NCBI GenBank assembly: GCA_003971905.1
Contig: RSEE01000009.1
Coordinates: 124,001 to 188,000, forward strand
From: Moniliella sp. 'wahieum'
Taxonomy: Eukaryota
Length of the DNA: 64,000 bases
Reading direction: 5' to 3'
Made by a program: the position numbers and the translations under genes. Every line of letters begins with the position of its first letter. Positions within the stretch are counted from its first letter, which is position 1. Below, one piece after another: positions 1-64,000 of this stretch. The notes beneath the pieces are model-generated. The model saw only the letters and a program-made list of their open reading frames with translations. It searched no databases and had not been told where the DNA came from.

Positions 1-2
1 TC

Positions 3-335
3 CACACGTACGGCTCAATTGAAGGATTGGTGGCTGCCTATCGCGAAACCGGCAAGCCAAAGACCGGGATTCCAACTGCGTCGGGGTCATGGGAAGCGTA
101 TCTGTCCCAGGTCCAAGTTGCTAGGGCCATTTTCCTCCAATCGCCTAGCCTCCGTCCGTGGGAAAGGATGCTACGAGAGGCTCAAAAGCAAGCACTCCCA
201 GTCATCGAGGACCAATCCATTTGCCTTGATGGAAATGAGGAAGCTTTCAACCAGGAGACCCACCCCAATTCCCAACTCAACGTTGCAGATCCAGCATGTG
301 TGCTGACCTCCTGGCCTCCACCACCCGAGAAGTAG
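3..335 (+). CDS. 3' end of an unidentified ORF entering from the left edge
   Basis: Open frame from the window edge (HTYGSIEGLVAAYRETG...WPPPPEK*) to TAG at 333-335; no recognisable motif. Confidence 0.3.
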   Translation, partial: HTYGSIEGLVAAYRETGKPKTGIPTASGSWEAYLSQVQVARAIFLQSPSLRPWERMLREAQKQALPVIEDQSICLDGNEEAFNQETHPNSQLNVADPACVLTSWPPPPEK

Positions 336-642
336 ATCTTCATACCTCCCATGCAAAACTATACATCACTGCACTGCCTCCCATTCCACTGAATTTCACT
401 TGCTTCCAACGCCTATAGCGCTCTCCTGCCATATACGCCGGCCCCACTGCTACGGTTAACTACAGGATGGTTGCTCATCAGATCGATAATAGAATTGATG
501 CTTGATAGAAAAATCAATCGTTTACACTAATCGGCCGAGTGGGAGCAGTGGGATCTGTCTCCAACGTGGGTGAGGCTCGCCTGCCTCGATCCGGTCAAGT
601 GGGGACTGAACCAATACCTTACATGCTTCCCGACTGACATGC

Positions 643-714
643 GCCTCTTTGGCTCAATGGTAAGGCGTCGCACTCGTAATGCGAAGATTAGTCGTTCGAT
701 TCGGCTAGGAGGCA
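643..714 (+). tRNA. tRNA-Thr (anticodon CGT), intronless
   Basis: Acceptor GCCTCTT/AGGAGGC plus discriminator A; D-loop AATGGTA; anticodon arm TCGCA-CT-CGT-AA-TGCGA (CGT at 675-677); T arm AGTCG-TTCGATT-CGGCT; followed by a T7 Pol III terminator. Confidence 0.93.
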
Positions 715-721
715 TTTTTTT
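715..721 (+). terminator. RNA Pol III oligo-T terminator
   Basis: TTTTTTT immediately after the tRNA-Thr discriminator. Confidence 0.8.
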
Positions 722-863
722 CTTGCTTCGGCCAATTGCACTGTACAAACTTCCAGACACCGAGCTAGCGTATCCAACCAATCTTGTACGCATCACACAC
801 GCGCCACCTGCTCTCCTGCTCTCCCTACAAGGACGAAGGATGCAAGGGTCGAACGGAGGGGCA

Positions 864-1432
864 TTACAGATCCGCCAGTTGAATCTCGAACAACCTCCTC
901 CACTCCTCCACGGGACCTTGGCAGGACCATAAACTCAAGGAGGTAAATGTCAATCTTTCGCTGAGAGCCGATCGCCACACTCCCTCCCGTTCCAGATCGG
1001 CAATTAGGTCGTCTGCTCCCGCGCCCAAATTCGTATAGGCGAGGGAGACGTGCGGCCAGAATTCCCGGGGGGGGAGAGAAAGCGCGGTGGAGACGCAGGT
1101 GTGAACAGCGCCCAACTCCTCTCCCAGCTCGAGAGGAGGACGAGGGACTGGTAATAGGTGCGCCGGGAGGCGGGCGGCTGCACATGCACGGTGAGGTGCG
1201 TGCGCCCCGCCAGGGCGGTGCGGGCGGCAGAAAGGGCGGTGAGCCAGAGGGCGTGCACCTCGGCGGCGGTGAGGGATGTGTCGCGGGTGAGGCGCGAGAG
1301 AAGCGTCATGTGGGGCGGGACGGGCGGGGAGGAGACACGCGGGTGGACATGGGCCATCACCGCCTCGACGGCGTGCGCATCGGCCGGGTGGAGCTCGAGC
1401 CAGAGCGCGAGACGCTCCCAGCTGGGGGGCAT
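864..1432 (-). CDS. 2',3'-cyclic-nucleotide 3'-phosphodiesterase (2H phosphoesterase, Cpd1-like); one frameshift near 1140
   Basis: Joined frames read MPPSWERLALWLELHP...PHMTLLS...RTYYQSL / ...FWPHVSLAY...SLSLWSCQGPVEEWR. Two HxT/S motifs, and the ALWL start and C-terminal GPVEEW pattern fit fungal CPDases. Confidence 0.8.
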
Positions 1433-1551
1433 GCCGAGCAGCAGACGACGCAGGGCAGAGTACGATTGCACGCGGTGCTCCGCCCAGCGCCACCACCCCG
1501 GCCCGGAGGAAACCCAAAATCCAATTCCGCCCCGCCGCCCAGCAGCCACAG

Positions 1552-3496
1552 AATGGGCAAGCAAAGCGCGGCTGATCCCCACCACCACCTCACATGCCGT
1601 CGGGAGCGTCCGCACGCCCGCCAGATGCGCGGCGACGGGCTGGACGACCCCGCAACAGCAACACCACCACCCCACCAGCATCACCAACACCCACACCCAC
1701 ACCAGCACCAGCACCCACACCGCACCCATCCGGCCATCTCCACCCCCATCCCCACCACCAGCATCTCCCCGCCTCTGCCCCCAGCACCGCCAATACCACC
1801 AGCACCCCCCTCCCCGCCACAACCGCATCCTCCTCCTCCTCCAGCATGCCTGACCCTCCCCCGCCTTCGCCTCCACCACCCGCCCCGAGGCGCATCACGA
1901 GTTCCGCATGGAGGTGATTGACGTCAACCCCGTGTCGATGACGCTGCTTCTCCTCTCCGCCCCGCCCCCCTCACCGCCATCGCCGCTGGCACCTCCACCT
2001 CCTCCGCGCTCTTCCAGCAGGGCATCTCGGTCAGCGTGGATGGTCTCAGCTGGAAACATGTGCTCATGTCGGACGGCTCGGGTGCGTCCCTGTCCCCGAC
2101 CCAGGAAGGGGACCATGCCGCGCCCCGCCCCGCGCTCAACATTACTCCCTCGGGCGGCGAGGTGGTGCTGGTCATCTTTGGTTTACGGCCGGGCCGCACG
2201 TGTGTGGTGGAAGTGTACATTGGCGCGATTGCGGTTGCCTCGTTGGTGCGGCGACCGCGGCGGTTACCGCCGCATGAGCGCAGGGCGCTCGTGCCCGATC
2301 CTGAACACGAGGCCAAGTTTGCGTGTTTGAAGCAAGAGCTGGCGCAGTGGGAAGCCAACCGGTCCGAGGCGCAAGGCAAACTGCGCAGTGCACGGCGCGA
2401 CGTGGCCAAGGCCGAACAGGCGCTGCGATCCAACATGGAAGCTGCGCGAAGGGCGCGCGAGCGCGCTGCTGGGCTGGAGGCGCGCGCCGAGCACGCGCAA
2501 CGACGTTGGCTGAGCAGGTCAAAAAGGCCCAGTTGGCCGCAACAGAGTTGCAAGCCCAAGCGGAGGCTGAGGAGAAGGAGACTGTGCGAACAGAGGCGGA
2601 GGATGAGGCTCGTATGGCCAAGTTGGCCGCGGACCTGGCCCAGGCAAGAGAATCTAGCCAAAGAGGACGCTTTGGTGGTTGAGGCCAAGAAAACAACATC
2701 GGACTGCTTGCAGAGCAGGGAAAACGCTCGGAAGAGCTTGAGAAACAAGTGGCCAACGTCACAGCCGAGGTGGAGATGAAGCAATCCACTTCTCTTCCCA
2801 AGTTGAGGAAAGAACTTGAATTGGTTCGGCAACAAATCCAGCAGGTTCAGCTGCAGACCGAGCAGGTCTTGTCCAATCCCCACCCGGGCCAAGAGAAAGA
2901 CAAGGAAAAGGACAAGGACAAGGATAAGGATAAGAAGAAAGTTCGCCGCGCTCGACACGCCCGCACGTCATCGGGGCCTAACACAGGACATGGCCGACGG
3001 CGAGATCGTGGGCGGCATTGGCGAGCACAGCAGGCCCAGGCCCAGGCCCAGGCCCAGGCCCAGGCTGCCAGCTCGCAAGGTGGGACTCAGCCGCCCGCCC
3101 CGGCGCAGGGCACCCCCCATGCACCAGAAGTACCTCTGCCTCGCTCGTTCCTCCCCCCACCAGCCACGAGGTGCAGGACCCTCTCGTCTCGGGCAGCGGC
3201 AGTTCGCCCTCTCTCTCGCCACACCTCGGCTCAACCCCAAGCAGCCCGAGTTTGTGCCTTCGCTGCACCGCAACCCTTGGCGCGGCGTGACGCGCAGTCC
3301 GACCGATGGGCAAGCTGGGTCCGATCGCTCCGCCGTCAACACGGACCAACGTGGTCCCCTCTACCTCGACCCCTTCCATCCCACGCTTCGATTCGCTCGG
3401 AGGGGGGAGTACGATCCCGGGCCCGTCGGCTCGCGTCCTCTCCCTCCGCGCTCTCCCGTCCGCAGCTTTGCCGACGTGGCCTCCCGGCAGAGCTGA
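1552..3496 (+). CDS. Hypothetical protein: His/Pro-rich N-terminus, FN3-like beta domain, long coiled coil; several frameshifts
   Basis: Successive frames give EVIDVNPVSMTLLL...ISVSVDGLSWKHV...VVLVIFGLRPGRTCVVEV (FN3-like), then heptad-rich LKQELAQWE...KLRSARRD...LRKELELVRQQIQ and an LNPKQPEFVP motif. Ends are approximate. Confidence 0.5.
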
Positions 3497-3709
3497 CCGG
3501 GAACATATCATCTGTATTTCGTATGTACTTCCGCCTCGCACACGTGTCCTTCCTTCTTCTACAAGCACGGGACTTGCTCAAGTGGTAGCAGGTTACAGGT
3601 TACAAGTAGGTCAGCCATCGGGGCGTAGATGCATCCATCACATTCATTGATCGATCCATGCTCAGCGCTTAGCGCGCCCTCCTCCTCCCCCCTCCTCCCT
3701 CTTCACTCT

Positions 3710-5595
3710 TCACTCTTCACCCTCGTCCTCGAAAGGGTTGGCGACATAGTCCAAGTCATCCGAATTGTCGTCCTCATTGTCGTCGTCGTCCAGCCCAGCT
3801 AGGGCAGCCCCACCGAGCAACCCGGCGCCCAAGCCCACGCCCACCCCAAGATGCGCACCACCTGCCTTCTCTTCAGGGGCGGTACCAGCCACGCGGCAGG
3901 AGCCGGAGCCAAGGCAGGAGCAGAAGTGGACGTGGAAATGGAAGTGGATGTAAAAGTAGAGCCGGAAGTGGGGTAGGAACAGGGGCAGGAACAGATGTAG
4001 GAGCAGCAGATGTACCGGTAGGGACAGAGGCAGAGGCAGGGTCCGCTGCGGCGGGAGGGGTCTCCCCGTCCTTGTTGGTGGAGCGAGCGTGCTTTGGCCC
4101 CGCTTCTCCACTCACAAACGACTGCATTTTGGACGAGGGCGCAGCCTCAGCGAGGCGGGCAAGAGCCGATCTCGGATTCTCTTTTTCCTTCTTGGTGGAA
4201 CTGGCACTGGACGCTCTCGAAAGCGCGATCAAGTCTCCTTCTCCCACGGGGTGCGCATCGGCATCGGAGCTTTCGTTTACCTGCCAATGTGGTGGGCCCG
4301 AAAGCAGCTCCTTGATCGGTTCCGACTCGGGCGCTTGGCCGCCTGCCGTGGCCGCCGCTGGATCCGCTTGTGCAGCAGAAGGGCGAAAAGAAAACTTATT
4401 GCCGCCCCCTTGACGCGGGAGCCATCCGCCCGGTTGTTGCTCCTTGCCCTGCTCTACCAGAGCCTGAGCACGCGCCTTGAACATGGAGAAGGTCGATGCC
4501 GCACGGGCCATACCAGCTGGACAATTGTTCCAATGGTTAGTCTGAGCACCAAAGAGGAGGATGGCCAACGTACCTTCTGCAGCCCGACTGGCATTGCCGG
4601 CAAATCGATCCAGCTCCCCAGCCCACACGGGGGGTTCTTCTTGGCGCACTTGGTACGGCGCTTGGTAGGTGGGTGACTGTGCTTGGTGCTGGGGTTGCTG
4701 CGCGCGGAGCCGAGGTGGAGGGTGGGAACGGGACTGGTACGCCTGGTACGGCTTTCGCGATGGCGGGGGCGGAGGCGGTCCCTTTGTACTCGGCTTGCGC
4801 ACGCGCGGCTGATAGGCCAATCGGGTTGGGTCGTAGAGCCGTTGGGAATCAGGCGTCGCCGAGGGCAGGGTATCGTGCACTCCCTTGGGGCCGCCCACAG
4901 GGTGTGGGGTGAATACTGGATGCCGAGGCGGCAGGCTCGGCGTGTCCGAGTTGAAGGAGAGCAGGACCTGTACCGCCCGTTCCGGGTCTCCGACCGCCGC
5001 CAAGACATCCTTCACCGTCTCTCTTGGCAGATCGGGAAACATGGCGCACAGACTGCGCAGCGGATCGTGGTCACCCGGATGGTTCTTCGGCAGCGGCGGT
5101 GCTTCTCCCGCATCCGCAGAGGGAGCGGCAGCCCTGGGGTGGTTCTTGGGAAGAGGCGGCGCTTCCTCCGCGGGCATGGTGGCGAGAGAGGGCGGCGGCT
5201 CGGCATGCAGCTCCGCTGCGTGTGATGACTGGACGGGGGAAGAGCGAGACGGATCCTTAGGAGAGGCGGGACCTGGTGAAGGCGCCTCTTGTTGCTGCGG
5301 TTCGTTGGTTTCGTGGGCCTCCTTCGTCTCCGTTGTCTCCGTTGTCTCCTTGGCCTCCTTGCTTCCCGTGGTCTCCTTTGTCTCCTGGGTCTCCGTAGTC
5401 TCCTGAATGGGCTCGGTCGGAGTCTCGGGGGCCTGCTGGGCCTGCGGACCTGCTGGGCCGGGCGGGCGCGTCGAATTCGAGCTGAGGGTCGGGAGCCAGG
5501 GCCTGCTGGGCAGCAAACGTGTTGACAGGAGACCCGATGTGGGCCTCACTCAGGGCGTCGCCCAGAGCAGCCAGATCGACCTGCTGGGTTGCCAT
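3710..5595 (-). CDS. CUE-domain ubiquitin-binding protein (Cue5-like); intron 4517-4573
   Basis: Start MATQQVDLAALGDALS; CUE motif LCAMFPDLPRETVKDVLAAVGDPERAVQVLL; acidic C-terminus DDLDYVANPFEDEGEE*; GTACGT...CTAAC...CAG intron. Confidence 0.75.
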
Positions 5596-5828
5596 GCCGA
5601 GGTGGTGGCGGCGCGGCCACCAGCTGCGGTCACGGGCCCCTCGGCCTGGCGCCTCGGCTTGGCCCCGCCGCCGCGCCCTCGCCGCCCCCGTCGGCCCCAA
5701 GGGTGCATGGTGGACACTCACCCCCTGCGCCCACGCCGCACGGCCACCACCCATCCCACTCACCTCACGCTCACCGCTCACCCGCCAGCCCACTCCGAGT
5801 TGGTTCCGCCTAGGCGGGCGGGCGGTGC

Positions 5829-5861
5829 CTACCTATCTACCTATCTACCTATCTACCTATC
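5829..5861. repeat. (CTACCTAT)n microsatellite
   Basis: About 4 tandem 8-mers in intergenic DNA. Confidence 0.8.
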
Positions 5862-6209
5862 TTGTCTCGTGCACCACCACTGGCGGCCGCCCGGATGGCA
5901 CCCATTCCCGCCCCATGCGTTGTCCAAGGTAGCTACAGATAGCCCCTCTTCCTTGGCCCCGTTGGTCATCTGGCCGACCCCATCAGCAGCGCGCTCCTGG
6001 TGCAGCACGCATCCCTCCTCTCTCCTCTCTCCGTAGCGTGGCACTGGGCCCTGAGCGCGTTGGGCGCCCCCGATCCCATTCGGATGTTTACAATTCAGAC
6101 GCACCACAAGCCAACACGGCGTTGGCACCAGAGGGCAGCAAGTGCGTGTCTCTAGAGTGTCTCTAGAGCCAAGCTGCCCCACGAGGACAGCCGTGTGGGG
6201 AGCCAGGAC

Positions 6210-7061
6210 TTAGTGCCACGATCCCCTGCCTCGGCCGCGGTAGAAGCCGCGACGGGGATAATAGCCGCGTCCCCTTCCCCGTCCGCGTCCGCGTCCGCGT
6301 GCCATGCCGGGTATGTTGGTCCGTTTCGCCGTCACCTTGAGAAGACGGCCGCGGAAGATAGATTCGTTGAGCAACATGGCGCTCGCCACCAAGGAGGGGT
6401 CGGAAAATTCAACATAGGCAAACCTGGTCCAGCGTCAGCGCGGTGCGTCTCGTCTCGTCTCGTCTCGTCTCGTTGAGGGGGAATGGGAGGCACAACGTGC
6501 CAACGGCTCAACGTACCCTTTCGGATGGCCAGTGAACTTGTCACACAAAATGGTGACGCGGTTGATGCTACCGCATCCGCTGAAATGTTGTTGGATTTCC
6601 TCAGGCGACGCACCATAGTCCACCTGGTTGACAGAGGGGGGCGAAGGCGGGAATGGGGGGGTCAGTACTCCGACGCAGTTGAGCACTCCGGAACGTATAC
6701 GCCGCGCTACATCATCAGAACGAAAAAGGAAAAACATACGTTGCCGACATAGATACTGCGTGCATCCACCTCCTCCTTCTCCTCCTCGGTGGGGCCGGAA
6801 CCAGGAGGCCTGGGTCCTTGTGGGGCAGACGTGGATGGTGCAGCGGGGGCAGCGTCGGACTGAGCAGTCATTTCGCGCAGCTTGGCCGCCTCGGCCTCCA
6901 TCTCGGCCATGCGCGCCTTCATCGCCTCAATCTCGGCATCCTCGTCGAGCGCATCCATCTCGGCCCCCACTCCAGCCCACAGCGGCAGCAGGACCACTCG
7001 GCTGCTCGGGAGCTGGTGCAGCAGCGGGGGCGACGGCGGTGGCGGCGAGCGGGTCGGACAT
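6210..7061 (-). CDS. PAB2: Nuclear poly(A)-binding protein 2 (PABPN1/Pab2); introns 6624-6739 and 6424-6516
   Basis: [22 protein letters not shown] coiled coil; [54 protein letters not shown]...[25 protein letters not shown]-rich tail; canonical introns. Confidence 0.93.
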
Positions 7062-7400
7062 GGCGGCTGGGACTGTGGTGGTCCGGAACCAAATTTTCCT
7101 CCCCAGGTGGTTGGAGAGGGAGCGTCGAGGGTCGATGGTCGATGGATGTTTGGCCGGGCGGCGTGACAGGTGACAGGTGAGACGACGCGTGCCGCCGGGC
7201 GGAATGGCAGGCGGAATTGCTGGGCTGCGTCTCGCCCGAGCCGAGGCAGCGCGACGGAGCAGCTGGCCCAAGTCGCGGGGTTTGCGTTTTGCGCTGCGGG
7301 CGCTTCAACGCCCGTACGCCATCCACCATCCCATCCCATCGTCGCCATCGTCGCCCCCCACGTGCCAGGCAGCTCGGCCGCCACCTTCTCCCCCACCCCC

Positions 7401-9355
7401 ATGGCGCGTTCGCCTGGCCCTGACGTGCCAGATCGGCGCAGCGCTGCGCCCTCGGGCGGGCAGGGCGCAGCCGCCAAGCGCTGGCCGCAGGCGCCCTCGT
7501 CGACTCGGCCATCGTGCTCGCTCTCCACTCGGCCGGCTTCCGCCGCTCCTCCAGTCGCGCCGTTGGGATGCTAGGCGAAGTGCTGCAGAGGTACATATCC
7601 CTCCTTGGGCAGCGTGCCCAGGGCAATGCCGAGCTCTCCAACCGCACGGTACCGCGTGAGGGACGTGTGTGCGTCCCTGGAGCAAGTTGGGTCGACCTGG
7701 AGGAGCTGCTGGAGTGGCTGCCGCCCACATCCACCCCAGGTGCCGCCGCTGGCACATCCACAGACGCGTCCGCCCTGACCAACTCGGCTTCGTGCCGCCG
7801 CCGCCCTCGTGCGGCCCGAAGAGGCACTGCCCTCCCCGGCCCGGCCCGTGCTCGAGTACCTCCCCATTGATCCTGCCGACCGACGCGATGCTCTCGCCGC
7901 TGGGGCGGCTGCGTGTGGTACGGAGGCAAACAGGTCTGTTGCGGACGAAGCGATGGATCTCGACTCTTCTTGCAGCGACACGGGAGGCGACTTGTTGTCG
8001 TCCCTATCGGACACGAGCAGCTGCACTTCCTTTCCTCCCGAGCAAGAAGCTCAAGCTCAGTATCTCCCCACCCATGAGTTCATCCCTTGTCATCTTCCTC
8101 CTCTTCCTGAATCCAAGGAGATAGGAAAAGGAAATGAGACGGGCGCATCCCCCACGTCCCTGGCGCCGTCGAGGATGACCTCCCCCTCCCCGACGGGGGA
8201 AGAAGTACCCCCAGATGGACCCAAGCAGCTGTCATCCGAGGAAAACGGTGGGGTTCCTACGTACCCTTCTCCTCTTCGCGGTTTGCTCAGGAGCATGGTA
8301 CCAATGCCGTGCGTGACCTGCCCCGATTCGACTCTTCTCACGTGCGCAAACGGATGCCGGTGCCGGAGGACGATACGGCTCTGTACGCCTATGCCGCCAA
8401 CTTGCACGCCTTGCAGGCCGAGCCTTCCTCTTCCGCCACGGCCAACTACAAGATGGACGATACCGATTCGGCTCTGCCCGATCCTGCTATGCGGTTAGCA
8501 CGGGCCAAGCGACGGCGGATTGCAGCGACGGTAGCGGATGTGGGCCAGTTTTCGCCCGCCGACACGCTCTATGCTGGCGTGGCTGTTCCGGCCGGCGCGC
8601 CCTTCGTACCGGCTCCCTCGATCTTGGTTACTGCGCCCCCGGCGGTGCGCGTTCAACCCGGGACCCACCTGCGAACCTGGCGCCGCTTTTGTCCCGCATC
8701 CACCCGCACGGGCAGAGTGTCGCCCTTTTCCCGCCGTCGGGCGCGCTGCAGCCCGCGCTGGGCTACCCGCTGGCCCGCGCAAGTGGCCAGCGCAGCCATG
8801 GCCGTGGCAGATCACGATGTGCGACGGCGCGTGTCGCGGCTGAGCGATCCAGCGCCGCTGTTGGACGACAAGGGCACCGAGCGTGTGTTCCACGGCAAAC
8901 CGCGCCGCGGCATCTGTTAGGATTGGCCTACGGATCGCTCGCGCCGGCCATCAACGAGTTACGCAGCACGTGGCAGGCAAGCCATCCGGGCGCCGAGTTC
9001 ACCTCCCCGCAGCGAGGCACGCTGGTCTACACGTGGGACTGGACGGCGCGAGATCCGTATGACCGCAACTTGCCGGGCCAGGTCATCTACCCGCCCGGGG
9101 ACTGCACCGATCAGATGGACAAAGATAAAGATAAAGATAAGCTGCGCTCCCTTTCGCCCGCTGCGCGCGCTAGGACTGCGACCCCGCCCCCGCCCCGCCC
9201 CCCCGACACCCCTTGGCGCACGAACTGAGGTCCGACGAAGAACCAGCACCCGCTCGCCGCCTGCTGATCCCGTTCCGCACGCCAACGCACGCGACTCGCC
9301 CTTATCTTCCCCTCCCCCGATGCGGGGGATTGGATCGCGCAGCGGCCGAGGCTAA
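7401..9355 (+). CDS. Bromodomain-associated (BTP) histone-fold protein, TAF3/TAF8-like; frameshifted, 3' end uncertain
   Basis: ALHSAGFRRSSSRAVGMLGEVLQRYISLLGQRAQGNAELSNRT matches the BTP fold pattern; downstream FIPCHLPPLP and WDWTARDPYDRNLPG. Confidence 0.65.
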
Positions 9356-10227
9356 GGGCCTCCCAGGGGCACACTATGTGCTAGCCACCGGCACCGGCCC
9401 CGCCCACGACCGGGGAACATTCGCCCCCGTCCACACCGTTTCCCGCCCTGCTCCGTCCCTTATCCCGTTCGCGCAGTTTACCGCGCAGCCCGGAGCGAGA
9501 TCCGCCGCAGTGCGAGGTGGTACGTCACGCGACCCGTCCCGCGCCAAGCTCCCCGCTGCAAGAGGGGGGGAGCGCGACCGGTCGCACGCAGAGCGCAGTC
9601 CTGGGCCGGTGGCACCGCAGCAAGGCCACCGGCACTTGTGTCGCCACCCTCGGCGCCGGTCCAGGCTGGTACTGCCTCGCCGCCGGGGCGGGGGCGGACG
9701 AGGAGGCAAAGAGCCTAGGGGCCCGGAGGTGCAGGAGGTTGCTCTGCCCCCGCGCCTGCCAGCCCCGCGCACTCGCTTCCCGCGCCCACGCCCTCGCCAC
9801 GCCCGGGGGGACGACTGAGGATGTGCATGTGCGCCGGGGCATGGTGGGTGGGAGGTAGATGTGGGATGGGGTGGAACGCTCCCCTCGCACGCTCTGTTGT
9901 GATGCAATCCCATATCCCATCTGCCCCTGTCACATGTCACGTCAGTATTCAGTGTCCCATGTCGCATGCCACATGTCAGCCTCAGCGCGCCTTCATCAAC
10001 GCTGAACGTTTCATCAACGTCACCGTTCAAGCCCCCATGCGCTAACCCTACGCTGGTCCGTCTGAGGTGCGTGGACCATGTCCCCATGTCCCCGCGGCCA
10101 GGCAGGCAAGCGCCTGTGCACGGATACGTCACGCGCCGCACCGAGCTACTCGCGCGCGGCCCACGGGAGGCTTTTCTTCCACCGGCTTATACACCCGCCT
10201 CTTCGCCACGCCCCTATCCTTCTTCTC

Positions 10228-10304
10228 GTCTGCCGTTTGCTGTCTGCTGTTTGCCGTCTGCTGTTTGCCGTCTGCTGTTTGCCGTCTGCTGTTTGCCGTC
10301 TGCG
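10228..10304. repeat. Heptamer tandem array (GTYTGCY) x11
   Basis: Alternating GTCTGCT/GTTTGCC units read directly. Confidence 0.9.
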
Positions 10305-10344
10305 TTCGCCTGCTGGCGTCCGCGCACGCGCACCCCTCCCCCCC

Positions 10345-11466
10345 ATGCTTTCTCTTCCTGGTCCTCTCAGCAGCGTCCTGTGCCACTTCCACGCGCACGG
10401 CTGTCGCACTGCCCGTCGCCGTGCGCGCCACTCGGCCCTCGCACCCCGCGCCCACCAGTTCTTCCGCACAGCCCAGCCGCGCCGTTCGGTCGGTACCGCC
10501 TCTGGGCGCCCGAGCTCGCGTGGGAGGGGCTCGTAGGGCTCCTGGTACGGTGCGCGTCCGTCGAGCTTGGACGCGGCGGGCGGATGGGGCAAAGTGGCGG
10601 CCAAGGTGGCGTGGGTGGCCGGTACCGCGCTGGTTGCGCAGCGGTTCTTGACCCGTGGCCAGCGGCAGGACGCATTTGCCTTTTCGCCGTACGTCAAGGC
10701 GTACCTGTCCGCAACGTGTACGTGGCTGGCCGCTGGCTTGGCCGTCGCGGTGGCCGGGACGGTTACCTGACCACGTCCGGTCGGGCTTTGCGTTCCGTCT
10801 GGTGCTGACCAAGCGGTGGGTGGGTGGGTGCGGGCCTGGCAGCGTCGATGGGCGGGATGGGGCGGGTGCGTACGGTGCCACCTGGCTGGGTGTCCAAGCT
10901 TGCGTGCTGCACGCTGTTCAACGCATCGCAAGCGGCGGTCCTGGGCCCGGTGGTGGTTGTCGGGCGTACGGGGCCGGCGCGGGCGGGACTGGATACGCTG
11001 GGTGTGGTTGGTGCGCTGGCGTAGGTGGGTGGGTGGGACTACCTCTGCCTCGGTGGCCCGGTCTTGGTTCGCGTGCCGCGTGTCGCGTGTCGCGTGTCGC
11101 GTGTCGCGCCCAGCTCGCTCGCGCCCCTCATCGTGCCCCACGTGGGTGCGCACCCTGGCGGCGAGAGAGATGCTGCGTCTGTCTGGCGGCCTTTTTGCTG
11201 TACGACACGCACCCCCGCCTCCAGTGCGCCGCCCTGTCGGACGCAGGCTTGGTCCCAGCCGACCCGAGCGTCCTTGCCACCCGTCAACAGCGGTAGCAAT
11301 AGCAATAGCGTTACCCCTTCCTCGCACCTCCAAGCCCATCGAAAGTAGCTGCTGGGCCGGTGGTACGTTACGGTGCGGTGCTAGCACTCTCGCGCCTTTC
11401 TCCTCCATGCATCTGCCTCAGTATGGGCTGTTTAGGTTGTTGGTCCATCTGCTTCGTGAAGCCTGA
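10345..11466 (+). pseudogene. Degenerate Bax-inhibitor-1 family / GHITM (MICS1)-like mitochondrial membrane protein
   Basis: Arg-rich presequence-like start. Segments YVKAYLSAT..LAAGLAV, SGFAFRL, GLAASMG, LFNASQAAVLGP, RAGLDTLGVVGALA*VG, YLCLGGP and LYDT follow the GHITM order. In-frame TAG at 11022-11024 and a (CGCGTGT)n array at 11070-11108. Confidence 0.65.
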
Positions 11467-12941
11467 AGCTTGGACCCAGGATTCTCGTCAGCACCCACGG
11501 AGAGGCAATATAGAGGGTGGACCGTGGCCATCGAATCGATGCTCGAGCCCCCGGCCTTGCAGGGGCCGGCGCGCTATATATTCTTAGTACCCGTGGCAGC
11601 CGACACGACGGAACGCAGGGACCGCTGGGACCACCCGGGCTAGGTGTGCGGGGGCACCATGGGCCAGACAGAGAGGGGTTACTAGTACTTGCTGCGTGCG
11701 ATCCGCCGGAGCGCTGGCAGAGGGGGCGGGACGGGGACGCTGCGGGGGCCCAGTGCCGTGCCTGAGGCCTGACACGGCGGGGCAATAGCAATCGCGCCTG
11801 GGGGGGAGGGGGGCATGCAGATGGAAATGTCACGTTGCAATGGGTGGCCACGCTGGGGAAAACGGGGGCGAAATGGGGGCACTGGGCACTGGCCCTTCTG
11901 ACTACTCAGTACTCGGTGGAACGTGGAACGTGGAACGTTGAACGTTGGGGACGTTGAACGTCGAGTGGATTCAGTACGTTCCCCTGTTCAGCTCGCAGGA
12001 GATGGGCGATGGAGGCCGGAGGCGGAGCGCTGCAGGCGGTGCCCCCGTCTCGCGCTGAGCCTGCTGCAATGCATGATGCACGATGCATGATGCATGACAT
12101 GTGACAATGGCCTGCGACTGTGACATGTGGCACGTGACACGGGGCAAGACACAGATCGGCCAATGCGGGAGGCATGTGAGCTGCAGATGGAGATGCTGAG
12201 GCAGGCCAGGGGTGGGAAGTGCAAGTGACGAGGCATGTGCGCTGCATGGCGGTGAGGGATTTGGGGTGTGCTTGCTTATTCGGGACTAGGCCTGCGTAAT
12301 AGTACGCGTCAGGACGCAGGTGCAGCGGCCCGCGGCGGCGGCGTGCGGTTGCGGTTCGGTTGAGTTGGAGCCCCCCTGCAGCTTAGCGCTTACAGCCCCC
12401 CGTACATCAAAACTGCGGCACAAGCGCCACACTGGCGCCCTGCCTGCTGCCGTTGGCAGGCCAAAGCGTATGCCCGTGGGCAGCAAAGCTTAGCGCTTGT
12501 GCTCGACGGGAGCTGCCGCAGCGGGCAGGCAGTGGGAATCGGGACGCGGTAATCGATAATCCCGCGCTGCACGGGGCGCGGGCGGCCGCACGCAGGACGC
12601 GAAGCGCACCGCACCCGCCAGTCTCGCGCCCAGCTGCCAGATCGACGCTCGGGCCGCCGAGCGGTCTGTGGGTCGAAAAAGCTTGGGCGTGAAGCTTAGC
12701 GTGAAGCTTGTTGAGGTGCTGCACGGGATTGGCATCGCAGCACAGCACAGCACAGTGCAGCCCAGCGCCAACGCTGCAGGGGGGGCGCTTGCAGCTGCAG
12801 GGAGCATGTAGATGCACAGCAGACACGCTTGGGCTCTCCAACGCGCTGTCTACTACTAGGCCGGCACACCTCCTCCCCCCCCCCCCCACCACCTTCGTTG
12901 CGCCCCCCCTCCTGTCCCGTCCGCCTGCCTGCGCGCCCACC

Positions 12942-15900
12942 ATGGGCCAGGCGCCCTCCCGCGCCCAGCTGCCCGCTGCCCAGCCGCCCCGCCCAAACAC
13001 AGCACGCCCCTCCGCCGCGTCTCCCCGCCCTCTCCCTCAGCCTCGCGCCCCCCCCCGTGCTTCCGCCCCCGCCTTCCACGCCGCCCGCCGTCCCATCGGC
13101 GGTTTGCCCCCGCCCGCCGCCCGCCGCCCCGCAACATCGGCCCCATCCGCACCCGCCGCCACCACCCCCGCCCCCGCTCCGCCCCGCCTCCGCCGCTGCC
13201 TCCGCCGCTGCCTCCGCCGCTCCCTCCACCCCCCATCCCAACCCCAATCCCCATGCCGCCCTCCCCCTAACCCACAGAGACCACCGCGTCTCCCCCATCG
13301 CCGAACTCGACGGGGAAGACAGCGGCCACCCCGGTCTCCGTGCCGCCTCCGCTCCCTTCCCTCTCCCTCGCCCACCCCGCCCCCACCTCGGCTTCCGCAC
13401 CGGCCTCCCCCCGCCGCCCGCCACCGCCTCCTACCGCACCCACGGTGCCCACTCGTTCCCCCTCCCCTCCGCACCAATTGCTTGCTTCGTCCATGCACCA
13501 CCACCATCAGCCCATTGGACCGACCTCGACACCCAAGGTACGTTGTTGGGGACCGATAACGCGTAACAAGAAGGCGTGGTCGTACTAACCCGTTTCCACC
13601 CCACTTTTCCCCCTCGCTCAGACTGCCGCGTTCGTCAGCGCAGGCTGACAGGCCTCCTCACCCCCATCTTTGGGCGTAAGAAGCACAGGAACCCATCCTT
13701 GCCTCTCACCCCGCCTGCCTCATGGAGCAACCCACCCCAGACGCGGCCCGACGCGTCCTCCGTGCCGAACGGGACCGGGTCACCGGTCCGACGCTCGCGT
13801 TCGCTCTACCATGTTCGTCCTGTGTCTGTCAGCGTGCCGGGGCGGGCAAGGGAACGCGCGCGCACGGCGCACTCGAGCCATACCAGCCCAGCTACTAGTC
13901 CGCAGGGCAGCTTCCGTGGGGGAAGCCGTGGCAGTCCGCGCCGCCGTCGTCGCAACAGTCCTGGCAGCAGCAGTCCTCGTCGCAGCCCGCATCGCGGCCC
14001 TCAACATAGTCCCCATCGCAGTCCCCGTGCCGACTCGGGGGGCAGCGCGGGTGGCCCCACGAGTGCCCCACGGGCCTTGCCATGGCCCAATTGGACAGTG
14101 CATCGGAGGAGGAGGGAGAACCCGGGTGGGATGCACTACAAGGCGCGTTGGACCCATCGCTTCGTCTCCCAGATCCCATGGTCACCTCGCTTGCATCCAA
14201 TTTCTTCTCATACCCCGCCCCGGGCTCCTCCACCCTCCCCCGCGCCAGTCCCAACCCCCCTCCCTCCCGCTCCCGGCCAGCTCTATCTGGAACGAACAGA
14301 GAGGAATCAGCGGCTCTTCACCTTGTCTCGCCAAACTCGGAGGGCCACAGCGTGGTCCTAGCCACAGCCAGAGTGGGGGACCGAGCTCCACACCAACTCG
14401 GGAGACATGCCCACGTTCAGTTTCAGTGGTTCCTCTACTGGCGCGGTCCATGTGACGGAAGACGTCACCGCTTCCATCGCCCCCCGGCTGGAACCAGGGC
14501 TGCTTCCTCCCTTTGGTAGCGAACACTCGTTCTCGCACGCTGGCAAGGACTGGCGGCAGGTCCGTATGACCGAGCGCGTACGCACGCTGCGTACGAAATG
14601 TACGTGCAGGCCATCCGAGGCGGCCCGCGACGGACCCGACCGCGCTTCCGACCATGGCGTGCCTGGCTGGGACAACAATGTTCCCCCACCTCCCAAGCGG
14701 ACGGGAAAGAAGGCATCCGTTATTGGTGTCAACCCCGCCCCTCGTCCTGCCCATCCTTCTCACACGGCTCCCATACCTTCCCTGTTGAACCCAACCCCCC
14801 GCCGGGAGACCAAGATGGACATGGACATGGAAACCCACACCGGTCCAGCCCGTTGCCTCCTGATCTGTCCCCGCTTACCCTCCCCCGGGAGGACCTTTAC
14901 CGGTGGTGCCGCACCAAGCGACCGGCTTGGTCTTTGCAGCGCGAGCAGCCCGAGAGCAGTACCAACTCGCGGTCCCCCACGTCGCCGTCTCGCACGCGGC
15001 ATACCAAGTCATCCCATCATCACAGCCCATCCTCATCCTCATCCTCCGTCCCAACCGGCCTCCGTCCGCATCCCCTCGCGGCTTCAGGACTTCAGCGCGC
15101 ATCGGTGCCGACTCAACTGCGTGCGCACGCGCACGCCCCCACTCCTGCTAGCCAAAGTCTGGCGATCGCGCTGGGTCTGGCGGACCAAGCCAGCCCCACC
15201 TTTGGCCCGAGCAAAAGAGGTGGAGGTAGAGTCGAGTGGCCACACGGACATTCTGTTTGACCGTGCGCTGGATCCCGCGCTGTCCCCGCTCAGTCCTGCG
15301 CGGAAGAGCATGATGATCGAACGGTCCGAGGTACCGTTAGCGGAGGGCGCGATGCAAGCCTCGCTCGTGGCGCTCCGAGCGCTGCAGATGAGCAACGACG
15401 ACCTGAGTCATGTCGGTGCGTTTGAACGGTTGATGGGCCATCCTCCGTCACTCCACCCGCTCCGATCTGACTCGCTCGCCGCCGCGCGCCAGCGTGCCGC
15501 CCCTTACACGTTGATCGCGCCCGACGGCAGGATCGCTGGACCCAGTTCGACCAGCCGCTCGTACCGCTCCAGCGGTCGGGTCGCTCTATCGCCTCGACCG
15601 CGACTGGCAACGAAGCGGGACGGGTGGTTCCGTCCAAACCGTTGGCCCACGGCATCTCGGTCACGATTGATGTCGGAACCTTTTCCACCACCGAGTTAGA
15701 GGAGGTGACGGCGCTGTTTGAGACGCTTTTGTCGTATCGGCGCAGCAAGCGACAAAAACAGCGCGCGAACCGCTTCAAAAGCAACCAAGTCGCACCGTCC
15801 GTCGCGCACCTCGGTCCAAGCGCCCGCCCTCGACTTGGAGGAGGAGGTACTGCTGACTTTCGTCGGCGGCTCGGGAACCGAACGGGCGAGCTGGAATCCT

Positions 15901-16629
15901 CCTCTTCGTCCCGTCGCGAGCGGGCGCAGGAGCAGGAGTCAGAGAGCCCTTCCTTGCCCAGGGACAGTCGCCGAACTGTTTTCTGCTTCCCCTCCGTGGC
16001 AGCGCCCTCGTCGCAGCGCCCCGCGCCGTACGTCCTTCTACCGATTCCTCTGGTCCCGATACGGGTCGGCTGGCCGATGCGGAATCGGGTCCGTCGGGAG
16101 ATCCACTGGGATCGCTGGTAGAACGGTTGGATGCACTGGTGGTCAAGCCTCCGCTGGGCTCGTCGCGTGCGGCGCCACCTCTGGGTACGCGGCACTGGCG
16201 TACCCATTCCCGGTTCCGCCTCAAGCAAGACAACCAACCGCCGCTGGCCGCTGCGCATGCTGCCTCCTTCCCGCCGCCGCGAGTGCGCGCCAAGCGCGGG
16301 ATCGGGAGCGCAGCGGGGCCGAGAACCACTCCAATGGCCCGTCCGAGGGCCACTCGCCTCCCACTCGGCTCGATACCGCGTCAAGACGAGAAAAGTGGCG
16401 GCCGAAGACAACGGATCGGTACGAGCACGAGGATATTGTCCAGTGGCAAGCTACGCTGCAAACTCCCGTTGTGGCCCCCATCACGGCGCGCACGAGGAAC
16501 CGATTGTCTAAGGGACGCTTGCGTTGGGGTTGGGCGGGTGTCTGCCACTGGCCCCCTCCCCGTTGTCTCGTTTGGGCTGGGGCCGTAGCGTACTACGGCC
16601 CGAGCCCACGAGCGCGAGTGGCTTTATGA
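12942..16629 (+). CDS. Large low-complexity Pro/Ser/Arg-rich hypothetical protein; intron 13538-13621; 3' end uncertain
   Basis: ATG MGQAPS, canonical GTACGT...CTAAC...CAG intron, and a chain of overlapping long + strand ORFs; no recognisable domain. Confidence 0.5.
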
Positions 16630-17381
16630 CGGATCTGTGCTTCTGTCCTATGCTGCTTTTCTTGTTTCCTTTTCCACCATGCGCTTTTCTCATCTAGCTT
16701 CCAGCGTCAAGCTGCTACATACATGCAATCTACCAAATCCTACCTGTCTGCTTTGGCTGGTATGGGCTCCGGGCCTCCTTGCGCCTTTTTTCTCCCTCTC
16801 TCCTTCCCCCCCGGGCCCATTGTCTTTTTTATTCCCTCCCCTCTTCCCACTGTCTCTCCCCTCCGTCCGCTTCATCCCTTCCCCCCGCTCCCATCGGGCT
16901 GACTACCCCTTTCATCTCTTGCCTACCGCTGTTGCCTATCGCGTGCGCTGCCTCCTCGGCGCCGGCCGAGCCGACGCTTGACCCTCCTTTTTTTCATCAA
17001 TCATCTCCTACTTGAAGTGCTTCTTGCCTTTATATATCTGCCCTCCCGATCTCCCCCTATAGATAGGTGACTTTGTTTCGCCCCCTGTCACCACGTGCTC
17101 ATCCCCCCCCCCCTCTGCGCCCTGTGTGTTCAGTGTGAATACGTTGGCATGGCCGATTGAATGTGGCCCGGTGAACGCTTGACGCGCAACGCCCCATGAT
17201 GCATGTGCATGACCTGCATGACGCAGCCCTATGTATCCCCTCCTGGCCTTTGGCTGTGCGAGAACAACCAAGCTGACCCTGAACGCAACGCAATGCATGC
17301 ATCGATGGTTCTCCCACGCGAGGGTGAGGCAGCGTCGGCGCGGGAAGCAGATGCCCTCCGAGCCGAACGAAACGAAGATGG

Positions 17382-19424
17382 CTAGGAGTAAGAGCGCGAG
17401 CTGGCGAGCTGGGAGCGGGTCTGGGCGCGGCGTCGCGCCAGGGGGATAGCCAGGCCCGCAACGACGGTGGCGCCGAGGCAGGCCAGGCTCCAGACCAGTA
17501 CGGGCGCGTAGCCCGGCACGCCAAAGGAGGAGCGGGATGGGCGGGCCGCTTGGCCGCGCTGCAGCAGCGCGGCGGCGGTCATGGGCCCGAGGATGGCAGC
17601 GAGCGCTTTGATGGCATTGTAGGATAACAGTACTTTGCCTGCTGGCGACGCGTTCCAGCGCCCTACTTCGCCACACGACGCGCCCCACGTGGCGGTGTAC
17701 GCGCCGGCCGAGGCACCGACAATGGCCATGCCGAGCATGATGGCGACCAAGTGCGAGGCTAGTACGCCCAATAAGATCGTCACGGCCAGCACCGAGCTCA
17801 GGCCCACCCGACTGTCGCCCAGGCATAGTCGCCGTGCAACCACACGTCGATGCCCAGTCCCAGTCCCACCTGGCCCACCAGCGCCGAGGCGTTGACCACG
17901 GCCACCCCGGCCGTACCGGCTCGGCTACCGCCGTTAGCCTCAATCAGTTCCGACACGTACAGCGTCAAGGACAGGTAGGCCGCACTGACGAACAAATTGG
18001 CCAGCGCCTACGCGTCCGCGTCCCACCCATGCCAGCCAAGTGAGCGCACTGGGTTAGTATAACGGCACAACAACCTCAGGGGAGAGAATGGGAAGAGGAA
18101 GAGGGAAAGGAAGAGGGAAAGGGAAAGGAATGATCGGACGTACGTTGACCAAGTACAGCGGGCACCAAAGCCAACTTGCCGGGCGCCACTGGGACCAGCG
18201 CGTGCGGTTCTTTTTCTTTTTATCGTTGGCATCGTCATCCTCCTCTTCCACCTGCTGCTGCACCTGCTGCGCCTGCTCCTGCTCCTGTTGAGCCTGCGGG
18301 TCGGACGGGGTCTCAGTGTCGCGGTGGGCGTGTGGGAGCTCGTCTTCCGTCGACCGAGGCCGGAGAGGGACACGCGGGTGCATCAGGCCCAGTCCCAGTC
18401 CTCCGACCAGGACCAAGAAGGCGGCCCAGCAGCGCAGTGTGCCTGCCAGCCCCCAGCGGTCCAGCGCGAGCAAGAGCAAGCTGGGCAAGGCGGTGGCGCC
18501 CAAACAGCCACCACTAAAGATGACAGAGCCGGCCATGCTGCGTCGTCGGGCGGACCACCAGCCTGGGAACCACATGCACAGCGGGTTGCTCAGCAGTCCG
18601 CCCGCCACCCCGGGCAGCGCGCCCATCAACCCGACCAGCGCGCCGGGCGATAACGTCCAGCTGGCCACGAGCAACGAGATGCCGCCCAGGACGAGGCCGA
18701 GGGTGCAGATGTGTTTGGTGTACCAGGGCCAGCGCGCAAAGAGCGGTTGGGTCGCCGGGCCAGTGAGGTAGGTGACGCAGGTCAGCACGGTCGAGATGGC
18801 CGAGAGCGAGACTTGGGATGCAGTGGGGAACGTGCTGACCAAGAACGGTTGCCATACCCCGACGCAGAACACGGGGCCAAACACAGCCAGTTCCAACAAC
18901 ACTGCCGCCCCGACGAATTGCCATGCGCCCCAGCCCCCATCCATCGGCGGCAGAGACGCGTCGTCATCAGCCACCGACAGGCGTGAAAGAAGTTCATCCT
19001 CCTTGCGCACCGTCGAGGCAGAGCGCGCACCAGAGGAAGCAAGAGGGGGGTAAGCGTACTGCCTCGCCTGCGAGGCAGACGAGGCCCGCGAGGCCGACCG
19101 CGACCGCGAACGCGAGCGCGACACGGACAGAGTCGCCGACGAAGCCAGTGTGCTCGATCCGGGGCGGAGACCGCGGCCGCGGGGAAGGCTGTGCCGGCCG
19201 CGCTCGGGCGAAGAGGCGCGGCTGCACTTGGTGCTGGCCAGGGTCGAGACCGAACCTGCGTCCCAGTCCAACTCGCTGGGTGGCAGCTTGCAAGGCGGGC
19301 TCAGCAGCGCCGGCGAGGGGGGGCGCAGATCGGTGGCAGAGAGGGGGGGCGAGGTGGGCGATCCAGCGGGCTGCTCAAGCTGGGGCCACGGGGCGAGCTC
19401 GATTGAGTTGGAGGGCGGGGCCAT
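17382..19424 (-). CDS. MFS transporter, monocarboxylate porter (MCH/MCT-like) family; intron ~18049-18143
   Basis: PPMDGGWGAWQFVGAAVL...GVWQ N-terminal MCT signature; WFPGWWSARRRSMAGSVIFSGG; multiple TM helices. Confidence 0.85.
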
Positions 19425-20253
19425 GGCTGACCTGCTAGCGCACAAGACGGGAAGTGTGTTGGTGCGGGATCAAGTCTAAGGACGGATGGATGCGGAGGGG
19501 CGGGGAGGGCTTATATATGCCCCACCATCGCTGGGCCTGCGTCTGCGACGGCCATGTGCGATGCGCAAGACGGCCGATCCGACGAGCAAGCAACGCAAAT
19601 GAAAATGCACACGGCGACAAGATGAGATGAGAAGAGGCGAGGTTGGAGCAGGCCAGACGAAGCGAACGGCAGCGGAGGGCCACGGCAGACGCGGGGAAAT
19701 TTTTGCCGGGCACTGCATCGCAGTACAGCACCATCCCCCTCGCGCAATAATTTAAGGCCCACTCGCCCAGTCACTCAGCCGTCACGCATCGCCCAGCCCC
19801 CTGGCCTGCTCCAGCAGGCTTTGGGCGTTTCTTTACGTGCGCCATGCATCTCGGATCGATTTGACAGCCACGCGGCTGGCCAGCGTCCTCATCGATCGTC
19901 GGTCCCAGTGCGGTCCTCGCCGGGTCACCAGTCACGCCTGCTGCCTGCCTCAGTGCTCTGGTAGCCTTGCTCGGTGTGGACATGGCGACAAGGCCGAAGT
20001 ATAGCCGCCAGACTCCCCAGGAAGCTGGACGCACCAGAGTCTTTGGCCGAGCACGGCGAGGCATGAACATACTAAGCCCGCAGTACGGCAGTCTCCCAGT
20101 AGTACAAGTCACACTGTCCAGGTCCACACAATGTCACACCTGTCCGGCCTCACACGTCCCACGGCTTCACATCTCCTGTTTTATCGATTGTCCCGAGGCC
20201 ACAGGTGATGGTGATGAAGGATGCATGATGCATGCATGATGGCATTAGTTTTT

Positions 20254-20295
20254 ACACGGTAGTTGACACGGTAGTTGACACGGTAGTGAGCACGG
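20254..20295. repeat. 12-bp tandem repeat (ACACGGTAGTTG) x~3
   Basis: Read directly; lies at the left edge of the lower-GC block. Confidence 0.8.
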
Positions 20296-20799
20296 CTACT
20301 ACGCCTGGTGCCTTGAGGAAAAGGAATCGATTATCGTTAATCGAGCGTAATCGATAATCGATAATCCCAGACGCTATCCTATTAGGAAAAGCCGATGGCG
20401 TCAGCCCGGAAAAATGTGACAGCAGTCCGAAGAGTAGGCACTCTGCAGCACATTCAATCCAGGGCGCCCACATGTTCCCCGGAGCCTCTCCACAACCCGC
20501 TCGTGGAGGAAGAAAGGGCCCGGGAAACAGCAGGAAGAGCGGAGAGAAAGATGAGTAAACTCAAGCGTGTGCAACTGTATACCACATGTGGTATAGGATC
20601 AGGGCGTTTGATCCACCTTCAGAGGTGGAGGCGGACCACACCACTGCAGTAGCACACCTATCTTGAGGAGGAACTTGGGGACGGAGGAGGCAGAGATATG
20701 TTAGGACAGACCGCGCATGGCAGAGCCACGAGAGAAAACGTCCCCGTATATTACGGCTCTCTCTGTGGAGAATCTACACTTCATAACAGAGAGGCCCGT

Positions 20800-21627
20800 G
20801 CCTCAAGCTCTCTGACCAGCAGGTCACCAGAGGCAGGTTGGTCTCCAGCTCCGTAAGCTGTGCCGCACCAGGCGCAGCATGTGCAAGTGCGACGTCATGT
20901 CCTCGCTGGAGCACATCATGTCTTGCACCCGCACCCAGGCCAAGTTTGGTGCGTTGCACGAAGCAGTGCGGGAGCCCATTCTCCAGCTCATACGCTCCAT
21001 CCCCGACACCCACGTCCGCAACGAACCTATGGTGGAGGAAATGGATGGGACGAGGCACGGACGGAGGGGACAGCGCACCGATTACCGCATGATGGGGTCC
21101 GGAGCACTCGGAGGATCAGGAATGGAGGTAGACCACACGCTGCGGGACACGGGATCGCAGGAGGCGCAGAGCGCGTACCGGAGGGGAGGGTGGTGCTTGA
21201 GAGCACCGCGACGCCCTTGGAACGCCGGGAGAAGGAGCTGCTTGGGCTGCTTGAACAAGCAGAATGCGACAAGAACGCCAAGTACCAGGGACGCACTCAA
21301 GAGCCGTTTTTCCCCCTGGTTTTGACGACGCGAGGATACTATGGCACTAAGACAGCGGGCAAGCTGTTTGCGCATTGGGAGGATTTGGCTACTAAGTCTC
21401 AATGGAAATGGTTCCTCGCTCGGATGTCAGCCACGTTCATCCGTGTCCACACGCGCTTCCTAGGGTACGGGACCGGATGGCGACTACCGGAGGGCCCTGA
21501 TATCCTGCGATCCCCCTGGTTCCCTGACCTTGGTGGCGCTTCCAAGTATAACCCGGGCAAGAGGAACGGTTCGGTTTAGACGTAGCGTTTCCCCTGTCCC
21601 AGCCTTAAGCTGTGTCAATGAAATGGA
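20800..21627 (+). mobile_element. 5'-truncated non-LTR retrotransposon, CRE-clade-like (Cnl1/MoTeR type): zinc knuckle plus restriction-like endonuclease, no RT visible
   Basis: Joined frames: LKLSDQQV...C..CDVMSSLEHIMSC (CCHC), LHEAVR, EP...RTD..., EVDHT, AECDKNAKY, FFPLVLTTRGYYG. This is the CCHC, (R)H, D, D, KxxKY, F.P order of RLE elements. Stop at 21577-21579. Confidence 0.8.
21549..21627 (+). repeat. ~80-bp dispersed repeat, copy A (overlaps the RLE ORF stop codon)
   Basis: 24-bp core GAACGGTTCGGTTTAGACGTAGCG identical in three copies, followed by CCCTGTCCCAGCCTTAAGCT.TGTCAA.GA.ATGGA. Confidence 0.92.
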
Positions 21628-21703
21628 CGCGATCTAGAGATATACCGGAGCATATTAGCAGACTATCATGCCAGAATATACCCCACCTCCCTCGGAACTT
21701 GTG

Positions 21704-21789
21704 TACCCCCCGCAAGATGAACGGTTCGGTTTAGACGTAGCGTTCCCTCTGTCCCTGCCTTAAGCGCTAAGCTCTGTCAATGATATGGA
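21704..21789 (+). repeat. ~80-bp dispersed repeat, copy B (carries a +7 insertion)
   Basis: Same core; CCTTAAGCGCTAAGCTCTG where the other copies have CCTTAAGCT(C/G)TG. Confidence 0.92.
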
Positions 21790-22268
21790 TTCGAAGTCGT
21801 GCTTATCTCGATCATCAATCGCAGCCACTATGGGGCATCGTGTGCATCATGCCTCACTCAGTGGTATACCGATGTTACAAAAGTAGCCGTCACTTGAGGC
21901 CTGATGCCTGAGGTTGCGGAAAATGCGGGCACAAAACTATATATATCGAGCGAGGAGCTGTGCACAGTCTCGCAGTTGTTCCTAGTAGTAGAATAGGAAC
22001 GAGTCACAGGTATACACTCACGGTGTGTGCTGCTGGCACTGCATCTCCCCGCGATCCTCCGCATCCCTCCGCATCGACATCCCTCAGCACACCCTGCGCA
22101 CTCTACCCCAATCTCTCCCCCAATCTTTTGCCTTATTCATGTGAATGTGATCAGTTACTATTATTAGTCATCGGGCCAGTGGCCAATTCCGTTCCGTCGT
22201 CAGCGCAACAGCCTCCTCGCCTTCGCGTACTACTATAATTAAATAGCGGGTCTCACTCTCCCATCCTC

Positions 22269-22328
22269 CACCCACAAAGTCTTACACTGCCCTCCTCCCA
22301 CCAACAAGGTCTTACACTGCCCTCCTCC
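22269..22328. repeat. 30-bp tandem duplication
   Basis: CACCCACAAAGTCTTACACTGCCCTCCTCC followed by CACCAACAAGGTCTTACACTGCCCTCCTCC. Confidence 0.85.
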
Positions 22329-22636
22329 CCTCGTCGAAGGCGTACGTTCATCCTGTCTCCTACTGGCTCGCTCACCGCATCTGCAATCTGCCGCTATCGG
22401 GAGCACCAGCATTCTCCGGCACCACAACAGCGGCTCTCCGTTGCCCTGCGCCGCTTCCATTACAAGACTGCAGCCCAAAAGAAAACATATGGCTTTGAAG
22501 TCAGCCACCGTTCCCACTACTTTCCCGCGCTTTTCTCTCTCTCTCCGCCCTCATCGCCATTGTTGTGGCCAGAGCAACAGCTCCCTCGCAACACCTTCAA
22601 CCCCATCTATCCTGTCCACATCTCTTTACTGCGGCA

Positions 22637-24877
22637 ATGTCGTCCGACACCAAGAAAGTCCAAGGCGCTGTTCACGCAGCCTGACTCCGATGAGGGAGAG
22701 GCCCCACCGGCCTACTCGCCGATAAAACCCCGCACCTTCCCCCCCATCTCCGACACTACTCAAACCGTCACACCCAGACGAGTGCGTCGCCCATCTACGT
22801 CTGCTCGCTGTTTTTGCCGATTTGCGCGATTCGATCGGCCATACCGATGGCATGTTTGGCCTGTGGGATAAAGACGTGCTGGCCGACTTTGAAACCGAAG
22901 ACGATCGGAACAAGGCGCTGGCGCTGGTAAGGGAGAAGCGCTGGGCGGTGTATCTGGTACGAGCGATGGATCGATTCGAGCGGTTTTGGTTTGACTGCCT
23001 ACCTAGCTCTTCGGGGCCATTGATCACTCTGGACCTGATCGAATCCCGTACAGGTATGTCGGAAATGATGAAGAACCCAAAGTTGCCATCGGACCCGCCG
23101 TTGTGGCATCCGGACAAGTTGCCGCCGCTGGATGTGTTGATGGTTTGGCACACATTTTGCCTCAATCCGATCAACTACCTTGAAGACTGTCTCCGCACGC
23201 GACACATGCAGGTTTGGTACGCCGGGTTCCCCTGGGCCCTGATTGACAATTGCATCAACGACTCGCTCGACTACTTGCCCTCTGCCAAGGCGGCTGAGCA
23301 CTTTCAATCGCGCACCGGCCGTGCTTGGCGCAACCAAGAAGAGAAGAAAGGGAAGAGAATCAAGTGTCCCCGCTGTAAGCGCCTGAGAGAGGTTCCGTGG
23401 GTCACAGGCGGCCGACTGGGCGAGTTGGAAAAGCCGTGGTTCAACGCGAAGGATGGGTTTACAGATTCCAACTGGGTTACCACCTGCCGCGCCTGCTCCT
23501 TTCGCATCACCCAGGTAATCTGCGTGTCGCCAAATTCCGTACGGATTACCAGGACCTCACGCAGCGAAGGGTTGTGATGCCGGGCACAATCATTCCGTCT
23601 AATGGCTGTCGCCCGGCCTTTAGTGAAGACATGGGCACGACCATTTACCAGACGTATGGCAGCCGTATGTTGCTGAAGAACCCGTGGGTCGAGAAACAAC
23701 TCAACCTGAAGACCAATCCCCAGACTACCATCCTCGACGTGCGCAACGCGATCGGAAGGAGCTTTGCCTCGTTGCCGTTTCTGTCGAGTGTAGGGAACAA
23801 GCAATATGTCAGCCCCCTAGTGGCTCAAGTTCGACGCACCAGTATTCGGTCGATGCTGTCGCGCTACTGGGAAAATTCGTCTCCGTTTGGACTGGATTTG
23901 GTTGGAGCAGTATTGCGTCAAGGTACCTTTATCCGCAAGATGGACGAGATTGATTGGCTGCATTCACCCGCGCTGGAGCAGACAATGACCCGGTTGATTG
24001 ACAAGTACGCCATTTTTCTCCAAATCATCAAGATGTACCGTGGGGATATGGCGGTGCCGACGCTGGACGTGGACTTGGCTTGGCACACCCACCAGCTCAT
24101 GCCAGCGCGGTACGATTCCTACATGCAACACCATGTGGGTAAGATGATCAATCATAAGGACAAGGTACCCTCGGGTCAGCTGAGCGATGCGTTCGAGTTC
24201 ACCTCGAAGAAGTACAGTAAGATCACCAATGGCCAGCCCTACTCCGAGTGCACCTGTTGGTACTGCGAGGCGGTGCGGGAAGGGGAGAATGCCCGTATCT
24301 CCCCTGCCTTCTTGTTTTCCTCGTCTTCTGCGTCCATAGCGCGAAGAAATTCGGACGCCCTCTATGCCAATCCTGCCATCCACCACGACAATCCCGGCCG
24401 CAACGCTCACATCTCCACCCACGACGCGGTACCGGGCGAGGGGGGTAAGAAGTTGGTTTCCAAGGAAGTCATGCGCCACCGTCATCTTGTGTCCAAGGCA
24501 GAGGCGGCCCAACGCAGACTGCACAAGCGCGGCCTGCTAACCTCCTCACCGGACGAGAATCGGGAACGGGGCGGGTTGACAAAACGCCTCCGATGGCGTG
24601 GGGCATCTACCCAATCTACAAGCCTTACTACGCTCCGTACTACCCGGACCCATGCATCACCGCCGGATCAGGCTCGGGCATGTACCCGGGTAACCCTGCG
24701 TGCGCGACCCTGGGTAGCGGCAACGTTGGCGCGTGCATACCTGGAACATGTGGTGCCACTATAGCCGCAGGTACATGTGGTGGGAGGGACTACGGCAATG
24801 ATGCGGGCGGATACCCCTATAGGCCCGCGTCGGGCCCGTTTGCGGCAGGGTGTGGTACTGGAGCTAAATTTGGGTGA
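22637..24877 (+). CDS. DUF1399 / glycine-rich domain-containing protein (GRDP-like), apparently intronless, frameshifted
   Basis: PPAY...ECVAHLRLL, LPPLDVLMVWHTFCLNP..YLEDC, LDLVGAVLRQGTFIRKM..IDWL, AVPTLDVDLAWHTHQL, YSECTCWYCEA, HISTHDAV, and a Gly/Cys-rich tail GACIPGTCGATIAAGTCGG. Confidence 0.88.
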
Positions 24878-25382
24878 TGCTCCCATCCAGACTCAATAGT
24901 GCAGTAGTTAACCGCATCCTTGGCTAATATAACGGGGTTGCCGGCTTCCCAGGCAGATACAAGACTCACGGAGTGTCATAGTTTGGCTGATCTCTCGCTC
25001 CTTCCCTGTTTCTTCCACTTCGCACTATGTCCTCTGTTCTTGCTTCCCCACTGCACGAACGATAATGTCACAGTCGGGGCTAAGGCGAAGGAGACTAGAG
25101 TCGGACTAGGCCAAGGGTGTAGCAATCGTCCGTGGAGAAGAAGCAAGAACAGAGGACATAGTGCGAAGGGAAGAAACAGGGAAAGAGAGAGACGCTCGAG
25201 ACGAAGAAATTGGAAATGGGGGAGCGAGACCAGCCAAACTATGACACGGAGAACTGATCGGAAAGGTGGTGCTTCGAGAGTGGAGTTCGTTTAGACGATG
25301 AGGGTGAAGGGGGAATATAACGGTGGAGGGCTTGGGCGATCACAATTGGATCTAAGAACAGGCAGATTTTATATTCCAAAAG

Positions 25383-25463
25383 TAACCCCCGCAAGATGTG
25401 AACGGTTCGGTTTAGACGTAGCGGTCCCCCTGTCCCAGCCTTAAGCTCTGTCAAAGATATGGA
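25383..25463 (+). repeat. ~80-bp dispersed repeat, copy C (solo)
   Basis: Same 24-bp core and tail, same orientation as copies A and B. Confidence 0.92.
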
Positions 25464-26526
25464 TGCAGAAGAGAAGGGGAACAAAGGAAAGACCAACAGT
25501 TCTACAGCAAAAAGGGGAAACGAATCAAAGGGAAGAAGTGAGGACCAAGCACAAGAAACACGAGGTGAAAGACGAGGCGAGAAGGCCAATTACCAGGGGA
25601 ATCTCGCCAGTAATACTAGCCTTAGACCCGGTGGCCCCCTCGTCGATGATAAGATTTTGTATCTCCAGCATGGAACGGTACTAGAACGGTGAGTAATCGA
25701 TGCCGACATGCACATTCCTCTTGCCCCCTGCGGGACGCCGCTACCGCTCGAGAAAAATGAGAGAACCGCGCTTGGCCACGCCTCAAGCTTCACCAAGTTA
25801 AACTCCGAGCATATGGGCCAAGACCACACTTCCCCGTCGCCTTGCATGCTCTCTTGTCTTTATTTGGCTGTGTCGCATCATTGTCGCTAAGTCGTCCGCA
25901 TCGCCCTCGCTTGCGACGTCTGCGTCTTCATCGGACCCACATCCGGTACAAGAGAACGCAGCGTATGCTTCCTCTCAGGTCCAGCCCTTCACCGACCTGA
26001 CCTGCGCATTGTTCTTTCCCTTTCCTTTCCCTTTTCTCACCCTGATCTCTGTTCCTTTGGTTCGGTGGGAGGTGACTTGTCCACTTCGTTACCATCGACT
26101 TCGTCTCTGTCCACGAGTTGGCCATCGTTGAAGGAGACCCAAAGGTGTCCACAGGATCGGTGGGAGTGTCAGACTCACGCCGTGCTAGGGGGCCCTTGGC
26201 CCACTAGGCCCGTATGGGCACCATGGCGTGATTCTCATCAGTTGGGAGATCCTGTGTCCACCTCTCGACTGTGCCCCTTCCTGAGGAGGTACATATACCT
26301 CCTGTGCGTCCATAGATGTATGCAATCCATCTGCACCCTTTCCCCCATCTCCGTCTCCTGACAAGGTGGCGAGCAGGCTGGGGCGAACACCTAGCAGACG
26401 GCCCGGTAGTCCCTTGTGCCTATTAGTAGGTACGCTATTTCAGCGTCGCGGGTGGCCGTGCCATCGTCTCCCTAGTACGTTTAACAATTTATCTGTCGGT
26501 ATGCACAATCCCAAATTATGGCACAA

Positions 26527-26621
26527 GGCAATGTGCCCGAGCGGTTAAGGGGATTGATTCGAATTGGTTTCGAAACATCAATTAGGCTTTGCCTGCACAG
26601 GTTCGAGTCCTGTCATTGTCG
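26527..26621 (+). tRNA. tRNA-Ser (anticodon CGA) with 13-nt intron 26564-26576
   Basis: Acceptor GGCAATG/CATTGTC plus G73; anticodon stem ATTGA/TCAAT with CGA at 26560-26562; intron after base 37; long variable arm AGGC-TTT-GCCT; T arm ACAGG-TTCGAGT-CCTGT; T8 terminator at 26625-26632. Confidence 0.93.
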
Positions 26622-27093
26622 ATCTTTTTTTTGGCCAAATATTTTTCACGTTTCCGCTTCTCCTGCGTTTCTACACTTCTAAGCCCATGCGACCATGGCG
26701 GGCCGCGGATGGTATCCGCAACGTGGATAAGGTGTCCGCTGGCTCTCTCTCTTGCTAGTCTAACGGGACTGACGCGTGTTTGGATGAGATGTGTACGACA
26801 TGCGGGGCTCAGAGATAACTGTACAGAGCGCCCCGGAACAGTTCTCGTGTTAATCCGTATCCATTCGCGCTACATCCTGCGCCATTGGCCTCCTATTCAT
26901 TATTAGGGGAGCGTGAGCTGCGGCAAAGCCGGATTAGCTTGCTAAGTGTGGTTCAAGTGTGTTTTCCATGTCCCCCAGCTTACATAATTCGGAAGAGTCA
27001 AACACATAGTATTTAGTCAGGGGATGCCGATCAGGCGAAAGACGGGATATGAACTGTGGTAGGGTATCGGTGCCAAAGAGAGGGCACATGCAT

Positions 27094-27498
27094 CTAGTCC
27101 AAGACCTTGAGTACGTCAAACCGCTCATGAGCGTCAATCGCTTTGCGCACAATAGCCATCGGGTCCATCTTGGGCTTCTGGGGCTTGTCCACCTTCGTTC
27201 CCTCTTCTTTCTCCTGCCCAGCATCCACCTTGGCATCGTCGGACACAGTCTCGACCATTACCCAATCCTTGAGCGATTTACCCTCGAGAAACAGCTTGAG
27301 CATGTTGGCACTGAAGCCCGAAACCAGAGCTGTGCCATCGTCGTTGATCGTCACGGGTGCCTGCTTGTCCAGTTCCGAATCGTTGTCCATATTCCAAAAG
27401 ACGAGTTGAGGCCGCTCACACCCAGCCTGTTTGTACATCTCCTCGATCTTTTCAAAATGAGTCAGAACGTTGTCGTCCCCAGGTTCGTCAAACTGTAG
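27094..27498 (-). pseudogene. C-terminal fragment of a DUF2828 (vWA-like) protein
   Basis: LQFDE...THFEKIEEMYKQAGCERPQLVFWN...PVT...GTALVSGFSANMLKLFL...MDPMAIVRKAI...FDVLKVLD*. An in-frame stop lies just upstream and no upstream part of the protein is visible. Confidence 0.75.
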
Positions 27499-27991
27499 GC
27501 CTTACGAGAGGTCCACTGAGTGCCTGTTGTAGAGCCGAATCTGGGAGCCTTCCAGGGAGGAAAGTGGGGAATCCTTATTGGTGCAGCGCTTCGCCATGCA
27601 GGGTTCTCATGCCAGAACGATGCCTGCCCATCAACAGCTCCAGGTGGTCGGGTGCAGCCACGCAGGCACCACGCTGCCGAAGGGAAAGGGGACGGGAACG
27701 AATCTATATGGACCAAAGGTGGCCAAAGTCAACAAACAAGGGGTTCGAATGGATAGCGTCCAGCCAAGCGCGAACGAACGTAGATAGGAATGCGAAGAGG
27801 GGAACAAGGAGCCAAAAAGCGAAACAACGAAAAAGTCCACAGTGTCCAGTGACGTAGGGTGTAGGCGAGCGACCCCTGGCTACGAAATGAGGTCCATGAG
27901 GGAGATTGGCATCAGGCCAGGACGAGAGAAGGGGAGGAAGAAAGGGGGGAGGAGAGGAAAGGAGAGGAGAGGAGGGGACAGTGCGGTCGGA

Positions 27992-29735
27992 TTAATGACA
28001 CTGACGAAGCGGCTGTCGGCGGCGGCGCGGGCCCTTGGCAGCTGCTTGTTGTGCCCGAATCCGTCGTGCCAGCCGAAATCCCGATCGGGCCGAGTCGAGG
28101 AGATCTTTGCATACGTGTTGCACATGTTCCGGCTGAAGCACGCCCTGGCAGACGCCATACATCTCGGGGTGCCGCCGCACCAAGTCCAACCCATGCGCCA
28201 TCAACTTATCCATCAAGCCAGCGTTGGACGAATAAAAGTTCCGCGAGCCAAAGTCGAGGTGGAACACTTGTCTTCGTTCCAGCGTGGTGTCCTTGGCGCC
28301 CTTGGGAACCAGCTTTTCCACCCAGCCCAGCGGCTTGCAATCCCGCAACTGCCGAAACTCGCGCACGCCGAGGTACCGGTACAGGTGCACGCGCAAGTCC
28401 AGCAACAACTTGCGGTTGCGGAAGCGCTTGTCCGTCTCGGGAATAAAGGTCATCAAGCCGTCTTTGTTCAGTAGGCCTGGAACGTGGGCGGGTGGGTGGG
28501 AAAGGGAGGAAGGATCGGTAGACAGCTGGGGTTCGGGCATCGACGGCCGCGGTGCCAACGCAGCCAAGGCCGCCATCTGGTTCATTTGGCCCGCACGCAC
28601 CGGCGCCAAGGTCCCCATGGGCGTCGCGTAGAGTCGCTGGGGCGCGAGAGAGAGCATGGGATGCGGTTGGGGTACCTCTTGCATTCCCTGTGGCGCAGCG
28701 ATCGACTGCACCCCTCCGGGCGGAGAAGGGAAGGACTGTACCAGCTCGTTCCATTCCCTGGCCGTAGCAGGCACCGGAGCGGCGGACAGACCTCGGCGTC
28801 GATTGCGAGTGCAACCACATGTCTCCATCTGCGGAAGAAATGGATGGGCGGCAGCCGACCATATTTGGGGCAGGGCCATGGATGGGGCCGAACCCAAGGA
28901 CGTCAAGGAGCCCTGTGGCGAAGGGTCCGTGACTGACAGGCATGGCGCTTCAGGCGTAGGACGCATGATGAGGCTGTGGTGCCTGGGCGCTTGGGTAGAC
29001 AGATGGTACGAAGGCGCATGGACTTGGCCATCCATCCAAGGTGTGGAGAGGACCCCCGAGTCAGACACGGAGCGAGGCTCGAGCGTCAATTCGGACGGGC
29101 TAAAGGAGGGAAGAAAGTTGACGTCAAGCGCACCAGGTCCTTGGCCTGTGGGCCGCACGGGAGGTTCCCCCACCTGCTTGGGCGACAGCTCTGCTTCCGG
29201 CAGGGGTGCAGCCGGTTTCGGGAAGGCGGACTGGGTGAGTGTTGCAGCTGCCGATTGTTGGAGCGGAGCGCGACAGAGATGGTGTGGACGCGCTGGTTGA
29301 GCAAGTCGGTCGGGTTGGCCGGCTTGAACGACAGCACTTGACCTGGCATGTCGGGGGTGGGGGTGGCCGACACGGCGGTGGCGGCGGTTTGCATGGCTTG
29401 GGTAAGGTCCTCCACGTAGCCGAGCGTCTGCTCGGCAAGGGCAAGAGCCTGGGTTTGCAGCACGCTGGTCAGGACCGAGTCGGAGGGCGCGTCGAGGGGG
29501 CCGCTGCTGAGGGTTGGGTTGCGATCGATGCTGCTGGAGAGGGGGACGGGGGGCGGGGCGAGGGTCTCGGGAGAGGAGAGAGAGCAGAGGTGTGGACGGA
29601 GGGCGAGGTGTAAGGCGAGTGGGGCACGAGCAGGGGCGGAGGAGGAGACGATGCGGAGCGGAGGGGCAGCTCGGTAGGCACGGCGAGCGACGGCGACGGC
29701 ATGGACATGGACATGGACGGGGACATGGCGGACAT
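27992..29735 (-). CDS. Hypothetical protein: Pro/Ser-rich N-terminal two-thirds and a globular-looking C-terminal domain
   Basis: Overlapping long minus-strand ORFs (29469-29861, 29086-29994, 27992-29173); the last ~150 aa have ordered composition. Confidence 0.55.
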
Positions 29736-32576
29736 GCCCACGAGGTGGTGGTAGCGCACAGGCCGTCGCACGCAGCTGCACCTTCGCACCCAGCAGCGCC
29801 TCGGCGTTATTCGGCGCAGTGCTGCGCTGCGGGTGGTGCCCCAGGCCCCGTCCCACACCACCCGCCCACGGCCCCCGTGCGGCAGCTGTCGTTGCGCAGC
29901 CCAGCGGCTCCCCGCTCAGGCGTCCCGCCGCGTGACGCCCATCGTCTGCGTGGGCTTCGATCGGCAAAGGAGGGTGCGGCAGGTGGTGCCGCACCGCGTC
30001 ACTGTCGATTGCGGGGGGCTGCCACTGCGACAGTGCCTGGTCTTCTCCGGCTGCGATCGGTGATCAGATCGATCAGCCCGAGGGACGAGAGACTGGTAGC
30101 GATGGTCAGTGATCGATGATCGATGAGCGTCATCGGATGATCGCTGACCAGTGACCGAGGACCGTCTGTGCTTCTGCTGGCGCTGCCTCTGCACAGCGCA
30201 AATCCAATGCCCCCCAGCCTGCATGTGCCACCTCTGCTGCATGCATGCGGCTTGGATTTGCACCTTGCATGGCCAGCACAATGCACTGCACTCGACCAGA
30301 CCCTTCTTGCAACCTGCCCAGCCCCCATCCAGCACACACCCCCCGCGCCCCTCGCTGGGGCACCACGCCGCAATTGAGTCACGCCAGCACGAGATGACCA
30401 AGATTCGAGCTGCCTTCCTCCTGCGTCATCACCGCGTCATCAGTCTCACATCTCGTGCCCCCTTTCACTCCCGCGATCCACCAGCGGCAGGTGAGGACGC
30501 GTGCTGGTGAGTTGTGGGTGCATGATGCAGGGCGCATGTAGGTGACTGGTGACTACTGACCGGTGACGCTGGGCGGGGGCGTGGTGGGGTGGCGGGGATG
30601 AAGACGGGGTGCGACACTGGTGCGACACTGGGCTTGGGGGCCGGTGTCGCGAGGTGGGGGTGCGGTGCGATGGCTCGCACCCTGGCCTACCAGGGCCTCC
30701 CAGGACCATCGGCGCCTTTTTGCGTAGCCACAGGTGCATAGGCGGCCTGTTGCGGCTGCAGCCTACGCGCGCACCAGAGGGAGGTTGAGGGCTCTCAACG
30801 TACTCAACGTTCAACGTTCAACACAACAACAACAAGGCTAGTACCGCTCGTGCAACTAAGCTCAGCACGCCTGCCGAAGTACAAGGACTACGAAGGACGA
30901 AGTGGTACGCATATCACCCAGGGCCCATGCAGGCGCGTGGCGCGTTGGGCGGCCCAAGGCGCACTTGGCTTGGGCATACTTGGGCCCACCCCTGCCGCAC
31001 ATCCTGTCCAGCCCCTCCATTGAGTCTCCGAATCCAGAACTTCTTTTTCGAGTGACCACTACTTGGCGCTCGCTTACCTCAGCATGCTATCGGCTCTGCC
31101 GCTCCTGCGCCTCGGATCATCAATCATCAATCATTGATCATCGATCATCAGGCCAACGCACCTAGGCTCGTCTCCCTACCAATGCATTCCTTTGCTCCCT
31201 TGGTAGTCACTCGTATCATCCGACTCTTACACACATTTTTTTATCCAGCCAGTGTCGATCGAGTCGATCCACTGTCGATGGTTGATATACCCCTTGTCTA
31301 TCGCATTCCGTTTTTCTTTGGTGTGCACGCAGCACTCGGCCCTGCCGTCACTCGTAGAACGAATAGCCCCCTCGGCTCTTTCACCGTCGTTATGTAGGCA
31401 GCGCGCAAGGCTTCATGGGGTCCTCCCCTCTCCCAATACAACACTTATGAACTCCGCGTGTTCGTTGTCGCCCCCACGGTGAGGCGGTGACTACTATAGA
31501 GATGATGTAGTGGTGAAAGGGAAATGAAGATCCCCCCAATCGTCGACATTGGCGCCATGTATCATGAATGATGAAGGTTTGGTTCATTTGGCCAAAAGGC
31601 CCCTCCGACCTCTCCATGTGCTACATTATGTGTTCAGGAGCCGTTCTGACGTTTCCTTGCTTCTTTCTGTGTTTTCTTTTGTTGCAGTACATACAAACAG
31701 CTGTTGTTGGACCCAGTGACCCCTTTCTTATGATGCACGAGTCCCATCTGCAGGGTAAACACAACGAATGGCCCAAAGAAAGGGGAGCTTACAAAGAAGC
31801 AAATGCGTGTGTAGTGTCCGGGACACATACGTTTCGAGAATAAAGAGGGGCGAAAAGACGCCTATAATACTATACGGACCTGAGAAGATGGAGAATGTTG
31901 AGCCATCAGGTGGCTCGTGCTTTGGCCAATGTCCCTTCAGTTCCTCCTCAGGCCTAGGAGTTCCGTTGTTTTTTCTCTCCTGTTTTTCCTTGTTCCGCAG
32001 CTTAGCCCCTGGTGGCGACTCGCTGCTTGATGTTCCTCTGTACGCGTTGCTGGTTGGCTTACACCACCACCACCACCACTAGTGCGATTATATCACCCTC
32101 GAGGACCATCTGGACTCCAGGTCTCATCAGAGAAGACGATTAAAACAGTGCTTCAGTTGGTTGTCTTGTGCTTCGTGCCGTCCATCAGGGGCTCGGGTAC
32201 ACTGCGATGTGATGTTCCAATTAAACACCTTTTGGATAATATTATCCTCTTCTCTGTGCTCTTCATGGCCATATTCGACACAGAGGCCACCGCCGTTCGC
32301 CCTATCTGACCAGTCCGCAGATGTGCCCTGCAAGCGCGGCCCGCATGCGCTGTGTCGGACAGAGGGGTTGAGGCTCAGTTTTCAGAATGTGGGGTGCCGG
32401 TGAGGGAGGAGGGGGGCCAGTTGAGAGGTCGATCTGGATGAGCGCCTCTTCAAAAGCTGCTCAAGCTCCTCAAGCCTTCAAGGTTCAATAGTGACGGTGA
32501 CCGGTGACCGGTGATCGCCCGCAAACAAAAAAAACACATTTCAAGGCAGGTGGTCATTTTATCTGACGCGTAGGCG

Positions 32577-34000
32577 ATGGGCTTACGTATACTCCAGGTC
32601 ATTATCTAGTGTTTCCAATTCGCGAGGGAGCCTCCCGCCTTCTGCTACCCACTCTGCCCATCCAACATGGCCAACTTGCGCAGCCAGGAGGGCTCTACCG
32701 CCTCCTCCGCCACTTCTGCTACGGGATCCAACTCCCAGGCCTACTTGTCGTCGGTAGATTTGGTTGCCAGCCTGCGGGCGCAGGAGGAGCTGCTGCTGGC
32801 AAGTGTGGCGGTGGGCCAAGCGCTGGCCCAACTCAGCACAGCAACCGGGGGATACGCCCAAACGTTGGAGCGATGCAGCCGTCTGAACGGTGCCCAGGCC
32901 CAAGCGCAGCCTCTGCAAGCATGTGCCGGACTCCAGTTTCTTCAGAGTAACTGGGCGCACGTGCTCTCCACACTTACTTCCACGAGAGTGAGCTGCTGCA
33001 GGAGCGACAGCGTGCGTATCGTGCCCGAGTGCAGGATAGCGCGGGTGCACATGAACGCGATATGGTCAATCGTGCGAAACAGCTTAAGAAAACCGAGGGT
33101 CAGGGTTCTAAGGGGAAACGCGACCTGGCCACGTTCAAACTTGTGCTGGCCGAGATGCAGAAACAAGTACATGAGATGGATCAAGCGAAAGCGATGCATA
33201 CCCAACAACTGGTTCAAGGTGAAGATGAGATGTGGGACCTTGTACAGAGTAAAGTATGTTGTCCCCTCTTTGTTTCAACATCGTACTGACGCCAAGTGCA
33301 GGTCTCGCTGTTAACTCGATCTGAGGTGGAGATGTGGGAACGACTTTCATCCAAGGCCACATCGGAACCGATGCTGGAAAAGTAGTGAACAGCATTCCTG
33401 ATCCTTTCGATGCCTATGGTCCCCCGACACAGGAGTCGATCCTGTCCATTTTACCATCTTCTTCTCCCATCCAACCGTCGACCCCACCATGCTCTTCTTC
33501 GCCCCACATCCCCCCCACCTGATTGCTCTACCACCCCTCCTCGCCCCGTCCTGCATTCTGAGCCCTACCCTCAGCTAACGCCTACTTCTAGCTCACCAAA
33601 AGCGTCATCGGCCAAGGGAAGCGCCCGTCTTCCCTCTTTACCGAGAGGCGCACCCCTCCTGATCCAGTCTCTTCCAGCCCCACCACCCCAACGCTCGCGG
33701 GGCCCTTCCTCGCTCAACCTGGCTGCAGTTTCTCTCCCATTTGGGGAACGCCCCAGTGTCCCATCGCAATCTGCCTCAACCAGTCGGGAAGCCATGACCG
33801 GCGAGGTGGACTCGGACACGTTGCTTCGTGAGCGGGAAACCAAAGTCCTCGGCATCCTGGAGACCGAAACCCAACGAGCCGTCCCACTCTATGCACCCTG
33901 GACAGGGATCGGGGACGAGAGCGATGCAATCACCATCAGCGATGCAACTCAGGATGGCATACCCCCCTCCGATCGACTCTGCACCCAGTTCCATTCTTAA
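32577..34000 (+). CDS. Ivy1-like I-BAR/IMD-domain protein; intron 33254-33301
   Basis: DLVASLRAQEELL...STATGGYAQTLERCSRL...LQACAGLQFLQSNWAHVL...KRDLATFK...EMWDLVQSK|V...SIPDPFDAYGPP..ESILSIL matches the basidiomycete Ivy1 pattern. Confidence 0.75.
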
Positions 34001-34978
34001 CTCTTATGTCCTCTGCCACAGGCGCCTCCTGGCCTCTGGCTTGTCGTACGTCCTGCACTAGAATCTTGTCTTCATCGAGTAGAATCTATCTATCCATGCA
34101 TTTCCCCGAATCTTCAGGGGACTGAAGACAAAGAAGAATTGGCACTCGGTACTCAGTGTACTCATACCCATACTGGTCGTGCCTCACCGTATTGTCCACA
34201 ATGTACGAGCGCGATACGGGTCTTGCCTGTTATCGAAAGCGTCTCCAATCCCGGCACGCTCGTCGGTCCTGGTCACGGCCCTGAATGAGGCAGTCATTAA
34301 TCATTCTTCTCCATCAACGTCATCAACATTTCCGGGAGGGGAATGTCCATTGTCTGGATGGACTTGCGTCCAGCCGCGTCAGATCTCAGACTGGATGATG
34401 CTGTGGGCTGTCTTTCTGGCCCAAATGCGGGTCGACACAAGCATGCATCAGCAGGTGATCAGCGGGTGATCAGATCGATCAGCGCATGTGCCAACAAGTC
34501 ACTAGTCAGATCTCAGAGCAGGCCCATTTCAGAAGCACTGATATGCAAGGGCCCGCCAGGGCATGCAAGGGCGTGCATGCAATCTGCGCTGGTCACTGGC
34601 TCGTCCCATGCGTCACAATCCCCGACTCCAACACTCACACTGCTCTGGCGCCTTGCTTGCCAGCGGGCCACTGCCTCTGTGCGCCCCCCCCACCTGGCCG
34701 CCGGAAGGCGAGAGCAGAGAGCACCCTAGAGCACCCCGGCACAGCACGACACCTTGCCCACCCAGCGCCCATCCTGCTGCATTCTGCGTCTTTTGATATT
34801 GCCGCGTTGAGTCGTCACGCGTCAGAGTTGGGCTGGCCCAGTGCTGGCCCAATGCTGCCCCCCCCCCGAGCTTGCCTTCCCCTCCATCTCCACCTCCTCC
34901 AAGGCTCGGTCCCCCCTCAGCACTCGCCACCCGGTACTCAGGGCTGAGACGCAGCACTCACCACCACCCTGCGTGGCC

Positions 34979-36161
34979 ATGGCGGACCAGAGCTTCGGCA
35001 TGGGCTCGCCCCCCCTGCTCCCAGCCAGTGCATCCACCCCGCGTTTCCCTTCCTCGGAGCGTGCTCTCACCCCAGGTGGCGTCCCTGTGCCCCAAGGCTT
35101 CAGCTACCTGGCCCACAGCAACAGCATCCTCACCTCCACCCGCATGCAACTCCCCACCTCGGCCCTTGGCCCCACCCTCAATGGACGTGGTCGAGCCAAA
35201 TCCCAGTCCTCCACTTCCTCTCCTACCAGCGACATGCCGCCTTTCCATTTGGACCGCCGCCCCAGTGGCGCATTCACGGCGCAAGACCCGCGTTTGGCCG
35301 GCTACAGCCGGCGCCATCGCGGCACGTATCTGCCCAAGCGACCACTCCTCCCAGGCAGTCAAAGTCCTCTGTCCATGTCCGCTCCTACGTCCAGGCTTTT
35401 GAGCAGGCACAACCGCCGGCGCCCAGGAGGGTAAGCACCCCGTACATGGTGAGATGAGTCCGCCCCAGTTGGCTCCCTTGGTCGATCGTCCGCGTCCTTC
35501 GCCCGACAAACCCGTTCTTTCCCGTGTTCGCAGCTGGAGCAACTTCCACATGCCCAAAGAACGAGAGAATGTCCCACCCGTCCCACCTCTCCCGCCACTC
35601 CCGTCCCTCATCGTCATCCTATCACCGCCTCCCGCTTCGTCCTGAACCTAACCTTTGCGCCGACACAAAACAAGAGCCCACTCCGATGGCTCTCCCGTTT
35701 CTGCTCCCGCGGCGCCCCTCCATGGCTCTACGCCCGCGTCTAGCGTCGACACATTTGATACCCAGCCCTCGTTGGACGAGCTTCTCCGAGCACAGAAACG
35801 AGCGTGCTCAGTGCCATTTCGGGTACTTCGAGTCCCGACTTGCTTCCCGCCAAGGAATCCACTTCTCCTTCCGCCGCGGAGGAGGGCACACGGCGCGCGT
35901 CTGACTCGGATCTACTTGTCAAATCTATCGAGCCATCTAGCCATCGATCGATCAAATGGTTGCATCACCCAAGACGGCGGGCGAGGAAAATCTGCTGCAA
36001 GGCGACGCTCAGGCGAACCAAGTGGACCGTCGCTGGCCATGACCACATCCGTTCCGGGCGCTTGGATTGAGGCGCCTCCTACCTCCTCTCGGCGTGATGA
36101 TTTGCAAGTGATTGCAGGTCTGGGCTTTGCGCTAGTCAGTGCAGCCGTCTTGCGAGGCTAA
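34979..36161 (+). CDS. Ser/Pro-rich hypothetical protein with possible C-terminal hydrophobic anchor
   Basis: MADQSFGMGSPP start, chained + strand ORFs, ending LQVIAGLGFALVSAAVLRG*. Confidence 0.45.
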
Positions 36162-37073
36162 GCGCTAAGCATCAAACATGGCATCCTTCACTTCTTCCCA
36201 TTGCCTACCTCTCTCTCATCAATCCCACTATGCCTTCGACCCGGAATTGTCCTCCATCTTTCTGAAGCTTTGATCATTCTCTTTCCGCCTGGACCATTCC
36301 CATCGTACTAGTCTCGTCTCTGTCATCATCCCCATCCTACCTCCCAACTCACCATCTCAACGTAAGCATACATCTGGACCGCGCCCCATTGGTTGCCTGC
36401 TCGTCCGCTAGTTCCAGGGCTTCTATGATCCGTCCCCTCCAGTCTCTTTCTCTGTTTTTTCTCGCTCTCTTGTGTCTCTCGGATGAATCCCCTCTGTTTC
36501 CGACCCGTGCGCTGCCGTGCCTGCTGCCAGAGTGCTTTTGGTGGATGGATGCAGGACGCAGTGAGGAGGCCGATAGTGTAGTGGATTCATAGCATGACCG
36601 ATGGGCTGACTTGAAGCACGGCCATGGCAAGGCGAGCTGTCGTTTTCCGACGTGGGGCTGTTGGGGGATCTGCAAGGCGGGAGCTGCGCGCGCGGTGATT
36701 CATGTCATTGGGGACCCAACACAAAAATTCTGCTGGCCTCAGTGCAGCAGCCAAGATGTTCTGGCAGCTGCTCCACAAACGCTGACCTAATCACACGCGC
36801 GTGCGCAGCACTGCTGCTGTGGCGGCCGGATGCTCATCCCATCCATGCAGCGGGGCGCCATTCTTCCTCTCCGCCTTGCCGTATTTCGCGCACTTGGGCC
36901 CAGGCGCTACAGCAGTCTGTCTGGGCACACAGGCAGGCCAACCCAGGCCCCAGTATACTCCCAGCGCTGGCTTGCGTCTGTTCTTGCCCACCATCTGCAC
37001 CGTTGGAACCGCTTCCCCCATTCAGCTTGAAGCGCTCTCCTCTTCCCTTTAGCCGCCGGTTCCTTCCTCTGCC

Positions 37074-38398
37074 ATGTCCATGCCGCCCCGCAAGCGCCCT
37101 GCCACCACCCGCACCCGGGCCGCTCGCAGTGCCAACCGCACCCTCCAAGCGCCTGCGGAGGCCTCCGTGCCCCAAGAACAGCACTCTGTCCTTCCTGAGC
37201 AGGCGCGGCTACGGCGGAGGAACAGAGCGAGGAAGCCCACACACTCCTTCCCAAAGCGGAAACCAAGGAAGGTGGACACAGGTAGAGGAAAAGGAAAAGG
37301 AGCAGGTGCAGGTGCAGGAGCAGGAGCCCGAACCGGAGGAATGCGTGGTCCTTACGCGTCCTACTCGCTCACCCACCACGACACCCGCTCCCGCTGAGGT
37401 TCCTAGCCCCACACCCACTCTTGAAGCGCACAAGGACAAGGAAGTTCCCTCCCCCACCTTACTTTCTCCTACGCTTGCGTCTGTCTCTTCCCAACCGCCC
37501 ACCCCGGATGTTACTGAGCTTCGCCCTCCGCTTCCAGAGGGCAAGAACCCCTTCTGTCCCAAGCCCAGGCAGAAGTCAAGTTGCAAATCCTCCAACGCCG
37601 CGTGGATGGGGAAGAGCGAGACATTCTAGTGGGACGAATGAAGCTTCCTGTTCCTCAGGGCAAAGGACATGTGTTTCTCTTGAAGCGCTTTGACGTCCCG
37701 GCTATTATGGCACCACGATGTTTGACCTTGCCTTCCCCTCGGCAAGCGAGGAGGAGAAGGAGAGGGAGATGCACATTGTCTCTACCTTTCTACCGTAGAC
37801 GCTTCTACCCTCTTTCCCGGAACCTGGATCGTCGTCTCTGACGCACAGACTTTGGCCGACGACTACGGCATTGGGCACTTGCTTCGCCCCTTGATCCAGG
37901 CGCAGGCCACGATCCTGCGCGGCTCTGCGTACTTTGTGGACTACGAAGGGAAGCCCACCTTACTGCCAACGGCAAGCCCTTGTCCGAGGACGATGCAACT
38001 CGCATCACTACCCCACCACTGCGAGGCAGAAACGGAGACGGTGCATGTACTTGGCAACGCCCAGGAGGCTCTTGTTGCTGCTCAGGAGCAAGCCAAGGCC
38101 ATCCAATCCTCTGCCCCTGCCTCGAGCCACGCCAAGCGTCGGGCGGATGCAATGGACAACGGATCCGTCTCTCCCGCTGCCCCTTCTCACCCTCTCCTGT
38201 GCAGGAAGGAAGATCATCACGCCTGCCCGGGTGCGGGCCCTGGTGCATGCTCACCCGGTCGCTTCCGTTGCCGGGGTGGCCGGCGCCGGTCTGGCTGCTA
38301 CGGCGGCTGGGATCGTGTCTGGTTTGCTTCCTTCGGGGTTGGGTGGTGCGGCCGTCGTCCAAAGTGGCCTGGGCAACGTCCAGCACTGGTTTGCCTAG
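37074..38398 (+). CDS. APSES/KilA-N domain protein with C-terminal TM segment (Bqt4-like)
   Basis: Basic N-terminus; HVFLLKRFD...TMFDLAFPSASEEEKEREM...GTWI...LADDYGIGHLLRPLI (KilA-N-like); C-terminal hydrophobic VAGVAGAGLAATAAGIV...WFA*. Confidence 0.65.
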
Positions 38399-40668
38399 CT
38401 AATCGACTGAGACTGAGTGCCCGGCTTCTCCTCCACCCCACTATACCGTCTTATCTCCCACTTGACCCGACCTACCCTTTGACACTCGTTCTTTCGTGGC
38501 CAAGTACCCTCGTTTACCTCTCTTTGGTCCCCTTGGATCGCTCTACCCTACGCTCTACCTATATCTGTGATGTGCTGCTGTTTAACGCCTTGTGTCCTAA
38601 TGCGCAAACTTATTCCTGAATCCATTGGATGCTGTGACCTAGCGTAACCATGAGACACCATGCGCTAGCTCTTCGTGCCTCGATCCATAAGATTCTGAGA
38701 CCTGATGGCTTGGAGGGGCGCATATAGAAACGAGTGCATTATGTCCGAGTTGTCTTTCTCGTCTTTTATATTGTGCCTTTTGGGTTTTGCTGCCAAACAC
38801 GCGTATGCCCTTCAGATATTCAGATTCGGCCAGTGTTGCGCTTTGTAGAAGGACTTTTCGGCCGATCATTAAAGCCAGGAGCGGATGTCGCGAGCAGGTG
38901 ATCGCGGTGATCGATCGGTGCAGCCTCTGCCGAGCCGTTGCCGAATAAGACGGCCGGGGGGCGCCCACGGCTGGCGACCACTGGCGCTTTGGCGGCTACG
39001 AAAACAACTTTGTGGTAAGCGGTGAAATGTTCAGCTCCCTCAATCTAATCAATCAATCCCAGCCCCTCGTCACTAGTCACTTCTTCTCCCCACCACGATC
39101 GCCAGAAACAGTCGATGCTGTGCGCTTCTCGGCCCAGCTTCTCCACCAAGTCGTCCGAGCGCAACGGGGGTTCGTAACACGAACTCTCCCCACAAAAAGG
39201 GCCTGCTTTATTCCTCTAGGGGGGGAGGGGGGGGGTCGGTCGGCCGAGGCCAGGAACCCTCCTGGCACCGTACCTCTTCTTTCTCCAACCAACCCAAATG
39301 TACGTCTCCCCTCACAACGTGCCACATTCCAACCGCTTGATGTGAGCAGCAAGGAAACTAATCCACCACAACGGCAGAGGAACGTCCACCCCCAAATCAG
39401 CCTTCCAAGCAAGTGTGATCCAATGCTGATCCCATGGGGGACGTGGGTGGCCCGCAACCCTTTCCCCATTCGATCAGAGCCGACCCTTAAGCGCGCGCAA
39501 ACGGCGAAGAAAGAATTGGTTAGGTGGATGAACTCGATGAGCGCACCAGGGACAAAACAACACCTGGGCATCCCTATATGTGCGGATAGTCGCCTGTGGT
39601 CACATCATGTGGGCGAAAAGGGTGTGTCTCATCACTCAAGGCGGAGTACGATCTTTTCCCCCTCCTTCACTTTCCAGCACAGGTTGCGTTTTTTACATTG
39701 AGAATGGGAAACAACACTGGCTCTACCGGTACGCAACAGAACCCCCACTGTCGTTGAGACGGGCGCCTTTCGGAGACGCCAAATGGACGGACCAGATGTG
39801 GAGATGGAGCGCAGCTTTTGTTTCGGTTCGTTTTGTCTCGGTCAAGAATTCACCTACCACCCCCCACCACCACGAGATGAGACTTGCGTTCCTCTTGTCT
39901 CTGAACCCACAAGATCTCCCCCGTCTGCGCCGTGCCGGCAAGCCAATGCACACGGGATGCTGTGGCAAGTGCGCATACGGTGGCCATCTGTCCCGTCCCG
40001 CGCCATGTACCTCTGCCCTCGCTATCCTCCGCTATCCATTGCGGCGAACCCGGACATTGCCATCGTTGACCTACCTGTTACCTGTTATGCATTATGGCCG
40101 ATACCCACGGCCCCCGCTCACGACGGGACCAAGCTGGGATTGGCTTCCCCACCTGCCGGGCCGCCGTTCGAACCACGTGGCCGAGCGACGGAAGACGCGG
40201 AAGGCAAGAACGCCTGGATGGGGCGCTTTGCTGGGGCAGGCTACAAGGCAAGCGGATGCGTGGGCGCGGGCGGGGGGCGACGCACGAGGCGGATGGTCGA
40301 TGAGGATGGCCCGAAGGCGGCCTGAGGCGCGCTGGCTGGGGTGGGTGACGCGGGCAAGTGGCATGCTGGGTGGACGCGGCGGAGGGGGACCGGTGAGCCG
40401 GTGAGGCCGAGGGCGGGTGGTGCGCAGAGAGGCGCTGGACACTGGCGCTGGGCGGGGCGGCTGCGGCTAGCTGCCGAGGTGTGACATGTGACGGGGACGG
40501 TGACGGGGCCGCGTGAGGGCGCCGGAGATGTGACGGGCGCGTGACGAGACGGTGACGGGGCCTGCGCCCCTGCTTCTGCTGACCTAATCCGCCGGCCAAG
40601 CCGCGGCAGGCGGCCCCCAGCCCAGCAGCCTCGCCGCCGCCGCGTCTCTTTTCCTCTGCTGCCCACCA

Positions 40669-43600
40669 ATGTCGACCCACAGCACCACCCCTCCCGGCCC
40701 GCCCGGGCGGCAGCGCAAGCGCCGTGGCGGCCGCAACCGCGAGCGCGACCGCGAGCCGCGCGCTCGAGTGGCGCGCACCCCGCTCCCGCTCCGTCTCCCA
40801 CGAGCGCCTCCCCCCCGAGTACGTCCGCTACTGGGGCGAGCGCCCGTCGCCGCCACGCGCCAGCCCACCGCTGTATGCCCGCGGCCGCTCCGTCCCGCTC
40901 GGCATGCCCCCTCCCTCGGCATCCATCCCGCTCTTCTCCCCCGGCACCGCGCCTCCCGTCCGCCCCCGGCATCGTACCCTCGTCGCCCCCCCTGCCCCCT
41001 CCTCGCAGGCGCTCTGGCGCTGGCAGGGGCCGTGGCCCCCCCCTCTCGCCAATTCTCTCCCACCGGACGGATCCCAGCCCGCATTCCGTCCTTGGGGTGG
41101 CGAAGTGCGCGAGCCACGGCCGTGGGGACGCCCCTTCCGCCCCCCGCCACCCAGCCTGCCTCTCCCTCCCTCTCCAGCCCGCCACCACGACACGCCACAC
41201 TGCTCCCGCGCCGCTCGTGGTCGTCGCAATCATCAGTCGAGGAGGGCAGGCAGAAGAGGACTCTTCCCTGCGAGGCGAGCGGGACTCTATCGCCTCTTCT
41301 CCCCGGCGAGCTGCACCGGTGCACATCAAGCAGGAAGACCTGGGACGCCCTGTCTGGTGGTGTGGAGGAACCCGGTCCTACCCCAACTGTCCCTGTAGCC
41401 GACGCGGCAATCAAGGTCGAGCCAGCTGTGGAGAACCTGAGCCTTTGCTCGAGCCAGGACATACCTCGTCAGTCGTTCCAGTGGAGGCTGTGCCCAATGT
41501 AGATAGGTCGATGCAGCTCCCGAGCCTGCCGAGTCTCGTCCAGCAAGCACGCCACCGCCTGCGCCTTCAGCTGTGCCTGCGCCTGATCCATCTTCCCAGG
41601 CTGCGCATGTGCCTCCGTCCAATCCTGAACCTGCGGGTTCTCCTATTGACGCCCCCCTCTGGAGACGAGGGAATCGTCTCCCCCAATCGTGGCCACACCT
41701 CTTGCACCTACAACGCCCGCCCCTCCTTTTGTGGATGGAAACGAGGTACCGCGGGAGGTTGCTGGTTCTACAGCGTCCACCACCGAAGCCACGCTCGTCC
41801 CACCCGCCGAGCCTGTGTCTTCAGTCGAGATTGAGACTGCATGCAAAACCACCAACCTTGCTCCCTCTCTTGACGCCGAGGGCCTTCCCCAGGATTCAGC
41901 TCCTGGTCATACGGAGCTCTCCCTCCCTACGGATCCCCATTTGTCGGAGCACATCCCTGAGCCTTCCGCCCAGACCGCCATCGAGACCAATACCGAATCC
42001 ATGGTACGTGCCTTCTTCCTCCATACTGTGGCAAGGAAACTGACCATTCACTTCTCATCAGATGCGCCCCAGCCTAAGGAAAACGCAGGCATGGAAAAAG
42101 TCGAGGCTGCAGCCTCCATGACCAAGGTCGTCCAGGAACCATCTCTTCCCCCAAGGGAAGGGACACAAGAGGCTGACATCCTGGAGATGAGAACACACAC
42201 GCCTCCTTTTCCTGATGCGCCCCCAGCCTCGGCCGTCGTTCCATCTTCGGTTGCGTCGCCTGCTTTGGTGCCATCACGTTCTGTTCCGCTCGCGTCTGCT
42301 CCGCAATGTCTGCTTTGTCGCTTGAGCCTGAGCCATCGGCTGCGCCAGCTCTTGTTCCAGAAAACGTCCGCTCGGATCAGGCTACGCCCGTCCTAGAAGG
42401 CCTCGCTCATCCTGCTGAACCTGCCTGTGGGAACAGTTTCTTTGGCCGCCACTCGTTTCGCCTTCCCCCCCAAACTGGACGCAGGGGATGCTGCACCGGA
42501 CAGTATATCTCCCCTCGTCACGTTGGCCAACCTGGCGGCTCAGTCGCCTACACTCCCTTCAGGTGTGTTCCCCCCACCCTTGGTGACCAACCCCTCAGCC
42601 GAGTCCGTCCCGCGTAGCTCCATTACTGGGTCAAACGAACCGGTCGAGGAACCCCCGACGGAGAACGGCGGCATCAATGGTCTGGGAGCCCATGTGGATG
42701 GGTCGATATCACCCAAGGAAGTCCCGCCGATCACAGAATTCAAAGCCACCTCCCTCGACTGCGCTCTCGGCTCCGGCTCCTGTGCCGTTGGATGCGGATA
42801 CCACCATCCCTTTGGAGTTCCCCCTCCAATTCCTAACTAGGACTGGGGCCCGTTGCCCTCAGCCTACGCAAAGAGGAGCCAACTACTCCCTCTCATGCCC
42901 TGAGTACTGATCTCCGTTCAGCCTGAACTGGCCGAGCCGGAGGCGATGGAGGTTGATCGTCCTGTCGCCGAGCACGTACCGGAAAGTGAACCCGCTGACC
43001 TCCCCGTCCAAGAGAGAAAAAGTTCGACCAACGATGTGGAGATGGGCGAGGCCGAAGCGGACCACCCTGACGAGGGTGACGTTTCTCCCTCAGAGTCGGA
43101 GGTGGAACGAAAACGGACCCTGCTGGAGCGCAACATTATGCATCGGCTCTCGGATCCAGTGAAGGAACGGAGAGAGGAGACTGAGATTTACCGTGTCAAT
43201 CGGAAGGTGGCAGAGTCGATGCATGACACCCTGATTGCCCCACGAGCCTTTCCTGATCAAGTCTACTTTGAAGCGGGTCCACTGTGGTTGGACATGAAAT
43301 CGGCCGAGCTGAAAGCGACCGAATTGGCCATCATGGAGCGTGAGGCTGCGACACAGCAGCGACTGCTCGACAAGGTGAGGAAGCTCAAGGAAGAGTACCG
43401 AGACTTGAATCGCAAGTGGCTGATCCATTGCCGCATGCTGGACGAGTGGAACGAGCGCAAGGAACGTGCCGAAGCAGCCGCCGAGGCCACATCTGCCCAC
43501 AACGAGCCTGAGCCTGTGGGCTCTGTGTCGGTCACTCCCATTCCTGGCAGGGCAAATCGGAGGAACAATCATCATGCTTCCCAGGGGATGGGACCGGGGG

Positions 43601-46600
43601 GCTTCGCCGCCGATGCTGTCCGATCCGAAGCGGAGTTTCTCGAGATTCTTGCGTCGTTGGAAAGCGCGGACATGCAGGACCCGACGATGCGGGCGGCCCG
43701 GACTACAGCCAAGTTGCCCGACCAAGTTCTTAACCCCGACTCGGACACAAAGGTGTTGATGGAGACGTATGACGACTCCAACCACCAAGTGCATGATCCT
43801 GTGGCGTTTTACCTGGATGACTTTGCGCCCCCGCTGTGGACCGAGGAAGAGGAGAGCACGTTCAAGCGTCGCTTCAGCCTGTCCCAAGCAGTTTGGCAAG
43901 ATTGCTGCTGCGTTGCCATACAAGACCCCCGAGGACTGCGTTCGGTTTTACTATGCAACCAAGAAACTGCCGGGTTGGGACTACCGCGCTCTTGCCGCCG
44001 GTCGGTCGGGGGGAGGAAAGAAGAAGAAAACGACGCGTAAGACCAAGAAGGCGCGAGGCAACGCGCTCATGGTAGATGTCGCTTCCGCTTCCAACAAGGC
44101 GGACGTGGCCGATGGAGCAGAGGAGAGCACGACTGCAGGAGGAGATAAACGGAAATCTCTCAATTCGACTGGCCCAAGTCCTGTTCTTGGCTCTGCGCCC
44201 CACCCACATTTAGGCGCAGGCGATTCAGACGCACCCTCTCCCACGATCACAGCACCCACGCTAGGGCGCAAACGCTCGGCCCCGGACACGGCTGTGGGAG
44301 ATGATGAGACGAAAGGCTCCAAGAAGCGTGCGCGTAAACCGCCGGCGAATGGGCGAAAGAAGTCTCGTTCTGGCCCGGCGACGAACCCTGGGACGGAGAC
44401 GCCCCCACTGCGTCTGGTGTGGGCGACACGAGCGGTGAGACGCCTTCTGCTTCCACGGGGAGGGAGGCGGCGACGTGTTTGGGGATCTTGCTGCCGCCGC
44501 TGCACTTGAAGCACTTGCGGGCGCGGGCGCGCCTCCCAAGCCTACACCGGCAGGGGACAAAAAGAAACGGGCAAAAGGCAACACCACCTCCTTCTGGTCC
44601 CAAGCAGAGCGTACCGAGTTTCTCCGTTCCTTGGCTGTGTACGGCAAGGCGTGGACAACAATGTGTAGCACACTTGCTTCCAAGAGCGCAGCCCAGGCAC
44701 GCAACTACTACCGCCGGCATGAGAATGACGAGGAGGTCCGTGCGGCGCTGACCTTTGCGGAGACCAACAAGCCTCGGCCTGTGGAGGCGCGTCGGGCGGA
44801 TGCGGAGAGATGTTTCCTGAGGTCGAAGAGCCTGCTCCGGCCCCGGCGATGGAAATGCAGCGCAGCGCAAGCACAGGAAGTGGGCCCGCGGCTCCGGCTC
44901 CAGCTAAGCCGGGCTCGGCGGGGCAGGCACGGCTACCACGTCTACCACGTCTACCACTGCGGCGGTCAATGCGGCCCACGTGCTGGTCTATGGGCAGCAT
45001 CCCGCGGCCCCTCCCAAGCCCATGGGGCCTCGAATGGGAGCGTTTACCCCCGACTTGCATGCTCCGGCCGGGCCCCGTGGCAGTTACCCCCCTGCCCCGG
45101 CGAGCGGCACGGGAGCGCCCCCTTCGGGGTCTGGCTCCGGTTCGGGTTCGGGTGCGGGTTCGGGATCGGGATCGGGCTCAACGTCGACCGGTTCGGTAGT
45201 GGGGGCTACGCCAAGGCGGGTACAGGGCCTCCCTATTCTCACCTTCCGGCTCAGCTAGCGACGTCGCAGTACCCTCACATTGCCCGCCTACCTACACGGG
45301 ACAATACCAGGGCGCGCCCCTTTCGTCCCACTACCTGCCCCCCCAACTCCGCACCGCCTCAGCCCCACCTGGCCAGCAGTACGCCCCTCGCCTGCTCCTG
45401 GGCTTACCCCCGTCCATCCGCAGCCCGAGATGCGTCGGTTCCACGATCTGATCCACGCCTCTGCCCCGGTCTCTGCCTCGGCCTCAGGCCCCGCTCAAGC
45501 TCCCGCTCCAGGTGCTACTCCAGGTGCTGCTCCAGGTGCTGCACCTGCTCCCGCTCCCGCTCCTGCACCTGCCCCCGCACCTGCTCCAGCTTCTGCCTCC
45601 GCAGCCGCCCCCGCACCATCTGCGCCGTCGTCGGCACCCGCGGGTGCATCGGTCGCACCCGATGCCCACATTCCCTCCCGATCTATGAGCCCTCTTATGG
45701 CGCGAGCTGCAACAGGGGCAAATGCGTCACCACCGCCGACTTCGCCTCCTGCAACGGGAAGGTCCCAAGGCCCGCAGATGCACATCCAGCCTGCTTCGCC
45801 TGTGCGTCCGTCGGGACCGACTCGGTCGTTGGGGATTAGAAACTTGCTTAACTCTGATCCACCTGTACGAGCCAGATCGGCGTCTCACCCGTCCAACCCC
45901 ACCTCCCCTGCGGCAGCAACCATGCACCCCTCCCACTCATGCCGCCGGCAAGCACACGCCCTTCAAGGGGGCCAAGCCCAGTGTCAGTTCCTATGGGGCG
46001 CGGTGCGAGCCGTTCCAACCAACCCCCGCAGGAGGCATCCCGCTCCGTTTCCTCCGATGCAGGCACCGACCCTCGCCGTCCGGCGCCAGGGGGGGATGAG
46101 ACGGACGAGGAGGAGACCAAGCCTCTGGAAAGCAAGGGGTCGTTGCCAGCTGCAACTCAGATGAGAGACTATCGTGGCATGGGGGACTCGGAGGGGACGC
46201 GGCAGCCCGATGATCGCCCACGGTCTGCTCCCGGTGCCGGTCGCTGCTGGCAGCCGGAGCAGGGGAAGAGACAGGACCAAAGTCCGGTGGGCGTAGCCCT
46301 GCTGATCACCCTCCGTCTGCGGCTGCCTCGACAGTTGGTGGAACGAACGGTCGCCGATGCAAGCGTTGATGCCACTGGGCGGGAGGACGCTTCCGTCTCA
46401 TTCGCACTCCCATTCGTACGGGCGTAGCTTTCCCCTTCCCAGCTTGGCCGCCACGTATGGTGGTCAACCGGGGGCCAAAGCATCTGGCTCGCCGCCGCTG
46501 TTGTCGCTGGGACTGCGTAGGCCAAGTGTAGGCCGATCCGGTTATACGTCCCGAACCTCCTCGGCGCCATCGCCTGGAGGTATGTTCCATGCCCGCACAG

Positions 46601-47132
46601 CCAGCAATGTGTCGCACCCAGCCACCTCCCCTTCCTCCACACCTGGGGGTGGGGGTCTCCCCCCGGCCCTGGGGGACGATACGAGCCATATGAGCGTGCG
46701 CCGATCGCTCGGCCCGAGTCGCGGGAACGGAGCCACGAGTATGCGCCGCCCCATCAGCTTCGCAGGGCGAGTATGAGCCGTATGCACCGGGTCGGATCCC
46801 TTCCTCGTCGGCCTCGGCCATTGTGCGCACCGGGTCAGGTCACCCATTGAGCCCAGTATACTCTGCCGCGCAATGGACGGGAGCCTGGTTCGGGAGCAGT
46901 GTCGCCCCAACTGTCGTCCACCCTACCCGGGGTCGACTCTTTCCGTTCTTCCCGCTATCAGGGGCGGTACAATCCTCTTGCACCGCATCTGTCTGCTGCG
47001 CGAGGCGGCGGTTCCTCTACCACCCCTTCGCCGAACCCTGTTCTGCCCCCTCTGGACCGTCCCGCTGGCACGCCATCTGGACTAGAGGGCTACCATTACC
47101 GTCCTCCGTACGAAGAGGCCCCAGACCGTTGA
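40669..47132 (+). CDS. SNT1: Snt1/NCoR-like double-SANT subunit of the Set3 HDAC complex; intron 42004-42061; many frameshifts, 3' end approximate
   Basis: LKEEYRDLNRKW coiled coil; DAVRSEAEFLEILASL; SANT1 WTEEEESTFKRRF..PKQFGKIAAALPYKTPEDCVRFYY; SANT2 SFWSQAERTEFLRSLAVYGKAW...KSAAQARNYY. Confidence 0.85.
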
Positions 47133-48035
47133 TCGCAGATCTAACTCTAGATCTATCTGTGTTGCGTGAATGTTTGTACTGTATGTTTACCTTCTCGAAT
47201 TGCTGCAAATGGCGTCACCTGTGCCGTGTGTGGGCTGGGGGAGGCGAAGGGCTTACTTAGTCGTCCAACAGGCGAGGCGCGAGAAGGTGGGACAAGTTGG
47301 GATACCCGGCAGTAGAGTAGGAAGTGGCACGGTAGACTGTGGGAAAGCTGGGGATGTTGGGACTGTGGGGTGGGCCCGGGGTCGATAAGGAGGTGGTCTA
47401 CAGGACGAGAGGACGGACTGCAGTGTGGTATCGGCATGGCCTGCTATTGGAATAGGAGAGGAAGTGATACATGGAAAGTCCCACTCAATGGCACTACAAA
47501 AGTTAGTAGTTGGTGCCATAGTAACCCTATACATGGGTTTGTCGCCAACAAGCACACTGAGGACACGCCGGATGAGCAGGTCGGTTTGGGCACAGACATT
47601 TCTTCTTCCACAACCATAAGCTTCGTAAATATATGGCTACAATAGCGTGCCTTTCAATGAAGCAGAACGCATTCTACACTATTTGCAAGGCAATCCACAT
47701 ACATAGTAGAGAGCGGGTACAGACGAGAGATTGTGTGTATGGTACTGCGCTGTACAATATAGTTTTGCCTAAATGTTCTTGATCAACAACAAGAGTCTGT
47801 GACTGGAACGGATGGACCACAGGTTAGAGACGACGAAACATTCGAGAAAAGGATTGATTGTGCTCATTCACCATAAGACAGTAGAGTATTGCGAATGACA
47901 GAGCATGTTTTTTTGGTCCAAATGAGGCCTATTGCTTGTACTGGTAAGGCCTTGTGCCTGCTTGGGATCCGTAACGAGATTCAAAGTACCTGTACTCTCT
48001 CTCCTCCTCGTCGAGACCATCACCGGGGTCGTATT

Positions 48036-48903
48036 TCAATCTTTCCGTCCAGTCTGATACGTAGCCTTCTTTCCACTCGCTAGAAACTTGGCCAACTTCT
48101 CCTGTGAGGGGGACAACTTTTGGAGTAATGGGGTCATACGCATTCTCTTCCTTACTTTCCCCAGCGTTGAAGACTCGTTCCGCCCAAAAGAAGTATCAAG
48201 CTCAACACCCATGCAAATAGGAGCATCCAGATAAAGACGGTGGCCGCCACTTTGGCCGCACAAAACCCGCTCAACGCATGAAGATAGTCGTCCGGACGCT
48301 TTCCTTGTTTGAGGTGGGACACGTCGACTCCCGAGGGAAGGTTGCATTCTTTTGCCGTTACCGTCGAGACCGTTTGAGCAATGGATCCGATCAAGACAAA
48401 AATGATGGCACTTGCCCTTACAATCCACCCAGCTCGCCATTCCCTGAGAAAATGGGCGGCAGGGAGAAAAGGGCAGCTTTCCGGACAAACGAGACGGGAG
48501 AAGAAGTATGACGGTCATCAGTAGGCTAAACAATGCGATGAAGATAAGAAAGCCACTGAGTCCACTCGGATTGCCAAGCCAGTGACCTTGGAACCCAGCG
48601 AGGGCAGCAGCGCATATTGTCACGACAAGGGAAATGATCACTTGGAGGATTAGAACCCAGAATTCAGATCGAAGAGGAACCTGTGAAGATCCAGAGGGGG
48701 AGTCAGTTCAATTGTTGCTAGAGGGCATTAGAGGGATCCAGGAAAAAGAGCTGGGCATACCTTTGTGGTAGGCATAGTATGCCTCCAAAAGGTGCATGCC
48801 ATCCTTTTTGCTTTCCAGCAGCCTTTTCCTCGTCATAAGGGGGAGTCGCGTGCTTGTCGGCTTCCTGAGGAGCGGAGAGATACGATGTGCCCACCCCCAT
48901 CAT
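48036..48903 (-). CDS. Four-TM MARVEL-like membrane protein; probable intron ~48681-48760
   Basis: ILQVIISLVVTICAAALAGFQ...PSGLSGFLIFIALFSLL...IAQTVS...C...LSGFCAAKVAATVFIWM; GTATGC...CTGAC...CAG intron signals. Confidence 0.55.
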
Positions 48904-51900
48904 TAAGCGATCGGATATGGAGGTAATGGTCGTCTGATGAGGGGGTAACTTGAGGAGGCAAAAGAGAGGGAGAAGAGGAGCTCAGATGTGCAATGAAAAG
49001 GATAACAAAGTCTAAGCACGCCGGGCAATAGCATCAACTAAGACTAGCGTCTATGTGAGAGACTCTTGTCTGTATAGCTATTCGCGGCAGAATGCGCAGC
49101 GCAACACTGCTACCACGTATACCCCCCCAGCATATATTTCATGTCTACTGTTGCACTCGTCCGTTTGGGAATATGACCTGCCGGTGAGTACACAGGCACA
49201 CAAGGAAGGCGCGCGGTCACTAAGGAAGAAGAGCATCTACACACGTGCTCTTCTATACGCCATAGACGAAGTATTAGGGGCTCAGCACTGAGTCACTTAC
49301 CAACACTTCATGAACAGTAGAACATTCCTTTTAATAGTGACTTTTTGCTTCTCTTGCATATTAGAGGTGCCGCTAGTATTGCTTGCTGTTCTGCTCGGGG
49401 TCGGGACTCAGTCTCTGTGGTCGGCAACGATGCCGGTTATGGAAAGGCTAGAAAAGACGGGCGGCAGCGTCAAAGCCGCGCCTCATCGACCTCACCCTCA
49501 GCGCCATCAGTGGGGCAAAGTCTGATTGCGTCGAGTGTATAACTGACCGTATCATAGTCACCAACAGGCACTCAGGCGAGGCGCGAAAATGAAGATAAAG
49601 GTGTGGTGTAGAAGATCGCTAAATAGCTCGCGGGGGAAGCCGAGGCAACTAACGACGGAACTATTACGCACTAGAGGACCACCCGGGCCTACGGCCCGGT
49701 CAGGTGCTTGGTGCTTGGTGCTTGCTCGCCACCTCAGCCACCGGTCCACCTTCGCCACCTTCGCCACCGTTCCCATGGTAGGGTTAGGTGGATTTATAAC
49801 CCATGTGTGGTGCTGAGGCGAGTGGCTGGGCTACACGTGCTATTAGGTCAGAACTTGGCATCGAGCTCTCTGTTTTATTAAAAGGGGATTACGCGTTACG
49901 CGTTACGGGAGAGGATGAGTGTGCGATCCTCTTCGCCACACATTGTGCCGTGGGCCTTCGGCCCGCACCTCCACCAACAAACAGCGCGCAGCTGTGTGAT
50001 ATACTAGCCTCACATTTCACGCGCCTCTTAATACTACAGCACTTCTGTGATTACACATCACAGACAGCCATCACTCATTGATATTCTATCTGTCGAGAGC
50101 TGAGATTAAGATCTGAAGAGATCCCATTGCTCCTTTGTATGCCTTAGGCGGGATCAGGGGATAAATGCTATGCTCCCTGAGCCCGCTCAATACTAGGCGT
50201 TTGCTTCTCAGCTCCCATGACACCTTCACCAAAGGTATTACAGGAGTAGGCGAATGGGGTTGCTAACAGGGAATCAACTATGTGTTTTGGCCGTCTCCAC
50301 TGTGGTCTGAAAAATCGCATCAGATGTAGCGAAAGGATGCATGCGGATGTAGCGGGAGAATGCATGCGAATGAGCGTAATGAATACACATGAGCGATGAG
50401 TGAGATCTGAGATGCTTTCAACCTTCCTCTTCAAAATAACCTGCTATTTCCCACGGTCAAAAATCGACAAATTTGGTACTTAATATAGAGTACCCTTTTG
50501 CCTTTTGTCATTGGCAGAGAGAGACGGAGGGTGGAACAGATTTTGCGAGGATTTCTGGTATATACTTGACCGTATTTTTACGCAAATCCCGATAGCTCAT
50601 CTAATATCGGTCATCCCAACCTGTTTCCAATGACGAAGAGAACGCCTCATGAATACGGAATGACAAACTCCTGTTGACTGTGGTCCTTCGGCTCCCAACA
50701 GTCGGTAGACCAGGCTCGCCTCGGTTCGGTCGGCTTCCCCACTGCGGTATGGTCCTGGCGTGTGGTACTGTCTTCCTCGTGCCCTGCATTCTCTTCTGTG
50801 TGCTTCACTGGCTCCTAGTCTGGCCTCCTATATAGATATGCCTCTGGACCCAGACCCAACGCTAGCTCCAATCCATCACCTTCCCCTCATCTTTCTGTCC
50901 ATCCGGCTCCCTAGGCCAACAGCTTCCACTATATACAGCCTATATCAATATCCTTCACACCTTTATGTTTCAATCAAAACAACACTTTGGTCTCGAAAGA
51001 CTTGTATATGTTGCAGGCATTTGTTACGACCACAGATCGCGATCCCAGGAGACACGGAGGATAAGAGTATAAAAACAGGTCAGATGGCCAATTGGGATTG
51101 ATTGATTGTGCGAGTGAAACTACAGAGTAGCTGAAAAGAAGGGGGGAGGGAATGGAAGGTGTTGAGAAGAGAGGATAGACCAGTGCGCTCTCCGAGCCGA
51201 GTCTTAGTATAGAAAGGGGGGTGTCAGCTTCCAGACTTGCACCCAAGCTGGGCACGCAGGTACTAGCGACCGCGGGTGGAAGTGGCTGGGAGTGCTAGAG
51301 TCTGGCTAGGATGCTTTCAGCATACTGCACTACTACCGTGTCAGTCCCGACACAGGTTGTGCTTCGTGTAAATATCATCGATTGCCCCTCGCAAGAAGGT
51401 TCACCCGCTATTCTTCATTGAAGAGGATTCCTTCCACAAAGCCGACATTATCAAGACCGCCTCCCCCGATCCCTTTCTCGCTTTAAAATATACATCGCGT
51501 ATAATCTCTGTTCCACAATTGTGATAAAGGTTGGGAACCTCAGTGATGCCGTCCCTTGTGAGGACGGTGTTGGAGGGGTAATGACAATTGTTCGGGTGTA
51601 CTTGATATACTACGGTTAGTACTAGTAGTTGTGATCATTATCAACGCTGCATGGTGATTCCGGAGTGTAGCTTGAGGCCTTAATATGCACGGCGTAAGAA
51701 AGATGGGACAAGTGGGGCACCGAAGAAGATTTCTATCTCTTTGGCTGTAACACAGCTATCAGAGGGAAGTCGTATTAGGCATCACGTGTCACACAGGAAA
51801 GAAAAGACCGCCGGACGACACGTCCATCGTAGCATCGAAGGATCCCCGCCCTGACTGGCCCAATTGATCTCCCAGTCCCTCAGACCAAGGCCCGAGCGGC

Positions 51901-52215
51901 GTGAGTACGCTGAGTAGGGTTAGCCCATCACGCATCGAGGCGGTGGCCCCATGCCCGCACCAGCCGCCAGGCAGCGGGGCAGAAACCAGCTGATGCAAGT
52001 TCAAATTAATCAAGCAACACACCGCTGCCCCCCCCTGTCCCTCGGCCGCCTCCGCCCCAGCAGGGTTCTGTTTCGCAACCGATACGGCTATTCCCGCTTC
52101 AGCCGGAAAAGATGCTTTGTCGCCGTGTCCACGTCGCTGTCAACGATCTTCGCAGCACCAAGGTGTAGGCTGCTACCTTCTTCTCCACCAACCCCCTCCA
52201 TCCCTCCTCCCACCA

Positions 52216-53544
52216 ATGCTGCGCCCGTCCCTTGCCATTGCCCGCCGTGCCGCCACGGCCGCCCCTGTTGCGGGTCGCGCTGTCTTTGCCGCTCACCGTG
52301 CGGTATTTGTTCCTGCCTCGGCCGCCGTCCCCCGGGCCTCGCGCACCTCGCTCGGACCCATGCGGGGACTGGCCACCTCGGCGGTTCGTGCCGGCGATGC
52401 CTCCACCCTTTCCCACACGTCGCTGTACGACTTCCATGTCAAGAATGGCGGCAAGATGGTTCCCTTTGGAGGATTTTCCATGCCGCTGCAGTACAAGGAC
52501 CAGAGCCCGCTGTGTCTCACAAGCATGTGCGCTCTGAGGCCGGCCTGTTTGATGTTGGTCATATGGTCCAACACACCTTCACTGGGCCTGGTGCCGCCGA
52601 CTTCCTCGAGAGTCTGACCCCCAGCGACTTGAAGGCCCTGGAGCCGTTCCAGTCTACCCTCAGTGTTCTCCTCCTGCCCGATGGGGGGATCCTGGATGAC
52701 ACGATCATCACCAAGCATGGATCGGACGCCGAGTTTTATGTTGTGACCAACGCTGGTTGCCGTGAAGGGGACTTGGCTTACCTTTCGCAGCACCTCCGCC
52801 TGGGCTGCGGCGGGTAAGCCCGAGGTGAAGCATTCCGTGTTGGAAGACCAAGGGTTGGTTGCTCTGCAAGGCCCCAAGGCCGCCGAGGTGCTTCAAGCGC
52901 TCACGCACGCCGGCCGAGCTGGATAATCTGACTTTTGGCCGCTCCATCTTTGCGCCTGTGGCCGGTGTTGAGGGCTGCCACATTGCCCGTAGCGGTACAC
53001 GGGCGAGGATGGATTCGAAATCTCCATTCCGGGTGGGCCGAACACGGTCAAGGTGACCGAGGCTTTGCTTGCTGCTGAGCCCGTCGCCCTCGCCGGCTTG
53101 GCCGCCCGTGATTCGCTGCGCCTTGAAGCTGGTATGTGTCTCTACGGACACGACTTGAACGAGACCACTTCTCCTGTTGAGGGCGCGCTCACATGGACCG
53201 TAGCCAAGTCCCGTCGCGCGCGCGCGGACTTCCCCGGTGCCCAGAGGATTCTCAATGAAATCCAATATGCGCCTGCGCGTCGCCGCGTCGGCTTCTTTGT
53301 TGAGGGACCGCCAGCTCGTGAGGGCGCCAAGATCTTTGCGGAAGACCAAGCCACAGTGGTGGGGGTGGTCACGTCGGGGATCTCCTCTCCTACGCTGGGC
53401 AAGAACGTGTCGATGGGCCTGATCAAGAACGGGTACCACAAGCGCGACACGCCGCTCTTCTTTGAGGTCCGCGGTAAGCTGCGCCCGGGCAAGGTGATCA
53501 AGATGCCCTTTGTGCCGAACAAATTCTACCGCGGCAAGGCGTAA
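52216..53544 (+). CDS. GCV1: Glycine cleavage system T protein (aminomethyltransferase), mitochondrial
   Basis: Presequence; [91 protein letters not shown]. Confidence 0.96.
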
Positions 53545-54049
53545 CCAATGCACATACTACCCATCTGTGCCCACGGCCTCGTCTCGCCGCTCCCCTCAAT
53601 CGCCTGCCTTCACGCGACCCATGATACTGTACAAACGCCCTTTCATTCTCTTTTTGTCGAGCTCAACCTGGTTTCGGACCCCATTATGCAGACCTCAACA
53701 TTGTTGGCATACCTTCCCATCATCTGAATGCGTGAATGACGTTCCAGTAGGCCGGGGAAAAGTGATGAGAGTCCACTGTAAGCCAAGTCGGGCAGGTGCC
53801 AGACACGTACAAAGTTACTGGGTCCCTGGTAAGCTAGTGACCAGCTACTAGCAGCTACTCGTTGCTAGTTACTCGGGCCGTCGGTTTGCGAGCGTCAGGA
53901 CGGCGTGAGGCCGGGAGGCGGGCTTGGGATTGAAATGTGCAAAACGCCGTCGCGTCAAGCGTCGCGCGTCACGCGTCCCGGTCTGTGCCCCCAGAGCGTA
54001 GAAGAAGGCGAGGGTGTCGCCAACCCACCACGACCGCCGGTACGCGTGG

Positions 54050-56340
54050 ATGGCCAGCGCTTCACCTGCCCCTCTCGCCTCGGCGGCCGACGCGCCTGCT
54101 GTGCCGCCCCCGTCCGAGCCAGAGTCGGAGCAAGGCGTTGGGATGGAGCCGGTCGCCAGCCCCGCTATCGAGTCGGACGCGCCGGCATCGCTTGCCTCCG
54201 CCCCCACCTCCTCTGCCCCGACTCCGCCCCATGGCCAAAAGCGCAAGGCAGGCGACGTGCACGAGTTTCTGTACAAGGCTGCGCCTCACCTCCTCGACGA
54301 GATTGGCCGGCGCTCTCCCGACCAGGAGGAGGACCATCGCGCGGCTCCCTCCCGCCGACGCTCTGGCCGCTCTTCCCGCCGCTCCAGCACACCCAAGCCT
54401 CCCCGCCCCACCTCCACAGAGAATGCGAAAGATTGCCCGCCCCACCTTCGCACCCCCAGCGACTTTCGCGGTCCCATTCCCGAGTTGAGCGACGCGACTT
54501 GGATCCACCCTGCACCGCAGTGGGCGGAAGGCACTACGCTTGGCCCCGATGGCCCATTGGGCCAGACGACCACCTGTCCCATGTGTCGCAACGGGTGGCA
54601 GTACGAGACGGCCGGCCCCGCGGCCGATATTCTTCCCTTGACCGTCTATCGCACCCTGCCTATGGCGCCCAGTGGGGTGCATTGGTCGTGGCAGGGCCGT
54701 TCGGTGTATACCTCCATCTCCGAGACGGCGGATGTGGTCTCGACCGACCGCGGCTTCCGTTCTGCCAGAGCCAACGTGCCCGTCCGCCAGGGAGGGTGGT
54801 ATGTTGAGGTTGAAATCCTTCCCCCCGGCCCACCCGTCACTGATCTTTCCGGTACCAACTCTCCCATGCCCCACAGTCCTCACCCGCACCGCCCCATCGC
54901 ACCTGGCCTACCGGGCGAAGCTCGTACGCCCGGCCCAGAGTGGAGCAAAATGAAGGACGGTCCGCATGTTCGGCTCGGATGGGCCGGCGCGAGTCGACGC
55001 TGAATGCGCCGGTGGGATTTGATGCGTATTCCTATGGCTTCCGCGACCAAGGCGGGGAACGGGTGACGATTGCCCGCCCCGTTCCCTATGGCCAAGCGTT
55101 TGGCCCCGGCGATGTGGTGGGCATGTACATTTTTCTTCCGCAAGAGCGGGAGCCTGTCCCGGGCGACGCGTATGATCCGGCGCGGATCCAGCGGAAACGG
55201 GTGCCGATTCGGTACCGCGGTGGGCTCTACTTTGAGTCGCTCGAGTATGCCCAAAGCAAAGAAATGGACTTTCTCCTGTCGGAATCCAAGTCGGGCCGGA
55301 TGAAATTGGACGCGTTGGGCAACCTGTTGCCTGTTCACCCCGTCGAGGGGGAAAATGCCAAACGCAAGTCGCGTACCCAACCAGGCCAGGTGGACCAAGT
55401 GGCCATCGCACGCGAGAAACTCATCTCGGGACTGAGACCGCTGCCGCGTCTCGAGGGCAGTCGGGTGGGCTTCTTTGTCAATGGTCAGCCGCAGGGGGTG
55501 GCATTCCGCGACCTACTGGACTACCGTCCTTTGCGCCGCGTCAACGTTCCCAAGGGCAAAGGCCAAAGCTCGGGCGAGGAAGTGCGTTCCGCAAGGGCGG
55601 CAACCGCGGCTTGGCCTCGGGCGAGGAAGAGGAGGGATTGCAACCCGAGTTGTCCCACTGGGCTTCCCAGGCGGATGTGCTCAAAGCGAGAGAGAACCAT
55701 TTTGACGATGGCGCGACTGGTTACTTTGCCTTTGTTTCTCTCTTTGGTGGCGCTCAGGCACGGATCAACCCGGGTCCCCATTTCCGCTTCCCCCGCCCGA
55801 CGATATTGACGCAGCGCTCACGGCGGTTGATGCGCAGCGAGGCACCGATCCCTCCGCCTCCCTCTCCCCCTCGAACTTGCCGCCCGGGCCCAGGCCCAGG
55901 CCCAGGACGTCCCGCCCGGCTCGATCGCTGCCAAGGTCAACGCGGTGGTCAACAACTTGCCCGTGAGGGATGTGGCGCCTTGGGGATCAGAGGGCGAGAG
56001 GCTGTGGCGCCCCCTTTGCGAAAGGGGGGATGAATGGTTGGAGGAGCAACTGCACCTCGATCTGCTCGATGAGAAGAAGGCTCAAGAATTGGCGGCCAAG
56101 GCGGCGGCGGCGAACGGGAAAGGGACGCCGGCGGCCGCGGGCGACGGCTGGTCTTTCGAGGTGGCTTCCCGTCTGGCCAAAGAACTCCTGGCTGGGCCCC
56201 GGGAGGGCACTCCAGTCGGGGACGCGTCGTCGTGCCAGATCCACCGACGGGGGGGGGTCGGGAAGGGACGCTGCATAGGGGCACGGAATGCTGCTACGAG
56301 GGGATCCCGTGGCATGTTCCAGCAGGGCTGGGTGATGACT
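54050..56340 (+). CDS. ASH2: COMPASS/Set1C subunit Ash2/Bre2 (SPRY domain); 3' end approximate
   Basis: GFRSARANVPVRQGGWYVEV; HVRLGW.RRESTLNAPVGFDAYSYGFRD; GDVVGMYI; IRYRGGLYFESLEY; FFVNGQPQGVAFRDL; DDGATGYFAFVSLFGGA; NPGPHF. Confidence 0.92.
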
Positions 56341-57418
56341 ATTCTTTCTACCCTGTCCCACTCTGCTCCTAGTCTCCGGTGTCCAGGAGGCATCATAGTA
56401 GCCCTATGGCTCGCGGCAGGGCTAGATGCATCATGGCGGTGCCGGTGTGCGGCATGGTGGGGGAAAGGCAGCCCAAGGCGGAAGTATATTAAAAGACAAG
56501 GGCGGGGGATGAATCATTGTCGCCTTCACGAAAGACAGACGACGAGACATACCAGGCCCTAGACCCGCGATTCGGCCTGGGCACAGGGCAGACTCCGATG
56601 GCGGCGTGAGGCCTAAGCATAGCGGGCAGCGGCCAGCCGACGGGGGGCGAGGGGGTCAGGGGCCAGGCGAGGGGACGCGGTGGGTGCTGAGAGATGGGAT
56701 GGCGGGCGGCTGCGGCAAGCGGCAGGCTGCCCAGGCCGGCCGATATGCCGAGCACCTGGTCTGCACCAGTGCGCGCTTGGCCGGTGACCGGTGAGTGGTG
56801 TCGGTGACCGCCCGCCCCCCGCTGTGTGCACGCCTGCTCCCGCTTCAGCGCGCTGAGCGCTCCCCGCGGCCACCCGGCATCTGGCCTGTGTCTACCACCC
56901 ATGATGGACCCTGTGATGCATGATGTAACGACACAGGCGCCGTGCGGGGGAGCCACCCGGGCGCCACCCATCCCCTGTGCGGCCTGGGCGGCAGGGGGGC
57001 AGCCACCCGCCGCGCCGCCGCACCACGCCTGAGCGTTTTCTCCGACCACTTGCCCCTCTGCGTCGCCGCCGCCCCGCCCACATTCAGCGAGCCTGCTCAG
57101 GCATCAGCGTCAGGCATCAGCATCGTATCAGGCACGCTCTTCGCCCCGTCTGCTCCCCTCCTCCTCCGCCTCTCGCCTTCTCTTTGTCCTCCTCGCCCCC
57201 TGCCCCCTGCCCTGCCCCCACGCGCCCTGGCTCCTTGCTGGACAAGGCAAGGCCCCCCTCCCCGTGCTGCGTGAACATCCAATCCAGTGTTACAGCGTGA
57301 CGCTCCCCTCGACTTGATCCTTCGTTGCCCGCCCCCACCCTCGACCCACCGTCCATCTCCTCCGACCGCCCACCCTCTTTCACCTTTTGCTCTGGCCACT
57401 CCTCCCTCTCCTGCTGCC

Positions 57419-58973
57419 ATGAGCCACTCCCCCCGCCCCCACCCTCACCACACTGCCCGCGCCTTTGGCCGTGCGCCCGAGCACCTCGCTCTTCTCGCCC
57501 CCCAGCTGGTGCCCCGGACGTGCACCTGTGACCCCACCATTTACCACCCTGTTTGCCCCGCCAACTGCGACAACTGCGTGCAACGCCTTGTTGCCCTTTC
57601 CTGTGGCCGTTCGTGTCCCGATAACTACTGCGTTGCATCTCCTCCCACAGCGCCACTGGTTCCAAGATTGGTGGCGCCGTGGGAGGTGTGTTGGGAGGGA
57701 TTCTCTTGGGTGTTTGTCTTTTGGCTCTACCGTACCCGATCCCGTCGTCGCAAAGTGGCAGCTGCCCATGCACGTCATGAGGCTCGTCTCCGTGCCGCCG
57801 CCGCTGAAAAGTTTCGCCCCGGGACCCGCGAGCCGCTGGAGCCTCCGTCTGCCTCGCTCTCGGGCGAACAGAGGATCAGCTTTAGCGAAGCCGACGCGGT
57901 CCATGATGCCGTTGGCGCCGTCTCCCCCGCACCGGGCCGGGCCACGTTTTCCCCCTCTGGTGGGGAGAGCAGTGCGGCGCTCGTTGCCCCTGCGGTGCAT
58001 CTAGACGAGGAGACGGAGTACACCGAGTTACGTTCCGATGGCCTGACTACCTACCGTCATGAGGAGGAGGAAGATGAAGAGGAAGTACATGACCAAGTCA
58101 ACCCGCTCACCAAGCGTTTCTCCACCTCGGCTGCTACCCACCTGTCCCGCATCAGCGAACGCACCGAGGTGGGAGGACTTTCAGTCGATGCGCTCCCGTG
58201 CTACCAGTCGTGCTCCCAACTGGTCCCATCTCCCCCCTGCCCGGACCTGTACCCCGGAACGTTCTTGACGTCCATTCCGGTTCGCCTCAATCCCACTCCA
58301 AGGAAATCGACCGTTCGGAGATCATGCCTCGATTCCCGATCCGTCCGGCCACCCAACCCGGCCTACCCCTTCTCCTTCCCACTTGGGTGTGCCCGGTGTT
58401 GATCCACACCGTCTCTCGACAGGCACGATTGGGTCCAATGTTTCCGGTGCATCGGGTCTGTCGGCATGTCGGCCGTTCCTGCTGTCGTCACTCGTGTCCA
58501 ACTCCAAAAGCCCGGCAAAGTCGAACTTGTTCGGCGTCCTTCGCGCGACCAGTCTGCCCTCGTTCTCAACCCCAAGAGACCAAGAGGGTGGAGACAACCT
58601 CAGAACAGGAGCAGCAGCCGCAGCAGCAGCTAGGATCCATAGTGTCCAACCCGTTCGAGGATCCAACCGGTGTGATCCGCGTGGTTGTCCCCCCGACCAC
58701 GGGGCCGACCATCGGGCAACGATGCAGTCCACCCTATCCGGTTCGTCCGCCAGGTCTTCCGGTTCATTTGCCATTCCGCTTCTTGACACCCGCCCCGCGA
58801 CAGGCAACCAGGCCAAGGAGCGCAGTCTGCTCCCGCCGCCGCTTCAGCAGCCAAGGGGCTCCCCCGCCGGTCCTCGCCCCCCTGAACGAGGAGGAGGGCA
58901 ACGTGTCGCCATCGCATTCCCTTCCCATCCCACCCCTTCCACCATTCAAGATGAAGAGGCCTACTCGCTCTGA
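57419..58973 (+). CDS. Opy2-like single-pass membrane anchor protein
   Basis: Cys-rich N-terminal module CTCD...PVCPANCDNC...SCGRSCPDNYC; TM IGGAVGGVLGGILL followed by basic RRRK; cytoplasmic RFSTSAATHLSRISE. Confidence 0.65.
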
Positions 58974-59715
58974 GTTCTACGTTATGGGCCGTACCGTACC
59001 GCGTGCTGGCATGCTACCTTTACGGTTCTCTGCTCTTCTCTGCCCCCGGATATAGACAGTTGTTGGTCCCCGGTCCCTTCCTTTTTTGTTACTGTTTCCT
59101 CATTATTACCAAACCTCCTCTCTGGTAGCCTTCATCCTCGACAGACTACCCTCTTCCGGTTTGGGCCTCCCGATGTCTTGGGCTATCTTCAATTTATATT
59201 ACGTTGGTACATCATGTTCCGCATAGCCGTCTCAAAGTTCCTTTTGCACTCGCGTACCGATCGCCTCAGCTCAGAGCGCTTTTGCCGGTGGTGAGTAGTG
59301 CAGTAGATTTCGGCTAGGCTTCGCCACAGCGGGCCCTCTGTCACGTTCACGTTCACGCTGACACCGCCACTGTCACTACCTTGGTCTTAACCCTTCGCTG
59401 GAACGATATGAACATTGCTGCCCGCTTGACATGAGAGGTACTCCAGGTATCAACGCATCAGCCTTATAATCTGGTTGGTACCAAACGGCCCTTACAGGAA
59501 TTGGCCAGCGATAATCGATAACGCAAGAGGATGGCTTGTGGGGGGGGGGGAGGTAAAAAACAAGAATACAAAGCTACACGAAAGGGAAAAAGGGAAAGGG
59601 GAAAAGAACGGCACTGGTGGCGATAGCGGCAAAAATCCCGATACGAGGAAAACTGAGAGCAGCTGGATCATGATGGATGGGGGGGAAGGGCGGGACTAGG
59701 ACCTCGGCGCACGAA

Positions 59716-60455
59716 TCAAGCCTTGTAGTGCTCAGTCGAGTCAAACATCTTGCGGCTGTAGAGCGTGAGCATGGAGACAAAGTACAACTGAACAACTCGG
59801 GTTAGTACAGGACGGCTGGTCCAATGTTGCGCAGAGTCAGACGTACCTCCAACCCAGTCAGGATAACGATCAGACCCGACAAGCACCCCACCTGGGCCCA
59901 AATGAACTTGTCGCACAGTTTGGAGCTGACTGTCCGGTACGTGTCGCTTTGAACGCTCTGGAAGTCGGGTACGTTGGACGTATTCGCAGGGGGTTGAAGC
60001 CGAACTTGACAAGGCAGTGGGACGTGACCTTGTGGTGTTGCGCACCTCCCACAATAAGGAATATGACCGAGAAGAGCAAAAGGAGAAGCAGGGAAAGGCG
60101 TGGACTTGGAGGTAGAGACGAAAGATGCTCGGTCGCTCAGAGGAAATACCAGGACGCCCCCGCTTGCCAGACTGCCAGCAAGATGGCAATGATGCCAATC
60201 AGGTACTTGGTCCATGCCAAAGACACGCCCGAGAGCGCTACAATTTCAGGAGGGCCAAATGCAATCCCGCAAGTAGCAATGCCCATGAGGAAGTTGAGGA
60301 GGAGGATGCCATAGGTACCACTGTTGAAGAGCGGCAGCGCCTGGAGTGGAAAAAGAAAAAAAAAAAAAAACGCGTCAGTTTTGCGTCCCGTCGGCGGGTC
60401 TGGAGCGGCCGAGACAGCAACGCACAAAGCAGCAAAAGTCAGTTGCACGGCCCAT
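59716..60455 (-). CDS. Conserved basidiomycete four-TM membrane protein; introns ~60341-60425 and ~59788-59845
   Basis: MGRATDFCCF|ALPLFNSGTY...PEIV...; C...F...LCDKFIWAQVG; LYFVSML; two canonical introns. Confidence 0.65.
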
Positions 60456-61884
60456 GGCGGATGGAGGTGAAGGCGTCGACTCGGATGCGGTGCGTGCGCG
60501 GGCCAGCGACGGTGGAGGCAGGCGAGGGAAAGGCTGGGAAGGCGGTGGTGGTGCTGGAGATGGCCGGGCACAGCGTTGGCCCGCTGAGCCGTGGACAGGC
60601 GGGGTGGCACAGGCGACACTGGTGATGTGCCTGAAGCATGGGCCCGGCCCATCCCCACGGCACACTGGCGCCCTGCTGGGGCTGGTGAACCGATCGTTTC
60701 TGCCGTCTGGATCGGCTTGGATCGGCCCTGTGTCCCCACCGAACCCTAGTGCTGGAGCTGTGGCTGCCCCCGTGCGACGTCGCGCGCCGTGCATGCATGG
60801 GCTTGCAATGCCTCGTCCCCGCAAAATGGGATGGATGGAATGGGGATTGCGAATCGGAACTTGCACGTGGCACATTCCGCCTTCCGACGCGCGGATGAGT
60901 GCCTGATTCCGCCGGCTAGTTGCACACTTGCCTAGTGGGTTCCTACCATAAGGTCCCTAGCATGTTTAACGTTTACACTGGGACACTCGCCGACAGCCAG
61001 CAACTCCCGACGCTCGATCATTGACCCATCATTGACAAACAAACCTCAGGTGCCCAGCCCATCTCAGGACCACAGAGGACATCTCCCTGACCGTGTTGGT
61101 CAGCAGCGGTGGCCCTGGGGCCTGAGGCCTGAGATCCTGAGACTTCCACTGGCCACCGTCAACTTATGACTCTAGTACCCAAGCTTCAACTGTTGCAAAT
61201 CCTCTCCAGCATAATGCTCTTGGAGGTCACCCGGTCACCAGCGGTCCCGGCCCACTAAAAAGTCGATACTCGAGGCAGAAGATATCCGACCTGTCCTTCA
61301 CACTGCTGTGAGTTATATACCCAGGGGTACCTCATCTCTCATCGACCCTCATCCATCCCTCACATTAGTAGTGCATCAGTTGGCCAATGCCACAAAGTAG
61401 CCGAGAAGCGATAATCGGTAACCGGCAGTAACTCTTCGATAACAAAAAACCACCTTAGTTGTGACGCGTGAACACCAGCCATTAATACCGTCCTCCCCTC
61501 GTTGCAACCAGCACGGTGAATGTGGAGCAGACGTGGATCCTGATAGCAGCTTGTGCCCCTACGCCCAAGGACGATGGATGAGCCGTCTCAACGATCGTGA
61601 TCAGTGCTGAGTATCTGCGTACCCACGTGATGCCCTCCTTCAACGGCTCTTATCGCGAGCGTCGGAGATAAGAACTGGCACTCTGTACACGGCTACAGAC
61701 CTCGTGTTTGCTGATGCTCAGCTCTGGAGCGATGAACGTGATGTGGGCCATCAGATGCATCAGACGCGCCCAACCTCTGACTCGTCCCTTTTGTCTTCCC
61801 CGCCACCTCCTTAAAGCAACCCCCGCCGTATCCCCTCCTGCAACATGGGCAACATCTTTCCTCACCTTCCCCAACCACAGCCCA

Positions 61885-63443
61885 ATGTCCCCAGACGGTG
61901 CAGTGCACGAAAAACTGCCTTTCGCGCCCACTGGGAGGTCGACAAGGCAGTTGGTGGAGGATAAGGCTGGACCAGGGCTGCACACGAACCAGCGCAGCAC
62001 CTCGACTACACCAAGTACATTTCCGACCTGGCCCTGAACTGGCCCCTCGGTTCCATCCGGGGGCTCTTCAAGCCGACCAGCTGAAGGGCAAACTTTCGTT
62101 TGGGGGCGGGCTGCCAGCGTCCGAGTTGTTTGCCTTCAAAGGGCTCACCATCTCGGTCCCTGACAGGGAGGATGGGTCAACCTCACCCAACTCACGATCG
62201 AGGACAAGGTCCTCCAGGGCCTGCAATATGGTCCGGCCGACGGACCTCCATCCTTCACGACTGGTTGTAAAGCACACCTCGCTCGCTCACAACCGGCCCA
62301 TCTATACCGCCCCGCCACGGCAAGTCCACCCCCACACCCCTTGGGGGATTGCGTTTGGGGCTGGAACAAGACGTGATGACAAGTGTTCAAAAACCTTGTT
62401 GAACAAGGGGGACACCATCTTGGTGGAGGCCCACTATCCGTACGTCCCCCCCTTTTTTTCCCCTCCTCTCGTGGTCCCACTAACAACATTTTTTTAGCGG
62501 TGTTCTTCCTTGATCCTGACTATTGGTGCCGATCCTCACCCGGTTCCTACCGATGCGGGTGGACTGAGTCATGTCGGACTCGAGGCAACGCTGGCCAACT
62601 GGTACACTGCTCTGAAACAAAGCACAAGCGGTTCCCCAAAGCCATCTACACGGTTCCCGTGGGTGGAAATCCTTCTGGTACCTCTGCCACGACCCAGCGC
62701 AAGCGCCACATCCTCTCCCTCACGCGCAAGTACGGGTTGATCATCATCGAAGATGACCCGTACTACTATCTCGCTTTGACCAAGCCTGGGGGTTGACGAC
62801 CCGGTGACCCGGCCGCGCACCAATCGTATTTCTCCCTCGAGCAAGAAGACATTGAGATTTGGGGCGACGGTCGTGTGGTGCGGATGGACTCGTTTAGCAA
62901 GATTGTCTCGGCTGGCATGCGGGTGGGGTACGTGACGGGGCCGAAAGAAGTGATTGAGGCGCTGGACACGGTAGGTACCGCGTCCAGCATGCAAGCCAGC
63001 GGTCCCGCCGCGGCCATGACTGCCACCTTGTTGCAGTATTGGGGCGAGGAAGGGTTTTTGCGTTCGTGCGATCGCGCGGCTCTGTTCTACCGCAACAAGC
63101 GGGACGAGTTGAGCAGGTGGCCAGCGAGATCCTGGGCGAAAAGAGTGGGAAGGAACTGGCTTCGTGGGTCACCCCCGCGGCAGGTATGTTTCTGGCTCAA
63201 GTTGAAACTACCGCCAACCAAGGAGAGTGCAGAAGGGGACGCCAAGGCGTTCATCCAGTACGCTCTGGATCGTGGTGTGGTGGCCGTCCCAGGTTTCCTC
63301 TTCTACCCGGACCAACGCGTCTCGCCTTACCTCCGTGTGTCGTTCAGTCAGGTTGCGATGCGGCGATGGCCAAGAAAGGCCTAACCATGCTGAAACTCGC
63401 GATTGAGGATACGTGGGCGGCAGCGGGCTTGTCGCCCCCCTAG
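61885..63443 (+). CDS. PLP-dependent class I aminotransferase, Aro8/2-aminoadipate transaminase-like; intron 62440-62497
   Basis: SIRGLF..LSFGGGLP; LQYGP.DG; PKAIYTVPVGGNPSG; IIIEDDPYYYL; VVRMDSFSKIVSAGMRVG (PLP lysine); VAVPG..F; YLRVSFS. Confidence 0.9.
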
Positions 63444-64000
63444 GTGTGCTTTGTTGCTTGTGAGGTTTCCTCTGCTTTGCTAGGCTCGGCCCGTCACATC
63501 TGTGCATTGAATTGATGTCGGCTTTACAGTTACCGTTCAAAAACAAAACAAAACCATGCGAATTCTTCCTACAGCGATAGTCTACAAAAAGGCATCTACA
63601 GAGTCAAGAGGTTGGTTGGAAGGGCAAATGAATACCAAGGAAGAGGGTTAATAAGGTAGCAGAATGTCCCCAAATAGATTGATTGCCCCTGGGAACCGCG
63701 GAGGGGTGAACTAACAACGCGCGAGATGGACAGTCAAATGGGACAGGGGACGGTGGGAGAGGGGGAGAGGGGGAGGGGGGAAGTGCTGTGCCATGCACCT
63801 ACTGGGCGCAGCTCACCTGGAACAGTTTTTTTTTTTCTCGTGTCAGGAGGCACAAGAGCGGAGAGCGGTCCAAAGACGCTCGACATATTGCATAAGTGTC
63901 GTACGGGACGCAAGGGCTGGAACCTGTCAAGCCAACTTGGTCTCCTCGAGCTTCTCCTCCACCTCCTTGGTAGCCAGTGCCTCCCAAGGAGTACGCCCGG

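Follow-up and report, generated by a model that had tools for sequence, protein, structure and literature searches.

This locus raises the question of why the same TNA triplet so often stands on both sides of a 4-nt palindrome whose sequence varies from site to site. A scan of the window, by which we mean the whole 64-kb stretch of DNA analysed, found 39 overlapping instances of such TNA-pal4-TNA 10-mers, which merge to 34 loci (Table 1). All 26 of the 10-mers located by the initial annotation are present where it placed them; 13 further instances lie at 13557, 20355, 30117, 30811, 32505, 34294, 34499, 34815, 39070, 40085, 42901, 49896 and 61462.

Enrichment and specificity

A palindromic middle is found in 39 of the 79 TNA-N4-TNA 10-mers with the same N, against an expectation of 1/16. 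Markov simulations (n = 40 for each order) gave a mean of 1.5 palindromic 10-mers and a maximum of 4 at order 1, and a mean of 1.2 and a maximum of 3 at order 3. In control DNA from unrelated metagenome loci (781,082 bases), 34 of 504 were palindromic, which corresponds to 2.8 per 64 kb; in the control subset with a GC content above 55%, the figures were 6 of 117 and 0.7 per 64 kb. Set against these values (~1.2–1.5 in the simulations, 0.7–2.8 per 64 kb in the controls), the earlier claim of an excess over chance is borne out, with an enrichment of ~25-fold or more that is specific to a TNA core and a 4-nt palindrome. Other self-complementary cores show no enrichment in the window (palindromic middle in 0 of 34 for ANT, 6 of 136 for CNG and 8 of 192 for GNC), and neither do palindromic spacers of length 2 (5 of 16), 6 (0 of 41) or 8 (1 of 42). 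Perfect 10-bp palindromes (TNA-pal4-TN'A) are absent from the window, and none of the product classes TNATNA, pal2, pal6 and double pal4 is enriched in it. Structure is kept while sequence varies, as had been proposed: the 10-mers have 13 different palindromes and each of the four bases at N, in rough proportion to background. One-mismatch copies of the 10-mers are in excess by ~20, which suggests neutral decay.

Anatomy of the scars

The scars are nearly monomorphic: between the copies of a 5-bp direct repeat stand 2 nt complementary, in inverted order, to the flank next to them, and the net gain per scar is 7 bp. The 5-bp duplication that the initial annotation ascribed to most sites is seen on at least one side of 33 of the 39 10-mers (right 14, left 13, both sides 6, neither 6), where chance would give ~1/16 per side. 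Right- and left-handed forms are equally common, as a two-fold symmetric process predicts. When TNAXY is repeated with a 2-nt spacer (n = 62), the spacer is the complement of the XY end in 36 cases and of the TN end in only 3. The sequence of the product alone cannot separate a 7-bp duplication from one of "5 bp plus 2".

In a minor class, with a net gain of 9 bp, 4 inverted-complement bases stand between the copies of the 5-mer (3 of 20 spacer-4 pairs, against ~0.08 expected). This class continues the flank inversion seen in the main class, as variable hairpin opening would.

Paralogue comparison polarises one scar, which stands in one copy (B) of a repeat present three times. The other two copies, A (21564–21630) and C (25400–25466), carry the unscarred form CCTTAAGCT, with a single TAAGC, and the copy B scar at 21761–21772 is therefore a derived insertion of 7 bp. 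The ancestral 7-mer, CTTAAGC, is non-palindromic, so the GC is new sequence, made as the flank's inverted complement.

Several sites had been described as iterated two to three times, and removal of the first 32 scars indeed uncovered seven second-round events, against an expectation of ~0.8 by our own estimate (39 random events on 1,952 TNA sites). At 34497–34517, left- and right-handed units share one TCA, so the same ancestral 7-mer was hit twice. The compound locus at 12082–12106, with three units on one TGA, records three events at a single ancestral site, in both handednesses. Replication slippage is ruled out for these two loci by the occurrence of repeat events in both handednesses.

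Table 1. Scars, arrays and clusters in the window, with their cores, palindromes and the analysis behind each entry.
Position	Type	Core	Palindrome	Form	Basis
9928–9940	single	TCA	CATG	5-bp repeat on left	scan
11760–11772	single	TGA	GGCC	left-handed	scan
12082–12106	compound	TGA	TGCA, CATG	two TGCA units, then one CATG unit, on one TGA	scan
12381–12392	single	TTA	GCGC	left-handed	scan
12550–12561	single	TAA	TCGA	right-handed	scan
13557–13567	single	TAA	CGCG	full 5-bp repeat on neither flank; one flank off by a single base	scan
20348–20366	array	TAA	TCGA	three 5-mer copies; two events, or one plus slippage	scan
21761–21772	derived scar			TAAGCGCTAAGC, in copy B of three-copy repeat	paralogue comparison
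21895–21913	array	TGA	GGCC	one substitution in second unit	scan
25783–25792	single	TCA	AGCT	flanking repeat decayed	scan
30059–30077	minor class			GATCA repeated, net +9; 14 nt at 30062–30075 in 19-mer	spacer-4 pair analysis
30110–30126	array	TGA	TCGA	two units; decayed units next at 30138, 30145	scan
30543–30567	cluster	TGA	CCGG	last unit (30557) perfect, CCGG; earlier ones one mismatch each	scan
30804–30822	array	TCA	ACGT	three 5-mer copies	scan
31117–31149	cluster	TCA	TCGA	perfect unit 31138 (TCGA); three overlapping neighbours one mismatch; 31120 two	scan
32495–32514	array	TGA	CCGG	two events	scan
34294–34305	single	TCA	TTAA	right-handed	scan
34379–34390	single	TCA	GATC	right-handed	scan
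34465–34483	minor class			net +9; 14 nt at 34468–34481; 19-mer identical to 30059–30077	spacer-4 pair analysis
34497–34517	double scar	TCA	CTAG, GATC	left-handed CTAG unit and right-handed GATC unit	scan
34813–34824	single	TCA	CGCG	left-handed	scan
36157–36170	single	TAA	GCGC	both sides match: full 7-bp tandem copy	scan
39069–39081	single	TCA	CTAG	right-handed	scan
40085–40096	single	TTA	TGCA	right-handed; within GC-rich DNA, coding-like score	scan, codon usage
40480–40492	single	TGA	CATG	left-handed	scan
42900–42910	single	TGA	GTAC	flanking repeat decayed	scan
49889–49907	array	TTA	CGCG	three 5-mer copies	scan
50401–50413	single	TGA	GATC	right-handed	scan
56781–56794	single	TGA	CCGG	left-handed	scan
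56914–56925	single	TGA	TGCA	right-handed	scan
59509–59521	single	TAA	TCGA	left-handed	scan
60964–60975	single	TTA	ACGT	left-handed	scan
61119–61133	single	TGA	GGCC	left-handed	scan
61461–61471	single	TGA	CGCG	flanking repeat off by one base	scan
61749–61762	minor class			CATCA repeated, net +9	spacer-4 pair analysis

Genomic position and search for an element

The scars avoid coding-like DNA. A codon-usage score reached by 52% of the remaining window is reached by only 5 of the 34 scar loci (binomial P ~7e-6), and none of the 34 falls in Pfam-supported ORFs (8,371 bases). The initial annotation's description of all sites as non-coding is supported to this extent; as a general statement it is unproven in a window without gene models. 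Adjacent scar loci lie at most 500 bp apart in 16 cases, against 8.6 in simulations (P = 0.0005).

No transposase Pfam domain was detected in any of the 280 stop-to-stop ORFs of at least 110 aa in the window, in agreement with the earlier reading. The suggested terminal-inverted-repeat element with a TNA-centred 7-bp duplication was not found among 925 7-mer pairs in the window; one of these pairs, inside the three-copy repeat, has inverted ends matching at least 9 of 12. The sole inverted-repeat element in the window (24974–25246, 273 bp) is flanked by a 5-bp duplication, CGGAG, without TNA.

A hairpin-excision model

We consider it likely that the TNA-pal4-TNA 10-mers were left behind when a cut-and-paste DNA transposon excised. 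Such an element would insert at T-N-A, duplicating 7 bp (abTNAXY), and its excision by the transposase would leave fully paired hairpins capping both chromosomal flanks. Each hairpin would then be nicked by a Pso2/Artemis-type nuclease of the host, at a point 2 nt to the 3' side of the tip. The flanks would now end in self-complementary 3' overhangs of 4 nt, one XYY'X' and the other b'a'ab, and their recessed 5' ends would start exactly at TNA. End joining would use only one of these overhangs, sealing it to the recessed 5' end across the break while the second is discarded, and the product would always be TNA, a 4-nt palindrome and TNA, with a net gain of 7 bp and with the 5-bp direct repeat on the side of the overhang donor. 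The palindrome would owe its length of 4 nt to the opening of a fully paired hairpin at a point 2 nt 3' of the apex, a position published for yeast Pso2 and Artemis (PMC3299998). Flank hairpins are described as being left by MULE, hAT, Transib and RAG, opened by host enzymes and sealed by end joining (PMC5499845), and Ac/Ds footprints as palindromic copies of flanking DNA (PMC4561436).

The initial annotation had proposed footprints of a hairpin-forming element. Of the readings considered, this core inference, with P-nucleotides and a 7-bp nnTNAnn target, has the most support, from the derived +7 copy, the 5 + 2 + 5 anatomy, the handedness and the published position of hairpin opening, whereas the families it named misfit in detail (see below). 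As the window contains no element, transposase or occupied site, transposition itself is something we infer; the insertion step, the 7-bp length of the duplication, the hairpins and the identities of nuclease and transposase are likewise parts of the reconstruction. End joining normally yields mixed footprints, and the outcome seen here is unusually uniform for it, which counts against the model. If the model is true, the scars are a record of former transposon activity and of the way in which the breaks were repaired by the cell.

Alternative explanations

A Transib-like or hAT5-like element, which would duplicate 5 bp, is an unlikely source; to give 5 + 2 + 5, one of its hairpins would be opened exactly at the tip and the other 2 nt away from it. 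Taken literally, the modal anatomy is indeed a 5-bp repeat with 2 nt added (in 12 of the 34 loci the period-7 run has a length of exactly 5), and the resident 273-bp inverted-repeat element does have a 5-bp duplication, although one that lacks TNA. However, TNA would then lie at one end of the 5-mer, so that a transposase with two-fold symmetry would have a target without it, and the origin of the extra bases nearly always at the TNA-distal end (36 vs 3) would be a bias without explanation. A paper derivation with +2 opening of both hairpins turns a 5-bp duplication into a period-5 product, unlike the scars.

To about the same degree we doubt a transposon-independent mutation, in which a host or domesticated nuclease cutting TNA, or template switching, would repeatedly add 7 bp at hotspots. 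A single hairpin-forming break adds palindromic bases only, and duplication of TNA needs prior staggered integration; loop-free fold-back template switching is sterically unlikely and leaves the T-N-A specificity unexplained. What speaks for such a process is that no element was found in the window, that the outcome is very uniform and that some sites were hit again (seven second-round events vs ~0.8); moreover, fungal domesticated hairpin-forming transposases exist, such as Kat1 of Kluyveromyces lactis (PMC4763223).

A PIF/Harbinger-type element with a 3-bp TNA target duplication and an unusual repair route is more improbable still. The target of PIF/Harbinger and mPing is indeed TNA with a free middle base, but mPing and PIF are described as excising precisely via duplication-derived 5' overhangs, and their imprecise repair as keeping both duplications (PMC4561436), which would read TNATNA. 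That sequence is not enriched in the window (TGATGA, 12 observed vs 11.7 expected; TCATCA, 28 vs 20.1), nor is the TNATN'A predicted by a 3-bp duplication with opening at +2 (TGATCA, 17 vs 12.1; TCATGA, 7 vs 5.8), and no simple route would copy XY bases lying beyond the duplicated triplet.

Selection for cis-regulatory or protein-binding motifs is a very improbable reading of the 10-mers: they are clustered and lie in non-coding, probably promoter-proximal DNA, but what is conserved is structure only, the 13 palindromes and all four middle bases being used in near-background proportions, the paralogue comparison gives a plain insertion, and the excess of one-mismatch copies suggests neutral decay.

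Comparison with known systems

If the scars are excision footprints formed through fully paired hairpins, as we propose, the geometry needed is that described for the Mutator-like element Muta1, in which a 43-bp flank gives an 86-nt hairpin; Muta1 differs in its 8–9 bp duplication and in that >90% of its yeast excisions are precise (PMC5499845). V(D)J coding joints and RAG-type Transib elements resemble the model in their fully paired flank hairpin, Artemis-type +2 opening and palindromic P-nucleotides. Transib, however, duplicates 5 bp, from which the scar pattern was not reproduced on paper, whereas a 7-bp duplication combined with full pairing of the hairpin reproduces it. In addition, the scars are without junctional diversity, one product dominating, and no signal-sequence-like element was seen in the window.

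Footprints of hAT elements are usually heterogeneous. Zhou and colleagues reportedly found in 2004 that the first hAT nick falls 1 nt into the flank, so that the element-adjacent base is complemented, whereas the scars here keep the terminal base, followed by its complement. On paper, a canonical hAT hairpin with this 1-nt offset fails to give the scar pattern, whether the duplication is 8 bp or 7 bp. The hAT duplication is 8 bp (PMC4763223), against the 7 bp proposed here. The likeness of Ac/Ds and other hAT elements lies in the retention of the target duplication together with inverted-complement flank bases, and their hairpins are described as opened by Pso2 in yeast (PMC3299998, PMC4561436, PMC3499496). 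The basidiomycete transposons hAT7 (Pucciniales) and Kyakuja (KDZ group, Agaricomycotina) have 7-bp duplications, the length proposed here, but they are described from other subphyla (PMC12730594) and the window has no such transposase.

The proposed anatomy, with its 7-bp duplication, hairpins opened at +2 and both handednesses, was not found in the literature searched, Laurie et al. 2012 lying outside it. The organism belongs to a lineage of the Ustilaginomycotina other than Ustilago; the GCV_T fragment shares 69% identity with proteins of Tilletiopsis washingtonensis and Malassezia and 65–66% with Ustilago proteins. The closest precedent is the "10-bp repeats" of Ustilago maydis, which have been proposed as transposon footprints (Laurie et al. 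2012, Plant Cell 24:1733, cited by Ali et al. 2014, PMC4081816). Compared by description only, the two systems share numerous 10-bp repeats over intergenic DNA in an Ustilaginomycotina host with few intact transposons (PMC4081816).

Abundance of TNA-flanked palindromes

A regular-expression scan of the window, with overlaps allowed and N identical on both sides, located 39 overlapping 10-mers in which a 4-nt palindrome (pal4) lies between two TNA triplets; after merging, these scars make up 34 loci. All 26 coordinates of the initial annotation were recovered, and its observation that such scars are pervasive is confirmed by order-1 and order-3 Markov simulations (n = 40 each), which yielded means of 1.5 (maximum 4) and 1.2 (maximum 3), respectively. 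The middle is palindromic in 39 of the 79 TNA-N4-TNA 10-mers, where chance predicts 1/16. As a control for composition, the window having a GC content of 60.8%, we used 80 unrelated metagenome loci retrieved with the glycine-cleavage T-protein (GCV_T), whose homologues there are distant (37–51% identity). In these 781,082 bases, 34 of 504 such 10-mers (6.7%) were palindromic, which corresponds to 2.8 per 64 kb; control loci with a GC content above 55% gave 0.7 per 64 kb.

The signal is specific to the TNA core and the 4-nt palindrome. Within the window, the palindromic share was 0/34 for ANT, 6/136 for CNG, and 8/192 for GNC, and these other self-complementary cores were rejected as the target because they are not enriched. 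Spacers of 2, 6, and 8 nt were palindromic in 5/16, 0/41, and 1/42 cases, respectively, and perfect 10-bp palindromes, in which the two N are complementary, did not occur in the window. Among all N-pal6-N 8-mers, the A...T class flanked by T and A numbers 39, the remaining flank combinations 1–13 each. The 40 non-palindromic TNA-N4-TNA 10-mers are one mismatch (28) or two mismatches (12) away from a palindrome, compared with a chance ratio of 6 to 9, and about 20 decayed scars therefore appear to be present as well.

None of the 34 loci falls inside the Pfam-supported ORFs, which cover 8,371 bases, or 13% of the window (chance about 0.008). These ORFs amount to 13 pieces among 280 ORFs of at least 110 aa, in nine gene regions; this could reflect an abundance of genes that are lineage-specific or poorly conserved, or else a large share of the ORFs could be GC-driven artefacts. 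A coding map based on GC periodicity called only 10% of the window coding and was too insensitive, so a codon-usage log-odds score trained on the Pfam-supported ORFs was used instead. Its median falls from 12.2 in the training DNA to 1.8 elsewhere and to −3.0 at the scars, and 5 of the 34 scars exceed the 10th percentile of the training DNA versus 52% of the remaining window (P ~7e-6). The earlier claim that the scars are non-coding is thus strongly supported, though, without gene models, not proven site by site. The GCV_T gene, broken up into three ORF pieces, shows the window to be eukaryotic. Among named proteins, the best matches to GCV_T come from Tilletiopsis washingtonensis and Malassezia (69% identity) and Ustilago (65–66%); another contig protein matches at 87%. 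Judged from sequence, the host is a member of the Ustilaginomycotina, not Ustilago.

Features of the window that are discussed in the text
Feature	Coordinates	Description
Three-copy repeat, copies A, B, C	21564, 21719, 25400	67 nt; scar in B at 21761-21772
Unit of the three-copy repeat	21480-21860, 25316-25540	About 95–155 bp; tandem pair at 155-bp spacing, third copy 3.7 kb off
CGGAG element	24974-25246 (region 24969-25251)	Foldback, MITE-like, 273 bp; perfect 14-bp terminal inverted repeat TGTCATAGTTTGGC
Long internal arms of the CGGAG element	24973-25046, 25140-25247	
Opposite-handed units on the same ancestral TNA	12082-12106, 34497-34517	
Scars with four inverted-complement bases	30062, 34468, 61749	Net +9
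Identical 19-mer	30059-30077, 34465-34483	GGTGATCAGATCGATCAGC; 4.4 kb apart, each holding a +9 scar variant
Period-7 arrays	11920-11965, 30795-30822	ACGT palindrome with TGA/TCA core, opposite orientation; the first with about five units, partly mutated
Inverted pair	9953-9978 / 12121-12146	26 nt, 85% complementary, around ORF region 10149-11417; each arm a near-scar with CATG palindrome, one core end mutated
Period-14 tandem array	10212-10309	Unit about CCGTCTGCTGTTTG, ~6–7 copies over 98 bp; within a long ORF region that has no Pfam hit
GCV_T gene	51924-53541	Three ORF pieces
Pfam-supported ORFs		CUE, RRM, Bromo_TP, MFS, GRDP-like, DUF7788, MARVEL, GCV_T, aminotransferase

Structure and polarity of the scars

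Runs of period-7 identity have a modal length of 5 (12/34 loci), arrays giving 12 (3 loci); the unit thus consists of two 5-bp copies in direct orientation with 2 nt between them. With the palindrome written as XYY'X', where X' and Y' are complements, the repeat extends to the right (TNAXY, right-handed) in 14 of the 39 10-mers, to the left (Y'X'TNA, left-handed) in 13, to both sides in 6, and to neither in 6. The 5-bp duplication that had been noted in most scars is thus present in 33 of 39, and in each of the six exceptions at least one side differs from the predicted flank by a single base, two of the six lying in decayed arrays. Of 62 repeat pairs with a 2-nt spacer, 36 have as their spacer the inverted complement of the repeat's TNA-distal end, and 3 that of the proximal end. 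A minor class, 3 of 20 pairs with a 4-nt spacer, carries four such bases. Other product classes (TNATNA, pal2, pal6) are not enriched in the window, and pal4+pal4 occurs once. Outside the T and A, the only preferences in the reconstructed target are weak ones, for G at −2 and C at +2; the middle position takes all four bases and 13 of the 16 palindromes occur, both roughly as the background predicts. The 19-mer found twice in the window could have arisen by convergence, one process having acted on an identical short target at both loci, or could belong to a small repeat, and the period-7 arrays suggest that scars can seed small minisatellites through slippage.

The polarity of the change can be read from the three-copy repeat. 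When copies A and C are aligned, they read CCTTAAGCT; in copy B, 7 bases are added to this sequence to make TAAGCGCTAAGC. Since A and C are single-copy and B has 7 more bases, the scar in B is a derived insertion. The pre-existing 7-mer in A and C is not a palindrome; the two bases GC were newly made and are the complement of the neighbouring GC. The direct evidence for polarity comes from this one locus, and the remaining loci would by analogy be interpreted likewise. The unit of the repeat, which may be a module of a promoter or a fragment of an element, is the source of the unscarred paralogues.

In-silico removal of 7 bp per scar proceeded in two rounds, for a total of 32 + 7 = 39 events. 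Slippage could also account for five of the seven re-hits, which are arrays of one and the same unit. At two loci, opposite-handed units occupy the same ancestral TNA, and such mixed handedness can be produced only by independent events. The loci cluster at the 500-bp scale, with 16 adjacent pairs versus 8.6 simulated (P = 0.0005), and show no clustering at the 50-bp scale (2 versus 1.1, P = 0.29).

Search for the element

We screened 925 candidate pairs and found no element with a TNA-centred 7-bp duplication in the window; the ends of one pair match at at least 9 of 12 positions, and this pair sits within the three-copy repeat. The only intact element within the window, among those with 3-, 5-, 7-, or 8-bp duplications and inverted ends, is the CGGAG element, an inverted-repeat element flanked by the 5-bp direct repeat CGGAG, or, with the outer TG/CA left out of the element, by the 7-bp CACGGAG. 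It probably belongs to a family other than that of the scar-maker because its flanking repeat is not TNA-centred. As had been stated before, the window appears to encode no transposase: a Pfam search found a transposase domain in 0 of the 280 ORFs. Neither the matching element nor the transposase expected of the flank-hairpin class (hAT, MULE, Transib, RAG) was found in the 64-kb window.

Proposed mechanism

The scars are likely to be excision footprints of a hairpin-type transposon. Enzymes of the hAT, Transib, RAG, and MULE types make hairpins on the flanks, which host enzymes open and end joining seals (PMC5499845). In the scars, the target duplication is kept at the empty site (TNA in 39/39, by definition; 5 bp in 33/39), while the unscarred paralogues are single-copy, and the added bases mirror the adjoining flank as its inverted complement, as P-nucleotides do (36/62 spacer-2 pairs; the 4-base variant three times). 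The doubled TNA, the flank-complement bases, and the derived insertion in copy B support the core of the initial annotation, which had proposed hairpin-type footprints with P-nucleotides.

As to the specific geometry, we lean towards a 7-bp duplication with both hairpins opened at +2. A 4-nt self-complementary insert beside an unchanged flank is what marks a fully paired hairpin that was cut 2 nt 3' of the apex. For a duplication abTNAXY, cutting both hairpins at +2 would yield two recessed 5' ends that begin exactly at TNA, which would be the repeated part because 7 − 2 − 2 leaves 3 central bases. If one of the 4-nt overhangs were then joined to the recessed end across the break, the product would be TNA-XYY'X'-TNA or TNA-b'a'ab-TNA, with a net gain of 7 and the 5-bp repeat on the overhang-donor side. 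Applied on paper to copy B, the model reproduces the observed sequence base for base; it would also explain the equal handedness, the 4-base variant, and the re-hittable target recreated by the scar. Pso2 of yeast and human Artemis are reported to cut hairpins exactly 2 nt 3' of the apex, and in yeast Pso2 accounts for >95% of Ac/Ds excision hairpin repair (PMC3299998). What is inferred here is how the element inserted, how long its duplication is, and which enzymes acted.

Several other geometries and families were considered. The 5-bp repeat recalls the 5-bp duplication of Transib, which would, however, need asymmetric opening and an off-centre target; with symmetric +2 opening, a 5-bp duplication should, on paper, give period 5, and no such period is seen. 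The nick of hAT enzymes, as Zhou et al. are said to have described in 2004, is offset by 1 nt, so that the terminal base is complemented in the footprint. In the scars, the base next to the element is retained, not complemented, and the period is 7, not the 8 of the hAT target duplication (PMC4763223), which argues against a canonical hAT. PIF/Harbinger elements have the TNA target in common with the scars and excise precisely, both duplications being kept if repair is imprecise (PMC4561436), but TNATNA and TNATN'A are not enriched, and the scars also carry flank-derived palindromes. Simple fill-in, a 3-bp duplication with hairpins, and retention of both overhangs predict TNATNA, TNATN'A, and pal4+pal4, respectively, of which the first two are not enriched in the window and the third has a single case.

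If the scars are hairpin-type footprints, a few per mille of the DNA (in 64 kb, 39 perfect scars of 7 bp and about 20 more that have decayed) would have been written by cycles of insertion and excision, mostly near genes, where they would have shaped promoters and created new CpG and palindromic sites. The scars would also reflect a near-deterministic repair outcome in vivo that agrees with the rule by which Pso2 and Artemis cut in vitro, and would precisely define the missing element as one with a 7-bp duplication centred on T-N-A and with fully paired hairpins at the flanks.

Comparison with known systems

The scars are abundant and unusually uniform, and we found no description of them for the host lineage. 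Among the basidiomycete lineages in Kojima 2025, hAT7, in rusts, and Kyakuja, in Agaricomycotina, have 7-bp duplications (PMC12730594); a 7-bp element in a basidiomycete would therefore not be exotic. Tentatively, and with some doubt, one might attribute the scars to the past or present activity of one transposase across Ustilaginomycotina, with 7-bp duplications, a TNA target, and fully paired flank hairpins. Such an enzyme could resemble those of MULE, Kyakuja, or hAT7 elements, or be descended from one of them by domestication. Were this true, scars would be a major source of intergenic indels, at about one per 1–2 kb and with re-hit hotspots, and would provide a natural record, across the whole genome, of how hairpins are opened at +2 in the Pso2 manner before one strand is ligated.

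The closest parallel is offered by the 10-bp repeats of U. maydis. Nothing on these repeats was found in PMC4824034, PMC4081819, PMC8120014, or PMC5414199, or in the 11 of 15 supplementary files of PMC4081816 that were searched. According to Ali et al., 26 of them lie between the effector genes of cluster 19A, and Laurie et al. 2012 proposed them to be transposon footprints (PMC4081816). The hairpin mechanism would provide a reading for these unexplained repeats, and activity of one transposase across the subphylum would explain them too. By description only, the scars are like them in being numerous (34 loci in 64 kb), intergenic, 10 bp long, and from a member of the Ustilaginomycotina (PMC4081816).
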